Shown: positions 1 to 64,000 of the stretch, piece after piece
Layout of the letters: each line of letters begins with the position of its first letter
Position numbering within the stretch: the stretch's first letter is position 1
Origin: Spirochaetia bacterium
GTDB taxonomy: Bacteria > Spirochaetota > Spirochaetia > DSM-2461
Direction: 5' to 3'
Length of the DNA stretch: 64,000 nt
NCBI GenBank assembly: GCA_963668315.1
Contig: OY764216.1
Span: 3,360,001-3,424,000, forward strand
Made by a program: the position numbers and the translations under genes
The notes under the pieces: generated by a model
The model's input: only the letters and a program-made list of their open reading frames with translations
Databases searched by the model: none
What the model was told of the DNA's origin: nothing

Positions 1-1
1 A

Positions 2-3000
2 TTATCTAATGAAGGAGTTAAAGCAAAATACTTAAGTCTTGGAACTGAATTATTTCAAGATATGTTTATCAACCCTGATAGTCTGTGCTTTGAAGCATTC
101 CATGATCTAGATGGTGATGAAGTAAATTTCACTCTTGTTTCAGATTGGCAAGGAAATGAGACAGAACCTTTTGCACTAGGAATTATAACAGAAACGAATG
201 AGTCAGATTTCTCAAAATCATATCTTCTCCCTCTTCGTTTTTATATGGATACAACATCTCCTCAGTTTAGTGATGTGTTAATCGAAGGAGATGATTTGTA
301 TGTCTCAAATCAACAACCTGAAAGTATTACTCTTAAGGGTGTTCAGGAAAACTTATCTGGGATACGTCAGATACACTGTTCTCTTTTCTGCGATAATATT
401 TCTTTAGAAGAGGCTGTAATCACAACGAATATCGCTTTGAATGAGAATAATATTTCATTTCCTTGGCCTTTTAGTCATTCCTTCCCTGAAACAGTTGAGA
501 AAGAATTTACGCTCCGGTGTTCCATTATGGACGGAGTTGGTCTTTATTCTAATCCCCGTGAAACTGCTTTTATCATAGATAGAAATATCCCTGATATATC
601 CCAATTGGATAGGACAATATCAGTTGATTCAAACAAATTAATTTATGCTATCTATGATTTAGTAGATAATTCAATTTCCATTGATTACTCTAGGTCTATA
701 GATGTTTCGGATCATTTCGGCCTAAATTCTTGCTTAATTTCTCCAAATTTTTCTTATGATGAGAATTCAGATATTCAATCGGTAACCCAGATTGTTAATG
801 AAGACACCATAAAAATTATATTATCCGAAAATTATATTGCTAATAATGCGATACCTCTTAACTTGCTTTTTAAAGATGAATCAGGAAACGAAATCTCTGA
901 TACATTCTTTGTTTATACTCCTGCAGAAGTTATCTTAGATGATATTAGAGTGTTGAGAACTATTAGCCAGAAATATTCAGCTTTTGATAGTTCTAAGGGT
1001 ATACACCTTTTTCTCGAGAGGAATCCCGAAAAGAATCTAGTAAATTGGTCTTCTTTAGAGATTCAGAGAAGGTCCAGAGATGGAGTTTGGTTCAATCCTT
1101 TTAGCGATAGGTTAAACCCTAAGTACGGTTATTCCGATCGAACAGTTGATAGTCATGGAGAATACCAATATAAGCTTGCCCCCGTAAATGCTTCAGGATA
1201 TGTTAATACAGAAGGTAGTTTAATTATCCCTGATGATGAAAGTAATAATTTATATTATAAAGTCGGTAACTATATTCCCCTGACGGAGATTGTCGAAAAC
1301 AGCTATACTTCCCGATTGGGAAAAGCCTTTATGGGACCTCTGCCGAGTATCAGCTTCAGTTATGAAAGCTATGACAGGGACGGGGACACTTTAGCAACTC
1401 GATTCATCGTGAGAAACGAGAATACTGATACCATTATTAGTGAAGCGAACGGCTCTGGGCCTCTCTTAGTTATCTCTCTTCCGGGCGAGGAGAAACATTT
1501 TACCGTCAGTGGTGGAGACTTTGATTTTACGGACGGGGTCGATTATCAGCTTGTCCTGAGAACGGAAGACCGTTGGACGGAGGAGGGGAATCCCGATGCT
1601 GTACCCGGCGATGCCTTCGAAGTCATTCAAGATATCCAGTATGATTCGTCCGGTCCCGAACTTGTGCACGATTATATGATCGTAAATGATCGCCGGAAAG
1701 AATGGGGTATGACTCAGCTGAAAGCAAAGGCTCGTGATCTGGGTGTCGGACTCAAAAAAATCTGGGCTGTGTTTACCGGTACGGATGGTGCAAACAAATT
1801 GCTTGATGATAGTAGCGTGACCGTTGGGGATGATGGTAGCACCGATGATAAGGAATATACTTTTGAGATCCCCGAAGGGTTGGGGGCTATCTCTCTCTTC
1901 GGTTCGGACAGATTAGGGAATGAATCCACCCTGAGTTCTGATATCCTGGTTCAGAATGATGAAACAGCTCCTCTTTGGAAGTCTTTATCTCTTGATGATA
2001 CGAGCGCTTCAGGTACCTTCATATCCGGGACCCCCAATGTTAGGGTCAAACTCGAAATTGAAGATGATCTGAGCGGTTTGGACTCCTATACATTTGAATA
2101 TATTCCCTCCGATGACTCTGATCCCATCATTATAACTAAGAAAATCAATAACCATGAAGCATTAAGTCATGTACTAACCTGTGCTCCCAATCGGGGGGAC
2201 ATCGTTGAGGGAATCGAGTACGGATTGTCCCTTACCCTTTATGATCAGGGAGGGAATGCCAGTTTAAAGAGGGTATTGGATAAAAAAATCCTCTTTGATC
2301 TTACCTCTCCTGAATTGACTTTTAATTCCTGGGATTTGGAAAAGTTCGGTGATTTTTATGTCTCCAATATCAGCACAGTCGCTTTTCCCAATCTTACAAT
2401 AGATAATGACTCCGAAGAGAGTGTTTCTTTGGTTTATGAGTTGATTGATGAGAACGGAAATGTCGTTGAACAGTCCGGGAAAATCCATTTTGACATACAG
2501 GGCTATTATCGTTTGAGAATTATAGTCGTCGATATGGCTGGATTGGAAAGCGAAATGGAGCTTCCTGTCCTTTATGACAATCAGGCTCCAACAGATATTT
2601 TGCTTGATGGTTTATGCAATAACAACGGTTACCAGCCTTTGCAGACCGCAGCGATTTCTTTGGCGGCTACTGACAACTACTCCGACGTAAAAGAGTTCGA
2701 TTTAAAGATCAGTGAAGGAACTACGATACTTTTTCAGGATGAGTTGACTTCTTCAGATGCCCTATCCTATGCCCTGATAATTCCTGAAACGGAAGCCGAC
2801 ACTCTTTCTCTTTCCATTACCGCAACTGATGGAGCCGGTAATGTATCTGCTCCCATGGAGAAATCCTTTTCTGTAGCCCCTTCGACAAACCTTCTTGCTA
2901 TTGAGGCACCCCTTTATATTGGTGAGAGAAAGAGTCTTTCCCTTTTCTGGGATTATCTGGGTGACGATGAGATCAGCCACTACAAAGTAGAACTATTCGG

Positions 3001-6000
3001 CAACTCCGGTTTTAGTGATTCACCTATTGTTACGAGGGAAGTCCCGACTGAATATATAACCATCTCTGAATCGGAGATGGGGAATCTTTCCGGTTGTGAA
3101 TGGTTATACCTGAGGATTCAGCCGATTAACTCGGACGGATTGTCCCTCGCGGCAACGGTATCTCACCGGATTACCGTTGATCTTGAGAAGCCGGTCATTG
3201 AACGAATTGTCTTTCCCCAAATGATCCGACCTGACAATCTAACTGTTGAATGGAGCGTCTCTGACGATTCACCTCTCAAACCTATTCAGGTTTCTCTGGA
3301 AGAGGTGAGAACCGAAAATGGTAATGTCACCTTTGACTCTCTGGGTTGGTTTGAACTTACAAACACGAAAATGACGGAATCCCGTGACATTTCAGAGCTA
3401 CTTAGTAATCTGGATCAGGACATTCCTGCCGAAGCACTCCGCATCAGAATCCTTGCTATGGACCGGGCAGGCAATTTCTCCGACCGAGTGTCCGGCCTCA
3501 TTCCTATCGATTACACCCCGGCTCCCTCCTATGAGATTCTCGATCAGGGGGATTACATCAATCCAAAGAAGAATGATCTCACTTTCCAGTGGACCTGGGC
3601 TCAAATAGATCCAGAATCAGGGGAAGAAGGATATTATTACCAACTTTCTGCAAATGGTTCCATCGCCCCTGACGGTTGGTCTTATACGACATCGAGGGAA
3701 GTGACATTTCATAAAGATGAATATTCCTATACAGAAGGAGTCGAACTTTTCCTCCTGGTCAAGAGAGACACTATAACGGGACAGGAAAGCATTATGTACA
3801 GCAACGGCATTATTCCCGATACTTCTGCCCCGGTTATTACAGAAGTTCTACTCACTACAGATGAGGAAGGAAATAACGAGTTGAACGATCTTTATTATAC
3901 CGGTGATAGGGATATTTACCTGAAGGTAGATGCAGAGGAGATAGAGTCGGTAGTGACGTCCTATTCGGCAAGAGCCGGATTCCATGATATTGCGACGTTC
4001 TCTCCTCTAGAACAATTCTCATCCCATACCTCAAATATTCTTCGGAAGATACTTCCCGTACCAGAAGAAGATGAAAAGAACAGAGCCATAAGTTATGAAG
4101 TTCAGGCCTACAACGGAGTTGCGCTGGCTTCTCTGCCTTCCTATTCGCGGGGGATACTCTTTAATCCGACTTCTCCGATACTGGATGATGTGCTTTTCAC
4201 CTATGAGGATGGCACCGCTTATGTGACTTGGTCCGTAGCCCATACTCTACCTTTGGAGCAGCAGATTATTTCCATACATCGGGAAAACGGTGCTGTGATC
4301 AGCTCTCGTATTTTAGATGAAGAGAAAGACGGGAAAAGAACTCTTTCTTTGGAAGGCCTCTCTTTAGGTGATGGTAAATACTATGCTTCTGTAAAAATCA
4401 TCGATAAAGCGGAGAAGGTCAAGGTGCAGAACTCCCCGATGCTTACATTGGACAAAACGGTTCCAACCATCGTGAATCTAAATTATGACAAATTTGTTTA
4501 TGATCGTCTCCGGGCCGAATTCTCATCCAATGAGCCTCTTTCCGAAATACGGTTGGAGATGACGTCCGGAGGGGAAACTCTCTTGGAAGAAGGTCGGGTT
4601 TTTTCAAGTCCCGTATCCTCCTGGCGTTATGAGTTTGATTTGATGACTCTTCCCCTCTGGGCAGAAATGCAAACATGGGGCAGCCGCTTCATTACCTTAC
4701 GAATTTCCGCAAAGGATATGATGGGCAACTGGTGCGACTGGAAAGAGTGTCAAATCGTTTTCGATAACTCCGGACCCTCCGCTCCCGTTGTCTCCCGGGA
4801 CAATTCGCTCATGTGGGGAGCCACATCGGTAACAATGGAACAGCCTCTTGTGGGGGATCAGGTTAAAGTGGAAGATATCTACCTGACATCCCAGGATAAT
4901 GATTCACCCATCGTTGGTTACCAATGGGCCGTTGTGTCTTCGAACCAGAACGAACCATCCGAATCGGAGTGGTCGCCTCTGAGAAATCTGGGAGAAGATT
5001 CCCATATTCTGAATACAGGAGCTGTGAGACTGGATGGGCTCTTCTTAAGTGACAACCAGGCCTTCCATCTGGCCGTTCGAACCCGTAATAAGGCCGGGTT
5101 GTACTCTCCGACTGGGTATTCGGAGCTTTTGATCGCCGATCTCAAGGCTCCCGAATTTATCCTTTCTTCTTCGGAACATCTAACAGTAGATAATGACGGC
5201 GATGAACCGGTCTATGTTTACCAGGGGGAGGGGCAGATAAGTGTTGAGCTGATAGATGAAACCTGTCCCTATGTTATACAGACTCTGACAATTCTTGATC
5301 CGGTGAATCAGATCGCCTATGAAAATGAAACAGGACTTGATAGAGCCGAAGGACCGAATTATGTTTCTGCGTTTAAATTTGATCCTACCGTGACTGGAGT
5401 TCACCGTTTGCAGATTACATTAGAGGACCTTTTCGGAAGAAAGGAGACGAAGAGCCTTCTCATACGGAGTAATCCGCCTCCCTTACTGCAGATTCCGGAA
5501 AATCTGACGGCCCGTCCGGGGGAGCCGTTTGCCCTGTCCTACCAATCCTGGGTGACATCCCTCGAGAGTATCGTTGATATTAGGGTGGAAGGAAGCTCGT
5601 TATCCGCCCCCCTATCGGCCGGTTGGGATGAGGACATCATCCTGCCCGGCATGGTCCATAGCGAGCCGGATGGGCAGGAGACTGTTTTTGCATATACCAT
5701 AACCTATACGGATCAGCTGGGAATCTCCGCTTCAGGAACTTTTAATGTAACCCTGAGGAATAGTTCGGAAGGGACTTTGCTGGTTGATGAAGTCTGGTCA
5801 GGAACGCACTACCTGACTGGAGTCGTCACCATACCTGAAGGGCGAAGCCTCACTATCATGCCCGGGACGAGGGTGCTTTCCCAGGCGGGGGATATCTTTG
5901 GACATGATCAGGCGTTGATCCTGGAATCGGGAGGAATCCTAGCCGTGGGAGTCGGAGCCGAGTTTGATTCGGCATTCGACGGGGAATCATGGGCCGGCAT

Positions 6001-6343
6001 AACGGCTCAGAACGGTTTGACTCTCGAAGGGGTATCCATCAGCCATGCACAAAGGGGACTCGTACTTCTCCCCGGGTCTTATACGGTTAGCCTGAAAGAT
6101 TGTACTTTCTCTGATAATACAGTGGGCGTACATGCTTTGAATGACGCCGTTTGGATGGAAAACAGCGCTTTTGAGAATAATCTTCACTATGGGGTGAAAG
6201 AGGATAACGGAGTAAATCCTGTGATGATAGGTAACTTCTTCAGGAATAACGGATTCGATTACTACGATATTGATCTGGCTGCCATCGGGGCATCTCTGAT
6301 TGATACCCTGAATACAGACAATGCGGGAAATACGGGAGAGTAA
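2..6343 (+). CDS. Giant acidic extracellular protein (5'-partial): tandem Ig/Fn3-like repeats and a C-terminal right-handed beta-helix
   Basis: The frame is open from base 2, so the gene starts upstream of the window. Repeated D-x-A-G-N ... D-x-T/S-x-P Ig-like motifs. The C-terminal 'EVWSGTHYLTGVVTIPEG...F-x-N-N-x-x-YG' region is clearly paralogous to the end of 51607..60144. Confidence 0.75.
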   Translation, partial: LSNEGVKAKYLSLGTELFQDMFINPDSLCFEAFHDLDGDEVNFTLVSDWQGNETEPFALGIITETNESDFSKSYLLPLRFYMDTTSPQFSDVLIEGDDLYVSNQQPESITLKGVQENLSGIRQIHCSLFCDNISLEEAVITTNIALNENNISFPWPFSHSFPETVEKEFTLRCSIMDGVGLYSNPRETAFIIDRNIPDISQLDRTISVDSNKLIYAIYDLVDNSISIDYSRSIDVSDHFGLNSCLISPNFSYDENSDIQSVTQIVNEDTIKIILSENYIANNAIPLNLLFKDESGNEISDTFFVYTPAEVILDDIRVLRTISQKYSAFDSSKGIHLFLERNPEKNLVNWSSLEIQRRSRDGVWFNPFSDRLNPKYGYSDRTVDSHGEYQYKLAPVNASGYVNTEGSLIIPDDESNNLYYKVGNYIPLTEIVENSYTSRLGKAFMGPLPSISFSYESYDRDGDTLATRFIVRNENTDTIISEANGSGPLLVISLPGEEKHFTVSGGDFDFTDGVDYQLVLRTEDRWTEEGNPDAVPGDAFEVIQDIQYDSSGPELVHDYMIVNDRRKEWGMTQLKAKARDLGVGLKKIWAVFTGTDGANKLLDDSSVTVGDDGSTDDKEYTFEIPEGLGAISLFGSDRLGNESTLSSDILVQNDETAPLWKSLSLDDTSASGTFISGTPNVRVKLEIEDDLSGLDSYTFEYIPSDDSDPIIITKKINNHEALSHVLTCAPNRGDIVEGIEYGLSLTLYDQGGNASLKRVLDKKILFDLTSPELTFNSWDLEKFGDFYVSNISTVAFPNLTIDNDSEESVSLVYELIDENGNVVEQSGKIHFDIQGYYRLRIIVVDMAGLESEMELPVLYDNQAPTDILLDGLCNNNGYQPLQTAAISLAATDNYSDVKEFDLKISEGTTILFQDELTSSDALSYALIIPETEADTLSLSITATDGAGNVSAPMEKSFSVAPSTNLLAIEAPLYIGERKSLSLFWDYLGDDEISHYKVELFGNSGFSDSPIVTREVPTEYITISESEMGNLSGCEWLYLRIQPINSDGLSLAATVSHRITVDLEKPVIERIVFPQMIRPDNLTVEWSVSDDSPLKPIQVSLEEVRTENGNVTFDSLGWFELTNTKMTESRDISELLSNLDQDIPAEALRIRILAMDRAGNFSDRVSGLIPIDYTPAPSYEILDQGDYINPKKNDLTFQWTWAQIDPESGEEGYYYQLSANGSIAPDGWSYTTSREVTFHKDEYSYTEGVELFLLVKRDTITGQESIMYSNGIIPDTSAPVITEVLLTTDEEGNNELNDLYYTGDRDIYLKVDAEEIESVVTSYSARAGFHDIATFSPLEQFSSHTSNILRKILPVPEEDEKNRAISYEVQAYNGVALASLPSYSRGILFNPTSPILDDVLFTYEDGTAYVTWSVAHTLPLEQQIISIHRENGAVISSRILDEEKDGKRTLSLEGLSLGDGKYYASVKIIDKAEKVKVQNSPMLTLDKTVPTIVNLNYDKFVYDRLRAEFSSNEPLSEIRLEMTSGGETLLEEGRVFSSPVSSWRYEFDLMTLPLWAEMQTWGSRFITLRISAKDMMGNWCDWKECQIVFDNSGPSAPVVSRDNSLMWGATSVTMEQPLVGDQVKVEDIYLTSQDNDSPIVGYQWAVVSSNQNEPSESEWSPLRNLGEDSHILNTGAVRLDGLFLSDNQAFHLAVRTRNKAGLYSPTGYSELLIADLKAPEFILSSSEHLTVDNDGDEPVYVYQGEGQISVELIDETCPYVIQTLTILDPVNQIAYENETGLDRAEGPNYVSAFKFDPTVTGVHRLQITLEDLFGRKETKSLLIRSNPPPLLQIPENLTARPGEPFALSYQSWVTSLESIVDIRVEGSSLSAPLSAGWDEDIILPGMVHSEPDGQETVFAYTITYTDQLGISASGTFNVTLRNSSEGTLLVDEVWSGTHYLTGVVTIPEGRSLTIMPGTRVLSQAGDIFGHDQALILESGGILAVGVGAEFDSAFDGESWAGITAQNGLTLEGVSISHAQRGLVLLPGSYTVSLKDCTFSDNTVGVHALNDAVWMENSAFENNLHYGVKEDNGVNPVMIGNFFRNNGFDYYDIDLAAIGASLIDTLNTDNAGNTGE

Positions 6344-6347
6344 CAGC

Positions 6348-9300
6348 ATGAATAAGCACATCGTAAAACTGGCAAGTATTATATCTTTCGGTCTCTTCTC
6401 CCTGAATCTTTCTGCACAGAATCTGCCTCAGAATATTCTAGATACGTTGAACAATCAGGCAAACCTTGGTGTCGCCCGGTTATCGGACATGGAGTATTCC
6501 CCCAATATCCAGATCGGGCATCCCGCCGAATATCTTCTCGATGGAAATAGTGATACCTGGTACGGCCTGACGAATATGGCTTCCCAGGGATGGGTGCGTC
6601 TTGTCTTTGAAGAGGAAGTCTACCTGGAAGGTATCAGGGTGAATGGTATCATTCCTGATGATGTCCTTATTAGTCTTGAGACGACAAGAGATATGGAAAG
6701 CGTAACGTTTCCCGCAGGATACATTGTAGATGCCGGTACGGATTATCTGCTGGACCTTTCGAGGGAACGGCTTATTTCAGATAACGTCCTTATCAGGATA
6801 AGCGGATCGGATCTGTCAAAGATTCAGATTAATGAGATAGAACTCATAACAAGGCCTGAGAACGGGGAATTACATAAAAAAGATCTCGTTCCCCGTGAAA
6901 TGACATACTCTAAGAAAGAACTGAATGATAATTACACCATGGTCGACGGTAAAATCGGTACGGTCTGGCATAATCAGAATCGGGGATTCGGCAGTATGAT
7001 CTACTGGCTTTATCAGAATGTTATCCAGGGGCAATTCCACAGCAACGATAAATGGAGAAAGGTCGATGAGATTATCTACGATGTGACCAATCCCGGTTAT
7101 ATGGAAACCTTAAAGTTTTACCTCACCGATTCGGCAAGCGGAACATTAAAACTTGATATCCTTACCGGTGAGGAATGGCAGCCGGTGGGGAATTATCAGT
7201 TAAGCGGCATGCAGGGCTGGCAAAACCTTTCCCTTGAGGAATATGGAGAGATAGGCGCTCTTAAGCTCACCATGGAAGATCCGAGTAAGCCCTGGCAACC
7301 GGGGAATTATGGTGGGATCGGAGAGATTGAGTTATGGGGACGGACCAATCCGGAGAGACTCTACTTAAAGGACTTGATCTCTCCCGCTGCTCCCTACGGA
7401 AATCATGATGCGCTTTTCTCTCTTCCCGATTACGGGACTAGGGATTTCTCCTTTGAAATCGTCACCGCCGGTGCTAATGTCGAGGCACCTCAGGTGTTTC
7501 TGAACGGATATAACCTGAACGATGTCCGGTGTCAGGAGTATGACGGTTTTGACGTCTGGGAAGTTGATGCGCCGGATCATCTCCTGAAGGAAATTGACAA
7601 CAGTCTTAAGCTTGAGCCCTCTTTTGATACAAGAATCCTTTCCGCGCATCTTATCTCTCCCGAAAACAGAGGGCTTCTCATCTCTGAAGGCTCGCTCTCT
7701 GATGGGAGACGCTATTCCGGTCGGGCCACATCAGTCGATCCCATGCTGATTGAGCTTCTCGACGGTCAGGCTGAAATGGAGGAGATCATACTCTACTTTA
7801 ATGAACAGGCACCGGGAAATCTTTATATTCAGGATGGAGGAACAGATCATTATCTTAATCCTATAACGGATTCCAACGGAGAACGCTCCTATGGGGGACG
7901 CGAGTTCCTTGAAAAACTGGGACTTGACGGTTTGTTTGATCTTCAGGAAATCGAAGTTAAGGGTTCACGGAATCAGATAGTGAATCCCTATATTGAGTTG
8001 CTCTTTCCCTTGCAGGATGTCGAATTGCCCCAGCATGTTACCTATCACTACAAAGTCATAGGTATTACCGATGTCCCCGATGGAGAAATCACAGTGAACG
8101 GCATCCCCGCGCAAGTGAGGGATAATTTCTTTTGGGTGGAGATGCGGGACCTTAACATCCGCGAAGCGGGTGAGAACCTTATTGAGGCAAAAGTCAAACA
8201 TCCCAACGGTAACGAAGCTGTTGATAAAGCTTTGATTCATATTGAATCGGATAGCAATAATATTACCATAGATCAGGAGGACCGTCTCTATACAACCATC
8301 GACCCCACATTCCGGATCAGCGGTCGGATCAGCGGTTATGAAAGAGATCTCAGAATTAACGGAGTTCCCCTATCGGTTCCCAATCACCGTCGTTTCTCCT
8401 ATGATTTCCCTTTGGACATGGGTCTTAACCTCATAGAGATAGAATTAATGTCTCTTGACGGGGATCGTGTTCTTGTCAGACAGATGAGGCAGGCTTATCG
8501 CCAGGAGGCGGAACCGAGCCTTTCCATAATCTTTCCGACAGACAGCAGCATGACGAACAAAGATTTCATAGACGTAAGTGGAACTGTCTCTCCCTGGGGG
8601 CTCGAGTCTTTAACCGTTAACGGTTTTGATGCGGCAATAAATAACGGTACCTTTTTCCTGGACTCTTTGCCATTGGATGATGTCATCAAACCTATTCGTG
8701 TTCAGGCCACCTATGAGACTGGCGTGGTTGTGGAGAAAACTGTATGGGTAGAGAAGGATCAGCAGGCTCCCGTCATCTCCGATGTTGCTCCAGCTCCCGG
8801 GACTATGGTTGGTGATTCCCATGTGGAAATTACCGGTACCGTTTCTGAAGAGAACGATGTAACCGTTTTTGTTAATGGAATCGTCGCCCCCGTGACGGGT
8901 AACTGGTTTTCCTTAGTTGTCCCCTTGCCTCTGGGGGGGAATAATGAGATTCGAATAAGCGCTCAGGATGAAGCAGGGAATCATACTGATTGGCCCGTCT
9001 TTATGATTTACAAAGATATTTTCGGACCCTTACCCTTTGATGTAACCGTTACTCCGGCTACCTGGACAAACGATAGACGGCCCGTGATAGAATTTCAGAC
9101 CACCGATGCGGATATCGGTCTGAGAGACTACGCCGTTAGTGTAAACGGGGGGGATTTTGTGACTCAGGAGAGTCCCAATATGCTTCCCTACCTTCCCGAT
9201 GGGAAAATTGAAATAACCGTCAGGGCCTATGACCTTTTCGGCAACTGGACCGATTCCACGGCTTATGCCTTTATTGACACTACCCCGCCGGATGAACCGG

Positions 9301-12300
9301 AGAACTTCCGTGTCGTTCCCGGAAAGGATCGTGTCCTTCTTCGCTGGGAAGAAACCGATGAGGAAACCCAGGCTTATGTTATTGGTCAGGTGGGATCTGA
9401 AGAGGCCATTACTGTCACCCGGGACGATTTTCTTTCCCAGGAGGAAGGTGTTCTTTTCTTTGAGAAAGCCATAGAAAGACTTGAACCCGGACAAACTTAT
9501 GAGTTCTACATAAAAGCTGTGGATTGGGCGGGAAACGTCGGTCGTACTTATGTAAAATCAATCACTACCTCGGAAGTGACGGTTGACCTGGAGAGTAATG
9601 GAACAAGCCTGCTCGAATATGACGGCTTGGTTCTGTATATCCCGCAAGGCTCCCTTCCCGATGTGGTTGATAAGGTTCTCATGCGAGAAATTGAGGACGA
9701 AATAATTTCTGATCAAAGCGTCTTTCCTCTCGTTTCTCCCATATACTCATTTTCTGTTGGCAACGATGAAGGTGAAGAGGAGGACCATGTTGTCTTTGAT
9801 AAGCCCTATGTCGGCCAGATTACCTATAAAGAATCTCCCGACTGGGGTGATATCTCCGAACAGCGTCTGGCTGTCTATTATTACGATGATGAATGGTGCC
9901 GGTGGTTTATCACGGATCAGAATATAGTTGATCCGGAAACAAATACGATAACTTTCATGACCGATCACTTCACGGATTTTTCGGTGCAGCCGACGTCCCA
10001 GGATGAGATTGAATATAATCAGTTAAAGGGGATTGAGTATCCCCTTACCAGTGAGAGCATAACCCATACCCCCATTTCCGTCTCCGCACAGGGAGGAGGG
10101 GCCAGCACGGCCATGACGGAATTTTCTCTTCCCGGGAAAAATGGCCTTGATCTCGTTTTGAGGCGAACCTACAGTTCAACGGTGGCTGATTCGGATTGTG
10201 CAAACCTTCCCATGAATTCCATAGGTCTTAGCGATACGGCTTATTTGGAAACCAGTAATACTGAACTTTCAGTGAATCCCATAACAGGATTGATTCAGGA
10301 AACACCAACAAGTTCGGCTGAAAATAATGCCCGACAGGTCCTCGATGAGTATTTATCGAATTCTACGGAGTTGATCAAAAGCTGGAGTAGTTCCTTACAT
10401 CGACAGGCGATGTATAAGCGGGGAGAATTATCCTATGCTCTGGGACAAGGGTGGCGGCTTGACTTTCCCTATGTTCGTTTCCAGAATGCTAGTGTAAATA
10501 TTTACATACCAGAGTATGGTTTTATCTCTACTGAAGAACTGAAAAGAGTAGGAAAAAATAATACTGGTAACATTACTTATACTGACTCTCTTGAAGGAAA
10601 ATGTGAAGTTACTCTGATAAGAAAAAAAATAACTAATACCGAATCTAATTCTCAACACTCGACCCGGTATAAACTAACAAACATACATGTCTATACCAAA
10701 GATGGTAAACATTATGAATTCCTGAATACGGGACAGATTTCCCAAATCTCCGATCAGTATAAGATAGGTGAGGAAAAGGCTAATCAGATAAGTTTTAAAT
10801 ATAATGATGAAGATCTTACCTTAAGACGCATTGTTGATACGATGGACCGATCCATATTCTTTACCTATTATGACGAAGAAGAGTATTCTAAATTTCTTCC
10901 TGTTATCAAACACATCGCTGTCTTTGATAAAATCCAAGCTCCCGATTCAGACGTTTTAATCCTGACCAATGAGCAGGCGGAAAATTCCGACTTCTTTGTA
11001 ACCTACAATTATGATATTGATCAGGAAGATAGTGCCGGACTACCCTTGCTGTTAAATTCTGAGGATGTTCAAGGTAGAATATGGTCATATGAGTACGGAG
11101 AGATGTACTTAAAATCTAAGTATAAAAATGATTCTATGAAAGATAATGACGGTAAACAGATATCCTTCTATCCCAACAAGACAAAAAGCCGCTTTATCTA
11201 TCCCTTGATTAGTATGGAAGGACCCGGAATCGGTCATGAAAGGATTTCCTATGGTAAAGCGTGGACTGTTGATGAAAATGGATTTTCAAGTCTTAACATA
11301 GAAAACAGTTATAGAGCTATCGGCAATAAATACGAATTAATGGACAGTACGGAAATCCTGGCTGTTCATAAAGTGGAGACATTAGATGAAACAGGATATA
11401 TCCAAAAAACAACTGATTATAGTTACAGTATAGATAAAGAGGGATGGATAAGGCAGACTACTAAAATAGATGGTCGTCTTAAAGAAATTTTTAATTTTTC
11501 ACAGATAAAGTTCAAAATAGATCAGCCTAATACATCTTCTTTATTTGGTTTAATTCGTCATACAAATATCTTTGATATAAAAAACGTAATGCAGACGAGC
11601 AAGAAAACATATCTCCCAAGAAATGAGGACTATGTTCTCACTCAACAGAAAAGTACGGCCTATTATACCTATCAAAGACTCCCCAGAACGGAAACCACCA
11701 TCTATGGCCCCAATCTTGATTCTCCTTCCCTGAAAACAAGCTATACATACGATGGATGGGGCAATCCCACCGAGATCGTGACAGAGGAGATGAATAAATA
11801 TTATACAAGCAAGGAAATGGTATACAATTGGTATTCCCAAGACCAGGAAGATCCGGAAGGGCTTACCAAAACGGATTCTCCCGAAGAAGTGGGGAGTTCT
11901 GAACTCAATGGCAGGATTAGGGACAGATTGCTACGCAGTTACAGATCCGTAACAACGACTGGTGAAGTCGAACGGGTTGAACTGCCTGAGGAAAGGGTTT
12001 ACCAATATAACGCGGAAGGCAGTTTGATTGCCCAGGCGGAGAGGATTGGCCGCGATTTGGTATCGGCTGGAAATCCAAAATGGTCAATAACCCTCTATGG
12101 GTATAATGATCACGGTGAATTGATTAAGATAACGAACCCAAGGGAGCATATAACCAAGATAGATTATGATTATTCTCATGGAGACTATGATCTTGTTACA
12201 ACGGAGGAATTGAACGTTCCTGACGAAATGGGAAATGAAGCCCTGAGAACCTCTTATGTACAGAAGGATAAGTTGTGCGGTTGGGTGACAAAAGAAATTC

Positions 12301-15300
12301 GGGCCGATGGTCTGGAAATCACATATGAAAGAGATAACCTGGGACGAATTGTAAAGCTCATAAAGCCGAAAGACGATGAAGAGATGGAGAACCCCGTTAT
12401 CCATGTCGATTATGACGACCAGGCCATGGCAGTCAAGCAGATAGATCCTCATAAGAATTATAATTTGTATTCTTTCAATGATCGGGGAGAATTAATCGAT
12501 ATAAGTAAGTATAACAAGAGTGATGAGAAACTACAGAAGACTTCTCTTGAACAGGATTATTTCGGCAACATATCCCAGGTAACTATCCATAAGGAAAATG
12601 GGCAAAGTAAAATCCTTAATTATTCCTATGACGGTCTGGGGCGGATAACTAATGAGAACTATAGGGAGGAAGGCCAGGAGCGTAACGTTGCTTACTCCTA
12701 TTATCCCGAGAACAATACCACCGTCAGGATAGATGAAAATAAGAATAAGCGGATCAACTATGAGGCCAGACCGGGGCTTGTTCTTGAAACGGATGAACTC
12801 TCCGAAAGTAATTACCTATTAAGAACCGTGCGAAACTATTATAATGTACGTGGGGATCTGCTCGTTTCCATAGACGGGGAAGGGAATCGAACGGAGTATT
12901 TCTATGACAGACAGGGAAACCTATACAAAACCCTTACTCCCGAAGCGACATTCTATCCTGACGGTGAAACATCTGTAACCAGCCGGATAGTCAGCAGCAA
13001 AGAGTACAATGTCCTTGGATTGGTTTCCGAAGAGAGAACAAATCTGCTTGATGGCACATTAGTTAACAGGAAAACCTATGAGTATGACAATCTAGGCCGT
13101 CTCAGCGAAGAAATCGTGTACTATTCAAACGAAGAAGCCTCCATTGAGCATTACTATGACGATCTTGACAGAGAGGTGAGAACCGTTGATGCAAGGGACA
13201 AGGAATGGAGGAAAGAGTATACCGTCCGAGGTATGATCGAGAAAGAGATCAGCCCCGCTCCTCTGGAGAATGTTACATCTTATACATATGACCTTAAGGA
13301 CAGACTTAAAACTATAACTGACGCTCGGGAAAACAGTGACCGTTATGAAGATTACAATGGGACACTGACTTACATCTATGATGAACTTGACAGACTCATT
13401 AAGGGTGAACTACCTACCCGTGCTGGGGAGGACAATAGAAATATCGTTTTTGAATATGACAGGGAAGGAAATCTCCGTTCCCGAACCGAACCTGACGGGG
13501 GTGTGACGACATATACCTACACGGAACAGAATCGGGTTAAGACGGAAACCGTAAAAGATGATTTGGCGGATGCTCCCGTTTCCTATACCACAGAATACAA
13601 ATACGATCCCGTAGGAAATCTGATTGAGAAAACGCTTCCCGATAATGTCATCGAAATATACCATTATGATGATCTGTATCGTAAGATACAGGACGAACTC
13701 CCGGAAGGCGTTAAAATCAGTTATGCCTACGATGATAATGACAACCTCAGGAAAGTCGTAAACGGAAGAGGATTTGAGCAATTCTATAGCTACGACAGTT
13801 TGAATCGCCCCATTCTTTATACTGACGAAACGGGAGAGAATTGGGTCACCGGGTACAATGCCCTCGGTAATGTGACTCGAACAATCGATCCCAATGATGT
13901 CTTGAGACGTAATCTTTTTGATGAAAGGGGGAGCTTGATCAAGGAATTCGACGGGAGAGGTCTGACGCGATCATACACTTATGACGCTATGGGAAATCTG
14001 GATAATATGACAGACGCCCGGGGAACAATAATTGATTATACGTATCGTGAGGATAACCTCCCCGTTCAGGTGGATTATATGAATGGCTTATCAACCAGAA
14101 CTCTCAATTATGAATACGATGAAGAAGGGGCACTCATCAGGGCTACCGACAACGGAATAGTGACAGAGTATAATAACTTCGATGGCTACAGGCCCGATCC
14201 GATGGGAAAGATAACCCGTAGAACGACTACCGGATATAATGATGTCTCCTACTACTATGACAAAATGGACAGGATGACCAGTCTCACAAATGGGACAGAC
14301 AGCACAATCAGTTACGAATACAATAGGGTAGGGCAGCTTAAGGCAATTCCCGGATTTATGAGCAGCATAAATTATGATGACCGCGGAAGGATGGTCGGCT
14401 ATACCTTGGATAACGGTCTTTCCATGGGCCGATCCTACGACGACAAATCCCGTTTAGAATATTTAAGCTATTCCCACAACAATCTTTCTCTCAAGAATTA
14501 CCAGTACAGTTGGGACAAGACTGATAACCTGATTGAGGAGAATGGCACTATCTATGCCTATGATGCACGGGACAGACTGGCTATGGCCATGTTCAGCATG
14601 GAAATGGATAATCAGAAAGAGACGGAAGTCGATCTTGACGATTACGGTAATACGAATTATTTCAGTAAAGCAGAGAACGATGTTATCGGGACCGGTACTC
14701 TTGAAGAGGTCGATCCCACACTATCTGATGAATTCCGCTTGGATTGGGGAGCCCGTTCTCTGGGTGTGGATATGGGGTATCCTTATTATGTGGGTAAGAT
14801 CGTCTTGAATGTAACTGATGGTATTTCCAGCAGGATATCTGAAGACACTGTCGTTCTCTATACCGCCATGAGTAATCGAAATGGTGCCTATGTTGAATGT
14901 CCTGTAAGCGATTACTTCGTAGAGTTGGAAGACGGTGTTGGCACTATCACTCTTACCCTAAAAAATCCTGTCGTGGCCCGATATGTAAAGATCAATAGTC
15001 TCTTTAATGAAAGAGACTCTACGTATAAAGCTTTCGATAACTCAACTCTTGGGTTAGATGACATTAAGCCGTTGACAGTGTATAAACTGGAAGGAGGAGC
15101 TCACAACGAATTCTATGTATATGATGACAAAGGGAACCGTACCCGTAAAACCCTTATGGAAACAACCATGGAAACATCAGTATACATTTACTATGACAAC
15201 AGCGACTGGTTGATGGCTGACGGTACCTATGGTTATAAGTATGATGAAAACGGGAATCTGATAGAAAAGGGAACGAATTATATCGTATCCGACGATAGTG

Positions 15301-16643
15301 TTACCATCGCACGTAGCGGTGAATGCTGGGTTTACACTTATGATCTCCGTAACCGACTGGAGAAGGTGGAGATCTGGGATGAAACAAGTCAAGCCTTGAC
15401 GACACGGGCTAGCTACGTTTATGATACTGACGGTTACCGGATTGAAAAACGAATAGGTGAAGGAACAGACGAAGTTATTACTAATTATGTCTTTGATTTA
15501 TCCGGAAACATGATTGAGGAGACAGAGAACGGGGTATCTACCCAGTATGTGTTTATGGGCAATTCTCACATCGCTAAAATCAATAATAATGGTACTCATG
15601 AATATTTCGGAACGAACCATCTGGGGAGTACAACGCTTCTCATAGCTCAGGATGGAACTCCGATCATCAATGATGAAACGAATCCTTTCGGCGACCATGA
15701 GAATAAGAATATCTTTTATACAGGAAAGCAGTGGGATGAAGACGCTCAGCTGTATTACTTCAATGCAAGGTGGTATGATGCGGATACGGGGAGATTTATC
15801 ACAGAGGATCCGGTAAGGGACGGCCTATTGTGGTATGCCTATGCCAATAATAACCCCATGAAGTTTACTGATCCGACGGGAATGAGGTTATCCGATCCGA
15901 GTGGTCCTCTAGATGATCATGATAGGGGTGTAAATACGAATCCGGGCTCTTCCAAGAAGGCAGAGAGCAGCTCTGGGAGTGGTTCAAATTATTTTGGTTC
16001 GGGTTCAAAACCTGGAACTAATACCGGTAATGACGATCACGATTCAAAAGTCCCCATGTCTACTCCGCAAGAATATGATGTAATTCCCAAAATCCAGACA
16101 GTGAATACAGGGAATATAATAACTGATGTTCTCCTAGGGGGATTGGCTGGGTTATTTAACACAGCGTCAACTGCAATCAATATGGTCCCCAATACCTTTG
16201 GTGCAGTTGATAGAGGACTTACAATTGTTGACGATGCCATTCCCGATGAGTATTCATTGACAGGAATGGGGCTTAAAGAGGATTTAATTGCAGCAGGTGT
16301 TGCATCTATGGTTCTTGCTCCTGAGTTAGCTCTTGCTAAAACAAATACTCGCTTGTTACTTGGCAAGGGGGAGATTCCTGGAGCATACCTTGGGACAAAA
16401 GCTCCTAAACAAGTTACTCCAGGAACTAGAACATTAAATGGGCAATATGTAAATGATAGAGGTAGAGTAGAACCTTGGACAGCACATTATGATGAATATG
16501 GTCGGAATATAGCTCGAACTGATTTTAATGCAGGAAACAAGACTCAAGGAATTCCAGATACTCATTATCACACTTATGAATGGGGGCCAGGAAAGACTCC
16601 GTTAGAAACAGGAAGCCATATACCAGGAGAATATAAACCATGA
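6348..16643 (+). CDS. Secreted RHS/YD-repeat polymorphic toxin: signal peptide, discoidin/Ig/Fn3-like N-terminal region, RHS core, C-terminal toxin CT1
   Basis: ATG at 6348 follows GGGAGAG and gives a Sec-type signal peptide (MNKHIVKLASIISFGLFSLNLSA-Q). Many YD repeats. Canonical core 'FYTGKQWDEDAQLYYFNARWYDADTGRFITEDP...YANNNPMKFTDPTG' followed by a divergent tip. Confidence 0.93.
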   Translation: MNKHIVKLASIISFGLFSLNLSAQNLPQNILDTLNNQANLGVARLSDMEYSPNIQIGHPAEYLLDGNSDTWYGLTNMASQGWVRLVFEEEVYLEGIRVNGIIPDDVLISLETTRDMESVTFPAGYIVDAGTDYLLDLSRERLISDNVLIRISGSDLSKIQINEIELITRPENGELHKKDLVPREMTYSKKELNDNYTMVDGKIGTVWHNQNRGFGSMIYWLYQNVIQGQFHSNDKWRKVDEIIYDVTNPGYMETLKFYLTDSASGTLKLDILTGEEWQPVGNYQLSGMQGWQNLSLEEYGEIGALKLTMEDPSKPWQPGNYGGIGEIELWGRTNPERLYLKDLISPAAPYGNHDALFSLPDYGTRDFSFEIVTAGANVEAPQVFLNGYNLNDVRCQEYDGFDVWEVDAPDHLLKEIDNSLKLEPSFDTRILSAHLISPENRGLLISEGSLSDGRRYSGRATSVDPMLIELLDGQAEMEEIILYFNEQAPGNLYIQDGGTDHYLNPITDSNGERSYGGREFLEKLGLDGLFDLQEIEVKGSRNQIVNPYIELLFPLQDVELPQHVTYHYKVIGITDVPDGEITVNGIPAQVRDNFFWVEMRDLNIREAGENLIEAKVKHPNGNEAVDKALIHIESDSNNITIDQEDRLYTTIDPTFRISGRISGYERDLRINGVPLSVPNHRRFSYDFPLDMGLNLIEIELMSLDGDRVLVRQMRQAYRQEAEPSLSIIFPTDSSMTNKDFIDVSGTVSPWGLESLTVNGFDAAINNGTFFLDSLPLDDVIKPIRVQATYETGVVVEKTVWVEKDQQAPVISDVAPAPGTMVGDSHVEITGTVSEENDVTVFVNGIVAPVTGNWFSLVVPLPLGGNNEIRISAQDEAGNHTDWPVFMIYKDIFGPLPFDVTVTPATWTNDRRPVIEFQTTDADIGLRDYAVSVNGGDFVTQESPNMLPYLPDGKIEITVRAYDLFGNWTDSTAYAFIDTTPPDEPENFRVVPGKDRVLLRWEETDEETQAYVIGQVGSEEAITVTRDDFLSQEEGVLFFEKAIERLEPGQTYEFYIKAVDWAGNVGRTYVKSITTSEVTVDLESNGTSLLEYDGLVLYIPQGSLPDVVDKVLMREIEDEIISDQSVFPLVSPIYSFSVGNDEGEEEDHVVFDKPYVGQITYKESPDWGDISEQRLAVYYYDDEWCRWFITDQNIVDPETNTITFMTDHFTDFSVQPTSQDEIEYNQLKGIEYPLTSESITHTPISVSAQGGGASTAMTEFSLPGKNGLDLVLRRTYSSTVADSDCANLPMNSIGLSDTAYLETSNTELSVNPITGLIQETPTSSAENNARQVLDEYLSNSTELIKSWSSSLHRQAMYKRGELSYALGQGWRLDFPYVRFQNASVNIYIPEYGFISTEELKRVGKNNTGNITYTDSLEGKCEVTLIRKKITNTESNSQHSTRYKLTNIHVYTKDGKHYEFLNTGQISQISDQYKIGEEKANQISFKYNDEDLTLRRIVDTMDRSIFFTYYDEEEYSKFLPVIKHIAVFDKIQAPDSDVLILTNEQAENSDFFVTYNYDIDQEDSAGLPLLLNSEDVQGRIWSYEYGEMYLKSKYKNDSMKDNDGKQISFYPNKTKSRFIYPLISMEGPGIGHERISYGKAWTVDENGFSSLNIENSYRAIGNKYELMDSTEILAVHKVETLDETGYIQKTTDYSYSIDKEGWIRQTTKIDGRLKEIFNFSQIKFKIDQPNTSSLFGLIRHTNIFDIKNVMQTSKKTYLPRNEDYVLTQQKSTAYYTYQRLPRTETTIYGPNLDSPSLKTSYTYDGWGNPTEIVTEEMNKYYTSKEMVYNWYSQDQEDPEGLTKTDSPEEVGSSELNGRIRDRLLRSYRSVTTTGEVERVELPEERVYQYNAEGSLIAQAERIGRDLVSAGNPKWSITLYGYNDHGELIKITNPREHITKIDYDYSHGDYDLVTTEELNVPDEMGNEALRTSYVQKDKLCGWVTKEIRADGLEITYERDNLGRIVKLIKPKDDEEMENPVIHVDYDDQAMAVKQIDPHKNYNLYSFNDRGELIDISKYNKSDEKLQKTSLEQDYFGNISQVTIHKENGQSKILNYSYDGLGRITNENYREEGQERNVAYSYYPENNTTVRIDENKNKRINYEARPGLVLETDELSESNYLLRTVRNYYNVRGDLLVSIDGEGNRTEYFYDRQGNLYKTLTPEATFYPDGETSVTSRIVSSKEYNVLGLVSEERTNLLDGTLVNRKTYEYDNLGRLSEEIVYYSNEEASIEHYYDDLDREVRTVDARDKEWRKEYTVRGMIEKEISPAPLENVTSYTYDLKDRLKTITDARENSDRYEDYNGTLTYIYDELDRLIKGELPTRAGEDNRNIVFEYDREGNLRSRTEPDGGVTTYTYTEQNRVKTETVKDDLADAPVSYTTEYKYDPVGNLIEKTLPDNVIEIYHYDDLYRKIQDELPEGVKISYAYDDNDNLRKVVNGRGFEQFYSYDSLNRPILYTDETGENWVTGYNALGNVTRTIDPNDVLRRNLFDERGSLIKEFDGRGLTRSYTYDAMGNLDNMTDARGTIIDYTYREDNLPVQVDYMNGLSTRTLNYEYDEEGALIRATDNGIVTEYNNFDGYRPDPMGKITRRTTTGYNDVSYYYDKMDRMTSLTNGTDSTISYEYNRVGQLKAIPGFMSSINYDDRGRMVGYTLDNGLSMGRSYDDKSRLEYLSYSHNNLSLKNYQYSWDKTDNLIEENGTIYAYDARDRLAMAMFSMEMDNQKETEVDLDDYGNTNYFSKAENDVIGTGTLEEVDPTLSDEFRLDWGARSLGVDMGYPYYVGKIVLNVTDGISSRISEDTVVLYTAMSNRNGAYVECPVSDYFVELEDGVGTITLTLKNPVVARYVKINSLFNERDSTYKAFDNSTLGLDDIKPLTVYKLEGGAHNEFYVYDDKGNRTRKTLMETTMETSVYIYYDNSDWLMADGTYGYKYDENGNLIEKGTNYIVSDDSVTIARSGECWVYTYDLRNRLEKVEIWDETSQALTTRASYVYDTDGYRIEKRIGEGTDEVITNYVFDLSGNMIEETENGVSTQYVFMGNSHIAKINNNGTHEYFGTNHLGSTTLLIAQDGTPIINDETNPFGDHENKNIFYTGKQWDEDAQLYYFNARWYDADTGRFITEDPVRDGLLWYAYANNNPMKFTDPTGMRLSDPSGPLDDHDRGVNTNPGSSKKAESSSGSGSNYFGSGSKPGTNTGNDDHDSKVPMSTPQEYDVIPKIQTVNTGNIITDVLLGGLAGLFNTASTAINMVPNTFGAVDRGLTIVDDAIPDEYSLTGMGLKEDLIAAGVASMVLAPELALAKTNTRLLLGKGEIPGAYLGTKAPKQVTPGTRTLNGQYVNDRGRVEPWTAHYDEYGRNIARTDFNAGNKTQGIPDTHYHTYEWGPGKTPLETGSHIPGEYKP

Positions 16644-16972
16644 TAATAGACGAAATACAGAGAAAAAATAAATCTTATTCTTATATTCAGAATTTTTCAT
16701 TAACCCGAAAAATAGATGATGAAGGTGCTACTCCATATGTACTCGATTTAGCACTATGTGAATTTCCAAATTATGGAGACACACTTCTACATCTCCAGTT
16801 CAGCGGTGTTCTTGATATAAAAATAGATACTCTTGATGGTCTGTACAATGTTATTTTGAGTATTGATGATATTTCCGCAAATCAAATGGAAGGAATAAAC
16901 TATCGCGTGGTTGATGTTTCAGGAAATAATCTTTCATTTTTATGTCGGGAAATTGAAATTATTCATAAGTAA
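16640..16972 (+). CDS. Cognate immunity protein for CT1 (cytoplasmic, Imm50-like by eye)
   Basis: ATGA overlap with the rhs stop codon. 110 aa, AT-rich, no signal peptide, with an 'L-x-F-x-G-V...F-x-C-x-x-I' pattern. Confidence 0.75.
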   Translation: MIIDEIQRKNKSYSYIQNFSLTRKIDDEGATPYVLDLALCEFPNYGDTLLHLQFSGVLDIKIDTLDGLYNVILSIDDISANQMEGINYRVVDVSGNNLSFLCREIEIIHK

Positions 16973-17005
16973 TTGTAACGAATTCGGTCAAAGGATGATT
17001 AAGGT

Positions 17006-17038
17006 TCGCATCTGGCGGCGGCTCTCCTCCGGTTCACC
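17006..17038. repeat. Structured repeat A, copy 1 (5' part only)
   Basis: GGCGGCGGCTCTCCTCCGGTTCACC (17014-17038) matches GGCGGCGGCTCCCCTCCGGTTCACC in the 38368-38522 copy with one mismatch. Confidence 0.75.
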
Positions 17039-17059
17039 GATTCTAATGACGATTAAATG

Positions 17060-17087
17060 GCCGTCCTATTCGTGGGGCGGCTTTTTT
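17060..17087 (+). terminator. Intrinsic terminator
   Basis: GCCGTCC/GGGCGGC stem followed by T6. Confidence 0.65.
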
Positions 17088-17100
17088 GTATAATCAACTG

Positions 17101-17322
17101 ATGACCCGATTAAAACTTCGGTGTAGGAAAAGAGCATTTCTCTCCCGTATAGCAATCATTCATGCACGACTCTTTCCTCCTAAGCCCTACGTTGAAGAGC
17201 GTTGGGTAAATAGGCGTGGAGAGCTCGTAGAGAAGTATATTCAACCCTGCACGACCTGGCCGGTGTTTACGGCAAAGGGGTGCATCCGAAAAGTGGAGGA
17301 GCAATTCGATGAGAAAAACTAA
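17101..17322 (+). CDS. Small basic hypothetical protein
   Basis: ORF from ATG 17101 overlaps the next small ORF. No recognisable motif. Confidence 0.35.
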   Translation: MTRLKLRCRKRAFLSRIAIIHARLFPPKPYVEERWVNRRGELVEKYIQPCTTWPVFTAKGCIRKVEEQFDEKN

Positions 17323-17476
17323 AACCGAACGTCTTATAGCTCATTATGAAAAGCAGAAGCGAGGTGCACGTAAACGAACCCTGATTCGCACCTTTGAGCA
17401 GGACGGGAAGACCTATGAGGAATATCAAGTATCTCGCTGGCCATATCCATATAGGGAGACCGTTGAAGTAAGATAG
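17309..17476 (+). CDS. Small basic hypothetical protein, 55 aa (MRKTKTERLIAHYEKQKRG...), not in the ORF track
   Basis: Manual translation. GGAGGA ribosome-binding site upstream of ATG 17309; TAG ends at 17476. Confidence 0.5.
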   Translation: MRKTKTERLIAHYEKQKRGARKRTLIRTFEQDGKTYEEYQVSRWPYPYRETVEVR

Positions 17477-17590
17477 GGGGTACGGTAAATTTCCTGAGAG
17501 CTCCGACCGGAGGGCCGGTTTTGCGTGTGCTGACCCGGAGCGACTATAATACAGAAACTGACCTTAAGGAGTTTCATGTGAACGCCATAT

Positions 17591-17622
17591 GACCGCCCTT
17601 CGATTCGTTGGGCGGTCTTTTT
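17591..17622 (+). terminator. Intrinsic terminator, similar to the one at 17060
   Basis: GACCGCCC/GGGCGGTC stem followed by T5. Both terminators are followed by GTATA. Confidence 0.65.
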
Positions 17623-17662
17623 GTATACCAGCCTTGTATGTCTTCGGGGCTGGTGCAGGAAA

Positions 17663-17905
17663 TCATCTATATACTATTGCATCTCCATATTTTCTTTCCA
17701 AATCGGCTACGAGCCTGTCATAATCATAAAAGCCTTTATTACGCAGTACGCGCGTCATAATCGTTGATACTGCGCCCTTACTAAGATGCTCTACTTCCAT
17801 GGCTGATGCTGTGGCATAAACGAGTTCTGTAACAGCATCAACGTCTTTCCTTGACCATTCATCGCTGATGTATTGGCGGAAAGCTTTTTCTAAATCATTA
17901 TTCAT
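17663..17905 (-). CDS. Hypothetical protein, divergent from rep
   Basis: GGAGGA ribosome-binding site before the ATG of MNNDLEK; helical-looking 80-aa protein. Confidence 0.55.
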   Translation of the reverse strand: MNNDLEKAFRQYISDEWSRKDVDAVTELVYATASAMEVEHLSKGAVSTIMTRVLRNKGFYDYDRLVADLERKYGDAIVYR

Positions 17906-18073
17906 ACGAATCTCCTCCAAATAGGTTCAATACTAATAGTGGGTAAACTGTAACAGAGTAATCCCAGCCTCCTATAACAGTGCAAAGTATTTTATTTTAC
18001 TTTTTTTCTGAAAATATGCTCTTTTCCAGTAAATACAAGTAGAGACATATGAAATATCTCTGGAGGTTAATTC

Positions 18074-19126
18074 ATGAATTTGTGGTATGAGCAGTCTCTA
18101 ACTGGACCAAATACACAGAAGATTTACACGTTCTATGATGTGGAACATCGAGTTCCTTTGAATGAGATTGTCAGGGTGAAAGAGTACAAGGAATCACGGC
18201 CAATTTCGGTAGAGAAGGACTATGCTCCTCAATACGGCCTGATGAATCCGAATACAAAACGATTTGTAAATATGATCTGCGTAGACGTGGACTCGGAGGA
18301 ATATTGGGAAAACCTACATTGGTCAAATTACCCAGAAGAAAATGCCATGTGCTTGAACCCTAAAAAGAAAAGCTTTCATGTCTTCTATCGTCTGAAAGAC
18401 CCTGTCTATATTTCAGGCAATAGGAGTGCAGCTGAGAAGAAGCTGGAATTAACAGTGAAGGGCCTGGATCGGACTCTTTGGGGGGATAAGGCATATAACC
18501 ACCAGTTTGCTAAAAATCCTTATTCCGGTGAACATGAAGTGTATCTTTGTGGTGATCCTACACTGACCTACACTCTGGATGAATTGTTGGATCATGTTCC
18601 TGATAAAATATTGGATGAGATTCTTGAAGAACATCAGAAGCGCTACTTGAAGAATGATGTCGAGAATGAGTATTTTCCAATACAGGGAGAGAGACATAAA
18701 TGGCTATTCGATGAAGCTCGTAAGACCCTCTATCAGGATTGGATTAGGTTTAGCCATCTACAAAAAGAACACCTATGGATAGAGCATTGTCTGGAAGTAA
18801 CTCAGCAGATTCATGATAGTGAGCTAGAGAATACTCCTCTACCTTATTCAGAGATAAAGGGTATAGCTTATGATATTAACAAATTCATACAAAAGATATT
18901 TACAACTAAGAGTCAGTATGTGAAACGAACCCATACCTCTGAGATTCAACGAGAACGGGGGCAGAGAGGAGGTGCCAAATCAGGAGAGGTGAGAGGTCAG
19001 TCGGCTAAGGAAAAGCAAGCACTGGTCCTTCTGTACCGTCAGGAGTATCCTGACGCTTCTATTCGGGATATTGTTGAGGCTACCGGATTCTCCAAGTCAG
19101 CTATCCAGAGATATCTGAAAGGATAA
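18074..19126 (+). CDS. rep: Plasmid-type replication initiator (ColE2/pAL5000-like replicase, PriCT-like region, C-terminal HTH)
   Basis: Motifs 'ICVDVD', 'NPKKKSFHVFYRL', 'GDKAYNHQFAKNP', 'PLPYSEIKGIA', 'QRERGQRGGAKSGEVR' and HTH 'SIRDIVEATGFSKSAIQRYL'. GGAGG ribosome-binding site. Confidence 0.8.
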   Translation: MNLWYEQSLTGPNTQKIYTFYDVEHRVPLNEIVRVKEYKESRPISVEKDYAPQYGLMNPNTKRFVNMICVDVDSEEYWENLHWSNYPEENAMCLNPKKKSFHVFYRLKDPVYISGNRSAAEKKLELTVKGLDRTLWGDKAYNHQFAKNPYSGEHEVYLCGDPTLTYTLDELLDHVPDKILDEILEEHQKRYLKNDVENEYFPIQGERHKWLFDEARKTLYQDWIRFSHLQKEHLWIEHCLEVTQQIHDSELENTPLPYSEIKGIAYDINKFIQKIFTTKSQYVKRTHTSEIQRERGQRGGAKSGEVRGQSAKEKQALVLLYRQEYPDASIRDIVEATGFSKSAIQRYLKG

Positions 19127-19200
19127 GCTTGGTGTTGTTGAATCACACATTATCCTGACCAAAACTTCCAGATTATTCTGGAATCCAAATTATTTTAACA

Positions 19201-19219
19201 GCTTCCCCGAAAGGGAAGC
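19201..19219. terminator. Hairpin at the end of the transposon operon
   Basis: GCTTCCC-CGAAA-GGGAAGC just downstream of the 19228 stop codon; U-tract is weak. Confidence 0.4.
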
Positions 19220-19227
19220 CATAAATC

Positions 19228-19533
19228 TTAGAACGGCAAACTTAACTGTCCGTCAAAATCCGCATCAGGATCAAGAGAAAGTTCATCCCACTCCTTCTCA
19301 AGTATCTCCTCAATTACCGGTACAGAGACCTTTCCATAATAGAGAGCTCTCTCACAGGCTGCCTCCATTCTCACCGGCGAGACCTTAAACGTCAGATCCA
19401 AAAACCGACTGACCTCTTCATATTTCTCATGGCACCACCTACCCCACAACATATAGGCTACCTGCCTGGTTTTCTCCATGAAAAGATAAGTTTCAGGAGG
19501 AGTAAAGCGAAAAAAAGTTTTCCCATTATCCAT
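19228..19533 (-). CDS. Small transposon protein resembling the C-terminal helical domain of IS21-type IstA
   Basis: 'RMEAACERALYYG...IEEILEKEWD' pattern. GGAGG ribosome-binding site. Confidence 0.5.
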   Translation of the reverse strand: MDNGKTFFRFTPPETYLFMEKTRQVAYMLWGRWCHEKYEEVSRFLDLTFKVSPVRMEAACERALYYGKVSVPVIEEILEKEWDELSLDPDADFDGQLSLPF

Positions 19534-19547
19534 ACGGCTTCCTCCTG

Positions 19548-20351
19548 TTAGATGATTTCGGTCTGAGCGATGCGAACATGTTCCGCGGAAACGAGCTGAC
19601 TTTTTTCTTTCGCCGCCGCCATCATAGCTCCCCTGGCGATGGTGTTAGCCCGTCTTAGAAGTCCTCCCGATGTTTGATGGATAGCAAGAATGGCTTCATC
19701 TGCGAATAGGGGCTTCTCCATCCCGGCCAGATGAAGATGATGTTCCAGGTATCCTTTCATATGCTTCAGATTCAGACTGTCCAAATGGGAGCGCCCCACG
19801 ATACGCGATGCCAGGGGTTTGGCGGAAATAGCCATGAGTTTGTCTATGAGCCCGTCCTGCCCGCAGAGAATTATGGGCATAATCGGGTTTGAATCAAAAT
19901 CAAACTGACAGAGAGTATGAAGCTGGTTGAAGACCTTGGACTTAAGAAGATGGGCTTCATCTATAACGAGAATGGGGACTTTTTTCTTTGAAGCAATGTC
20001 TTTTATGATATCCCGGACATTTTTCATCGCGATAGCCAGCTGAAATGAACGGTACTCCTCCCCAAACTCCATAAGAAACTGCCGTAAAAGCTCCATCATA
20101 CTGCCCGATGTAGCGACCAGCGAGATAATCTTGTACTTCCCCGGGTGGAACTTACTACACGCCAATCTCAGAGATGTGGATTTCCCGGATCCTACTTCCC
20201 CAGTGATGAGAGAGATAGCTCCCAGCTTTACGGCGTATTCAAATCTGTCCAAAAGGGGCGGTAGTCCAGGCAGCATATAGAGATCATCCAATTTGATTTT
20301 CTGAGAATAGGGCTCCTGTGTTAATCCGTAAAAATGCTTTATATCAATCAT
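19548..20351 (-). CDS. ExeA/TniB-like AAA ATPase (transposition helper)
   Basis: Walker A GEVGSGKST and Walker B LVIDEAH, plus 'IILCGQ'; overlaps the integrase gene. Confidence 0.88.
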   Translation of the reverse strand: MIDIKHFYGLTQEPYSQKIKLDDLYMLPGLPPLLDRFEYAVKLGAISLITGEVGSGKSTSLRLACSKFHPGKYKIISLVATSGSMMELLRQFLMEFGEEYRSFQLAIAMKNVRDIIKDIASKKKVPILVIDEAHLLKSKVFNQLHTLCQFDFDSNPIMPIILCGQDGLIDKLMAISAKPLASRIVGRSHLDSLNLKHMKGYLEHHLHLAGMEKPLFADEAILAIHQTSGGLLRRANTIARGAMMAAAKEKSQLVSAEHVRIAQTEII

Positions 20352-21633
20352 CGTTTTCTTCCTCCGAGAATAGTTGTCCGCCGCTATAGGGATTGGAATT
20401 CAGATCAGCTTGAATCTCTGAACGTTTGACCTGGCTATTGATATGCACGTCCATAGGTTTAAGAAATCCTCTGGATTTATCGGCAATAAAGATTTCTACC
20501 CGGCTCATATCCGATTCATCGTAAGAGAGGTAGACCTTCTGCCCTGCCAGACCGATGGGTGCCTGGTATAGTTTTCCCTCGATACTGACCGATCTGTCAT
20601 TGGTTACCGTTCTGAGCAGTCTCTTACGAAAATAATCATTCAGATTCTCCGGAGCCGATCGAAGAAGGGTTAGTGATTTCAAATAACGGTCCAGAGGTTT
20701 CTCCCGGATTGAAGAGTGTTTCCTAATATGATAATTCTCATCAATGAAAGCAGCGAGATGCCCGTTCAATTCCTCCAATGTCAGTTCTTCCGGAAGGGCT
20801 TGAAGAACCTCCATCCTGACCGTCCTGTTAAATCTTTCGATTTTCCCTTTCCCTTGAGGGCGGTAGGGCTTCGCATACGTCAGAACAATCCCCAGAGAAG
20901 CGCAACCGTATTGAAGCTTATGGGATTTGAAATAAGCGCCGTTGTCCGTGTAGAGTTTACGGGGAAGGCCACGCTTAACCAGGGCTTTCTTCATACAGTC
21001 GATAAAATTGTCCACATTCTCCCGTAGATAGAACTGGGCATGGGGAATAAGACGGGAATGATCGTCGATGATGGCGAACATATAGGATTTTCTACGGCGG
21101 CCCTCATGAATGACATAAGGACCGTGCATACAGTCCGATTGCCAGAGGTCATTGGGAAACTCCACTTCGAACTTCAACATATCTTCCTTCTGCTTCCTCT
21201 CCTTACCCAGTCCATGTTTTTTCAGAATTCTATAGATGGATTGGGAGGAGGCGTTGAAGTCGGGAGGAAGTACATTTCTTTGCCGGGCCAGCCTCATCAA
21301 GACGGGAACGGATGCCTTCATAAAATCCTTTCTCAGATTAATGAAGGCCAGTTCTGTTTCCCTGTCCATAATGCGGCATCCGCCCTGGTCCCCCCGGCTT
21401 TTGGGATGCAGACTCTCTATTTGCCGACCGCTGGATTCATACTTTCTGAGCCAACTGAGGATAGTCGCGCGGCTGATATAGGTACGGGTGGAAAAAGGGA
21501 TATTCCACTCCCTAGCCGTCAATTTATCAAGGACATCCCTTTGCATACCCCAATCTTCTCTGCTCAGATCCAGTAAAGGATAGATCACAGAAAACCGGAA
21601 GGCGGCTACTTTTTCTCGTTCTTCTTTGGTCAT
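20344..21633 (-). CDS. DDE integrase/transposase (rve core, Mu-like C-terminus)
   Basis: Motifs 'LWQSD', 'IIDDHSR', 'LYTDNGAYF', 'PQGKGKIERFNRT'; N-terminal HTH. Confidence 0.92.
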   Translation of the reverse strand: MTKEEREKVAAFRFSVIYPLLDLSREDWGMQRDVLDKLTAREWNIPFSTRTYISRATILSWLRKYESSGRQIESLHPKSRGDQGGCRIMDRETELAFINLRKDFMKASVPVLMRLARQRNVLPPDFNASSQSIYRILKKHGLGKERKQKEDMLKFEVEFPNDLWQSDCMHGPYVIHEGRRRKSYMFAIIDDHSRLIPHAQFYLRENVDNFIDCMKKALVKRGLPRKLYTDNGAYFKSHKLQYGCASLGIVLTYAKPYRPQGKGKIERFNRTVRMEVLQALPEELTLEELNGHLAAFIDENYHIRKHSSIREKPLDRYLKSLTLLRSAPENLNDYFRKRLLRTVTNDRSVSIEGKLYQAPIGLAGQKVYLSYDESDMSRVEIFIADKSRGFLKPMDVHINSQVKRSEIQADLNSNPYSGGQLFSEEENDD

Positions 21634-21661
21634 AAAACCTCCTAAAACGTTTTATTTCCAT

Positions 21662-22150
21662 TTAAGGCGGTATTTTATTAGTTGTCACTGCAAAGCTAAG
21701 GTAGGTCATGCAGAGAGCTACCGATTTCACATCATGATTTATCGAATGTGAGGGGAAGCAGAACCGATTCTGAACGCTGTCTGAAAGGAAAAGGGAGAGA
21801 TCAAAATTCAGTCCCTGAATAGCAGCTTGTTTCATCAGTCCCCGATACCAGTATTGCTGCCTTTGACGGCTGAAGGATGTGAACCAGGTATGGGATTCTA
21901 ACTTATGAGAAAGGCTTCGATAAATTTCTGTAGCGGTTGATTGAAACCTGGGGAAATATGCAACAGGCCTGGCCGTATGTACCGCTCCGCACTCGGGACA
22001 GCGGAATCTTTTGAGGTAGAGTCCTTCCGGAAATTCGTCGAAATAACGCAGTACATAACCATGCCCCCAGATCCTGAAACTTTGGCAGGAAGGACATCTT
22101 CTTGGTTTCCTCCAGACATAATTCTTATGTTTCTCTTTAAGGACAGCCAA
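21662..22150 (-). CDS. Transposon-associated Zn-finger protein (DUF6431-like)
   Basis: 'CPSC...WGHGYVLR...RFRCPECGAVHT' directly upstream of the DDE integrase. Confidence 0.7.
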   Translation of the reverse strand: MAVLKEKHKNYVWRKPRRCPSCQSFRIWGHGYVLRYFDEFPEGLYLKRFRCPECGAVHTARPVAYFPRFQSTATEIYRSLSHKLESHTWFTSFSRQRQQYWYRGLMKQAAIQGLNFDLSLFLSDSVQNRFCFPSHSINHDVKSVALCMTYLSFAVTTNKIPP

Positions 22151-22317
22151 ATCCGTCCGAAAATAAATTATGATTTATGGGTTGGGATAGCCGTTCTTGC
22201 AGGAACAATAGGCTATCCCTTTTTTATCGATAATTTATTTTGTGAAAATGAAGTATAAAAATATTTTATTGTGGAATATTGATAGAATAATCTGATAGAT
22301 TAATGTTGGATTCTACA

Positions 22318-22880
22318 ACGGTCAGATCATCATCGAGGAGGTTTCTCCGACCCTATCCATCTTTACCGGGGATATCCGTCTTTCCCTTCTGGAGAAGAAT
22401 CTTTTAGGGGAGATTGATGCACACCTGCACATTAAAGAACTACTGGAGCAAGAGCGGTTTCAGGAATATTCCTATATCCTGATCGATACTCCGCCTTCTC
22501 TGGGAGTCCTGACTCTTAATGCTTTGACAGCTGCCCACCACCTTATCATTCCCATAGCCTGTAAACTCTATTCCCTCCAGGGAACCAATGACCTCATGAA
22601 TACCGTCAGCAAGGTTCGGAAGACTCTCAATCCTGATCTGAACCTCCTCGGGGTTCTGATAGGTCAGTATGACCGGGTACCGGTTATTTCCCGGGAGATA
22701 CGGGAGGAAGTGGAACGTTCCTTCGGTGATCTGGTATTCCCTGTGGTTATCAGCAAGAGTATCCGGGTCGAGGAGGCTATAGCCCAGAAGAAGGGTGTGG
22801 TGGAACTTCCTATCAAAGACCGGATCAAAAAGGAGATTGAAGATGCTGCTCAGGAGCTGATCCGCAGGAGCTCTCTATGA
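22318..22880 (+). pseudogene. parA: 5'-truncated parA of element 1
   Basis: From 22318 the frame reads (D)GQIIIEEVSPTLSIFTGDIRLSLLEKNLLGEIDA...LIDTPPSLG, aligning with the intact ParA at 31039 from about residue 60. The Walker A region is missing and the break lies exactly at the transposon end. Confidence 0.88.
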
Positions 22881-25573
22881 GTAGACGACTCAATGGATCA
22901 ACTCTTCAGGTCAGTGGCTTTCTCGATGAGTTCGAGAAGGACCAGGTCAAACGTGATGTAGACATCGTTTCACTTTTCTCGTCCTTTGGGGTGAGTTTGG
23001 AAAAGCGTGGCGACTCCTATATGGGACTGTGCCCCTTTCATGATGACACCAACCCCTCACTATCTGTAGACCAGGAGAGAGGTCTCTTCCACTGTTTTGG
23101 CTGTGGAGCTTCGGGAGATATTTTTGATGTGGTCATGAAGCTCAGGGGACTGGACTTCAAAGAGGCATTGGCCTACCTGAAGAACGGTACCGCTTTGGAA
23201 TCTCCTCCTGTTCCCCAAAATCCTCCAAGGCCTCTACCGGCACCCGAAACGGAACCGGAGGAAGAGACTCTTCCTAATGATATCAAGCTGAATACAGTCT
23301 GTGAGCATTACCATACCCAGCTTTCCAAGTTCCCCGAAGCAGTGGAATATCTGGAAAGCCGGGGACTACTTAACTGGGAACTTTTGAACCGACTGAACAT
23401 TGGCTATGCTCCGGGGAATCTTCGGGAGATAGTGGGTGACCGACAGTATAAGATGCTCAAGGATTCCGGTGTCTTCACTGATAAGAACCAGGAAGCTTTT
23501 ACCGGTTGTATCACCTTTCCGCTTTCCGATGAGTCCGGTAAAGTTGTTGGTCTCTATGGTCGAAAAATCTCTTCCAGCGGCAGAGTCAAACACCTGTACC
23601 TCAAGGGGCCCCATAGAGGACTTTTCAATGGGAAAGCGTTTACAGCTTACCCGGAGCAGATCATCCTCACAGAGAGCGTTATAGACGCCCTCTCCCTAAT
23701 GGTAATGGGGATTCCGAACGTTGTCCCGATCTACGGCACTAATGGGGTAACCAGTGACCACGCTGATGCAATCAAGGAAGTTAGGACAAAAGAGATTGTT
23801 CTGGCTCTTGATAATGATGAGGCTGGAAGAATGGCTTCTGCTGAGTTAAAGGAGAAGCTTCTTACCTCCGGTGTATCTGTCCGTGAAGTCTTTCCTCCTG
23901 AACCGCACAAAGACTGGAATGATGCACTGCACGAAGGGTTTTGTGCAGAGCAGTTTTCCTCACTTTGGCAGGGCGCTATCGTGACCCAGCCGTCCCAGGC
24001 ATCCCAATCAGAGGGAGCATCCCTCCAGGTTGAAGAACGGGAGGGAAGCTATTATTTTTCCCTGGGGAATATCGACTACCGTATATCAGGAGTTAAAGAA
24101 GGGTTCATCTCTTCCCTGAAGATAACCTTGAGAGCTAAGAAGGAGGAGCAGAAATTCATCGATAAAACAGACCTCTATTCAGCTCGGAGTCGTACCTCAT
24201 TGGCTATGGCACTATCTCGGGAACTCCAGGAGGAGTCTGGCCGAATAGAGAAGGACCTGATGATCATCCTGGAGTGGCTGGAAGCGGACCGTGACAGAAA
24301 GCTCTCTGGGATTGAGGAAACTGTGCAGAAGCACCTCACGGCTCAGGAGGAGATTCTGGGAATGGCTCTCCTGACAGCTCCTGATCTTTTCGATAGGATT
24401 GAAGAGGACCTGTCTTCCCTCGGATATGTTGGAGAGTCGGTAAACAAGATACTCATGTATCTGGCTGCTTCCTCCCGGAGGATGAAGGACCCAATCTCAG
24501 TGATCGTTATCTCCCAGTCTGCTGCCGGTAAGAGTTACCTTATCGACACTGTAAAGAAGCTGATTCCTGCTGATGAGGTTATTTCCCTGACCAGTCTTTC
24601 CGACCAGGCATTGAACTACTTACCTGAGGAAGCACTCCTGCACAAGTTCCTTGTTATGGGGGAGGCGGTGCATTCTGATATCGTTGATCATCAGCTGAGA
24701 GAGATGCTTTCCGGTCATGAACTATCTCGATTGGTAACTTCCAAGGATGAGAAGACCGGGCGGATGATGAGTAAGCTTATCCGTAAAAAAGTCATCGTCT
24801 CTGCCGTGATGAGTTCTACCAGTAACGATATCAACCCGGAGAATGCTTCCCGGTGTTTCGTTATCAATACCGATGAGACGGAGAATCAAACCAGAGCTAT
24901 CCATAAACTCCAGAGACAGAAGTACACCTTGGAGCGGTACCGTAAGAAGGAGACGGAAGTCCCGAAGATCATAGAGCAGCACCTGGCCGCCCAGAGGCTT
25001 CTACAGGATCGAATCATAGTAAACCCTTTAGCTGAGTATCTGGACTTCCCGGCCACACAGATGAGGGCCAGGCGGGACCATGAGCGCTTTATGGACCTGA
25101 TTGCTTCAGTGTGCTTTCTGAGGCAATTCCAGAAGGAGGAGAAGACCGATGGAGAGCAGACGTTTATCGAAGTGGACCTGACCGACTACTCGCTGGCATA
25201 TCGCATCATGACCGCAGTTCTTCCCGCTACATTAAGCAACTTCCCCAAGAGTGCACAGCTCCTCTTTGACTATGTTTCTCAGTTGCTAAAGGATAAAGCG
25301 GAACGGGAGAACCTCTCCCTTAATGAAGTTGCTGTCACTCAGAGGGAGATCAGGGAAGAGACCGGGTTATCCCATGACATAGTCAAACGGAACATGAGGC
25401 TCCTGTGTGAGTATGAGTATGTGCAAGTCAAACGGAAGAACTATGGTGGTTCCTGGCGTTATTATCTTCCCCATGGGGATTCTCTGAATATTCTGGACCT
25501 GTCGGCCATCCCGTCCCCTGAAGCCATGGAGCAACTAATCCGGGGTACCGGGGCAGAACCGGGGCAAGAATAA
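22877..25573 (+). CDS. CHC2 Zn-finger/TOPRIM DNA primase fused to a P-loop ATPase/helicase-like domain
   Basis: CPFHDD...CFGC zinc finger; TOPRIM 'ILTESVIDALS', 'LALDNDEAG', 'KDWND'; Walker A-like 'SQSAAGKS'. Confidence 0.9.
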   Translation: MSRRLNGSTLQVSGFLDEFEKDQVKRDVDIVSLFSSFGVSLEKRGDSYMGLCPFHDDTNPSLSVDQERGLFHCFGCGASGDIFDVVMKLRGLDFKEALAYLKNGTALESPPVPQNPPRPLPAPETEPEEETLPNDIKLNTVCEHYHTQLSKFPEAVEYLESRGLLNWELLNRLNIGYAPGNLREIVGDRQYKMLKDSGVFTDKNQEAFTGCITFPLSDESGKVVGLYGRKISSSGRVKHLYLKGPHRGLFNGKAFTAYPEQIILTESVIDALSLMVMGIPNVVPIYGTNGVTSDHADAIKEVRTKEIVLALDNDEAGRMASAELKEKLLTSGVSVREVFPPEPHKDWNDALHEGFCAEQFSSLWQGAIVTQPSQASQSEGASLQVEEREGSYYFSLGNIDYRISGVKEGFISSLKITLRAKKEEQKFIDKTDLYSARSRTSLAMALSRELQEESGRIEKDLMIILEWLEADRDRKLSGIEETVQKHLTAQEEILGMALLTAPDLFDRIEEDLSSLGYVGESVNKILMYLAASSRRMKDPISVIVISQSAAGKSYLIDTVKKLIPADEVISLTSLSDQALNYLPEEALLHKFLVMGEAVHSDIVDHQLREMLSGHELSRLVTSKDEKTGRMMSKLIRKKVIVSAVMSSTSNDINPENASRCFVINTDETENQTRAIHKLQRQKYTLERYRKKETEVPKIIEQHLAAQRLLQDRIIVNPLAEYLDFPATQMRARRDHERFMDLIASVCFLRQFQKEEKTDGEQTFIEVDLTDYSLAYRIMTAVLPATLSNFPKSAQLLFDYVSQLLKDKAERENLSLNEVAVTQREIREETGLSHDIVKRNMRLLCEYEYVQVKRKNYGGSWRYYLPHGDSLNILDLSAIPSPEAMEQLIRGTGAEPGQE

Positions 25574-25687
25574 TAATCTCAAACAAATCGTTTCAAATAA
25601 AGTATTTAGAGCAAACCGGGGCAACCGGGGTATCGCGAAAGCTAAGTAATATCTCCTTGCCCTGTATTTAATTACAAGAAACCGGGG
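25540..25687 (+). repeat. Six CCGGGG iteron-like repeats around AT-rich spacers (candidate origin of element 1)
   Basis: CCGGGG at 25540, 25548, 25559, 25616, 25625 and 25682, mostly as AACCGGGG(C/T). Confidence 0.65.
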
Positions 25688-25718
25688 CGTAAATCCCGGA
25701 AAGGGTAAGGCAAAGCAT

Positions 25719-26621
25719 ATGGAAAAGTTATTGAAAGAGTATGAGACCAATCTGAAATCCAGAGAAATTAGAAGCTGGAAAGACTTCATCGCTCAGATCA
25801 GGCTCTTCATAAAATGGTGTAGTGAAGAGAACATTGAACCTTTGGAAGTAACAGAGGATGAAGCTCAGGACTGGATCATCTCTATGGTGGAAGGGAATCC
25901 TCCTCTGAACAGAAAGACCATCAATCGGAAGCTGGGAATTGTAAAAGGGTTCTATCGGTTCCTCGAAAGACAGGGAGCTATCGCTCAAACTCCTTTCTAC
26001 TACCAGAAGCCCTTAAAGACTGGAAGAACACTTCCTAAGTCTGTTCCCAATCCTACCGATCTGGACCTTCTTATCAAGAACTTCAGTATCTTTTCCCAGA
26101 GTGATCGTATGCTCAAAACCATGATCGAGATACTCTATGGAAGCGGACTACGGATCAGTGAGGTGGTGGCTCTGAGGTTGGAGGATATCCACGGGGAATC
26201 CCAGACCCTGACCATCCATGAGAAGAAGACGGGAAAAGTAAGGGAAGCTCCTGCAACTTATGCTTCCATACAAGCTATCAGAACTTACCTCGATGATATT
26301 CGTCCTCGCATCATGAATGCTTCAGAACTATCGGAGACCTTCCTCTTCCCTCAACAGGGCGATACCACTATTCGGTGCAAGATGAACCGGAGATTGAAGC
26401 GGGAGTGTATGAGGTTAGGTTTACCGGTGCTCACAAGCCATTCCTTCCGCCATGCAGCTGCTACCCATATGCTCAAAGCCGGGGCTGGGATCAGGCTGGT
26501 CCAGAGCTTTCTGGCACATGAGAACATTGCTTCCACAGAAGTTTATACCCATCTCGTGAAGGAAGACCTGAAAGACCTTATCCATAATCTCCATCCCAGA
26601 GAACAGAGGAGAGCTTTATGA
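25719..26621 (+). CDS. Tyrosine recombinase (XerC/D-like), element 1, first of pair
   Basis: 'LYGSGLRISE', 'HSFRH', 'LAH...STEVYTH'. Confidence 0.92.
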   Translation: MEKLLKEYETNLKSREIRSWKDFIAQIRLFIKWCSEENIEPLEVTEDEAQDWIISMVEGNPPLNRKTINRKLGIVKGFYRFLERQGAIAQTPFYYQKPLKTGRTLPKSVPNPTDLDLLIKNFSIFSQSDRMLKTMIEILYGSGLRISEVVALRLEDIHGESQTLTIHEKKTGKVREAPATYASIQAIRTYLDDIRPRIMNASELSETFLFPQQGDTTIRCKMNRRLKRECMRLGLPVLTSHSFRHAAATHMLKAGAGIRLVQSFLAHENIASTEVYTHLVKEDLKDLIHNLHPREQRRAL

Positions 26622-27526
26622 ACTATACGGAACTACTCAGAAATAGCTTGAAGGCCAGAGGGCTCTCTGAGGCTACCATCAGAAGGAAGCTCCAGGAGTG
26701 GAAGCGGTTCTCTGAATATCTTGCCAATCATAACCGGGATATCCGTGATGTGGATGCTTCCTTTCTGGAGAGGTACATCCTCTACATGAAATCAGGTGAG
26801 TATTCGGGAAGCACTCAGAACACAGCCAGGGCCCTCCTTAAAGACCTTTTCGAATTACTCCATAGAAAGTCCCTTATTCTAACAAATCCCTTCTCGGCAG
26901 CTCAGATCGTTATCTCCGAGAAGGGGGGAGCCAAGGCTGTACTGTCCAAGGAACAGGTAGTGGACTTTCTGGAAGTCATCGAACCTATCTCCGGGTATGC
27001 GATCCGTGACAGAGTCATGTTCGAACTTCTCTATGTTACCGCCATGCGGAGTCAGGAACTGGTGAATTTGGATGTTGAGCATCTGGACCTCAAGTCCAAG
27101 GAAGTCTTTATAGCCATGGGGAAAAATCGTAAGGATAGAATCGTTCCCCTGGGGGATACGGCACTGTCCTTTCTGAACCTCTGGCTCAAGAGAGCGAGAA
27201 AATGGTTTACCCTGGAAGAGTCTGGTGCACTGTTTGTTAACGATACAGGAGGTAGGCTTTCTACCTCTACTGTTCGTATGCGGTTCAAGCATTGGTTGAA
27301 GGAGGCTGGCCTCCAGAATAAGGGGTTTACACCTCATTCTCTGAGACATAGCTGTGCCACTCATCTGCTTGAAAATGGTGCTGATATCCGGTATGTCCAG
27401 GAACTTCTGGGGCATGATTCCATTGAGACCACTGCTGATTATACCCGAGATATTGTCAAGGATATCAAGCGTATTCACCGCTCCTATCATCCTCGGGAGA
27501 ATGAGATATTTCCCGAAGACCTTTAA
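26618..27526 (+). CDS. Tyrosine recombinase (XerC/D-like), element 1, second of pair
   Basis: 'LYVTAMRSQE', 'GKNRKDRIVP', 'HSLRH', 'LLGH...TADYT'. ATGA overlap with the first recombinase. Confidence 0.92.
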   Translation: MNYTELLRNSLKARGLSEATIRRKLQEWKRFSEYLANHNRDIRDVDASFLERYILYMKSGEYSGSTQNTARALLKDLFELLHRKSLILTNPFSAAQIVISEKGGAKAVLSKEQVVDFLEVIEPISGYAIRDRVMFELLYVTAMRSQELVNLDVEHLDLKSKEVFIAMGKNRKDRIVPLGDTALSFLNLWLKRARKWFTLEESGALFVNDTGGRLSTSTVRMRFKHWLKEAGLQNKGFTPHSLRHSCATHLLENGADIRYVQELLGHDSIETTADYTRDIVKDIKRIHRSYHPRENEIFPEDL

Positions 27527-27603
27527 CCTTTTAGGAAATAACTGTATACTTCTACTGGTTCTTTGAAATAGGTGAGTAGTCCGTAGAGGAGGCTTACTGC
27601 GAA

Positions 27604-28476
27604 GACGGCCTATTGTGGTATGCCTATGCCAACAATAACCCAATGAAGTTTACTGATCCGACGGGGATGATGAGTGATTCTGCAGCTTTAGCTGCTGCTG
27701 AAGAAGATAGAGACATTGCTGATTCGGATAGTGAATATGGACATACCATGCCCACAAGAAGAGAAAGACGACAACAAAAGAGAGAAGCAAAACACACCTT
27801 AAAAGAGAATGAAAAGCAATATTGGAAAATTTATGAGGATATTGTCAGAATGAGGGAAAAAATCTTTAATTTCGAACCGGGACAGGGCGATATGGATGTT
27901 GCTCTTGATCAATTAAAAGAGCTTCTTTCTGAATATAGTGATCTTCAAATAGCGTCTGCTCTTGATACAATGATTCGAAGTAATGATATTTTTTATGCTC
28001 CTGAAAATTTCAGTGGAGTTCAATATATAAATTATAGTCTCACTGGGATGTTACTCATGAGTGGTTCCGCTGATTATGGTTTTGCCGCTGAATTTAATCA
28101 AGGAAAACTAGTTCAAGCATCACCTTTCGTAGCAGTTAACGGGGGATTTGTAACTAATTTTGGTGTTGACCTTACTGCAAATTTTGGAGTAATGAAGAAT
28201 GCAACTCTGAACGATTTCTTTGGCTGGGGTAATAGTATTTCAGCTAGTGCTAGCCCTGTTCTTGGTATAATTGGGTTATCTGGAGGATTTACAAATATAG
28301 GAAATGATAATTATGCTCAAGATAATATCTATGATGGAGAACTCTATGGATATGAGAAACCTACGAGAAAGTTTTTCAATTCAATTGGGTACTCCGCCAT
28401 TCCTATGGATTTTAGTGTTATGACTGGATATACCTCACAAACAGGAATTGATATATTTGGATTAGGATTGGAATAG
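27604..28476 (+). CDS. Orphan RHS C-terminal toxin module CT2 (core repeat plus Gly-rich hydrophobic tip)
   Basis: Begins with a repeat of the rhs core (DGLLWYAYANNNPMKFTDPTGM), then a tip unrelated to CT1. An independent start is uncertain. Confidence 0.85.
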   Translation, partial: DGLLWYAYANNNPMKFTDPTGMMSDSAALAAAEEDRDIADSDSEYGHTMPTRRERRQQKREAKHTLKENEKQYWKIYEDIVRMREKIFNFEPGQGDMDVALDQLKELLSEYSDLQIASALDTMIRSNDIFYAPENFSGVQYINYSLTGMLLMSGSADYGFAAEFNQGKLVQASPFVAVNGGFVTNFGVDLTANFGVMKNATLNDFFGWGNSISASASPVLGIIGLSGGFTNIGNDNYAQDNIYDGELYGYEKPTRKFFNSIGYSAIPMDFSVMTGYTSQTGIDIFGLGLE

Positions 28477-28728
28477 ATGATATTTAAAATTGCATTGAGT
28501 ATAATTTATCGGATAATAATTTTCACACTCATAATGATTCTCTATTCTAAGAACATTCGAAGTTATTTAAAGTCTCAAAATCTTGAATCCAATTCAGATA
28601 TGTTTAGTAGAAGACAGCTAAAAGATATGATGCTTTATTTTAGAATAAAAAAAAGCGTCTTTAACGCAGGAGGAGTTAGTCTTCTTTTATATTTCTTTTT
28701 TTGCTTTGGACCTGAAATATTTTACTAA
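28477..28728 (+). CDS. Putative membrane immunity protein for CT2
   Basis: Starts immediately after the CT2 stop codon; 83 aa with two hydrophobic segments; AT-rich. Confidence 0.7.
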   Translation: MIFKIALSIIYRIIIFTLIMILYSKNIRSYLKSQNLESNSDMFSRRQLKDMMLYFRIKKSVFNAGGVSLLLYFFFCFGPEIFY

Positions 28729-28915
28729 TTGTGGGACGCGTAGTTTTTTCCTAAAATTCTGTTCAAGGTTATTTCTTATTTGATTGCTGATAGCTGAATC
28801 GGTTCGGCAATTATTCCGAAGCTGCTTTCCTGTACTGCTCAGGAATCTGTACATGGTCTGGGAGCAGGTCGAAGAGGTTTCTTTCCTGAATCAGCTCCCA
28901 GGGGATATCATCCTG

Positions 28916-28977
28916 CTTGAACCATCGCTCCGCATGCCAAAGGTAGACAGAAGCAATGCCTCTGTCTACCGCCGGGG
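28916..28977. repeat. Structured repeat A, copy 2 (3' part)
   Basis: 58 of 62 nt identical to 38460-38521, including the GTAGACAGAAGC/GCCTCTGTCTAC hairpin. Confidence 0.85.
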
Positions 28978-29056
28978 CTGGTCACAAACCGATCCGGTTT
29001 GCTGCTCGCCCATGCATCCTGGGCAATCACAGCGCTACGACCCGGTACGGCCTGAG

Positions 29057-29274
29057 TTCACCGTTGGCCAGGACGGCCAATGGCACATAATACGAAGCTA
29101 AACGAAAGGCGGAGGCCAGGACGGCTGGAGCCGACCCGAAGGGTTTCGATTAGCGTGGATTATGTGTGGGACAGGCGCAGGGGCGATTGTCCCGTCAGCG
29201 GGGAGAATGGGGAAACTAACGAGACCGTTGAACCTGAACCGTCCTATGGTCCGGTCAGGTTAACGGGGTTGTTA
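29057..29274. repeat. Structured repeat B, first copy (candidate att-related structure or ncRNA)
   Basis: Homologous to 40968-41182. Stems CACATAAT/ATTATGTG, TGGCC/GGCCA and CCGTT-G-AACCTGA/TCAGGTT-AACGG. Confidence 0.8.
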
Positions 29275-29298
29275 GTTTTTTTTACCCTGATCATATAA

Positions 29299-29327
29299 TT
29301 GCATAAATGTAGTTACAATGATATAAT
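29299..29327 (+). promoter_or_regulatory. Sigma70 promoter of brnTA (probably leaderless)
   Basis: TTGCAT-17 bp-TATAAT; TGTA-GT-TACA palindrome in the spacer; ATG at 29334. Confidence 0.6.
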
Positions 29328-29333
29328 TATAGT

Positions 29334-29621
29334 ATGCTCTTTGAATGGGATGAAGAAAAAGATAAAATCAACCAGCGGAAACACGGATTGTCATTCAAAG
29401 ATGCCCGGTATGTATTCGCCGATCCCTATGCGGTGACCCGTGACGACGATACGGATGATGAACACCGTCAGCAGATCATGGGGCATATCGGCGGCACCCT
29501 GCTTATTTTGGCAGTCTATACGATGCGGACGAAGCAGGGTGATGAAGTAGTTAGAATAATCTCCGCCCGAAAAGCGACGGCGGCGGAAAGGAGGAAGTAT
29601 GAAGCAGGAAAATGGTTTTAG
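29334..29621 (+). CDS. brnT: BrnT-family toxin
   Basis: 'FEWDEEK...NQRKHGLSF' and 'RIISARKA'. Confidence 0.9.
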   Translation: MLFEWDEEKDKINQRKHGLSFKDARYVFADPYAVTRDDDTDDEHRQQIMGHIGGTLLILAVYTMRTKQGDEVVRIISARKATAAERRKYEAGKWF

Positions 29622-29889
29622 TGCTATGGACGAAGAGACAAAGGCAAGGCTGGCCGCTCTTGCCGACTTACCTGACTCTGAGATAGATACGAGCGATATC
29701 AAGGAATGGACCGATGAAGATTTCTCCCAGGCGGTTCCCTTTCATAATATCTATAAGCCCAAGAAGGAGCAGATAACGACCCGGATCGATTCGGATATCC
29801 TACTATGGCTCAAGAGTCATGGGAAGGGTTACCAGACGCTTCTGAATGATCTTCTGAGAAAGGAGATGATGATGGAGTGTAAGCGATAG
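29599..29889 (+). CDS. brnA: BrnA-family antitoxin
   Basis: 'IDTSDI', 'KEQITTRIDSDILLWLK...GYQTLLN'; overlaps brnT. Confidence 0.88.
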   Translation: MKQENGFSAMDEETKARLAALADLPDSEIDTSDIKEWTDEDFSQAVPFHNIYKPKKEQITTRIDSDILLWLKSHGKGYQTLLNDLLRKEMMMECKR

Positions 29890-29903
29890 TGTAAAATACT
29901 CTG

Positions 29904-30275
29904 TTAGGAGTTTGCTCTAATAAGGTCATCCAGTGTTTTGAGGATGGCCTTTTTTTTGGCTTCCGGAAGGGCTTCAATCTCTTTCATTCGTCGCATATAG
30001 CGCAAAGGTAATTCTTTTCTATAAGAAATATCGGAAAGGCCTAAAAGTTCGTCAGATGAAACCTGAAGGGCAATTGAGAATCCTTTTATCATTTCATCGT
30101 TAAGATGCAATCTTCCTCTTTCATAGTCGGTTACGAGTTTTTGACTGATGCCTATGATCTCTGCTAATTGTATCTGAGTTAATCCTCGCAGTTTTCTGAG
30201 AGTAGAGATTCTTTTCCCTATACTTATCTCGGGAGATTCATTTGAAAGAAGTTTAGTTTTCGCTACTTGTGGCAT
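29904..30275 (-). CDS. XRE-family HTH repressor
   Basis: 'IGKRISTLRKLRGLTQIQLAEIIGISQKLVTDYERG'; divergent from the replication operon. Confidence 0.88.
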   Translation of the reverse strand: MPQVAKTKLLSNESPEISIGKRISTLRKLRGLTQIQLAEIIGISQKLVTDYERGRLHLNDEMIKGFSIALQVSSDELLGLSDISYRKELPLRYMRRMKEIEALPEAKKKAILKTLDDLIRANS

Positions 30276-30297
30276 CTAGTCATAGTATATAATCTTA

Positions 30298-30326
30298 TTG
30301 ACGAATATACCATAATGGTATATAAT
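30298..30326 (+). promoter_or_regulatory. Sigma70 promoter with an overlapping palindromic operator
   Basis: TTGACG-17 bp-TATAAT; ATATACCAT-A-ATGGTATAT palindrome at 30305-30323. Confidence 0.75.
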
Positions 30327-30371
30327 AGAGGCTAGTAATATACTTGACACGGTTTCGTTGAAATCGTAAAA

Positions 30372-30490
30372 AGCCCTGATTCTACAGTTTGGCGACCGGA
30401 ATCAGGGCTGACAAAAAAACACAGAGGAGGAATCCTCCATGCTCTTTTATTTTACCCGAAATCCTTTCCCCGGTCAAAAGGTTCCTCCTC
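30372..30490 (+). promoter_or_regulatory. Structured 5' leader of the replication/integration operon
   Basis: AGCCCTGATTC/GAATCAGGGCT stem with GTTTGGCGAC in the loop. A second pairing, GAGGAGGAA/TTCCTCCTC, lies just before the RBS of 30504. Confidence 0.5.
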
Positions 30491-30503
30491 AAAAGGAGTC
30501 CCT

Positions 30504-30776
30504 ATGGACCAACTATCCACCTGTGACCTGTACGAGGCGGGTTACTACCTTCTGAACCGCTGCACCCTCGAAGGTGTGGAGACCACCGAACTTGACGGAA
30601 AGCTCAGCTGCCGGCTGATTCTGGCCGGTGAAAACACCGGGGAGCTGCAGACCCTCTACTTCCACAACAAAGCCCAGGTTAACCTCTTTGACTTCCGCCG
30701 GATGTACTCCCACTTGAACAAGGTTCTTTACGAAGCGAAGAAAGTCTACAAGAAAGAGAAGGGGGTACAGGCATGA
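30504..30776 (+). CDS. Small phage-like protein (DUF5659-like)
   Basis: AAGGAG ribosome-binding site; 'T-x-D-L-x-E-A-x-Y-x-L' N-terminus shared with the next ORF. Confidence 0.65.
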   Translation: MDQLSTCDLYEAGYYLLNRCTLEGVETTELDGKLSCRLILAGENTGELQTLYFHNKAQVNLFDFRRMYSHLNKVLYEAKKVYKKEKGVQA

Positions 30777-31042
30777 ACAACCCCGAAAACGACCGCCTGG
30801 TGACCTCCAACCTGGCCGAAGTCTGTTACCTTCTGGAAAACCACCATCGTCTGACCGGCGCGGAACTGGTCATGGGGAACATGGGAGCCGAGGAGATGCT
30901 TTTCACCCTTGAGGGAGAGAATATTCTGGTTTCCCGCCGTCTCTTCATGGGGGACACACGCGTCCGCCTGTCCAAGATACCCGCCACGCTGGATACAATC
31001 AGTGACTTTCTCTGGAAGCAGGTAGAGGAGGCGGAGCTATGA
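30773..31042 (+). CDS. Small phage-like protein, apparent paralog of 30504
   Basis: ATGA overlaps at both ends; 'TSNLAEVCYLL...LTGAE'. Confidence 0.65.
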   Translation: MNNPENDRLVTSNLAEVCYLLENHHRLTGAELVMGNMGAEEMLFTLEGENILVSRRLFMGDTRVRLSKIPATLDTISDFLWKQVEEAEL

Positions 31043-31779
31043 AAATTGTTTTCTCCAACCAAAAAGGCGGTGTAGGCAAGACCACCAGCTGCCGGGAACT
31101 GGGTATCTCCCTTTCTCTCCAGGGCAAGAAAGTCCTCCTTGTCGATACGGACCCCCAGGGCAACCTCTCCAAGAGCCTGGCGTACAATGAAACAGGACTC
31201 TACGACGCGTTGACAGACGGTATGGTTATCATAGAGCCTATTTCGGAAACTCTCTCCCTTCTTTCCGGAGACATCCGCCTATCCCTCCTGGAAAAGAATC
31301 TTTTAGGTGAGATCGATGCTTACCAGCAACTCTCAGAGTTGTTTGAACTGGACTGCTTCCAGAAGTTCGACTTCATCCTGATAGACACTCCGCCGTCTTT
31401 GGGAATCCTGACTCTGAACGCCCTGGTCGCCTCGGACGCTCTGGTGATCCCTGTGAGCTGTAGAATGTACTCCCTTCAAGGGACTAACGACCTGATGAAC
31501 ACGGTGAGCAAGGTTCGGAAGAACCTGAACCCCGACCTGAAACTCCTCGGTGTCCTTATCAATGCCTTTGACCGGGTTCCGGTAATCATGAGGGAGATAA
31601 AGGAGGAGATAGAAAAGGCCTTTGGGGAAGCGGTCTTCTCCCAGGTGATCAGCAAGAGCGTTCGGGTGGAAGAAGCTATCGCCGGTAAGAAGGGAATTCT
31701 GGAACTCTCTACCCGTGATCGTATCAAGGAGGAGATTCAATTTTTGACCATGGAGCTGATTTCTCGGAGCCGTCTATGA
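31039..31779 (+). CDS. parA: ParA/Soj-family ATPase
   Basis: 'NQKGGVGKTT', 'VDTDPQGN', 'LIDTPPSLG'. Confidence 0.93.
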   Translation: MKIVFSNQKGGVGKTTSCRELGISLSLQGKKVLLVDTDPQGNLSKSLAYNETGLYDALTDGMVIIEPISETLSLLSGDIRLSLLEKNLLGEIDAYQQLSELFELDCFQKFDFILIDTPPSLGILTLNALVASDALVIPVSCRMYSLQGTNDLMNTVSKVRKNLNPDLKLLGVLINAFDRVPVIMREIKEEIEKAFGEAVFSQVISKSVRVEEAIAGKKGILELSTRDRIKEEIQFLTMELISRSRL

Positions 31780-34667
31780 GCGCCCGCCTAAAAGAATCGA
31801 CTCTGAACGTGGGAGGCTTCCTTGATGAGTTCGAGAAGGACCAGGTCAAACGAGACGTGGATATCCTTTCCCTGTTCTCCTCCTTCGGGGTGAAGCTGGA
31901 AAGGAAGGGTAACAGTTATATGGGACTCTGTCCTTTCCATGATGACAAGAATCCCTCCCTTTCGGTGGACAAGGCCAAGGGCCTCTTTCACTGTTTCGGC
32001 TGCGGGGCTTCCGGCGACGTCTTTGACCTGGTGATGAAGCTCAAGGGAATGGATTTCAAGGAGGCTCTGGCCTATCTGAAAGTGCCCCTGGCGGCTTATG
32101 TTGAGACTCCGTCTCCCGTAAGGGTGACGGATGTCCAGCAACCGGCGGAGACGTTACCGGAACCGGAAGAGCCCGCTCCGGGCGCTAGTGTTGAGAGTGT
32201 CTTAGACACTACCTTAGGTAGTTCGGTTCTGGAAAAAGCAAACCTGGATGACCTGGTGTCTTATTACGAGAAGAACCTGGCCGGGAATACCAAGGCCCAG
32301 AACTACCTGAAAACCCGGGGCCTCCTGGACTGGGATCTCTTGAAAAGGTTCCGTATCGGTTTCTCCGATGGGAGCCTCAAGGGCCGTCTCTCCGAAGCCC
32401 AGTACTCCGAGTTCAGGGATAGGGGGATCTTCCAGCCGAAGGGACAGGAGACCTTTGTCAGCTATATCGTTTTCCCTTTGCTGGACGAGCAGGACCGGCC
32501 GGTCAGTCTCTACGGCCGGAAGATCGTGGACCGAAGCTCCCTACCGGCCCACCGCTACCTTAAGGGACCGCATAGCGGCCTTCTCAACGGGAAAGCCTTT
32601 GGTGTTTATAAAGATCGAATGATCCTCTCTGAGAGCGTCATTGACGCCCTTTCTCTGATGGCATTAGGCTTTCAGAACGTCTGTCCCGTCTACGGCACCA
32701 ACGGGGTCACCGGTGACCATTTTCGGATGATAGAAGAGAACCGGACGAAAGAGATTATCATAGCCTTCGATAACGACGAGGCGGGACGGAAGGCCTCCGA
32801 AGAGCTGGCCGGTCGTCTTCTTTCGCTGGATACTTCCGTGAGAGTCGTTTCTCCTCCTGAAACTGTCAGTGATTGGAACGAGGCCCTTCTGGCCTCGTCC
32901 CTGAAACAGGAGATAGAAGCCCTCATAGAAGCGGCCCCCTTGAGGAAACCGGAGAGCCTGGAATACCGCTCCGGGGTTCAGGTGGAAGAACGGGAGGGAA
33001 AATACTTCTTTACCGTCGGTTCTATTCTCTACCGGCTGATCGGTGTGAAAGAGGGTTTCGTTTCCTCTCTGAAGGTGAACATCCGGGCCGAGAAGGACGG
33101 GGAGAAGCACATAGACAACGTGGATCTCTTCTCCGCCCGGAGCCGGAGCAGCTTCGCCTATGCCCTGAGCCGCATCTTCGAGGTGGAGGCCGCCCGGGTG
33201 GAACGGGATCTGATCTCCCTTCTGGAATGGCTGGAAAGGGATCGGGACCGGAAACTCTCCGATCCCATTTCCATTATTGTCATAAGCCAGTCAGCCGTCG
33301 GTAAGAGCTACCTTATCGACACGGTCAAGAAGCTGATCCCTCCGGAGGATGTCCTTTCCATGACGAGCCTTTCCGACCAGGCCTTGAACTACCTTCCCGA
33401 GGAAGCCCTGCTTCACAAGTTCCTGATCATGGGAGAGGCGGTTCACTCCGATGCCGTGGATCACCAGATGAGGGAGATGCTTTCCGCCCAGGAGCTGAGC
33501 CGTCTGGTTACCACCAAGGACGAGAAGACCGGCAAGATGACAAGCCGCTTAGTCCGAAAGAAGGCCGTCGTTTCCGCCGTGATGAGTTCGGCCACCGGGG
33601 ATATCAACCCGGAGAACGCTTCCCGGTGCTTTGTTATCTCCACCGATGAGACGGAAGAGCAGACCCGGGCCATTCACCGGGAGCAGAGACGGAAATACTC
33701 GCTCGCGAGAATTCGGGAAAAACAGGAGGCTCTTCCTTCCATTGTGAAAGCCCACCACGCCGCCCAGAGGCTCCTGAAGGATGTGGTCATCATTAACCCC
33801 TTCGCCGACTATCTGGACTTCCCCGCCAGCCTCATGCGCTCCCGCCGGGACCATGAGCGTTTTATTGATTTGATCGCCTCGGTCTGCTATCTCAGGCAAT
33901 ACCAGAAACCTGAGCAGAAGGGGGGACTTAGTCCCCTTATTGAATGTGATCTTGAAGATTATAAGGTGGCCTATGACATCATGGTAAAGATCCTTCCTTC
34001 CACTTTATCGAACTTCCCCAAGAGCGCCCAGCTCCTGTATGAGACGATCCGGAGGATACTGAAGGAGAAGGCCGACCAGGAGAGCCTTCCTATTTCTGAG
34101 GTGTCGGTGACGCAACGGGAGATCCGGGAGCGGGAGGGACTGGAACACAACTTCGTGAAGCGGAACATCCGCCTTCTGGTGGAGTATGAATATTTGAACC
34201 AGAAAGGCGGCCAGAGCCGGGGCGGTAAGGCTTTTTACCGGATAAATCAGGACGGGCCGTTGTCCCTTTTTGATCTGTCGTCTATTCCCAAACCGGAAGA
34301 AGTGAAAGAACTTGTCAAAAGTGGGTCACGCCCTTTGACCCACTTTTATTTAAAGCGTGTAAAGGAGTTAGGAGAAAGTGGGTCAGGTTATGGAGAAAGG
34401 TATACCGAGAGAAAAGGTTTTCAGGGAGTTTTTGGTAGAGGAAAAGGTCCGGGGACGGACGGAGCAGAGCCTTTCCGGGGTACGCTCCCGGGTTCCCCTG
34501 TTCTTCCATTATCTGGAAGAGGAGAGAAGGGGAAATATCCTCACCGTAGGGATCAGGGAGGCCGCCGGTTACCAGGGCTGGCTTCTGAAAAGGAAGACTC
34601 AGGAGGGGAAGATTTATTCCGTCCGGACGGTGAACTCCTACTTTACCGCCGCCGGTTCCTTCTATGA
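31776..34667 (+). CDS. CHC2/TOPRIM primase-ATPase of element 2, probably damaged (internal 60-aa deletion, C-terminal read-through)
   Basis: Homologous to 22877..25573 but lacks GIEE...RRMK at 33260/33261. Homology ends near 34310 while the ORF runs on into the recombinase gene. Confidence 0.8.
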   Translation: MSARLKESTLNVGGFLDEFEKDQVKRDVDILSLFSSFGVKLERKGNSYMGLCPFHDDKNPSLSVDKAKGLFHCFGCGASGDVFDLVMKLKGMDFKEALAYLKVPLAAYVETPSPVRVTDVQQPAETLPEPEEPAPGASVESVLDTTLGSSVLEKANLDDLVSYYEKNLAGNTKAQNYLKTRGLLDWDLLKRFRIGFSDGSLKGRLSEAQYSEFRDRGIFQPKGQETFVSYIVFPLLDEQDRPVSLYGRKIVDRSSLPAHRYLKGPHSGLLNGKAFGVYKDRMILSESVIDALSLMALGFQNVCPVYGTNGVTGDHFRMIEENRTKEIIIAFDNDEAGRKASEELAGRLLSLDTSVRVVSPPETVSDWNEALLASSLKQEIEALIEAAPLRKPESLEYRSGVQVEEREGKYFFTVGSILYRLIGVKEGFVSSLKVNIRAEKDGEKHIDNVDLFSARSRSSFAYALSRIFEVEAARVERDLISLLEWLERDRDRKLSDPISIIVISQSAVGKSYLIDTVKKLIPPEDVLSMTSLSDQALNYLPEEALLHKFLIMGEAVHSDAVDHQMREMLSAQELSRLVTTKDEKTGKMTSRLVRKKAVVSAVMSSATGDINPENASRCFVISTDETEEQTRAIHREQRRKYSLARIREKQEALPSIVKAHHAAQRLLKDVVIINPFADYLDFPASLMRSRRDHERFIDLIASVCYLRQYQKPEQKGGLSPLIECDLEDYKVAYDIMVKILPSTLSNFPKSAQLLYETIRRILKEKADQESLPISEVSVTQREIREREGLEHNFVKRNIRLLVEYEYLNQKGGQSRGGKAFYRINQDGPLSLFDLSSIPKPEEVKELVKSGSRPLTHFYLKRVKELGESGSGYGERYTERKGFQGVFGRGKGPGTDGAEPFRGTLPGSPVLPLSGRGEKGKYPHRRDQGGRRLPGLASEKEDSGGEDLFRPDGELLLYRRRFLL
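34317..34385. repeat. AAAGTGGGTCA repeats, two direct and one inverted (candidate origin of element 2)
   Basis: AAAAGTGGGTCA at 34317-34328, TGACCCACTTTT at 34336-34347, AAAGTGGGTCA at 34375-34385. Confidence 0.65.
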
Positions 34668-35352
34668 ATACCTGAAACGAAAGAGCCTGGTTCCCGGGAA
34701 TCCCTTCCGATCCGTCCGCCAGGCCCGGGCCGATAAAACCCTTCCCCGGGATCTTCTCTCCGAGGAGGAAACGGACAGGCTCCTGGCCGCCCTCTTCACC
34801 TGGGAGGAGACCCGGGATATCCGCATCCCTTTGAGAAACTACAAGGTCCACCTCATGGCGGAGCTGATGTACTCCACCGGTCTCCGTATCGCCGAGCTGG
34901 CCGCCCTCAAGCCGGAGGACATCGACTTGAACGCTTCCCTTGTCCGGGTCTGGGAAGGGAAGGGGAGAAAGGACCGGATCTGCTACCTGAACGAGTATAC
35001 CCGTGAGATCCTAAGGATCTATTTGGAAGAGATGAGGCCGCTTCTCTCCGCCGGATGGAATGAAGGAAAGGAGACCCTCTTCTTCTCCTCCCGGGACCGC
35101 CTGGGTTCCGTAGCCAACAACCTCTTCAAAGACACTTGTAAGAAAAACACACTTAGTGTGCAGACCTGTCATGGCTTTCGTCATCTGATGGGATACCATC
35201 TTCTCCGATCCGGTTGTCCCCTTAGGTTCATTCAGCAGTTCCTCGGGCACTCCCGACTCCATACGACGGAGATCTATACCAAGGTGGATCAGGAGGAACT
35301 CAAGAACGTCATAGACCACTGTCATCCCCGACAGAGGAAAGCGGAGTTATGA
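34390..35352 (+). CDS. Tyrosine recombinase (XerC/D-like), element 2, first of pair
   Basis: 'MYSTGLRIAE', 'GKGRKDR', 'HGFRH', 'LGH...TEIYT'. Start is ATG 34390 or GTG 34378. Confidence 0.92.
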   Translation: MEKGIPREKVFREFLVEEKVRGRTEQSLSGVRSRVPLFFHYLEEERRGNILTVGIREAAGYQGWLLKRKTQEGKIYSVRTVNSYFTAAGSFYEYLKRKSLVPGNPFRSVRQARADKTLPRDLLSEEETDRLLAALFTWEETRDIRIPLRNYKVHLMAELMYSTGLRIAELAALKPEDIDLNASLVRVWEGKGRKDRICYLNEYTREILRIYLEEMRPLLSAGWNEGKETLFFSSRDRLGSVANNLFKDTCKKNTLSVQTCHGFRHLMGYHLLRSGCPLRFIQQFLGHSRLHTTEIYTKVDQEELKNVIDHCHPRQRKAEL

Positions 35353-36305
35353 TCTTCACGAGAGACCGGGCGGTCAATGTGATGAGGGAGTACATGAGAG
35401 AATCGGGCTATGCGGAGAGGACCGTCACGGGACGGGTTTACACTCTTCGCCGGTTCTTCGATTACCTGGGACCGGTAGATGTACGGGAAGTGAGCCGGGA
35501 AGATATCCACGGCTTTCTTCTGAGCCTGTCCGATACGGAATTGAAGCGTCACTCCAAGCAATTGATTCATAGCGCCATACGTCTCTTTTTCAAGGCTCTC
35601 TACGTGAAGGAGGTGATCCTGATTAACCCGGCGGAGGACTCCTTCTCCTTTCTGCCGGAGAGGGGGGAAACCAAGGTCATCTTTTCCGAGTCGGAGCTGG
35701 CCGGGTTTCTGGATAATATCGATATCAACAAACCCCTGGGACTCCGGGACAGGACTCTCTTTGAACTCCTCTATGCCACGGGGATGCGTTCCGGAGAGGC
35801 GGCCCGGCTCAGGGGGGAGGACATCAACGAAAAATCACGGACTATTCTGATCAGGCATACCAAGACCCGGCGGGACCGGGTGGTACCCGTTACGGAAACG
35901 GCCATGGCGTTTATTAAGATGTACCGGGGAAGGAGAAAAGGCGGCCCCGTCTTTCTGGGAACCGCCGGGCCGTTGCAGGGACCGGCCATGAATAACCGTT
36001 TCAAGGATCATCTGGCCGATCAGGGGATCTACCGGAAGGGACTGACCATTCATTCGCTGAGGCACTCGGCGGCGGTTCATCTTCTGCAGAACGGGGCGGA
36101 CATCCGGTATGTTCAGGAGCTTCTGGGTCATGATTCCTTGGAGAGTACGGTCATCTATACCCACCAGCTGCAGGAGGAACTCAAGCGGATCTATCGTACT
36201 CATCATCCCCGGGAGAACCGGTTTTTCAAGGAGGTGGATGAGGAGTACCGGCGGAAGATAGAGGAGCTGAAGGCTATGATTCTCTCGAAAGAAAAGAGCT
36301 GGTAA
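35349..36305 (+). CDS. Tyrosine recombinase (XerC/D-like), element 2, second of pair
   Basis: 'LYATGMRSGE', 'HSLRH', 'LLGH...TVIYTH'. Confidence 0.92.
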   Translation: MIFTRDRAVNVMREYMRESGYAERTVTGRVYTLRRFFDYLGPVDVREVSREDIHGFLLSLSDTELKRHSKQLIHSAIRLFFKALYVKEVILINPAEDSFSFLPERGETKVIFSESELAGFLDNIDINKPLGLRDRTLFELLYATGMRSGEAARLRGEDINEKSRTILIRHTKTRRDRVVPVTETAMAFIKMYRGRRKGGPVFLGTAGPLQGPAMNNRFKDHLADQGIYRKGLTIHSLRHSAAVHLLQNGADIRYVQELLGHDSLESTVIYTHQLQEELKRIYRTHHPRENRFFKEVDEEYRRKIEELKAMILSKEKSW

Positions 36306-36420
36306 TACCCTTGTTTCTGGGGTATGATTGTTTACGTATTATGACGGTAACCGAAAGTAAGCCTTCAGATTTTTTACCTCACGTTTTCGGGGAGGGTCTC
36401 CCGGATTTTGAAGGTTCATC

Positions 36421-37240
36421 TTACTTCAATGCTCGGTGGTATGATGCGGATACGGGGCGGTTTATTACAGAGGATCCGGTTAGGGACGGCCTATTGTGGT
36501 ATGCCTATGCTAACAATAACCCCATGAAGTTCACCGATCCGACGGGGATGAGGCTCTCTGATCCGACTGAGGGATTGGATGAACATGACTTAGGTGTTGA
36601 TACGAATCCAAGTGCGGATGATTCTGGTTCGGGGTCGAGTTCAAATAATGATGAAGAGATATCTGAAGAGGAAAAAATATATAATCAGAACCAACCAAGG
36701 GAAAATGGTTTGGAAGAACTTCTAAACTATGATAGATTTGGCCCTGATCCTGATTCCTTGAATTACAATGATTTTGGACTTGATCCTAATCAATTGGATA
36801 AGATTCAAGAGGAAGTAGATGCTCATCTTGGATCAGCTGGTGGATTATATGGGAATAAAAATATGTGTGATGATTGGGCAAAGGATAGACTTGATAATGC
36901 AGGAGTTGATACTTCTGATTTGTTCGCAGGTGATCCTAATGGTACCAAAGTTGCTCAGGATATTGAAAATGCCCAAGAAAAAGGATTAGGAAGTTCTTTA
37001 CCAAAAGAAGGTTGGAGCCTTGTTTTTATGGGTAAATCGAAAGCTGGACTTGACGAACATGCTGGCCTTCTTAAAATGAATAGTGATGGATCAGGGACTT
37101 TTTATGATTCCTCTAGTACAAATGCTAATCAACTACCAGAAGGGCATAATTTTGATAATTTTGAAGATAAGTTCTCAAAAAGAGGTGGTGATAAATATGG
37201 TCACTATGAAACTCAAATATTTATTCCAGTTAAACCTTAG
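36421..37240 (+). CDS. Orphan RHS C-terminal toxin module CT3 (putative NlpC/P60 papain-like Cys-His peptidase/amidase)
   Basis: Core repeat YFNARWY...DPTGM, then a tip with 'NMCDDWA' and 'DEHAGL'. Confidence 0.82.
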
Positions 37241-37245
37241 TAAAA

Positions 37246-38334
37246 ATGGGGGTCAGTTTGAAAAATAAAATATTAGTTTCATTACTTTTAGCAATAGCCC
37301 TTTCAGCTTGTTATTCTCAGGGGTTGATTTCCTTTTCGTATAACGGGAAAATCGGATATTTAAATGAGACATTGAACGTTATATTATCTCCTCAATATGA
37401 TTCTGGTTCAAATTTTTCAGATGGTTATGCTGTTGTTGAATTAGATGAGAAATCTTATGTGATTGATGTACATGGAAATATCTTATATTCGACAAATTCA
37501 AATAATATGCACTATCTCGGAGATTCATTATTTACCATGCAAGGTAATCATTTTTCTAATTTCGATGGATTATATCAAATTGTCAATATTGATTCAAAGA
37601 GAATCATAGCTGAAAGATTAGCAGAAGTGGATTGGGAAAGAGCTAGGGATAGTAGTGCAATATCTGTTTTATATTATGATAGTGATATCGGAATTTATTA
37701 TATCAATAGTGAGGGGGAGCCTCTTTTTGAAAATACTCCTATCTATGGAGGTTATTCATTTCAGGAAGGATACGCAGTCGTTATGGTTGATGATTGGCTT
37801 TCTGCAATTATGGATAATAATGGGAATCTCGTTGCTCAAGATTTCATGAGACTTGGTAGGTTCTTTTCTGAAGGATTATGTCCAGCTATGACAAAAGAAG
37901 GAAAGACTGGCTATGTGAATACTAATGGCCAATTTGTTTTTGAGATACCTTTAGATACTTCAGATTTAAACATGAGAAAAAGTACTCCTTTTGAAAATGG
38001 TCGAGCAATTATCAATTGTCTTGAAGATGAAGATTATTGGATTGTCATTGATAATAATGGAAATTATCAGTCTAGTGAAATTAGAGCTGATGATTGTTAT
38101 GGTTTTAACGAAGGAATGGCACTACTTCATAAATATTCTTATACTAATGATGAGCACACTTATGGTTATGTAAACTCACAAGGAGAGATTATATATGATT
38201 ATCAATTTTCCAAAGCCGATGATTTCTACAATGGTTATGCTCGGGTTATTATACAAGGTAGGGATGCGATTATAGATAAAGTCGGGAATATATATTATTC
38301 AAGTGATTTGATGAAAAATAACCCTAATCCATAA
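37246..38334 (+). CDS. WG-repeat lipoprotein, putative periplasmic immunity protein for CT3
   Basis: Signal peptide with lipobox (ALSA-C); repeated 'F-S/Q/N-E/D-G-Y/L-A ... GYV/I-N-x-x-G' units. Confidence 0.8.
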   Translation: MGVSLKNKILVSLLLAIALSACYSQGLISFSYNGKIGYLNETLNVILSPQYDSGSNFSDGYAVVELDEKSYVIDVHGNILYSTNSNNMHYLGDSLFTMQGNHFSNFDGLYQIVNIDSKRIIAERLAEVDWERARDSSAISVLYYDSDIGIYYINSEGEPLFENTPIYGGYSFQEGYAVVMVDDWLSAIMDNNGNLVAQDFMRLGRFFSEGLCPAMTKEGKTGYVNTNGQFVFEIPLDTSDLNMRKSTPFENGRAIINCLEDEDYWIVIDNNGNYQSSEIRADDCYGFNEGMALLHKYSYTNDEHTYGYVNSQGEIIYDYQFSKADDFYNGYARVIIQGRDAIIDKVGNIYYSSDLMKNNPNP

Positions 38335-38367
38335 TATGCATTGATTAAAACTATCTGATATGGAATA

Positions 38368-38522
38368 TCGCACCCCGGCGGCGGCTCCCCTCCGGTTCAC
38401 CCGTCTGCTTTGCAGACAGACCGCCTTTGTTCCGATAAGGCGCCTTATCGGAACAAAGCCTTGAACCGTCGCTCCGCACGCCAAAGGTAGACAGAAGCAG
38501 AGCCTCTGTCTACCGCCGGGGT
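38368..38522. repeat. Structured repeat A, copy 3 (complete multi-branched palindrome)
   Basis: Outer stem ACCCCGGCGG/CCGCCGGGGT; perfect 34-bp palindrome at 38425-38458; further hairpins. Confidence 0.85.
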
Positions 38523-38616
38523 AATTACAACGCATGATTTACTGAAATATTCCCCTGACGAGTACAGATTAAGGTATAATATTCCTTAGAAGAATAGGAA
38601 TACAGTAGGATTAGCG

Positions 38617-38811
38617 ATGCAAGAATACAAAGGCTATAAAACACAGATGCACTATGATCCAGATGACAAAGTTTTTTTCGGGAAGATAGAAGGTATTCAA
38701 AGTAGTATAACGTTCCATTCTGAAGATCAGGAAGGTTTTGAAAAAGAATTTCATGTTGCGGTTGATCACTTTCTTGAAGTCGCTAGAGCTAATGATTTAT
38801 CCTTTCTTTAG
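38617..38811 (+). CDS. HicB-like antitoxin (short, apparently solo)
   Basis: 'EYKGY...YDPDDKVFFGKIEGI...ITF...EFHVAVDHFLE'. Confidence 0.7.
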   Translation: MQEYKGYKTQMHYDPDDKVFFGKIEGIQSSITFHSEDQEGFEKEFHVAVDHFLEVARANDLSFL

Positions 38812-39105
38812 TATTGTTTCCGCTATAAATGTGATCACGTAAAACTTAGCTTTTTTTGTTGATTTGACTTTTCCTACAGATAAGAATGACCCCTAATTTT
38901 CCACAGTATTGCAGTTTCCTAAAATGGTAATTTCCCAGAAGACAGAGATTCTCACTTCTTATTAGATGGGACAGATTGGCTCAGTTTTGCCAGGTATTCA
39001 ATGGGAGATTTTTAACCTACTTTAGAAAGCAAGATAAAGAGTGTAGTATGATGAGCCCTCGTGTCAAACCACTTCTTCAAAATTAATAAGTGGAATCCTC
39101 CGATA

Positions 39106-39939
39106 TCAAGCTGCCTGATCCTTCCCAATCTGGAAGGACTCATAAACATCATCAGGAGTTAAATAACCAAGCCCCTGATGAAATCTTTTCCCGTTGTAGA
39201 AGCGAAAGTATTTCTGTATCCCTTTCTTCAACTCCCGGACATTCTCATCGGATCGGAGATAGATATCCTCGTATTTTAAACTACGCCAAAGACGTTCCAC
39301 ATAGATGTTGTCACGCCAGCTTCCCTGACCATCAATACTGATTCTGACTCCCGCTTCCTGGAGCGGTTTCAAAAAAGCATATGAAGTAAATTGACACCCC
39401 TGATCCGTATTAAAGATCGCCGGCGTTCCATATTTATCCATAGCTTCCTTTACGGCGGCGATACAGAACTCAGAATCCAAAGTAGTAGAGATCTTCCAGG
39501 TTAATACCTTACGGCTCCAGACGTCCATTATGGCTACAAGGTAGGCAAATCCCTTATCCATTTTAAGATAGGTGATATCAGTGGCCCAAACCTGATTGGG
39601 ATAGCGGATTCTTTTTCCCTTTAAAAGATAAGGATAGATGGGATTCTGCTTATTGGGGATAGAGGTAAATTTTCTGGGAGAAATAGCCCGTAAGCCTAAT
39701 TCTCTCATAAGACGGCGAACTCGCTTTCTGCTTGTATTATAGCCTTCTGAATTCAATTCCTCAGCCATTTTTCGATAACCATAGAATGGGATCTGAATGA
39801 AAAGTTCTTTAAGGCGAATCTTCTCTTCTATATCTTTCCGATCTTCCGGTTTAGGATCATAGTAATAAGCCGTCCTGCTGACATTGAGAATTTTACATTG
39901 CTTCCGGACAGACAATTTCCTATGATCCGGCTCTATCAT
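39106..39939 (-). CDS. IS3-family transposase OrfB (DDE)
   Basis: 'WATDITY', 'FNTDQGCQF', 'DNIYVERLWRSLKYE'. Confidence 0.92.
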   Translation of the reverse strand: MIEPDHRKLSVRKQCKILNVSRTAYYYDPKPEDRKDIEEKIRLKELFIQIPFYGYRKMAEELNSEGYNTSRKRVRRLMRELGLRAISPRKFTSIPNKQNPIYPYLLKGKRIRYPNQVWATDITYLKMDKGFAYLVAIMDVWSRKVLTWKISTTLDSEFCIAAVKEAMDKYGTPAIFNTDQGCQFTSYAFLKPLQEAGVRISIDGQGSWRDNIYVERLWRSLKYEDIYLRSDENVRELKKGIQKYFRFYNGKRFHQGLGYLTPDDVYESFQIGKDQAA

Positions 39940-40238
39940 TTGTAATCCTTGCCGTACAGTTGCTTGTACTTTTTTTTTAGAAACTCATTCTCATAATTGG
40001 CTTCGCCTAGCTGTTTGAAAAGTTCCTGCTCTTTTTTCTTGAGAGTTTCCAATTCCTGATCCTTTTTGTTCTTCCGGATAAAAAGGGAACTGGCATTTCC
40101 CATAAGCTGCTTTTTCCACATGCTGATCTGGTTGGGATGAACCTCATATTCTTCCGCCAGCTCTTGAAGAGTCTTTTCTTCTTTGATTGCTTCCAGGGCA
40201 ACCTTCGCTTTAAACTCTTCATCGAATTTTCTTTTCAT
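39936..40238 (-). CDS. IS3-family transposase OrfA (HTH)
   Basis: 'FKAKVALEA...LAEEYEVHPNQISMWK'. Confidence 0.9.
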   Translation of the reverse strand: MKRKFDEEFKAKVALEAIKEEKTLQELAEEYEVHPNQISMWKKQLMGNASSLFIRKNKKDQELETLKKKEQELFKQLGEANYENEFLKKKYKQLYGKDYK

Positions 40239-40513
40239 TGATCGTCTCCCTTTTTCATATTATCATGAATCGGGAAATCCAACTTAATATTTAAAGGACT
40301 GGCTTACCCTGTGGGCTCATCATACATGGATTTACAATTATCATTGAAAATTGTCAGCTTCGGCAATCTTTACTAGAATGGAAAAAGTGTAAGAGAGGTC
40401 TTTATCTATTTGCAGGGGAAGTCTAGATTGCATACAGTGCTTATACAATAAAGATGTCGATTATGGTGTCTTATAGTGAACGTATAAGAAAAATTCCCTT
40501 CTCAACGATTTTT

Positions 40514-40785
40514 TCAACCTTCTTGTTGTCTTTTCGCATGCAAGATGGCTAACACAGGTATTGTAGATTCCTGAATTGTATAGATGATCTGATACGGGAA
40601 TTGTCTAATCAGAATTTTCCTATAATGTTTATGGACAATTGGAAACATGGGGGATTCCTCTTAATCATTAAAAATCCGTTATCAAGACAATTAAGAAATT
40701 CCCGGTCCAGATATAGCGCTTTGATTCTATACATTGAAGTGTTTCACGGATCTCATTCTGGGCTTATGACCAATTCATATTTTAT
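40514..40785 (-). pseudogene. Degenerate RelE/ParE-family toxin gene (not in the ORF track)
   Basis: Manual translation of the minus strand: KYELVISPE*...EFLNCLDNGFLMIKRNP / MFPIVHKHYRKILIRQFPYQIIYTIQESTIPVLAILHAKR, with in-frame stops and a frameshift at the G5 run near 40650. Confidence 0.7.
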
Positions 40786-40967
40786 TAAAGGGCTTAATTC
40801 TATTCAAGTGCAGATCATAAAGAATCCCATGATAAAACCGTTTTAGGATTATGTTTATAGTGTTCTTACCTTTGCTCAAGATACCTAATCTGAATATCAG
40901 TCAGATTTTAAGTCCCATTGGACACTGCTATCGGAACCTATATATTTTCTATGATAATTTTTTTTAC

Positions 40968-41182
40968 TTCAACTGGTCAGGACGACCAATGGTATATAAT
41001 ACGATGCCAAACTTAAGCCAGTAGCCAGGGAGGACTGAAGGCAATCCGGAGGCCTTTGTATAAAACCGAATTATGTGTGGGACAGGCGTAGGGCAATTAT
41101 CTGTCAGCGGGTGATTGGGGAAACTTGTGAGGCCGTTGGACCAAAATCGTCCTGTCGTCCGGTCAGGATAACGGGGTTGTTA
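40968..41182. repeat. Structured repeat B, second copy
   Basis: Shares ATAATACGA, ATTATGTGTGGGACAGGCG, TGGGGAAACT and GTCCGGTCAGGxTAACGGGGTTGTTA with 29057-29274. Confidence 0.8.
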
Positions 41183-41199
41183 CTTTGAGACCTTAGTTT

Positions 41200-41229
41200 G
41201 CTCCCCCGGTTTCTCATAAACCGGGGAGC
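41200..41229. terminator. Strong hairpin at the end of the gsp operon
   Basis: GCTCCCC(C)GGTTT/AAACCGGGGAGC stem; U-tract is weak. Confidence 0.45.
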
Positions 41230-41247
41230 GAATCAAAAAGCAAACAT

Positions 41248-42246
41248 CTACTCCAATCGGCCCCAATTCTCCCCATCAAAGAAAATAGCATACTCCCAAT
41301 TCTTCTCACCCCTCGAAACAGTAAGCTTCCAGAAACTCGTCTGAGTCCCCAGATACTCCAGAACTCGCAGTTGTTTCTCTGTCGGGGCAATGATCGATTT
41401 CAGCTCGCCGGGAGTGATCTCCCGTGATGCCCGGGCATCCAGGATATTCTGTGCCTTAAGAAGGCTATTGTTTATGGGATCTTCCTTGTAAGGATAAGAG
41501 AGAAGGCACTTGAGCAGGAAAGGATCTATGTAATGAACGTTCATCTGGGGCATGGCGGTAATAACAGGGATGACATCCTTCTCTCCCATGCCCAGGAGCG
41601 GGGGAAGCTCTTCCCTGTCCCATAATTTGAACTCCTTTAAACCCTGCTGGATTTTATCATGGAAGATCTGTGCGCCTCCCTCGCCATGGCGGATTGTATA
41701 AATCTCGACAAGAGATTCTTCATAGGTGACATTCACATTGGCCAGACTATGCAGGGTAAAGAAACGGGTCAGATTCTCTTCGCCGAAGGTCTCCGTCCAG
41801 ACGGCTAGATTCGTTGTGAATCCTTCTTCTCTCCTCCGTGCCTGAATGCTGTCGGGATGCTCCCCGGAGATAATGAGACGGCTCAGATCGGTTTCTTCGA
41901 AGAGCTTTGTTCTCATCCAGTTGATGTTCAGACGGCTGGAGATATCTTTCAATTTAAGGGTGTATGGTGAGTGATCGGCGTTGATGAAATCCCATACAGG
42001 ATCTTCCTGTGAATGGGACTCCGGAGTCGTATCTTCCTCTAAAGCATCGATGGTCTGCTCTACAAGAAGGTCCCTCTCCCGTTCCCCGTTGATTTGTGTC
42101 GTCAGATTCTCGGTTCTTAATAGGGAGGTTTTGGCGATAAGTGATACGGCTAGAAAGAGACTACTAATAATCAGAATGACGACGAGAACGGTAACAGAAC
42201 TGTTGCCCCGATCCTCTTTGATGATCCTCCTGAGCATATCTCTCAT
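41248..42246 (-). CDS. gspK: T2SS minor pseudopilin, GspK-like
   Basis: Prepilin-like 'DRG-NSSVTVLVVIL' lacking E5; 'DISSRLNIN' and 'NVN' motifs; last gene of the operon. Confidence 0.65.
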   Translation of the reverse strand: MRDMLRRIIKEDRGNSSVTVLVVILIISSLFLAVSLIAKTSLLRTENLTTQINGERERDLLVEQTIDALEEDTTPESHSQEDPVWDFINADHSPYTLKLKDISSRLNINWMRTKLFEETDLSRLIISGEHPDSIQARRREEGFTTNLAVWTETFGEENLTRFFTLHSLANVNVTYEESLVEIYTIRHGEGGAQIFHDKIQQGLKEFKLWDREELPPLLGMGEKDVIPVITAMPQMNVHYIDPFLLKCLLSYPYKEDPINNSLLKAQNILDARASREITPGELKSIIAPTEKQLRVLEYLGTQTSFWKLTVSRGEKNWEYAIFFDGENWGRLE

Positions 42247-42752
42247 GAATCCCCCTCCCTGCCGATCACCGATGAACCGAGGGGAAAAAGCAACTGCCTC
42301 TCATCAAGGATGAGGGTGAAGAAGTAACGTCCATCCTTTCTGCTGCTAATCCATTCCGCACGTGTCTTACCGGGTGAGGGTATCGTTACAAGAAGCTCTT
42401 CGTTCAGGAAGAACGAAATCATTTCTTCTTCAAATCCGATTACCAAATGATCCTCTTCCATACCCTTATACCAGGGGAAATCCCAGGTGTTTCCCTTCTG
42501 CTCCGGCTCATACTCCGGAAGCCACCAGGGAGGCCGGACATCACCTAGAAAGCGGCGGAACGCATCGGCGGCCATGAGTTCCCTGTTATGCTCCGTGAAG
42601 GCTGTCAGATCCTGCTTCATGCCGGGGATGAGGGACGTACTCAGACGGAACAGGGAGATCATCAGGAGGGAGAGGAGAATTAGACTGACAATGGTTTCGA
42701 CAAAGGTGACACCCCTTTCGTCAGTCAGTTTTTTCCAGAATCTGTTCTTCAT
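42243..42752 (-). CDS. T2SS minor pseudopilin (GspJ-like)
   Basis: Prepilin motif 'ERG-VTFVETIV'. Confidence 0.7.
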   Translation of the reverse strand: MKNRFWKKLTDERGVTFVETIVSLILLSLLMISLFRLSTSLIPGMKQDLTAFTEHNRELMAADAFRRFLGDVRPPWWLPEYEPEQKGNTWDFPWYKGMEEDHLVIGFEEEMISFFLNEELLVTIPSPGKTRAEWISSRKDGRYFFTLILDERQLLFPLGSSVIGREGDS

Positions 42753-42921
42753 AGTCGGTCCAGGCCTGGTGATAGGCGGTCATTGTTTTTACCCGGGCAT
42801 TTTTCAGGGTCGTACCAGCGGAAAAGAGAGTTATAGCTGTAAGGGAAATGATCGTCAATGCTACGAGCAAATCCACATAGAGATAGCCCTGATCACCAGC
42901 TAGTAATGTCCTCAGCTTCAC
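42721..42921 (-). CDS. Small pseudopilin (GspI/H-like), 66 aa
   Basis: GTG at 42921 after GGAGGAG; 'DQG-YLYVDLLVALTIISL' followed by a hydrophobic helix. Confidence 0.65.
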   Translation of the reverse strand: MKLRTLLAGDQGYLYVDLLVALTIISLTAITLFSAGTTLKNARVKTMTAYHQAWTDYEEQILEKTD

Positions 42922-43369
42922 CTTCTCCTCCTTCCAGGCCATCCGATCCATAGGAAATAATTCCAAAGGGCTGACCTGAGGGACCGGGAACCTGATAGAG
43001 GTAGTCCTTGCCCCAGGGATCCTGAGTGATCTTCCGGGTGATGTAAGGGCCATTCCAACCGGCGGGCTGGGGATCGGAGCTGGGTTTTTCAGAAAGTGCC
43101 TGCAGCCCCTGCTGTTCTGTGGGGTAGGACCCGCAGTCCAGAAAGTACGTGGTCAGGGCCAGGGAGGCATTCTCAATTTCCGTTTGTGCCTTAACCCGTT
43201 TCGCCTTGCCTACCTGTTTGAACGCGGTGAGGCCGACCATCGCCGTCAGCATAAGGGCTATAGCTATGACAATAAGGGTTTCCACGAAGGTCCACCCCCG
43301 GTCATCCTTCAACTTCCTGTAGATTTTCTTCAACAGGGGTTTCATATTCTTAATACGTTTATTCTTCAT
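42893..43369 (-). CDS. gspG: T2SS major pseudopilin
   Basis: 'RG-WTFVETLIV', 'YPTEQQGLQAL', 'WNGPY', 'DPWG', 'SYGSDG...DI'. Confidence 0.92.
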   Translation of the reverse strand: MKNKRIKNMKPLLKKIYRKLKDDRGWTFVETLIVIAIALMLTAMVGLTAFKQVGKAKRVKAQTEIENASLALTTYFLDCGSYPTEQQGLQALSEKPSSDPQPAGWNGPYITRKITQDPWGKDYLYQVPGPSGQPFGIISYGSDGLEGGEGEAEDITSW

Positions 43370-44090
43370 TGGTCTTCCGTCCTTTTTCTATCTGGTCTGC
43401 CAGCAGAGCTATCCGTTCCTTAATATCATCGGAAGGTCTTTGGGCCATAATCTTTCCTAAAACGATATAAGCTTCATCCCGTTTATTCCTGTCATATTGG
43501 AGAAGATCCGCATAGAAGAGGAGAACCTCCCCCGGCATCGTCTCTCCGTTTCCTGTTTTCAGGATTTCCTCCGCCTCTTCCGATTCGCCCTGCTTCCAGA
43601 GAATAATCGCTCTGAGAAAGAGCCTCTCCCAATCCTCTTCCCCAATGCTGAACGCCCTGTCCAGGTAGGAAAGAGCCTTCTCCCACTCCCCCTTATCCAT
43701 GGACTTTCGGCTCAGACGGACAAGCTGGTCCTCCGAAAAGAGACGGCCGTACAGGGCCTGCCCCTCGTTGTCATAGGGGAAATCAAAGCTTACCGTCTCA
43801 TAGCCTTCTTTGGACAGGGTCACCTCATACTGCTCGAAGGGCAGATCCGGAAAGATCGCTTTGCCCGTAACATCGGTCTTGGCTCTGTATTCCTTCCCTT
43901 GGGAATTGGTCATTTCCACCATAACCGAAGAGCAGGCCCTGTTCTCACCATTAAAAACCTTGGCCATCAGGGAAAAGGAGTCAAGTTTCTGCCTTCTGAG
44001 AAGCATACCGTCCGTACGGCAGGACATGAGAAATAATGTCAGGAAGAGGGACATGATAAGTCCCGTTCGTTTCATTCCGTATTGATTCAT
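43359..44090 (-). CDS. Lipoprotein with a beta-sandwich (carboxypeptidase-regulatory-like) domain and TPR-like helices
   Basis: Lipobox 'LFLMS-C'; 'AKTDVTGKAIFPDLP...Y-x-VTLSKEGY'; helical repeats. Confidence 0.6.
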   Translation of the reverse strand: MNQYGMKRTGLIMSLFLTLFLMSCRTDGMLLRRQKLDSFSLMAKVFNGENRACSSVMVEMTNSQGKEYRAKTDVTGKAIFPDLPFEQYEVTLSKEGYETVSFDFPYDNEGQALYGRLFSEDQLVRLSRKSMDKGEWEKALSYLDRAFSIGEEDWERLFLRAIILWKQGESEEAEEILKTGNGETMPGEVLLFYADLLQYDRNKRDEAYIVLGKIMAQRPSDDIKERIALLADQIEKGRKTNEE

Positions 44091-44974
44091 GGGTTAACCT
44101 CATATAATCTGTTGTTATTTTCCAAAAGGTAGATCCGGTCTGTCTTCTCTTTCAGTTTCCATTCCGATTGATTCGGGTTCTCCAGGGAAAGGGAGAAGAC
44201 CCGTCCGTTTCGATTATCCTTGAAATAGAGGAGTTTGTCTTTACCGTCGGGGGACACCTTTCCCACAAAGCTGATGGACGACCGATCTACTGTAGGCTCA
44301 GGTATCATTATCGGTGCTGGTTCAGGACTCACAACTGTACTCTTCACGGCAACAGTTTTTAAGGGGAAGATGCGGGAAAGTAGATTTACGGGGATATTCC
44401 TATTAAGAGAAAGGGGAGGGGATATTTCATCACTATCGGAATATGCGTTTTCAAGAAAATCCTTCCACTCCTCTTGGAACTCCTTTGGAAGGGAGAGGGG
44501 GGTGATCCTGAGTGAGATTCTCGCCGGCGGATTTTGAATATCCAGGGAGAAGGAATCGATTCTCATATATCCCTTCTCCTGATCCTGAAGAAAGGTGAGA
44601 ATCTGATAGGGTTCACCTTCCAGATGGAATTCGATGGAATGGTTATCGCCCGATGTGATCTCCTGGTAGCGAGACACCTTCAATCCCAATGCTTCAAAGC
44701 GTTCCTTTATCTCCTGACCGAAGGGATAAAGGAGGATTTGCTGATTCTGACTTTGATAGAGGCGCATGGCTTCCATGCGGTCCTGGTCATCCTCTGCTAT
44801 GGCGCTCGACTGCTGTTCCTGTAAGCGTTCAACCTGACTGCGGCTCAAACGGATCTTCTCAAGGAGATCCTCCCTTTTGCCGGCCCAGAGATCATGGATG
44901 GCCATGAGGAGGAAGATGAAGGTGAGAAGGCCTAAAATGGACAGGAGAATCTTTCGTTCCCTCGTCATTTCCAC
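44087..44974 (-). CDS. T2SS inner-membrane platform protein (GspM/PilO-like)
   Basis: 'TRERKILL' followed by a transmembrane segment and coiled coil; operon position. Confidence 0.5.
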   Translation of the reverse strand: MEMTRERKILLSILGLLTFIFLLMAIHDLWAGKREDLLEKIRLSRSQVERLQEQQSSAIAEDDQDRMEAMRLYQSQNQQILLYPFGQEIKERFEALGLKVSRYQEITSGDNHSIEFHLEGEPYQILTFLQDQEKGYMRIDSFSLDIQNPPARISLRITPLSLPKEFQEEWKDFLENAYSDSDEISPPLSLNRNIPVNLLSRIFPLKTVAVKSTVVSPEPAPIMIPEPTVDRSSISFVGKVSPDGKDKLLYFKDNRNGRVFSLSLENPNQSEWKLKEKTDRIYLLENNNRLYEVNP

Positions 44975-45957
44975 CTTCCCGACAGATTAAAGAGCTCCAG
45001 ACTCTCCTGCTCCCGGCTCTGGTACAGTGTTATCCGTTCAATCTCGGGTACTGTACGCAGTTTCTCCAGAATGTTCAGGGGATCCTTTCCCCGGGCTTGA
45101 ATCTGGAAGTCCTGCCCTTGAAAGGAGAGGTTCAGGATTGTCGCCTTACCGGAAAAATAGGGGTAGAGAATCTCCAAGCGTCCATACAGGTCGGATGGAC
45201 TGTTTTCCTCCAGTATCTTCCGGATCTCTTTCCAGGGGATGTTGCCATCCTGGCCGATTCTTTGACTGAGAAGCTCTGAACGGACGTTTTTCCACTCCTC
45301 GTACTGATTAAGAAGTTCCCTGCTCTCCTGCCATTGGAAAAAGAAAGAGGCGAGCGGGATGAGGGGAAGGAGTGCCAGAAGAAGTTTCAAACGGCCTTTT
45401 TTGTTCTCCTTTCTCGCAAAGAGGGAGGGGAGGTTCGTCTCAAGTTCGAACAGCCGGGGGCGGGCCGATTCTCCCAGAAACTCCTTGACGAGAATGGGCA
45501 TGTCCGACTCTTCTGCCAAATGGATTCCATGATCCAGTCTGCTTCCATTACAGAAAAACAAATCGTATCCCGATCCGGCACTGAACTGATAGACTTCTTT
45601 TCCTTCTCCCAGGGGAAGGGAGAGGGCGGGGGAGAGCAAGATCGCATCCTTACCCCAGTCCCGGCGGATCCTTTCTATAATCTCTCTCTTGATGAGAAAG
45701 ACGTAGGTCGCCTGGCCCAAATGCCGACTGTTCCATTCCCACTCTTCCAGGGAATCGGGGAAATGGGTGGGCAGGGTCCTTTGTATCAATAGGTCCCGAT
45801 CCTCCTTCTTCAACGGGGGGATATCCAGAGAAATGACGGGGCAGATGTTCTGGTTCAGGCAGACTTGACTTTTATGGGAAGAGTTCGGCTTGATTTCCAC
45901 TCCTTCCCTGTTCACGTACCGGGGCTCTCCGGCGTTGAGAGAGGCATAGACCGTCAT
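44965..45957 (-). CDS. T2SS platform protein (GspL/PilN-like)
   Basis: Cytoplasmic domain, single transmembrane segment, periplasmic domain; follows gspF. Confidence 0.5.
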   Translation of the reverse strand: MTVYASLNAGEPRYVNREGVEIKPNSSHKSQVCLNQNICPVISLDIPPLKKEDRDLLIQRTLPTHFPDSLEEWEWNSRHLGQATYVFLIKREIIERIRRDWGKDAILLSPALSLPLGEGKEVYQFSAGSGYDLFFCNGSRLDHGIHLAEESDMPILVKEFLGESARPRLFELETNLPSLFARKENKKGRLKLLLALLPLIPLASFFFQWQESRELLNQYEEWKNVRSELLSQRIGQDGNIPWKEIRKILEENSPSDLYGRLEILYPYFSGKATILNLSFQGQDFQIQARGKDPLNILEKLRTVPEIERITLYQSREQESLELFNLSGRWK

Positions 45958-47144
45958 GCCATCCCTCCATACATGGTCAATAAGGGGAGTATGATATTCA
46001 ATATGATCGTAAGGAGTATAACACCCAGGAGGATAATGACGGCCGGTTCCACCAATGTCAGTATGTTGTTGAGGATCTTCTGCATCTCCATTTGATAATA
46101 ATCCTTAAGCTGCTTGAATACCTTATCCACAGTACCGATTCGTTCACCCAGGCCGATCCATTGGCTTAGTTCAGAAGGAAATGCGGTCTCCTCCGCTAGA
46201 AGAGCAGAGAGGGCATCACCCTTGAGCAAGCGGGATTGGAGCGTTAAGAGACGCTCCCGCAGATAACTGTTCTCAAGAACATCGGCTGACTGGAGAAGAC
46301 TGTCTTCCAGAGTAACGCCGCATCCTGTCAGTATGGAAAGGGCAAAGGAAAGGGAGAGCATATCCCGGGTGAGGAAAAATTTCCTTACCAGGGGAATCAT
46401 CAGAATCAAACGGTCCGTCAGGAGTCGGAAGGTGGTATATTTTCTTTTGAGGAAGCCAAGGACAACCGATCCGAGGGGAATCAGAACGATCAATCCACCA
46501 AACAGGGCGATAAGGATTCTGGCGGATGTCATGGCCCTGTTCAGGTTTTGCTCCGAGGTTCCTCCCGCCATTTGTGTCAGGTTTTCCATCTGGGGGAGAA
46601 AGAAGAAGAGGAGCGCCGTTACGCCGATAAAAACCATGGATAGAACCAGGGCAGGGTAGATCAGGGCTCCGGTCACCCTATCCTTCAGTTCCTTTCTCTC
46701 TTTGAGCCATTGGGCGAGGGGCGTGAGGATTCTATCCAGCTGTCCCAGCCGTTGTCCGACCCGGATCATTCCCAGATAAAGGGGAGGGAAGAGATTCTCC
46801 TGGGAGGCAATCGCCTGGGCAAAGGAATCGCCCCTTTGGAGCTGTCGATTGAGCTGCTCCACGAGTAGGGCCGTTTTCCCTTTGGTGAATAACTTCTGGG
46901 CCACTTCGAAGGCTTCCTTGAGACTGAGTCCGGACTGAATCATCATTCCCAGGGATTGGGTCAGCTCCAGAATGGCCTTCTGATGACCGCCCCTTAACCG
47001 TTTCCCGCTCTTCTCTTCCTCCCAATCCAGAAGATAATATCCCTGATCCTTAATCCGCGCTTCCATTTCATCCTGGGAATCGGCCTGGATTTTCTTTTTG
47101 AGGATTTTTCCCTGACTATCGGAGAGACGGCACTGAAATATCAC
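45954..47144 (-). CDS. gspF: T2SS inner-membrane protein F
   Basis: 'LGMMIQSGLSL', 'FPPLY...GQRLGQL', 'ALIYP', 'LVEP'; three transmembrane segments. Confidence 0.9.
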   Translation of the reverse strand: MIFQCRLSDSQGKILKKKIQADSQDEMEARIKDQGYYLLDWEEEKSGKRLRGGHQKAILELTQSLGMMIQSGLSLKEAFEVAQKLFTKGKTALLVEQLNRQLQRGDSFAQAIASQENLFPPLYLGMIRVGQRLGQLDRILTPLAQWLKERKELKDRVTGALIYPALVLSMVFIGVTALLFFFLPQMENLTQMAGGTSEQNLNRAMTSARILIALFGGLIVLIPLGSVVLGFLKRKYTTFRLLTDRLILMIPLVRKFFLTRDMLSLSFALSILTGCGVTLEDSLLQSADVLENSYLRERLLTLQSRLLKGDALSALLAEETAFPSELSQWIGLGERIGTVDKVFKQLKDYYQMEMQKILNNILTLVEPAVIILLGVILLTIILNIILPLLTMYGGMA

Positions 47145-48601
47145 AGATAAACGGCTCCCTCTATTTCCTTAAGAGTTGTCTCTCCGGTCGCGGCATATTG
47201 CAGCCCTTGAATGATCAGGGAGGTGAAATCTTCTTTATCAAGATAGTCTCTCAGGTCCGAGACCGAGCCGCCTTTGCTTATCATCTCTTCCAGGGAGGGA
47301 TCGGAGATAATGATCTCCCCCACGGCCATACGGCCTTGATAGCCGGTCTGAGAACATTCCGGGCAACCCTGCGGTTCAAAGAGGGCAGTGGGAACGGCTA
47401 GGCCATAGGCTTTGAAAATCCCCTGCTCCGCCGGAAGAAGGGAGCGCCGGTTCCGGCAGGAGGGACAAAGCCGTCTGACGAGGCGTTGAGCCAAAGCCCC
47501 TTTCAGTACCGATGCGAGCAGATAGGGTTCCACTCCCATATCGATGAGACGGGGGATAACGGAAACCGCATCGTTCGTATGGAGTGTGGAAAGGACCAGG
47601 TGCCCGGTCAATGCTGCCCTCACGGCCAGCTCCGCCGTCTCCCCATCCCGGATCTCTCCCACCATGATGATATTCGGGTCCTGCCTTAACACGCGGCGGA
47701 GGAGAGTTCCAAAGGTTAAGCCGATATCGCTGTTCGTCTGAATCTGGTCGATTCCGTCTATAACGAATTCGATAGGGTCTTCAATGGTGATGATCTTCTT
47801 CTCATCGGAAGCCATCTCCCGCAGAAGACCATTCAGGGTCGTTGTCTTTCCGCTACCTGTGGGCCCGGTCACCAGGATGAGGCCGTGGGGATTCTTAATC
47901 AGCTTTCTCAATGAATCCAGCTGACCCTTTTCGAATCCCAGGTCTTCCAGGGTATTCCGGTTATCCCTTCTGTTCAGCAATCTGAGAACAATGCTCTCGC
48001 CCTCCCGGGCTATGGGCACAATCGACACCCGGAGATCGACCGTCTCTTCTCCCGTTTCCACGGATATTCTACCGTCCTGAGGAAGACGCCGTTCCATAAT
48101 ATTCAGATTGGCCATGATCTTGATACGGGAGGTGAGGGCGTTGAAATGTTCCCGGGGGATGGACCGTACCTTGGTCAGTACCCCGTCTATGCGGAACCGT
48201 ACCGAAACTTCCCGGCTGAAGGCTTCGATATGAATATCCGAAGCCTTCCTGTTCAGAGCTTCCAGGATGAGGGAGTTGACCAGGTTGATCATGGGAGCGT
48301 CCCCCTCCAGCTTCTCTATATCCAGGGAGTCCAGTCTTTCGGAAGAAGCGGAACTGTCCTTTACGGAGTATTTGTCGGCCAAATAGATGGAGAGCTCCCT
48401 CTTGTCAATGAGGACGAAGGCGAGCTTCTTATCGGGGAGATGGTTCTTCAGACGCGTTTTGAGGAGTTGGCTGTCAGCCGTTATTCCCAGAGTATAATCG
48501 ACCCCCTCAGCTTTGAGAAGGAGAGCTCCCTGCTGCTTAATATATTCGGGGGAAAACTGCTCCTTCTCGGGAAGGGGCAGCCATGATTTGAGGGAGGTCA
48601 T
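47141..48601 (-). CDS. gspE: T2SS ATPase E
   Basis: 'ASDIHIE', 'RRLPQDG', 'GPTGSGKTTT', 'LRQDP', 'TGHLVLSTLH', CxxC zinc motifs. Confidence 0.95.
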   Translation of the reverse strand: MTSLKSWLPLPEKEQFSPEYIKQQGALLLKAEGVDYTLGITADSQLLKTRLKNHLPDKKLAFVLIDKRELSIYLADKYSVKDSSASSERLDSLDIEKLEGDAPMINLVNSLILEALNRKASDIHIEAFSREVSVRFRIDGVLTKVRSIPREHFNALTSRIKIMANLNIMERRLPQDGRISVETGEETVDLRVSIVPIAREGESIVLRLLNRRDNRNTLEDLGFEKGQLDSLRKLIKNPHGLILVTGPTGSGKTTTLNGLLREMASDEKKIITIEDPIEFVIDGIDQIQTNSDIGLTFGTLLRRVLRQDPNIIMVGEIRDGETAELAVRAALTGHLVLSTLHTNDAVSVIPRLIDMGVEPYLLASVLKGALAQRLVRRLCPSCRNRRSLLPAEQGIFKAYGLAVPTALFEPQGCPECSQTGYQGRMAVGEIIISDPSLEEMISKGGSVSDLRDYLDKEDFTSLIIQGLQYAATGETTLKEIEGAVYL

Positions 48602-50754
48602 TAGAGATCTCTCCGGCAGTAACGATAGTATGTATCGGAATATACCCTATCATGATTATCTAGAATATCCTCCTCCTTGTAGGGGATGAGAGTAATTATG
48701 AACTCCGTATTCTTCATGGTCTCGTTACGATTCTGAAAGAGATAACCCAGAAGGGGAATATCTCCCAGAATGGGTACCTCGTTTACAACTTCCATCGTTT
48801 CCCGCTGCTTGAGGCCGCTCAGTATAACCGGCTCTCCTGACTGACTGCGGATATGGGTTGTGACCACCTTTTCCGTCGTCGCCGGGACACTGGTATCGCT
48901 GTCGTCGCTAGAGGAGTTAGTCTCGCTAGAAATGGTTGTAGTCACTTCCATGGTAATCATTCCATCCCCGGAGACGGTACCTGTGATTTCTACTATAAGA
49001 CCGGAGGTGATTTCTGTATAACCGGTAACTTCCGTTTCCCCCGTATCGGAGTCAATGGTAGTTGTGGCGATGCGGGAGGTATTGGTATTCTGGAAGCTGA
49101 TTTCCTCTCCGGAAAGACCATGCAGGGTGGTATCGGCCAGAACCCGGGATTGGTTATTGGTCAATTCAAGGCTTAAACCGGCGGCGAATTGGTAACCGAA
49201 TTGGGAGACCACATCGAAATTCAATGAGGCCAGGCCTGCCAGCGCTCCCGTAAAGCCGGTACTGCTGTCATCAGAAGCAGATGAAGCTGTCAGGCTGCTA
49301 TCCAGATTCAACCCTTGATTCTCTTCTATCTGAAGAACCAGCACTTCGTAGCGAAGCTGAGGCATGGGCTTGTCCATGAGAAGGAGCTGCTCTTCGAATC
49401 TCTCCTTCTCTCCCCGAGTCCCCTGGAAAAAGAGAAGCGCCGGATCCTGGGTCTGTTTGATTTGATCTTTTTCCACATTGGGAGGGAGCAGATCCTGCAG
49501 TTCCTCCCATGTTAGATAGTGAAGCTGGATAGGAAAAACAGGAAGCACCGAATCTACCAGTGGGAGATAGGAAGCCAGTTCGCCATGTTTGCTCTCATTC
49601 AAGGAAGCCAGGAAACTTCGTTCCCCTATGGGGATCATGTTGATACCCATCATCTCCGGTCCCAATCTTTTAGTCAACTCATCCAGGGTAATGAATTGGA
49701 GATCGTAGCGTTTATAGGATTTTCCTTCTGACGGTTCATCCAGCTGTCTGATGAAGTCCTCCAAGGGGGCTATATCATCTAGGGTGCCGTTGAGAATAAC
49801 CGTATTTCTCTCTGAACTAATCTTCATGGCTCCCGAATTATTCAGGCTGGAGGGGATGAGGCTGGTCAATTTGTCCACATCAAGATTTTCCAATTCGATC
49901 TCTTCGGTGAGGAAATACCGTTTAAGAATATTCTGCCTGTCCAGATCGAAGATGTAATATACACCGCCCGCCTCCTGATAGGAGGCATTACCCTGTTCCA
50001 GAAGAAGATTCAGCATCTCTTCAAAGGAACGTCCCTTATGCCGGAATTGTTCGATGACATTATCATTGCGTCCCAGGAAAGAATACTCTATTCCTTCCGC
50101 ATCTAACAGATTCGTCAGTGCTTCCCGGAAACGGATTTGCTGGAAATCGGCCTCATAGCTCCGACCGTCCCGAGTAAAGAGCTCTCCCCCTCTGCTACTA
50201 CGTGATCCCCCCGATGAACTAACAGTCGCTTCCTTCCTCAAATAGAAATACCTATCACCCGATTCCAGATAGAACTGGTGATAGGGTTTTATAAGAATCT
50301 CTAGCAATTCCCCGATTGTGCCATTCTGATAATTAACGGAGATGGCATCCCGGGGGAGGGCGTCGTGCAGAATGGTTATCCCCAGATCACGGGATAATCG
50401 CTGAATGAGAAGTTGGAAGTCAACCTGTTCCGCCTGGCAGCTCACCGTACCATTGTCAAGATTGGTTTTAATTTTGCTAACGTAATAAACGCCCTTCTCA
50501 TATCGGTAATAAATCCCGTAATGGCTAAGAAATTGATCAAGAGCCGTATCAAGATCCATATCGGTAAAGTAGTAAGAGGCATAGCCGTCTACGGTCTCAT
50601 CCGAGATAATGGAGCGACCGGAAGTCTGGGCAAGAACCAAAAGAATATCACGGACTGGGCTATCATTGAATTCCATTTCGCTGATGTTTTGTGAAAAAAT
50701 ATTTATTTTAAATAGAAGAATTACTGTAAAAAGTAAAGCTAATTTACGGTACAA
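48601..50754 (-). CDS. gspD: T2SS secretin D
   Basis: Signal peptide, N-domains, and secretin C-terminus 'GEPVILSGL...VPILGDIPLLGYLF'. Confidence 0.9.
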   Translation of the reverse strand: MYRKLALLFTVILLFKINIFSQNISEMEFNDSPVRDILLVLAQTSGRSIISDETVDGYASYYFTDMDLDTALDQFLSHYGIYYRYEKGVYYVSKIKTNLDNGTVSCQAEQVDFQLLIQRLSRDLGITILHDALPRDAISVNYQNGTIGELLEILIKPYHQFYLESGDRYFYLRKEATVSSSGGSRSSRGGELFTRDGRSYEADFQQIRFREALTNLLDAEGIEYSFLGRNDNVIEQFRHKGRSFEEMLNLLLEQGNASYQEAGGVYYIFDLDRQNILKRYFLTEEIELENLDVDKLTSLIPSSLNNSGAMKISSERNTVILNGTLDDIAPLEDFIRQLDEPSEGKSYKRYDLQFITLDELTKRLGPEMMGINMIPIGERSFLASLNESKHGELASYLPLVDSVLPVFPIQLHYLTWEELQDLLPPNVEKDQIKQTQDPALLFFQGTRGEKERFEEQLLLMDKPMPQLRYEVLVLQIEENQGLNLDSSLTASSASDDSSTGFTGALAGLASLNFDVVSQFGYQFAAGLSLELTNNQSRVLADTTLHGLSGEEISFQNTNTSRIATTTIDSDTGETEVTGYTEITSGLIVEITGTVSGDGMITMEVTTTISSETNSSSDDSDTSVPATTEKVVTTHIRSQSGEPVILSGLKQRETMEVVNEVPILGDIPLLGYLFQNRNETMKNTEFIITLIPYKEEDILDNHDRVYSDTYYRYCRRDL

Positions 50755-51196
50755 AGAGACCCTCCGTTTTTAACCATAACGCTAATATAGCACCAAATGA
50801 GAGAAATGGGGCAAAGGGAATAGGCGTTTTTCTGGTCCATTTGTTTTTTTTAAAAAATATGAGCGCGAGGACTAATCCGGAGAGGGAAGCAATGAGTAGG
50901 GAAATGAACCAGTAATAGAGTCCCAGCGTGCCAGAGGTGATGAGGGTGAATTTGGCATCGCCCATACCAATTTTACCTTTTGTGATAAGAGATAATAAAA
51001 TCATGATGATTAACGCAATAATAGAAGGTAATATGGAAATATTTAATCTGCTGTTATTTATGGAAATATTAAGTGTTAGTAAGATGAAAAAGCCAAAAAA
51101 AGTGAGGCTATTCGGTATCTTGAATTTTGATATATCAAAATATGAAGCCAGAAAAAGGAGAAGAAACCATGAAATATAAAAAACGAGTTTTATCAT
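50744..51196 (-). CDS. Prepilin peptidase (A24 family, short form)
   Basis: 'D-x-x-x-x-x-IPN', 'GMGDAK', 'IPFAPFL'; first gene of the operon. Confidence 0.85.
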   Translation of the reverse strand: MIKLVFYISWFLLLFLASYFDISKFKIPNSLTFFGFFILLTLNISINNSRLNISILPSIIALIIMILLSLITKGKIGMGDAKFTLITSGTLGLYYWFISLLIASLSGLVLALIFFKKNKWTRKTPIPFAPFLSFGAILALWLKTEGLFVP

Positions 51197-51606
51197 ATTG
51201 TTCTATTCTTAACTTGGGATAGAATTGTCAAGATACATTATTAATATATTAGTGAGATTGTAAGATCAATATCAAAAACATAAATCTTCAGGTAATCAGA
51301 AAATTTTTTTCCGATTTGACCATTTTGTGAAAATTATGTGTTGAAAAAAATGAATAATGCGATATTTTAACGGGAAAATACAATAAATAGTTATATATAT
51401 GTCAATTGTGCAGATACTCAGAGTTTATTGATTTTATTGTATGAAATTATTCGTAGAATTGTTATTTATTAATGATAGATGTGGATGGATAATACTGTGT
51501 GATCATAATAAAGAAATTAAGAATTTATAGATGATTTTTGATGATCCTATTTCAATTGTTTAAGTGATTGTACATTAACAATACAGTTGTATAAATACCA
51601 TGAGGG

Positions 51607-54600
51607 GTGTTAATGAAAAACAAAAAAATTTTATGTATTCTTTTTTTTCAAATGATTATTCATTATTTGTTTGCAGAATATGATGTCAGCAATAATTTCT
51701 GCAATGTTAGGGATGTTTCATATTCTCCTTCCATTACCGTTTCAAGTGATAAGATTATTCGTGAGCAATTCTTCCTTAGATGGCTGAAGCCAAAGAGTAA
51801 TACAACGTATAATAATTATTGCTATATGATTTTTCTTGATAGTGATAAAGATGGGGAATTCAATGGGAATAAACAAATATTTAATTGGACAGGTATAGGT
51901 AGTAGCTCTGCTTATGATGTTGATATAGATATTAGTATACTTGACAGTGGTGGTAATGATAGAATTATTTATTTTGAGGAAAATATAGGAAACAATGGAT
52001 ATTATGAGACTAGTGTTGATGGTTTTTATAAAGCAAGAAATGCATATAATAGTTCTGGAATCTTTGAAAAAGAAATTGATCTTTCAAGCTTTGAAGGCTT
52101 AACTTCTGGTGATACTATTGGAGTGATTGTTGCTGCTGCACAAGGTAATGCCTTTAAGCAATCATCTGGAATAATACAACCAACAAGTTGTTCTTTATTT
52201 TATTACAGGACGTCATTAATATTAGATAAAAGTGTATTGAATCCATCATTGATTATATCTCAATATAATGATGATGCCCTGAATCATCTTTATGCTAATA
52301 TTATTGATGATAATAGTATTCTATATTACTCTTCTCAGGCTCTAGAAGAAGATAAAAAGATTTTTTTTCATGAATTTACTGATTCTCCATCTGGCTTGAA
52401 TTCCTTAATTATCAATGGTGATGAGGATATACTATATTCAGAAGTTGGTAATTTACTTTTTTCATTTCCATTTTCAGGGGAAATAAATAATACGTATCAA
52501 TTTATGGATAATATCGCAAATTATTCTGATCTTGTAAATGTAAGAACAATAAACGATGATATCAAACCATATCTATTGGATGAACAAGCAACAATTTCAT
52601 ACATTGATATACGTAATCTTGATAAATTTAGTTATATTTTTTCACAGAATATAACAGATGCTCAGAAACTAGGTGGACTATATGGTAGTGGTTTGTATCA
52701 GTACTCTGAGGAAATATCAGTTTCTGTAAATGATACTGAAACGATAACAAATTATAATAATCAATATGAAGATGATGTTCCAATCACAAATAACCAAAAT
52801 GAAGAAGGGAATACAATAATTATTTCAAATCCTTATAATCCTATAAGTCCTTCTGGGGTATATATATTAACTGATTCATTTGAAAAAAGATTTGATAATT
52901 TTTTATATGATATTAAGTATCTCTGGAAGGTCTCTTTCATTGATAATTTATTTAATGTCGCAGACAACCTAATAGATATCGTTTTTGGACGAACTAGACC
53001 ACCAAAGATAGGTTCCGGGGATTCGGATGAAGATCCCATTGTAATAGATGGTAATACGGTAATAGCTAAAGTACAGCTTGGTAAGCAATATGATGATGAT
53101 GATATCGGAATAGAATCTATTCATTTTTCTTATGGTGATATTAGTTATGGTAAAGAAATATTAATGTCAGATATTATTGAAATAGAACCAGACGATAATG
53201 GTTTTACTGTAACAGCTACAGTCGAATTTTCTATTCCTCCAGAAATCGCCCTACAAAAGGGGATAGACTTTTCCGTATACGGAGAGTACAAAAACTCAAA
53301 TGATTCAGATCCGGTACTGTACCATTATATGCGACCGAATACAGAACTTGCTCCCGATTCGAATGATATTGCTCTAACTGTTATGAACAGCCAGGGCATT
53401 GCCTACCCATCATTATCTATGAACGACTCCACAGGTTATTCGGAGAACTCTTATATTTTCTTTTATGTCCCCGAATCTGTAGATGCTCAGCAAAACGGAT
53501 ATACCATTGATCTTTTTCCCTCTACAGATATTGAAGATGACGTACTTACTCTTGTATTAACCGCAGCAGAGGATAATTCGCTAGCAGAGTCTATTGATAT
53601 TGTGTCAGGTCATGTTCTGTTCAGTAGTAATTATCCTCTGAGTAATATTGGGGTGAAAGAATCCTATCAAGTCTCCGATCGTCAGGGTAATCTGATTGAT
53701 CAGAATATTTTAAAAACGTTTTCCGTTCAGTTGGAATCGGATGATTCCCTTATTCTTGATGGGGGAGAGCTGAATACTGAAATACTCTATGATATGAATG
53801 GGGATGGGAAAAACTACCTCTTTTGGGAGTACCACTTCCCGGATGTTGTCACGGATAAGAGTGGAATCCAATCGATAATAGTTGATTGCGATTACACAAA
53901 CGATGAATCCTTTGAAAAAACATTTAGTTTTAGGGGTACTGATGATTTTAATGGTGCTGTTTTCAATGGCTCTTTTCTTCTTGATGAACTAGAGGAAGGG
54001 ACAGATCTAAATGTTGATCTTAGACTCAGTATAAACGATTGGGCAGGAAATAACGTTACCATATCACCTTCAGTTTACTATGATTATAAGAATCCCATAG
54101 TTTTGGAGAGCTCCCGTTCAGAAGATGACGGGACAGGATCAGTTCTGGGGCTTGCTAATCGGGATACGGATGAGAATGATCTCTATTTCAGTTCCTATGA
54201 TAACACCGGAAAAGAGATACGAATCAAACTTGATTGCAGCGATTTTACAGGTAATGAAATCTGTACAATCACACCATCCATGGTCTCTTTCGGCTATGCT
54301 ATAGGAACAATGGAAAACGGTACAGCCGGAACCTTTATTGATACGGATCCAGAGAGTATGGGAACCGATGGTGAGGCCTTCGTAACCATTACCTATACAG
54401 GAGAGGATACCATCCCATCCAATGAGAGATTACGCTTTACCCTGTCCTATGAGGACAGGGCCGGTAATGTCAGTGTTCAGGACTATTTCGTTTATACCCC
54501 CTGCTTTCTAGATATGAATTTTACCGATTATGTTCACCTATCGGAAGATCAGTACGATGCGATATTGGGCCATAACTTCAAATTTGAGAAACTGACCGAT

Positions 54601-57600
54601 ACCGTGGATTTTGAGATTTCTCGCTATACCGAGGTAGGCGGAAGAGAACTTGGTGCGAGTTCCCTGAGTTTTGGTGATGATAAGTTCGATTATGGCTATT
54701 ACCTTGATCCCCATAATGTTCCCCACGAGTATGGCCAGTACTTGATGCTGGGGAAGAACGGCTCCGGCTACTGCTATGATAACAGCGGGGCTAATCCCGG
54801 ATTGAAAGAGACTTTTGAGGGAAAGAATAATATCCCCGTCCTCACGAGAGGCGATTCTCTTGTTAATGGCGTATTCGCTGACGATTCCTATATTCTGGGT
54901 CCTGAGAGTACCTGGAACTATGTCGTTACCGATCCCGATGAGGAGGATGAGTATGTCATAAAAGCCTTTCTCTCTCCCTCCGGGCAGGAGCCGACTGAGG
55001 ATGACCTGATAACTCTGGATGAATATGGGAGCCTGCTTGACGGGGGAAATATTGATCTTTCATCACTCCTGACAGATGATGAAACACTGTCTTCCCAGAA
55101 GAACTATGTCATCAATGGTCAAGAATATACCCTCTATCTTCTTGCGGAAGACAGCTGGACAAGCAGGGTTGATGGGGAACCCCAGTCCCGAGATTTCTGC
55201 ATTGCCGATGAAGGGGCGGAGACTTTCAATTTCACCTATGACAATGAGAGCCCCTCTCTGGTTTATCAATATGAAAAGAATTCCGGATACTCCTATATTT
55301 ATGGTGACATCAATCTTTCCGTTACAGATAATGCTGCGGGCCTTCAGGATATCAGCCTCGACGACCAAACCAGCGATAGCCTGGAAGGGTTCATTAGCCT
55401 GGAAACCCTATCCGATTCGGAATACAGTCACCGGATCTCCGATATCCCCGATAGTACAGAACTAAACACGGTTTATCTGGAACTGATAGATAATGTGGGT
55501 AATAGCAATAGGGTTTCTATCGGCCCCTTTGCCAAGGACAGTCTCGCTCCTGTTCTTGATTCCGTCGGGATCAAGGAACTGACACCCCTTGGTTCCACCT
55601 ATTACCTCAATGATTTAGAAGTCCCTGTTTCCCTAACCTGGTCCGATGGGACATCGGGGGGGGAGGATGTGGAGTATCGTTTTTACCAAGAAGGTGAGAA
55701 CGTATTCACGGGAAAGACTTCCGTGGGGAGTTCAAGCAAGTCGGAACCCGCCTGGGATCTTTTCTGCTCTTTGAGCGGATATTCCTTTAATAACGATATC
55801 TATGAGTTGCGGGTTCGCCTTTTTGATAAGGCTGGGAACGGTTCGGAGTGGATGAGTGTTTTATCCTCTCTCGTCTTTGATACGACAAGTCCCGTCATCA
55901 GGATAACCGGTCTTTCCGGTGGCAGCCTGTATGGGGGGGCTTATTATCTCAATCGTGATAATGATGTTACCCTAAGTACATCCCTTACCGAAGTGAATCC
56001 TGCTTCCGAAGATCCTGATTACCGGATTCAGAATGAAGAGGTCACATTAACAGGAAATAACCTCGCCGATCTTTTGGACGAGAGCAGTGTTTCCGACGGA
56101 GAAGAATACGAGCTTTCCGTGGGGATAGCTGACCTGGCGGGGAACTTCGGCTGGAGTGAACCGGTTACTCTTCGTATAGATGAGACCGCTCCTGCTATGG
56201 CCTCAGACAGTCTTGTCTATGGTGGTAATGCCACGTCATTCTACTCGGGAGGACAATTCCGTTTCAGTTTGGAAAATGTAGATGACGATCTGGCAGGTTT
56301 CTTCGTAACCATAGGGCAGGAAGAAGACGGAACATTCCAGCCTTCCCTCAGTGAGTTGATCACGGGTCACTTGTCCGATGGTTCCGTTGCGTTCAGTTAT
56401 ATACCGGGTAGTGTCTACAATATCAACATTCCCGATGTGGAGAGCGGTAATTATACCATTCAAGTTTACGGCGTTGATCATACTGGTAACGTAGGGGCTA
56501 TGACGGAAATGGACACTCATCTTCCCATAGATAACAGCCAGGGACGGGTGATTGTCAAAGACAGCAGTATCTATACCAACAACTCCCATGCTCTTAGTGC
56601 CTATTGGGAATACAAGGAAGGGGAGGATTCTGTCGTTGACGAAGAGGATTCCATAAACGGCTACTACTACCGTATCTACAGTGTAGCGGAGAATCAGCCC
56701 GTTACCGCATGGAACTATACCTCTGAAGGCTCCGCCGATTATCTCTTTGAGAATGCCCTGACCAATGGGGATACCTATTTCTTCGAGGTGTATGCCGTTT
56801 TTGATAGCGGCCATCTCACTTATACTGGATACAGCAGCGGGGCGATTGTAGACCTTGTCGCTCCCGACGTGCAGGCTCTATCCCTCCCAGAGTATTCAAC
56901 CCTTTCCGGACTTTCCTTGAGCTGGAGCGCCTCCGATAGTGAGACGTTTATCGAAAGCGTGGAAGCGATGGTGGAAATCTACGATTACGACGATGAGGGA
57001 AACCTTCTTTTTGATACGGAAGAGATCGACGGTAATGAAATCAAAACGGCCAGAAAGATTGTTTCCGGTCCCTACATGCTGGGTAACGGCGAGACGGGAG
57101 AGGATGTGGCTGTCTTTTCTGCGGAAGAAGCGGCTGCCTTTGACCTCCCCGATGGGGAGAGTCTCTTTGTGGTTCTCCGCATAACGGATCGTGCGGGGAA
57201 TGTGAAGGAAACTTCGGCCGGTGTATGTATCAAAGATGACAGCGCTCCCCCCTCTCCCGTTGTAATTGATCTAGGGGATTACGTGAATCCTCTCTATAAC
57301 TCTCTTGCCTTTGACTGGACCCATAGTCCGATAGATGGGGATAGCGGTTTTAAGGAGTATACCTACCAGATTCTGGCCGACGGGACGTCCCCGGGGGATG
57401 AATGGATTCCTATTGACGGAAACAGTCTCACCCTCACCAAGGGTGAGGGAGATGACATCATCTATACCCTTTCCGATGGGAGCGAGTTGACTCTGGATAA
57501 TGGTTCCCATGTCAGAATGGCTCTGCGGGTAACGAACCGGGCGGGCCTTTCCACGGTCGGCTACAGCAACGGCATTATCCTGGATACCTCAAAACCAGAA

Positions 57601-60144
57601 ATCCCCATAGTTAAGCTGGGAATAGTGGATGAAGGTGACTTTGTCTCCCTGAATTACCTCCTCGATGAAGATCTCAACCTGTCCTTTTCCTCTCTGGATC
57701 TTGAATCGGACATCAGCGAATATGCCTATGAGCCGGTATTCTATGAGGAAGGCCAGTGGAAATCCCTGGGTGATGAAGTACGGGTTTACAAGGCTGATGG
57801 GGAAATTATCGCCGAAACTGTCCCGGAGACTTTAGATGATTACGAAGTGCTTTACTACAAAGTGTCGGCTTATAACAACACCGGTGATGCTTCTACCATG
57901 CCCGGTTATTCCAACGGAGCGGCAAATTACAACGATGTCCCCGTCATTACCGATGCGGTGGGCCAGGCTTCAGACGGAACGATTATGGTCACGTGGAATG
58001 TGGAAAATGATATTCCCCTGGAAGCGGTGTATCTCGAACTCGAACCCCTTTTCGGATCAAGCTATACCGTTTCTGAGATGACGGTCTCCGGTTCTCTCCG
58101 GACCTATTGTTTCACCGATGTACCCGATGGCTTCTACAGGGCTAGATTAACCTGCAAGGCCGTTTATGGTACCGTCTCCGATACGGAAGTTGTCAGCAAC
58201 GCCATCGTGGTAGATTCGGACGCTCCCCTTGTCTCCGCATTCCAATATGACGCCTATGTCTATGATACATTGAATTATTCCTTTGCCATGGCAGACTCCC
58301 TTTCCGGAATTGCCGGGTATCGATACCGCGTCGGTACGGTGGGACAACCCGATCTGCTGACCCAGGGATGGGTTGTTAAGAATACGAGTGCTGCCGTCAT
58401 TTCGGGAAGTATCTCTATAGAGGATGAGTTATCCGGAGGCATTGATTCACTCAATCCCGCCGACGGCGTTCTCCTCTCCGTTCAGGCGGTGGACCGATGC
58501 GGGAACTGGTCGGATATCAGCTATAGCAATCCCATTATCATTGACAGGACAGCCCCGGCTACCCCGACCGTATCCATGAATAGAGTTGTAGAGGTGGATC
58601 AGGAATTGACTGGGGCCGATCTGGAAAGCTATACCCGTGATAATGATTATATTGTCAGTTCCACGGAGATTGGGAACCTGATCATCAACAGCCTCGATGG
58701 GGAGAGCGGTCTGAAGAGCTATCGCTGGGCAGTCCGGGCAACCGATGATACTTCCGATCTGACATGGTCCGATTTTATACTCCTGGATGGGGATAGCATC
58801 GAAAGCAGTACCATAGAAGCCTCCCTGGATACGGAAGGAATCCTGTTAATGGAAGACAACCTGACCTACCGGACCTATATCGAAACCAGGAATCAAGTGG
58901 GACTTGTCTCTGAATGGGGAGTCTCCGGTGATTTCCTCGCCGATTTCACGGCCCCTCTCTTTGAGATAGACGGTGAGAATTCCGGCGTCGGTTATGTGAA
59001 TGGTAAGGTTATTGTAAATGGAACCGACAGTGTTACTCTTACCGATGTGGTAGAGGAAAGCGATATCCTGATTATGGATTATTCCTGGGATAATGCGGAT
59101 GGGGAAGTGGTGAGTGAAGGGACTGCCTATTACTTCGGACGGGAGAACTTTTCTGCCATAACCGTTCCTTTCGAACTTCCGGAAGGGAGTGATAATGGTA
59201 ATTACGAGTTGACTGTGACTTTGAAGGACTCCGGCGGTTTCGCAACGACGAAAACACAATCCCTCCGCTATAATGCAGCCCCTGTGGTAACCGTATCGGA
59301 ACTGAGCACCAATCCGAAGCGACCCCTGGCCTGGGATGTCTGGAGCTCCGTTTACGATGCGGACGGTGTGACCGAAGTCAGTCTGGAGGTTCTGGATTAT
59401 CAGGGCGAGATTGTCGATCAGAGTGAAATCTCAGCGGGCCTGGACTATACGATTGAACTGGGGCATCCCGATTCAACGCCCCTGGCTCAACACTCCGTTT
59501 ATACCTTGGCCGTGACAGCAACCGATGGTTTCGGTCAGACCTCTACTAATGAGGTTACTCTGAATATCTACAATACTTCGGAAGGTCTGCTTTACACCAA
59601 TGAATACTGGTCCGATGGGCATTGGCTGACCGGTTTGGTTACGATCCCCGAAGGTTTGGGCCTGACAGTCGCCGATGGTGCGAGCATAAAGATGAATCTT
59701 ACCGATGAAGATGATGCCCCGGGACTACTGGTTGAGGAAGGCGCTACTCTATCCCATGAAGGAAGCGCTACCTATGAGTGGGGGAGCGAACAGAGTTCCT
59801 ACTGGCAGGGTATTTTCATGAAGGGAGAGGGTGATCTGAATGGAATTACCATTAGTGGGGCTTCTAGGGGAATCATACTGGATTCTGAATCGGTTATATC
59901 CCTTCAGAATATTAACTTCGACGGAAACCTGATAGGTCTTCACCTATTGGGTTACAGCCCGGAAATCCAGGATTGTACTTTCACGAACAACGTCTACTAC
60001 GGCGTGAAGGAAGAAGGGGATTGTACACCCTCGCTCTCTGGAAATACCTTCAGCGAGAACGGATATGACTATTACGATTCGGAGGAAACCGTAATGGATG
60101 GTGACCAGGCGGAAGGCATGAGTGCCGCAGGAAATGGGAACTAG
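51607..60144 (+). CDS. Giant secreted acidic protein with Ig/Fn3-like repeats and a C-terminal beta-helix; paralog of 2..6343
   Basis: Signal peptide (MKNKKILCILFFQMIIHYLFA; start may be ATG 51613). Shared motifs with the first ORF, e.g. 'D-x-GDY-I/V-NP', 'YSNGII-x-DTS', 'NGYDYYD'. Confidence 0.8.
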   Translation: MLMKNKKILCILFFQMIIHYLFAEYDVSNNFCNVRDVSYSPSITVSSDKIIREQFFLRWLKPKSNTTYNNYCYMIFLDSDKDGEFNGNKQIFNWTGIGSSSAYDVDIDISILDSGGNDRIIYFEENIGNNGYYETSVDGFYKARNAYNSSGIFEKEIDLSSFEGLTSGDTIGVIVAAAQGNAFKQSSGIIQPTSCSLFYYRTSLILDKSVLNPSLIISQYNDDALNHLYANIIDDNSILYYSSQALEEDKKIFFHEFTDSPSGLNSLIINGDEDILYSEVGNLLFSFPFSGEINNTYQFMDNIANYSDLVNVRTINDDIKPYLLDEQATISYIDIRNLDKFSYIFSQNITDAQKLGGLYGSGLYQYSEEISVSVNDTETITNYNNQYEDDVPITNNQNEEGNTIIISNPYNPISPSGVYILTDSFEKRFDNFLYDIKYLWKVSFIDNLFNVADNLIDIVFGRTRPPKIGSGDSDEDPIVIDGNTVIAKVQLGKQYDDDDIGIESIHFSYGDISYGKEILMSDIIEIEPDDNGFTVTATVEFSIPPEIALQKGIDFSVYGEYKNSNDSDPVLYHYMRPNTELAPDSNDIALTVMNSQGIAYPSLSMNDSTGYSENSYIFFYVPESVDAQQNGYTIDLFPSTDIEDDVLTLVLTAAEDNSLAESIDIVSGHVLFSSNYPLSNIGVKESYQVSDRQGNLIDQNILKTFSVQLESDDSLILDGGELNTEILYDMNGDGKNYLFWEYHFPDVVTDKSGIQSIIVDCDYTNDESFEKTFSFRGTDDFNGAVFNGSFLLDELEEGTDLNVDLRLSINDWAGNNVTISPSVYYDYKNPIVLESSRSEDDGTGSVLGLANRDTDENDLYFSSYDNTGKEIRIKLDCSDFTGNEICTITPSMVSFGYAIGTMENGTAGTFIDTDPESMGTDGEAFVTITYTGEDTIPSNERLRFTLSYEDRAGNVSVQDYFVYTPCFLDMNFTDYVHLSEDQYDAILGHNFKFEKLTDTVDFEISRYTEVGGRELGASSLSFGDDKFDYGYYLDPHNVPHEYGQYLMLGKNGSGYCYDNSGANPGLKETFEGKNNIPVLTRGDSLVNGVFADDSYILGPESTWNYVVTDPDEEDEYVIKAFLSPSGQEPTEDDLITLDEYGSLLDGGNIDLSSLLTDDETLSSQKNYVINGQEYTLYLLAEDSWTSRVDGEPQSRDFCIADEGAETFNFTYDNESPSLVYQYEKNSGYSYIYGDINLSVTDNAAGLQDISLDDQTSDSLEGFISLETLSDSEYSHRISDIPDSTELNTVYLELIDNVGNSNRVSIGPFAKDSLAPVLDSVGIKELTPLGSTYYLNDLEVPVSLTWSDGTSGGEDVEYRFYQEGENVFTGKTSVGSSSKSEPAWDLFCSLSGYSFNNDIYELRVRLFDKAGNGSEWMSVLSSLVFDTTSPVIRITGLSGGSLYGGAYYLNRDNDVTLSTSLTEVNPASEDPDYRIQNEEVTLTGNNLADLLDESSVSDGEEYELSVGIADLAGNFGWSEPVTLRIDETAPAMASDSLVYGGNATSFYSGGQFRFSLENVDDDLAGFFVTIGQEEDGTFQPSLSELITGHLSDGSVAFSYIPGSVYNINIPDVESGNYTIQVYGVDHTGNVGAMTEMDTHLPIDNSQGRVIVKDSSIYTNNSHALSAYWEYKEGEDSVVDEEDSINGYYYRIYSVAENQPVTAWNYTSEGSADYLFENALTNGDTYFFEVYAVFDSGHLTYTGYSSGAIVDLVAPDVQALSLPEYSTLSGLSLSWSASDSETFIESVEAMVEIYDYDDEGNLLFDTEEIDGNEIKTARKIVSGPYMLGNGETGEDVAVFSAEEAAAFDLPDGESLFVVLRITDRAGNVKETSAGVCIKDDSAPPSPVVIDLGDYVNPLYNSLAFDWTHSPIDGDSGFKEYTYQILADGTSPGDEWIPIDGNSLTLTKGEGDDIIYTLSDGSELTLDNGSHVRMALRVTNRAGLSTVGYSNGIILDTSKPEIPIVKLGIVDEGDFVSLNYLLDEDLNLSFSSLDLESDISEYAYEPVFYEEGQWKSLGDEVRVYKADGEIIAETVPETLDDYEVLYYKVSAYNNTGDASTMPGYSNGAANYNDVPVITDAVGQASDGTIMVTWNVENDIPLEAVYLELEPLFGSSYTVSEMTVSGSLRTYCFTDVPDGFYRARLTCKAVYGTVSDTEVVSNAIVVDSDAPLVSAFQYDAYVYDTLNYSFAMADSLSGIAGYRYRVGTVGQPDLLTQGWVVKNTSAAVISGSISIEDELSGGIDSLNPADGVLLSVQAVDRCGNWSDISYSNPIIIDRTAPATPTVSMNRVVEVDQELTGADLESYTRDNDYIVSSTEIGNLIINSLDGESGLKSYRWAVRATDDTSDLTWSDFILLDGDSIESSTIEASLDTEGILLMEDNLTYRTYIETRNQVGLVSEWGVSGDFLADFTAPLFEIDGENSGVGYVNGKVIVNGTDSVTLTDVVEESDILIMDYSWDNADGEVVSEGTAYYFGRENFSAITVPFELPEGSDNGNYELTVTLKDSGGFATTKTQSLRYNAAPVVTVSELSTNPKRPLAWDVWSSVYDADGVTEVSLEVLDYQGEIVDQSEISAGLDYTIELGHPDSTPLAQHSVYTLAVTATDGFGQTSTNEVTLNIYNTSEGLLYTNEYWSDGHWLTGLVTIPEGLGLTVADGASIKMNLTDEDDAPGLLVEEGATLSHEGSATYEWGSEQSSYWQGIFMKGEGDLNGITISGASRGIILDSESVISLQNINFDGNLIGLHLLGYSPEIQDCTFTNNVYYGVKEEGDCTPSLSGNTFSENGYDYYDSEETVMDGDQAEGMSAAGNGN

Positions 60145-60149
60145 GAGTA

Positions 60150-63100
60150 ATGAAGATGAAACTTTTAAATAAAACACTTTTAAGCCTGACGATGATTTTC
60201 ACCTTGTCTTCCCTCGTCTGGGGACAGTCAAGCAATCAGAATGAAATAGATAGGATTAATGAATCGGGGATTCTGGGAGACGCCCGGTTGGAAAGCATGA
60301 GCTTTTCCAATAATTATGGAAATCTGACTCCCCCCGAACTGATGCTGGATCAGGATGTGAGTACTTCGTATGGATTAACCGAAACGGCGGGATCTGCCTG
60401 GGTCCGGTTGGATTTTCAGGATCCTGTGTATCTGTATGGCCTAACCTACGAGGGCCTCGTTCCCGAGGGCGGCATGATCTTTCTCCAGACCGAGATAGAT
60501 GATCGGATCGTGACCCTGCCTTCGGGCTATGTGAACGGCAGCAGAAGTAACGGTTTGATTGATGTAAGCCTGGAAAGGATGGTTAGTGATAACCTGATCC
60601 TCCGAATCGAAGGGGAGGACCTTTCTGCTTTTCGTCTGGATGAGATTGAATTGATAAGCGAAGCTTCCGACAGTATCCTCCAGAAGAAAGAGCTCGTGCC
60701 CGAGGATCAGAGCTATAACCGGTTCTCTTTGAATAACGATAACCTGCTTGTGGACGGGCAGATCGGAACCGTTTGGAATAATACAAACAGGGGCATGAAG
60801 AATCAGGTCTACTGGATGTTCCGTCGTGTTTTGCAGGAAGGGTATCATGATTTTGAAAAGTGGAGAGTAAAGGATGACCTCATCCTGAATGTGATTACCC
60901 CCGGAGAGATGGAATTCCTGAAGATCTTCTTTACCGAGGAAGCCCAGGGAACATTAACCCTTTCAGTTCACTCCGATGATAATTGGGTCGACGCGGTGGA
61001 GATGCATCTTGAACGGGAAAGGGGATGGCAGAAGGTTGATCTTTCCCTTTTGGGAGAGATCGACCAGATAAGATTCTCTATGGAAGATCCCCGGCAGCGT
61101 TGGAAGCCCGGAGTCTATGGCGGCATTGGGGAAGTGGAGCTCTGGGCTAAGGATAAACCTGATCAGAACCGTATTATAGATCTTTTGAATCCGGACAGTC
61201 TTGTAAACAGCAAGGGCCTTGTTTTTGATATCCCCGATCTGCGGGAAGAGAATCATTGGCTTGAAATTGCGGAATCCGGTTCCAGTGAGACCCTTCCTTC
61301 TATCTATCTGAATAGTCTTGAATTGGGAGAGGGGATCCGATTTGAGTCTAATGGCATGACTTACTGGGAGGTCCCCGTTCCCTATTATATTCTGACGGAT
61401 ACGGCTAATACATTAAGGGTCGATTCTACCGATGACAGGGACGTTATTTCTCTTCAAATTTCCACTCGGAAGGGTAATCCGAATGACTTCAGCGATCCTC
61501 ACCTCAACGACGGTCGGCTTCTGAGCGGCCGTGATTATTCCGAGACTCCCCTGGAGGAGTCTTTCAATTCCGGTGAAATGGATATTGAAGAGTTTCGTCT
61601 TTATCACGGTGAGAATGGTTCGGAAAATGTCTACGTTGAGGATGGTGGAATCCGAACTTCTTTGATCGCTCATGATAGTAACTCGTACCGGGATATCTAT
61701 ACCGTTGAGGGAAAGGCGGATCTCTTAGGGATGGGATTCCCGGGGGATCTTTATGAGATGGAAATCGCCGGTTCTCAGAATGAAATCCTGACTCCCCAAA
61801 TAAAACTGATCTACCCCGAACCGGGAGTAGAACTTCCCCAAAGTTCCACCCACCATCAGAAGGTCATAGGTATCACCGACTATCCGGAAGGACGCATTAC
61901 GGTTAACGGCGTGAGAGCCCAGGTAAGTGGTAACTACTTCTGGGTTGAAATGCGGGATTTGAGGATTAATCAGCCCGGCGAGTATGATATAACCGCAGAA
62001 GTGCGGCATCGCAATGGAAATACCGGAAGCGATGTCGCTCCCATTTTGGTTGAAGATGAAAGTATTTCCCTTCTGCTGGATCAGAATGACGATCTCTACT
62101 ACACCCGGGAAGGTTCATTTACCTTCTCAGGTAATGTCCGGGGTGGATATATTGATCTCGTTGCTAACGGGGAAACTATTGAAGTATCCCGAAGGGACGG
62201 TTTTACTAAGACATTTGCTCTGGATGAGGGCCTGAACTATTTTACCTTCCAGCTGATGGCCCGGGACGGAGAAACGATTCTGAAAAGGGAAGTCAGACAG
62301 GTCTTCTTTCAGGCTAGCACGGGAGGGCTTAAGGTAACATCCCCCGTCAGTGGTGGTTATACAAACCAGGAAAACATTACCGTCTCCGGTTCCGTAATTC
62401 CCTGGGGATTGACCTCTGTCTTTGTCAACGGTACAGAGGCTACCATTGATGGTCAGACTTTCAATTGCGTCTGTCCTCTTTCCGAAGGGGAGAATATTCT
62501 GACCGTTTCGGCTAGTTATGATACGGGGGATGTCTTTGATGTACAGATAACCGTATACAGGGATAGTACCAGCCCGGTTATTATTTCAGTAGAACCGGCG
62601 GATGGTACGATTTCCGGGGATTCATCGATCATCGTCTCCGGTTATGTGCAGGAAGACAATGCCTTTACTCTCTTTATCAACGGAACTGTTATTGAAACGG
62701 TGGGAGCCTCTTTCCGCACCTTGACGCCTCTTGCGTCGGAGGGAAACAATTCCATTCAGATCACCGCCAGGGATCGTGCTGGCAACGAGGCTGTCTATCC
62801 GATCTTTCAGATCTTCCGGGATACTACAGGGCCTGTTCCTTTTACGGTCAGTTCCAATGTCAGTGGTTGGACGAACAATAATAGACCTATCATAAGCTAC
62901 TCTACTAGTGATGAGGGTATCGGTCTGAGTCACTACGAAGTCTCCATAAACGGCCATGCTTTCTACCCCCAGGAGAGTCCTTACCAGGTTCCCTATCTGC
63001 CTGATTCAACGGATGATGAAGCGGTCCCTGTCATCGTCCGTGCCTATGATCTCTTAGGGAACTATACGGACAGTGAGATAGACTTTTACATAGATACGGT

Positions 63101-64000
63101 AGCTGCCGATGTGCCTTCAGATTTTAGAGCGATACCGGGCAAAGATGATCTAGAACTAAAATGGATTGAAACGGATGATGATGTTTGTTCCTATATATTG
63201 CAGATAGATAATGAAGAGGTCAACGTTTCGAGTGAGATGGGGGTAGAAGATGAAGAGAATAGTATAGTTCTCTTTTCCTATCGGATTGAAGATCTTGAGG
63301 TGGGGGATGTTCTTTCTTGCCAGCTTTTATCAGTAGATAGAGCTGGAAACCTCAGTGAGTCGGTTGATACCACAGGTCTAGTAGGATTATCTATTGTATC
63401 TTTGGTAGAGGATGAACCATTGATCGTTGAGTATGATGATGTTAATCTTTTTATTTCACCGGATACTTTGCCTGATGAGGTTACGGAAGTTATTGTTCAG
63501 GAATTAGAGAGTGAGCCGTTTAAAGAGAGCGCTGTAAATCCAATTCTCTCTCCTGTTTATAGTTTTACCGCATTAACAGCTGATGAAATCAAAAATCACA
63601 TTGTTTTTGATGATTTGTATGTTGGAACTATGGAATATAATGAGAAACTTATTCCTGAGGGCTTTCCTGAATACAATCTTGCCGTGTATTATTTCGATAC
63701 TAATTGGTCTAAATGGGTTAAGGTGGATAGATCTGCGGTTGACGTAGATCACAATATGATTGTTTTTTCCTCGGATCATTTTACCGAATTTTCCGTACAA
63801 GCCACAACCATGGAGGATATTACTCCTCAGGAATTAGCTGATGTTAGCTTTCCTCAGTTTTCAAATAAAATAGCCCATACTCCTGTTACTGTATCACCTC
63901 AGGGAGGTAGTGTTTCTACGTCTATGACAGAGTTAGTACTTCCTGGAAAGAATGGATTGGATCTTGATATCCGAAGGATCTACGATAGTGCTACTGCAAG
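60150..64000 (+). CDS. Second secreted RHS-type protein, N-terminal part (3'-partial, not in the ORF track); paralog of 6348..16643
   Basis: Manual translation of both ends: MKMKLLNKTLLSLTMIFTLSSLVWGQ...SAWVRLDF and, in the same frame, SDHFTEFSVQ...HTPVTVSPQGG...LPGKNGLDL, matching the first RHS protein. Confidence 0.88.
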   Translation, partial: MKMKLLNKTLLSLTMIFTLSSLVWGQSSNQNEIDRINESGILGDARLESMSFSNNYGNLTPPELMLDQDVSTSYGLTETAGSAWVRLDFQDPVYLYGLTYEGLVPEGGMIFLQTEIDDRIVTLPSGYVNGSRSNGLIDVSLERMVSDNLILRIEGEDLSAFRLDEIELISEASDSILQKKELVPEDQSYNRFSLNNDNLLVDGQIGTVWNNTNRGMKNQVYWMFRRVLQEGYHDFEKWRVKDDLILNVITPGEMEFLKIFFTEEAQGTLTLSVHSDDNWVDAVEMHLERERGWQKVDLSLLGEIDQIRFSMEDPRQRWKPGVYGGIGEVELWAKDKPDQNRIIDLLNPDSLVNSKGLVFDIPDLREENHWLEIAESGSSETLPSIYLNSLELGEGIRFESNGMTYWEVPVPYYILTDTANTLRVDSTDDRDVISLQISTRKGNPNDFSDPHLNDGRLLSGRDYSETPLEESFNSGEMDIEEFRLYHGENGSENVYVEDGGIRTSLIAHDSNSYRDIYTVEGKADLLGMGFPGDLYEMEIAGSQNEILTPQIKLIYPEPGVELPQSSTHHQKVIGITDYPEGRITVNGVRAQVSGNYFWVEMRDLRINQPGEYDITAEVRHRNGNTGSDVAPILVEDESISLLLDQNDDLYYTREGSFTFSGNVRGGYIDLVANGETIEVSRRDGFTKTFALDEGLNYFTFQLMARDGETILKREVRQVFFQASTGGLKVTSPVSGGYTNQENITVSGSVIPWGLTSVFVNGTEATIDGQTFNCVCPLSEGENILTVSASYDTGDVFDVQITVYRDSTSPVIISVEPADGTISGDSSIIVSGYVQEDNAFTLFINGTVIETVGASFRTLTPLASEGNNSIQITARDRAGNEAVYPIFQIFRDTTGPVPFTVSSNVSGWTNNNRPIISYSTSDEGIGLSHYEVSINGHAFYPQESPYQVPYLPDSTDDEAVPVIVRAYDLLGNYTDSEIDFYIDTVAADVPSDFRAIPGKDDLELKWIETDDDVCSYILQIDNEEVNVSSEMGVEDEENSIVLFSYRIEDLEVGDVLSCQLLSVDRAGNLSESVDTTGLVGLSIVSLVEDEPLIVEYDDVNLFISPDTLPDEVTEVIVQELESEPFKESAVNPILSPVYSFTALTADEIKNHIVFDDLYVGTMEYNEKLIPEGFPEYNLAVYYFDTNWSKWVKVDRSAVDVDHNMIVFSSDHFTEFSVQATTMEDITPQELADVSFPQFSNKIAHTPVTVSPQGGSVSTSMTELVLPGKNGLDLDIRRIYDSATA

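Follow-up and report, generated by a model that had tools for sequence, protein, structure and literature searches.

Two members of a likely family of integrative elements with attachment sites in RHS core-coding DNA and exchangeable toxin tips

Jackson et al. (2009) proposed that rhs tips are displaced via circular intermediates and homologous recombination, with no known integrase (PMC2935791). In Salmonella, a full-length carrier was reported to acquire an orphan tip by fusion and to retain its previous immunity gene (Koskiniemi et al., 2014; PMC3967940). Recombinase genes have also been noted near such loci, as integrase genes intervening in orphan cdiA-CT/cdiI arrays (Ruhe et al., 2016; PMC4927057) or as XerC/D-like genes next to polyimmunity loci (Zhang et al., 2012; PMC3482391). 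Finally, RIT elements carry three recombinases in a row (PMC3414803).

The window considered here is a stretch of 64,000 nucleotides from a Spirochaetia bacterium (contig OY764216.1, positions 3,360,001 to 3,424,000; genome G000). With a probability of roughly 0.8, it holds two integrative elements of one family, which attach within conserved RHS core-coding DNA and load a new tip while displacing the old one. This interpretation, put forward in an initial annotation of the window, is supported by comparative sequence evidence, from which we infer the activity of the elements.

All genes, tips, sites and arms below lie on the forward strand unless marked otherwise. The full-length RHS carrier (6321..16643; 3440 aa; Pfam RHS_repeat, TIGR03696 core) ends in tip CT1 (15886..16643), the presumed cargo of element 1, which has no Pfam family and is followed by putative immunity gene 1 (16640..16972), named for its position. 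The right junction of element 1, a core piece and tip CT2, the presumed cargo of element 2, occupy 27604..28476, ahead of putative immunity gene 2 (28477..28728; 83 aa, hydrophobic). The right junction of element 2, a core piece and tip CT3, presumably the oldest, lie at 36421..37240, ahead of putative immunity gene 3, encoding a WG-repeat protein (37246..38334). Further 3' are remnants of element-type left sequence (38373..41186, in pieces 38373-38521 and 40974-41186), split by an IS3-type element (39047-40325). The initial claim that a different tip and immunity gene follow each repeat holds in that the three tips diverge after DPxG and each then precedes a distinct small gene; the roles are given by position. 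Pfam gives no family for CT1-CT3 at useful E-values, and since neither tips nor follower genes match a named toxin or immunity family, the WG repeats of the third follower aside, "toxin" and "immunity" are positional labels.

The core repeats are direct, pairing 15755-15943 with 36421-36609 at 85% identity (BLAST against the genome, E 7e-53) and 15819-15885 with 27604-27670 at 96% (E 6e-22). As annotated, the modules end 77 and 115 bp 5' of them, measured from the stop codon of the last recombinase. The left edges are sharp: identity rises from 28% in the preceding 60 bp to 96% over the following 67 bp for element 1, and from 22% in the preceding 60 bp to 92% over the following 131 bp for element 2. 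The left junction of element 2, site A, lies at the Y-Y-F-N-A codons of the core (15755..15766), and that of element 1, site B, at the D-G codons, which with the core piece up to DPxG span 15819..15885. The two sites are thus 64 bp apart in one gene, each with its own recombinase pair. Two observations count against the model favoured below. No inverted repeat was clear by eye at the junction sites. In relatives, the stretch common to all partners at site A is a few bases; classical tyrosine recombinases use an overlap of 6-8 bp, longer than this stretch. Because the elements use different sites (15819 and 15755), the segment 27604-36420, initially suggested to circularize, is not site-bounded alone; in the corrected reading, the second circle would consist of 15755-15818 plus 27604-36420 once element 1 is lost, or of both elements together. 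Both predicted empty sites are in frame without internal stop, coding for 3456 and 3417 aa.

The modules are homologous, as first recognized: both code for two Phage_integrase proteins and for a primase (CHC2/TOPRIM) joined to a Walker-A ATPase, the latter protein with 54% mutual identity, within a gene set that comprises an HTH regulator, two small ORFs, parA, the primase-ATPase and two tyrosine recombinases. Between modules the recombinases share 27% and 37% identity, and all four retain the catalytic motifs R, H-x-x-R-H and H...Y. Element 1 starts with a left non-coding part (16973..18073), short pieces of which recur in DNA 3' of other immunity genes, followed by a plasmid-type replicase gene (PF03090; 18074..19126) found in none of the other elements examined. 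A 3.2-kb IS (rve transposase and AAA_22 helper; 19134..22317, reverse strand), with six near-identical copies (at least 99.9%) in the genome, adjoins the replicase gene and occupies the place of the missing HTH, orfX, orfY and 5' part of parA, whose 3' remnant persists (22318..22880). Next come primase-ATPase 1 (CHC2, TOPRIM, Walker A; 22877..25573), intact by alignment, recombinase A1 (25719..26621), recombinase B1 (26618..27526), of the clade using the D-G site, and a right arm of 77 bp (27527..27603), where an outward promoter-like match (27523-27550) is weak (one found against a shuffle mean of 0.3).

Element 2 has a left non-coding part (28729..29333), of which 29065-29278 is 76% alike to 40974-41186, including 19 bp from 29159 that match exactly, a BrnT/BrnA toxin-antitoxin pair (29334..29889), a divergent HTH_3 regulator (29904..30275, reverse strand), the small genes orfX and orfY, kept across elements (30504..31042), and parA (31039..31779). 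The one lead for orfX is DUF5659 (score 0.89, 39% of members), its neighbours in the Atlas being unnamed. Primase-ATPase 2 (31776..34667) shows in alignment an internal deletion of about 60 aa directly before Walker A and a C-terminal read-through; it is followed by recombinase A2 (34378..35352), recombinase B2 (35349..36305), whose relatives use the Y-Y-F-N-A site, and a right arm of 115 bp (36306..36420). An ATG at 36341 in this arm is in frame with the displaced tip; a promoter scan of the arm gave no match, nor did Rfam over 15000-42000 up to E 0.5. Both element bodies are damaged in this strain, a point absent from the initial annotation, and the elements may therefore depend on each other or be decaying.

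A second RHS locus of this genome bears two body-less mini-cassettes that have the same junction; they share a 368-bp spacer at 96.5%, although the tips they flank differ, and their arms are 81-85% alike to arm 2. Such derivatives, which retain the arm, are probably moved in trans. The joint 17086/28822, a candidate for excision, was rejected, as this locus has both pieces side by side. A contig end at 36369 (by length, in two runs) coincides with the end of a 14-bp run common with a mini-cassette arm.

Relatives in other genomes reveal where the unit begins and ends. In G009, a 9303-bp unit made of core piece, tip, immunity gene, body and arm is found 99.7% identical at two unrelated loci; it starts at the core site, and host DNA differs on its left, cores and tips on its right. 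Repeated units also occur in G016 (9.9 kb, 99.9%) and on an Aureispira plasmid (7.65 kb, 99.6%), and in both, as in the G010 array, the upstream tip is repeated whereas the last one differs. The informative arrays of these four thus fit the initially proposed unit of core piece, tip, immunity gene, TA/regulator, replicon and recombinases, and the repeated upstream tips of the latter three, followed by a different last tip, agree with the proposed order from CT3, the oldest, to CT1, the current and newest. Twelve arm-core junctions, from G000, G009, G010 and G012, share one core position; in relatives, the arms are identical and the core diverges from a few bases to the right of the junction.

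The modules were expected at rhs sites, and a location mostly elsewhere, which would have told against the proposal, did not emerge: a core lies downstream in 11 of 17 informative genomes (none in six). Among 20 informative metagenome loci, it follows the last recombinase in 8 by HMM and 12 by eye; none was found in the remaining 8, half of which (4/8) show only TA or IS genes. A scan of genome contigs with a single protein yielded one locus, and a scan of viral contigs none among 95 candidates. The elements were also proposed to be armed by the host's carrier. A long RHS gene holds the first unit in the window, G016 (two loci), G326, Aureispira and E. coli SCU-111, in frame where checked; the targets in G009 are, however, stand-alone core-tip cassettes without carrier, so the proposal is not general. 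In congeners of G009, the entire cassette is missing between the same host genes. In the window, as in most spirochaete loci, the recombinases are paired, whereas other loci have a single gene. Relatives with a single recombinase are located behind RHS or CdiA-like genes in Proteobacteria, E. coli among them (54 of 5426 genomes). Public records call these relatives "xerC".

Self-closing records with exactly this gene set (L081/L082, L085 and an 8758-bp plasmid record) are the only form in which the circle is known here. They could stem from the collapse of tandem repeats: a chromosomal array of E. coli SCU-113 has a repeat unit to which the 8758-bp record corresponds at 99%. G036 provides a contrast, with 17 cores, 15 of them having RHS-coding DNA upstream, orphans of widely varying length, and no match to the primase or recombinase B of this family. 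Reading its 18 core matches as a mini-cassette array was rejected, as they are mostly long homologous orphans.

The position of the junction tracks the clade of recombinase B. The D-G site is found in all four rows with enough downstream DNA of the six-row B1 clade (SH-aLRT 97), a site just 5' of P-x-x-x-x-D-P-x-G in all three such rows of a four-row clade (SH-aLRT 100), and the Y-Y-F-N-A site in the G009/G010/G012 clade (SH-aLRT 100) as well as with B2, L102, L075 and L126, in what is a quick tree whose related rows are not independent. The recombinases do not belong to the IntI family (TIGR02249, 89-117 bits, cut-off 265), a member of which this genome encodes elsewhere (G000 3134160-3135089), nor do they reach the curated XerC/XerD cut-offs (171-213 bits against 330-335). 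A link to "IntKX" was considered and dropped, this name denoting integrases of gammaproteobacterial ICEs in the source concerned (PMC8138268).

According to the model that we favour, a circle would carry, in order, the core from the site to DPxG, tip, immunity gene, accessory TA genes, HTH, orfX/orfY, parA, primase-ATPase, recombinases A and B and the right arm. A single crossover at the site, which would be specific to each recombinase clade, would join the tip of the element in frame to the carrier and, at the same time, put the resident tip and its immunity gene behind the right arm. In several clades, this arm would give a start codon to the displaced pair, which could therefore still be made. 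In the window, element 2 would have come first, at 15755, bringing CT2 and displacing CT3, and element 1 later, at 15819, bringing CT1 and displacing CT2. The comparison of loci shows where the units end, that junctions are fixed and sites specific to a clade, that one unit occupies two sites, that tips are fused in frame and that mini-cassettes exist. The recombinases would catalyse the crossover as well as excision and tip switching, and the model also presumes that the circle replicates, that the arm drives expression, that the tips are toxic and that the element can pass between cells; among its genes, none for conjugation or a capsid was identified. The joint expected from excision of element 1 (15818/27604) was absent from assembled contigs over 15500-35499, mapped in four runs (at most two samples of one study, run X7 being patchy), where assembly drops rare forms. 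As 36421 and 41070 fall outside this stretch and contigs drop rare forms, the mapping is uninformative on element 2. A joint 23046/31984 was set aside as evidence, as it joins the two primase copies via other letters, at low depth.

Tips could also be displaced by homologous recombination between cores, the module being a riding replicon whose recombinases resolve dimers or act elsewhere. Core copies are 85-96% identical, such exchange has been proposed for enterobacterial rhs (PMC2935791) and, over 522 bp at 95%, in Salmonella (PMC3967940), and one ancestral capture per clade could leave a fixed left edge. Nevertheless, homology here extends over only 67-131 bp, the cores of relatives diverge a few bases past the junction next to identical arms, and two sites 64 bp apart pair with two different recombinase pairs. 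Moreover, the Jackson model explains variable core fragments, which are found in the element-free G036 array, whereas those of the elements are constant inside a clade and vary from one clade to another, and we regard this reading as quite improbable. That RHS cores merely offer a widespread safe target, with a cargo that serves above all as an addiction module and loads tips incidentally, seems rather unlikely. It would accommodate the carrier-less targets of G009, the start codon given to displaced tips, the ordinary TA pairs also carried by elements and the report that Salmonella orphan rhs pairs are type II TA modules (PMC7043789), but not readily the long RHS genes that host first units in the window and the other loci listed above; besides, it touches the benefit rather than the mechanism of integration.

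Highly improbable, finally, is a unit composed of the body and the downstream tip and immunity gene, excised via recombination at the left arm, a route that would also change cargo. Left-arm-like DNA does lie 3' of the immunity genes examined, and near-identical G009 bodies sit behind two different tips. In three runs of one sample, contig depth over the pieces of body 2 (109-123, 367-437 and 354-388) exceeds that of two upstream pieces (79-90, 217-260 and 196-237), although such depth is no measure of copy number; in two of these runs, the first deep piece starts at 29159, the first base of the 19-bp run common with 41070. The joint 41069/29159 lies, however, outside the mapped stretch, and body 2 has further breaks that this does not explain. 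An in-house pattern scan, which uses no attC model, detected attC-like hairpins ending all nine immunity genes examined in G009, G010 and G012, one weak case of five in G016 and none at six sites in G000, and an integron integrase is present in all five genomes searched. Against this unit, repeated arrays duplicate the upstream tip, and the identical unit of G009 starts in the core. Left-arm recombination is best read as a second, cargo-capturing step alongside the integration model favoured here.

Integrons, through IntI and attI/attC sites, build ordered arrays with the newest cassette first, and form circles. The present family would share the newest-first array, circles and body-less cassettes probably moved in trans, but its recombinases travel with the cargo, score far under the IntI cut-off and would use a site in protein-coding DNA. 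Phage satellites, for example P4 and PICIs, are small integrated elements with a divergent regulator, a primase-helicase and a tyrosine recombinase. Likewise, the elements combine such a regulator, primase-helicase and integrase in islands of 8-15 kb in which no transfer genes of their own were seen; unlike satellites, they have two recombinases, parA and a target inside a toxin gene whose product would change. Among their genes, Pfam and NCBIfam name none that exploits a helper phage. No relaxase or conjugation genes of the ICE/IME type were found among the ORFs of the element. In shufflons, the tyrosine recombinase Rci inverts fixed segments and changes PilV C-termini; here too a protein C-terminus would be changed by a tyrosine recombinase, but the core repeats are direct and the new end comes with the mobile unit.

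A close parallel is the circle of Jackson et al. (2009), which likewise holds a core piece, a tip and intervening genes, shunts the old tip downstream by one crossover and leaves arrays as a record of successive events (PMC2935791). The array order and repeated upstream tips seen here agree with such shunting. In contrast with that circle, the one proposed here has its own primase-ATPase, parA and recombinases, and its junction is fixed. Recombinase genes adjoining toxin/immunity arrays, and the suggestion of site-specific recombination, are common to earlier reports, whose available text defines neither an element with its boundary and site nor a primase or unit, the word "primase" having no occurrence in the main texts (PMC4927057, PMC3482391). 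The Salmonella case was proposed to require locus duplication and homologous recombination over 522 bp, with no mobile element in the text available (PMC3967940), and RIT elements, as described, differ from the paired or single recombinases of this family (PMC3414803). Among open-licence papers and preprints, we found no description of this element, although the gene-neighbourhood lists of PMC3482391 may show such loci.

Tyrosine recombinases, a primase-helicase and TA pairs are familiar parts, but no system of this kind turned up in the literature searched. On balance, we lean towards an undescribed, multi-phylum family of integrative elements that would be dedicated vehicles of polymorphic toxin tips, with clade-specific sites in the coding DNA ahead of the tip (RHS cores, probably also CdiA-like and other carriers). 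They would load their tip on arrival, express displaced immunity from the arm, gain new tips via left-arm recombination and leave mini-cassettes to be moved in trans, and many "orphan" arrays would record site-specific integrations.

Since the 2009 circle model, which named no enzyme, the origin of orphan toxin tips, their extrachromosomal survival and their loading have remained open. The present analysis contributes candidate enzymes, nucleotide-level sites and a replicon for tip displacement, and laboratory testing is practical given that about 1% of complete E. coli genomes contain a relative. If the interpretation is true, these mobile elements would, on integrating, alter what a host protein does rather than restore it, and RHS weapons would have a dedicated and testable route of diversification.

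The RHS carrier gene of the window (6321-16643, 3440 aa) is followed by two modules and two more copies of the RHS core. As the initial annotation had it, these copies start 77 and 115 bp past the last recombinase of each module, and each then carries its own distinct tip and a distinct small gene; both statements hold. The left edges of the copies are sharp: identity is 28% and 22% in the 60 bp before the edge, then rises to 96% across 67 bp in the first copy and to 92% across 131 bp in the second. When the carrier is fused at the edge to one or the other displaced tip, the reading frame stays open, giving 3456 and 3417 aa. Pfam gives no family name to any of the three tips, and the toxin and immunity roles therefore rest on position and on the established organization of RHS loci. 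A type II secretion operon (GspG, F, E, secretin, and prepilin peptidase; 41248-51196) lies between two loci combining an Ig-like giant protein with RHS (62-16643; 51607 onward), and secretin or GspE-like genes also occur near the element in the relative G016 (C1) and in a Janthinobacterium plasmid. Type II secretion is a possible export route for these RHS carriers.

The primases of the two modules are 54% identical, and their recombinases 27% (A) and 37% (B). All four recombinases have the catalytic motifs and score under the XerC, XerD, and IntI cut-offs. Both bodies are damaged: module 1 lacks HTH, orfX, orfY, and the 5' part of parA, the gap adjoining an IS with six copies in the genome, and primase 2 lacks about 60 aa ahead of Walker A. 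Element 1 also holds a plasmid-type replicase (PF03090; 18074-19126) absent from the other elements retrieved.

Which tip travels with the body is indicated by relatives. In G009, a 9303-bp unit, 99.7% identical, occurs at two unrelated loci and comprises core site, tip, immunity gene, BrnTA, HTH, orfX, orfY, parA, primase, both recombinases, and the short right arm; the flanks differ, in the DNA on the left and in the cores and tips on the right. The array of G016 reads RHS-tip a, body, tip a, body, tip b, with a 9.9-kb unit at 99.9% identity; this order recurs in an Aureispira plasmid (7.65-kb unit, 99.6%), and in G010 tip X is repeated with a diverged X' at the end. These arrays make the upstream tip the cargo, as initially proposed. 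An 8758-bp circular record consists of exactly core piece, tip, immunity gene, SymE, HTH, primase, and recombinase, and the metagenome contigs L081/L082 and L085 are self-closing. The circular record is 99% like one repeat of the SCU-113 array, and self-closing records may be collapsed tandem repeats; they support the unit rather than free circles.

Twelve arm-core junctions in G000 (the genome of the window), G009, G010, and G012 lie at a single core position. On a quick tree built from the last recombinase, junction position tracks clade. In B1 and its relatives the junction falls at D-G codons (4/4 rows with data); in the G009/G010/G012 clade, and likewise in B2, L102, L075, and L126, it falls at Y-Y-F-N-A codons; it lies just ahead of P-x-x-x-x-D-P-x-G in 3/3 rows of another clade, and in the F-T-x-K-E region for G016C4, G240, G255, L081, and L085. 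The pattern is descriptive, as kin share labels. It implies that the sites of the window's two elements differ, with element 2 entering at 15755 and element 1 later at 15819. Of the two circles first proposed, 27604-36420 by itself does not have one kind of site at both ends. No inverted-repeat site architecture is evident.

The second RHS gene of the genome (3472 aa; L001 1151-11569) has two orphan tips downstream, in two mini-cassettes (L001 11989-13860, about 3431000-3432860 of G000). The roughly 125 bp before each tip share 81-85% identity with the right arm of element 2 and meet the core at the same base, and these cassettes contain no primase or recombinase. Although they stand behind different tips, their 368-bp spacers match each other at 96.5% identity. 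In 3/3 cases (element 2 and both cassettes), the arm supplies an in-frame start codon. We read these units as body-less derivatives, which we infer to have moved in trans. At this locus the first displaced tip is broken into two ORFs, and an IS sits between the last tip and its likely immunity gene. At both RHS loci, short palindromic REP-like pieces without a match in Rfam (38373-38521, 28909-29051, and 17013-17086 in the window) recur behind immunity genes in varied combinations.

Primase matches were found in 8/38 genomes of the order and 18/401 of the phylum, G000 included. Long stretches were retrieved from 21 of the 24 other primase-positive genomes: in 11, an RHS core follows the last recombinase within 1.6 kb; in six, no core lies downstream; three contigs stop too early, and one has no recombinase seen. 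In two of the six, G318 and G326, the recombinases are followed by a TA pair and a tip-like gene pair whose tip-like gene has no DPxG core (L047-L050), and in G326 a broken RHS gene stands upstream; the site of this clade may lie at or after DPxG. Among the 80 metagenome loci listed, of 553 relatives, 20 have both recombinases and 1 kb or more of DNA past them. A core was detected by HMM in 8/20 and a DPxG remnant by eye in four more, two of which are the same element; the others have another tip-like ORF (4/20) or TA or IS genes only (4/20). The DNA retrieved for the close-relative clade L079, L097, and L109 contains no core. The close relatives L083, L112, L138, and L107 have something other than an RHS core downstream, and three share a K-P-L-W-G-G start, which suggests another polymorphic carrier as target. 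Primase matches also occur in 55 plasmid records; the six opened (hosts in Gamma- and Betaproteobacteria and Bacteroidota) have HTH, primase, and one or two recombinases adjoining RHS, CdiA-like, or tip-and-immunity genes. The single-recombinase form is found, at 80% query coverage or more, in 54/5426 complete E. coli genomes, and lies among RHS core pieces in 4/4 regions opened, beside nhoA in three. Tandem single-recombinase relatives stand behind CdiA-like haemagglutinin genes in Enterobacter and Paraburkholderia plasmids (L069, L070); in others (L060, L061; G309, G430) parA comes next and the surroundings hold no RHS core, and in G309 a 2155-aa ORF lies upstream.

Near-identical G009 bodies stand behind different tips, and cargo must therefore change by a second route. 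In three runs of one sample, contigs of body 2 have greater depth than those upstream (a depth, not a copy number), and in two of the three they begin at 29159. This is the first base of a 19-bp exact run common to 29159 and 41070 (29159-41088), a pattern hinting at a candidate 29159-41069 circle carrying CT3, or at amplification. In G009, G010, and G012, attC-like hairpins of 55-83 bp lie at the ends of 9/9 immunity genes examined (L031, L032, L028, L035, L036, L038), and each genome has an integron integrase elsewhere. The contig breaks and the hairpins are leads to that second route.

Taken together, we favor, with a probability of about 0.82, a model in which a circle would enter the RHS core at a specific site through the element's own recombinases, fusing the entering tip onto the carrier and pushing the resident tip and immunity pair behind an arm that would let the pair be expressed; excision would reverse the loading. 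A primary unit made of body and downstream tip is very improbable beside the G009, G016, Aureispira, and G010 arrays, and more plausible as a capture step. Homologous displacement, with the module as a passenger replicon, is distinctly unlikely. For Salmonella orphans, the parts of Koskiniemi et al. (2014; PMC3967940) consulted propose locus duplication together with homologous exchange across 522 bp. Unlike the arrays with fixed junctions, that of G036 holds 17 RHS cores in about 65 kb, 15/17 preceded by RHS-coding DNA, with very unequal orphan lengths (L158-L161) and no match to the element's primase or recombinase B; in 2/17 an arm-like stretch meets the core at yet another position. Several results complicate the favored model, among them the core-less clade L079, L097, and L109 and the lack of evident inverted repeats. 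No excision joint of element 1 was seen in the assembled contigs of four runs, a weak test, and the G009 targets are short stand-alone core-tip cassettes without carrier (L031 3583; L033 1527-1712), in which the core reaches only 30-45 bp upstream of the site and whose flanking host genes are adjacent to each other in congeners. As for the benefit alone, addiction instead of weapon loading is unlikely; orphans act as TA modules according to the portions seen of Starsta et al. (2020; PMC7043789).

The element's working would resemble an integron crossed with a phage satellite. Nevertheless, with phage satellites and shufflons taken as commonly defined, it falls outside integrons, XerCD, RIT elements, ICEs, and shufflons in the membership tests run. 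Recombinase genes beside toxin or immunity arrays are noted, with no element defined, in the sections consulted of Ruhe et al. (2016; PMC4927057) and Zhang et al. (2012; PMC3482391). We found no description of the element in the open-licence literature, subscription papers being mostly outside this search; its genes are visible in public annotations, and earlier notice is possible. Judged from sequence, the element is real and widespread, and is a direct candidate answer to how orphan tips arise and come to be loaded.
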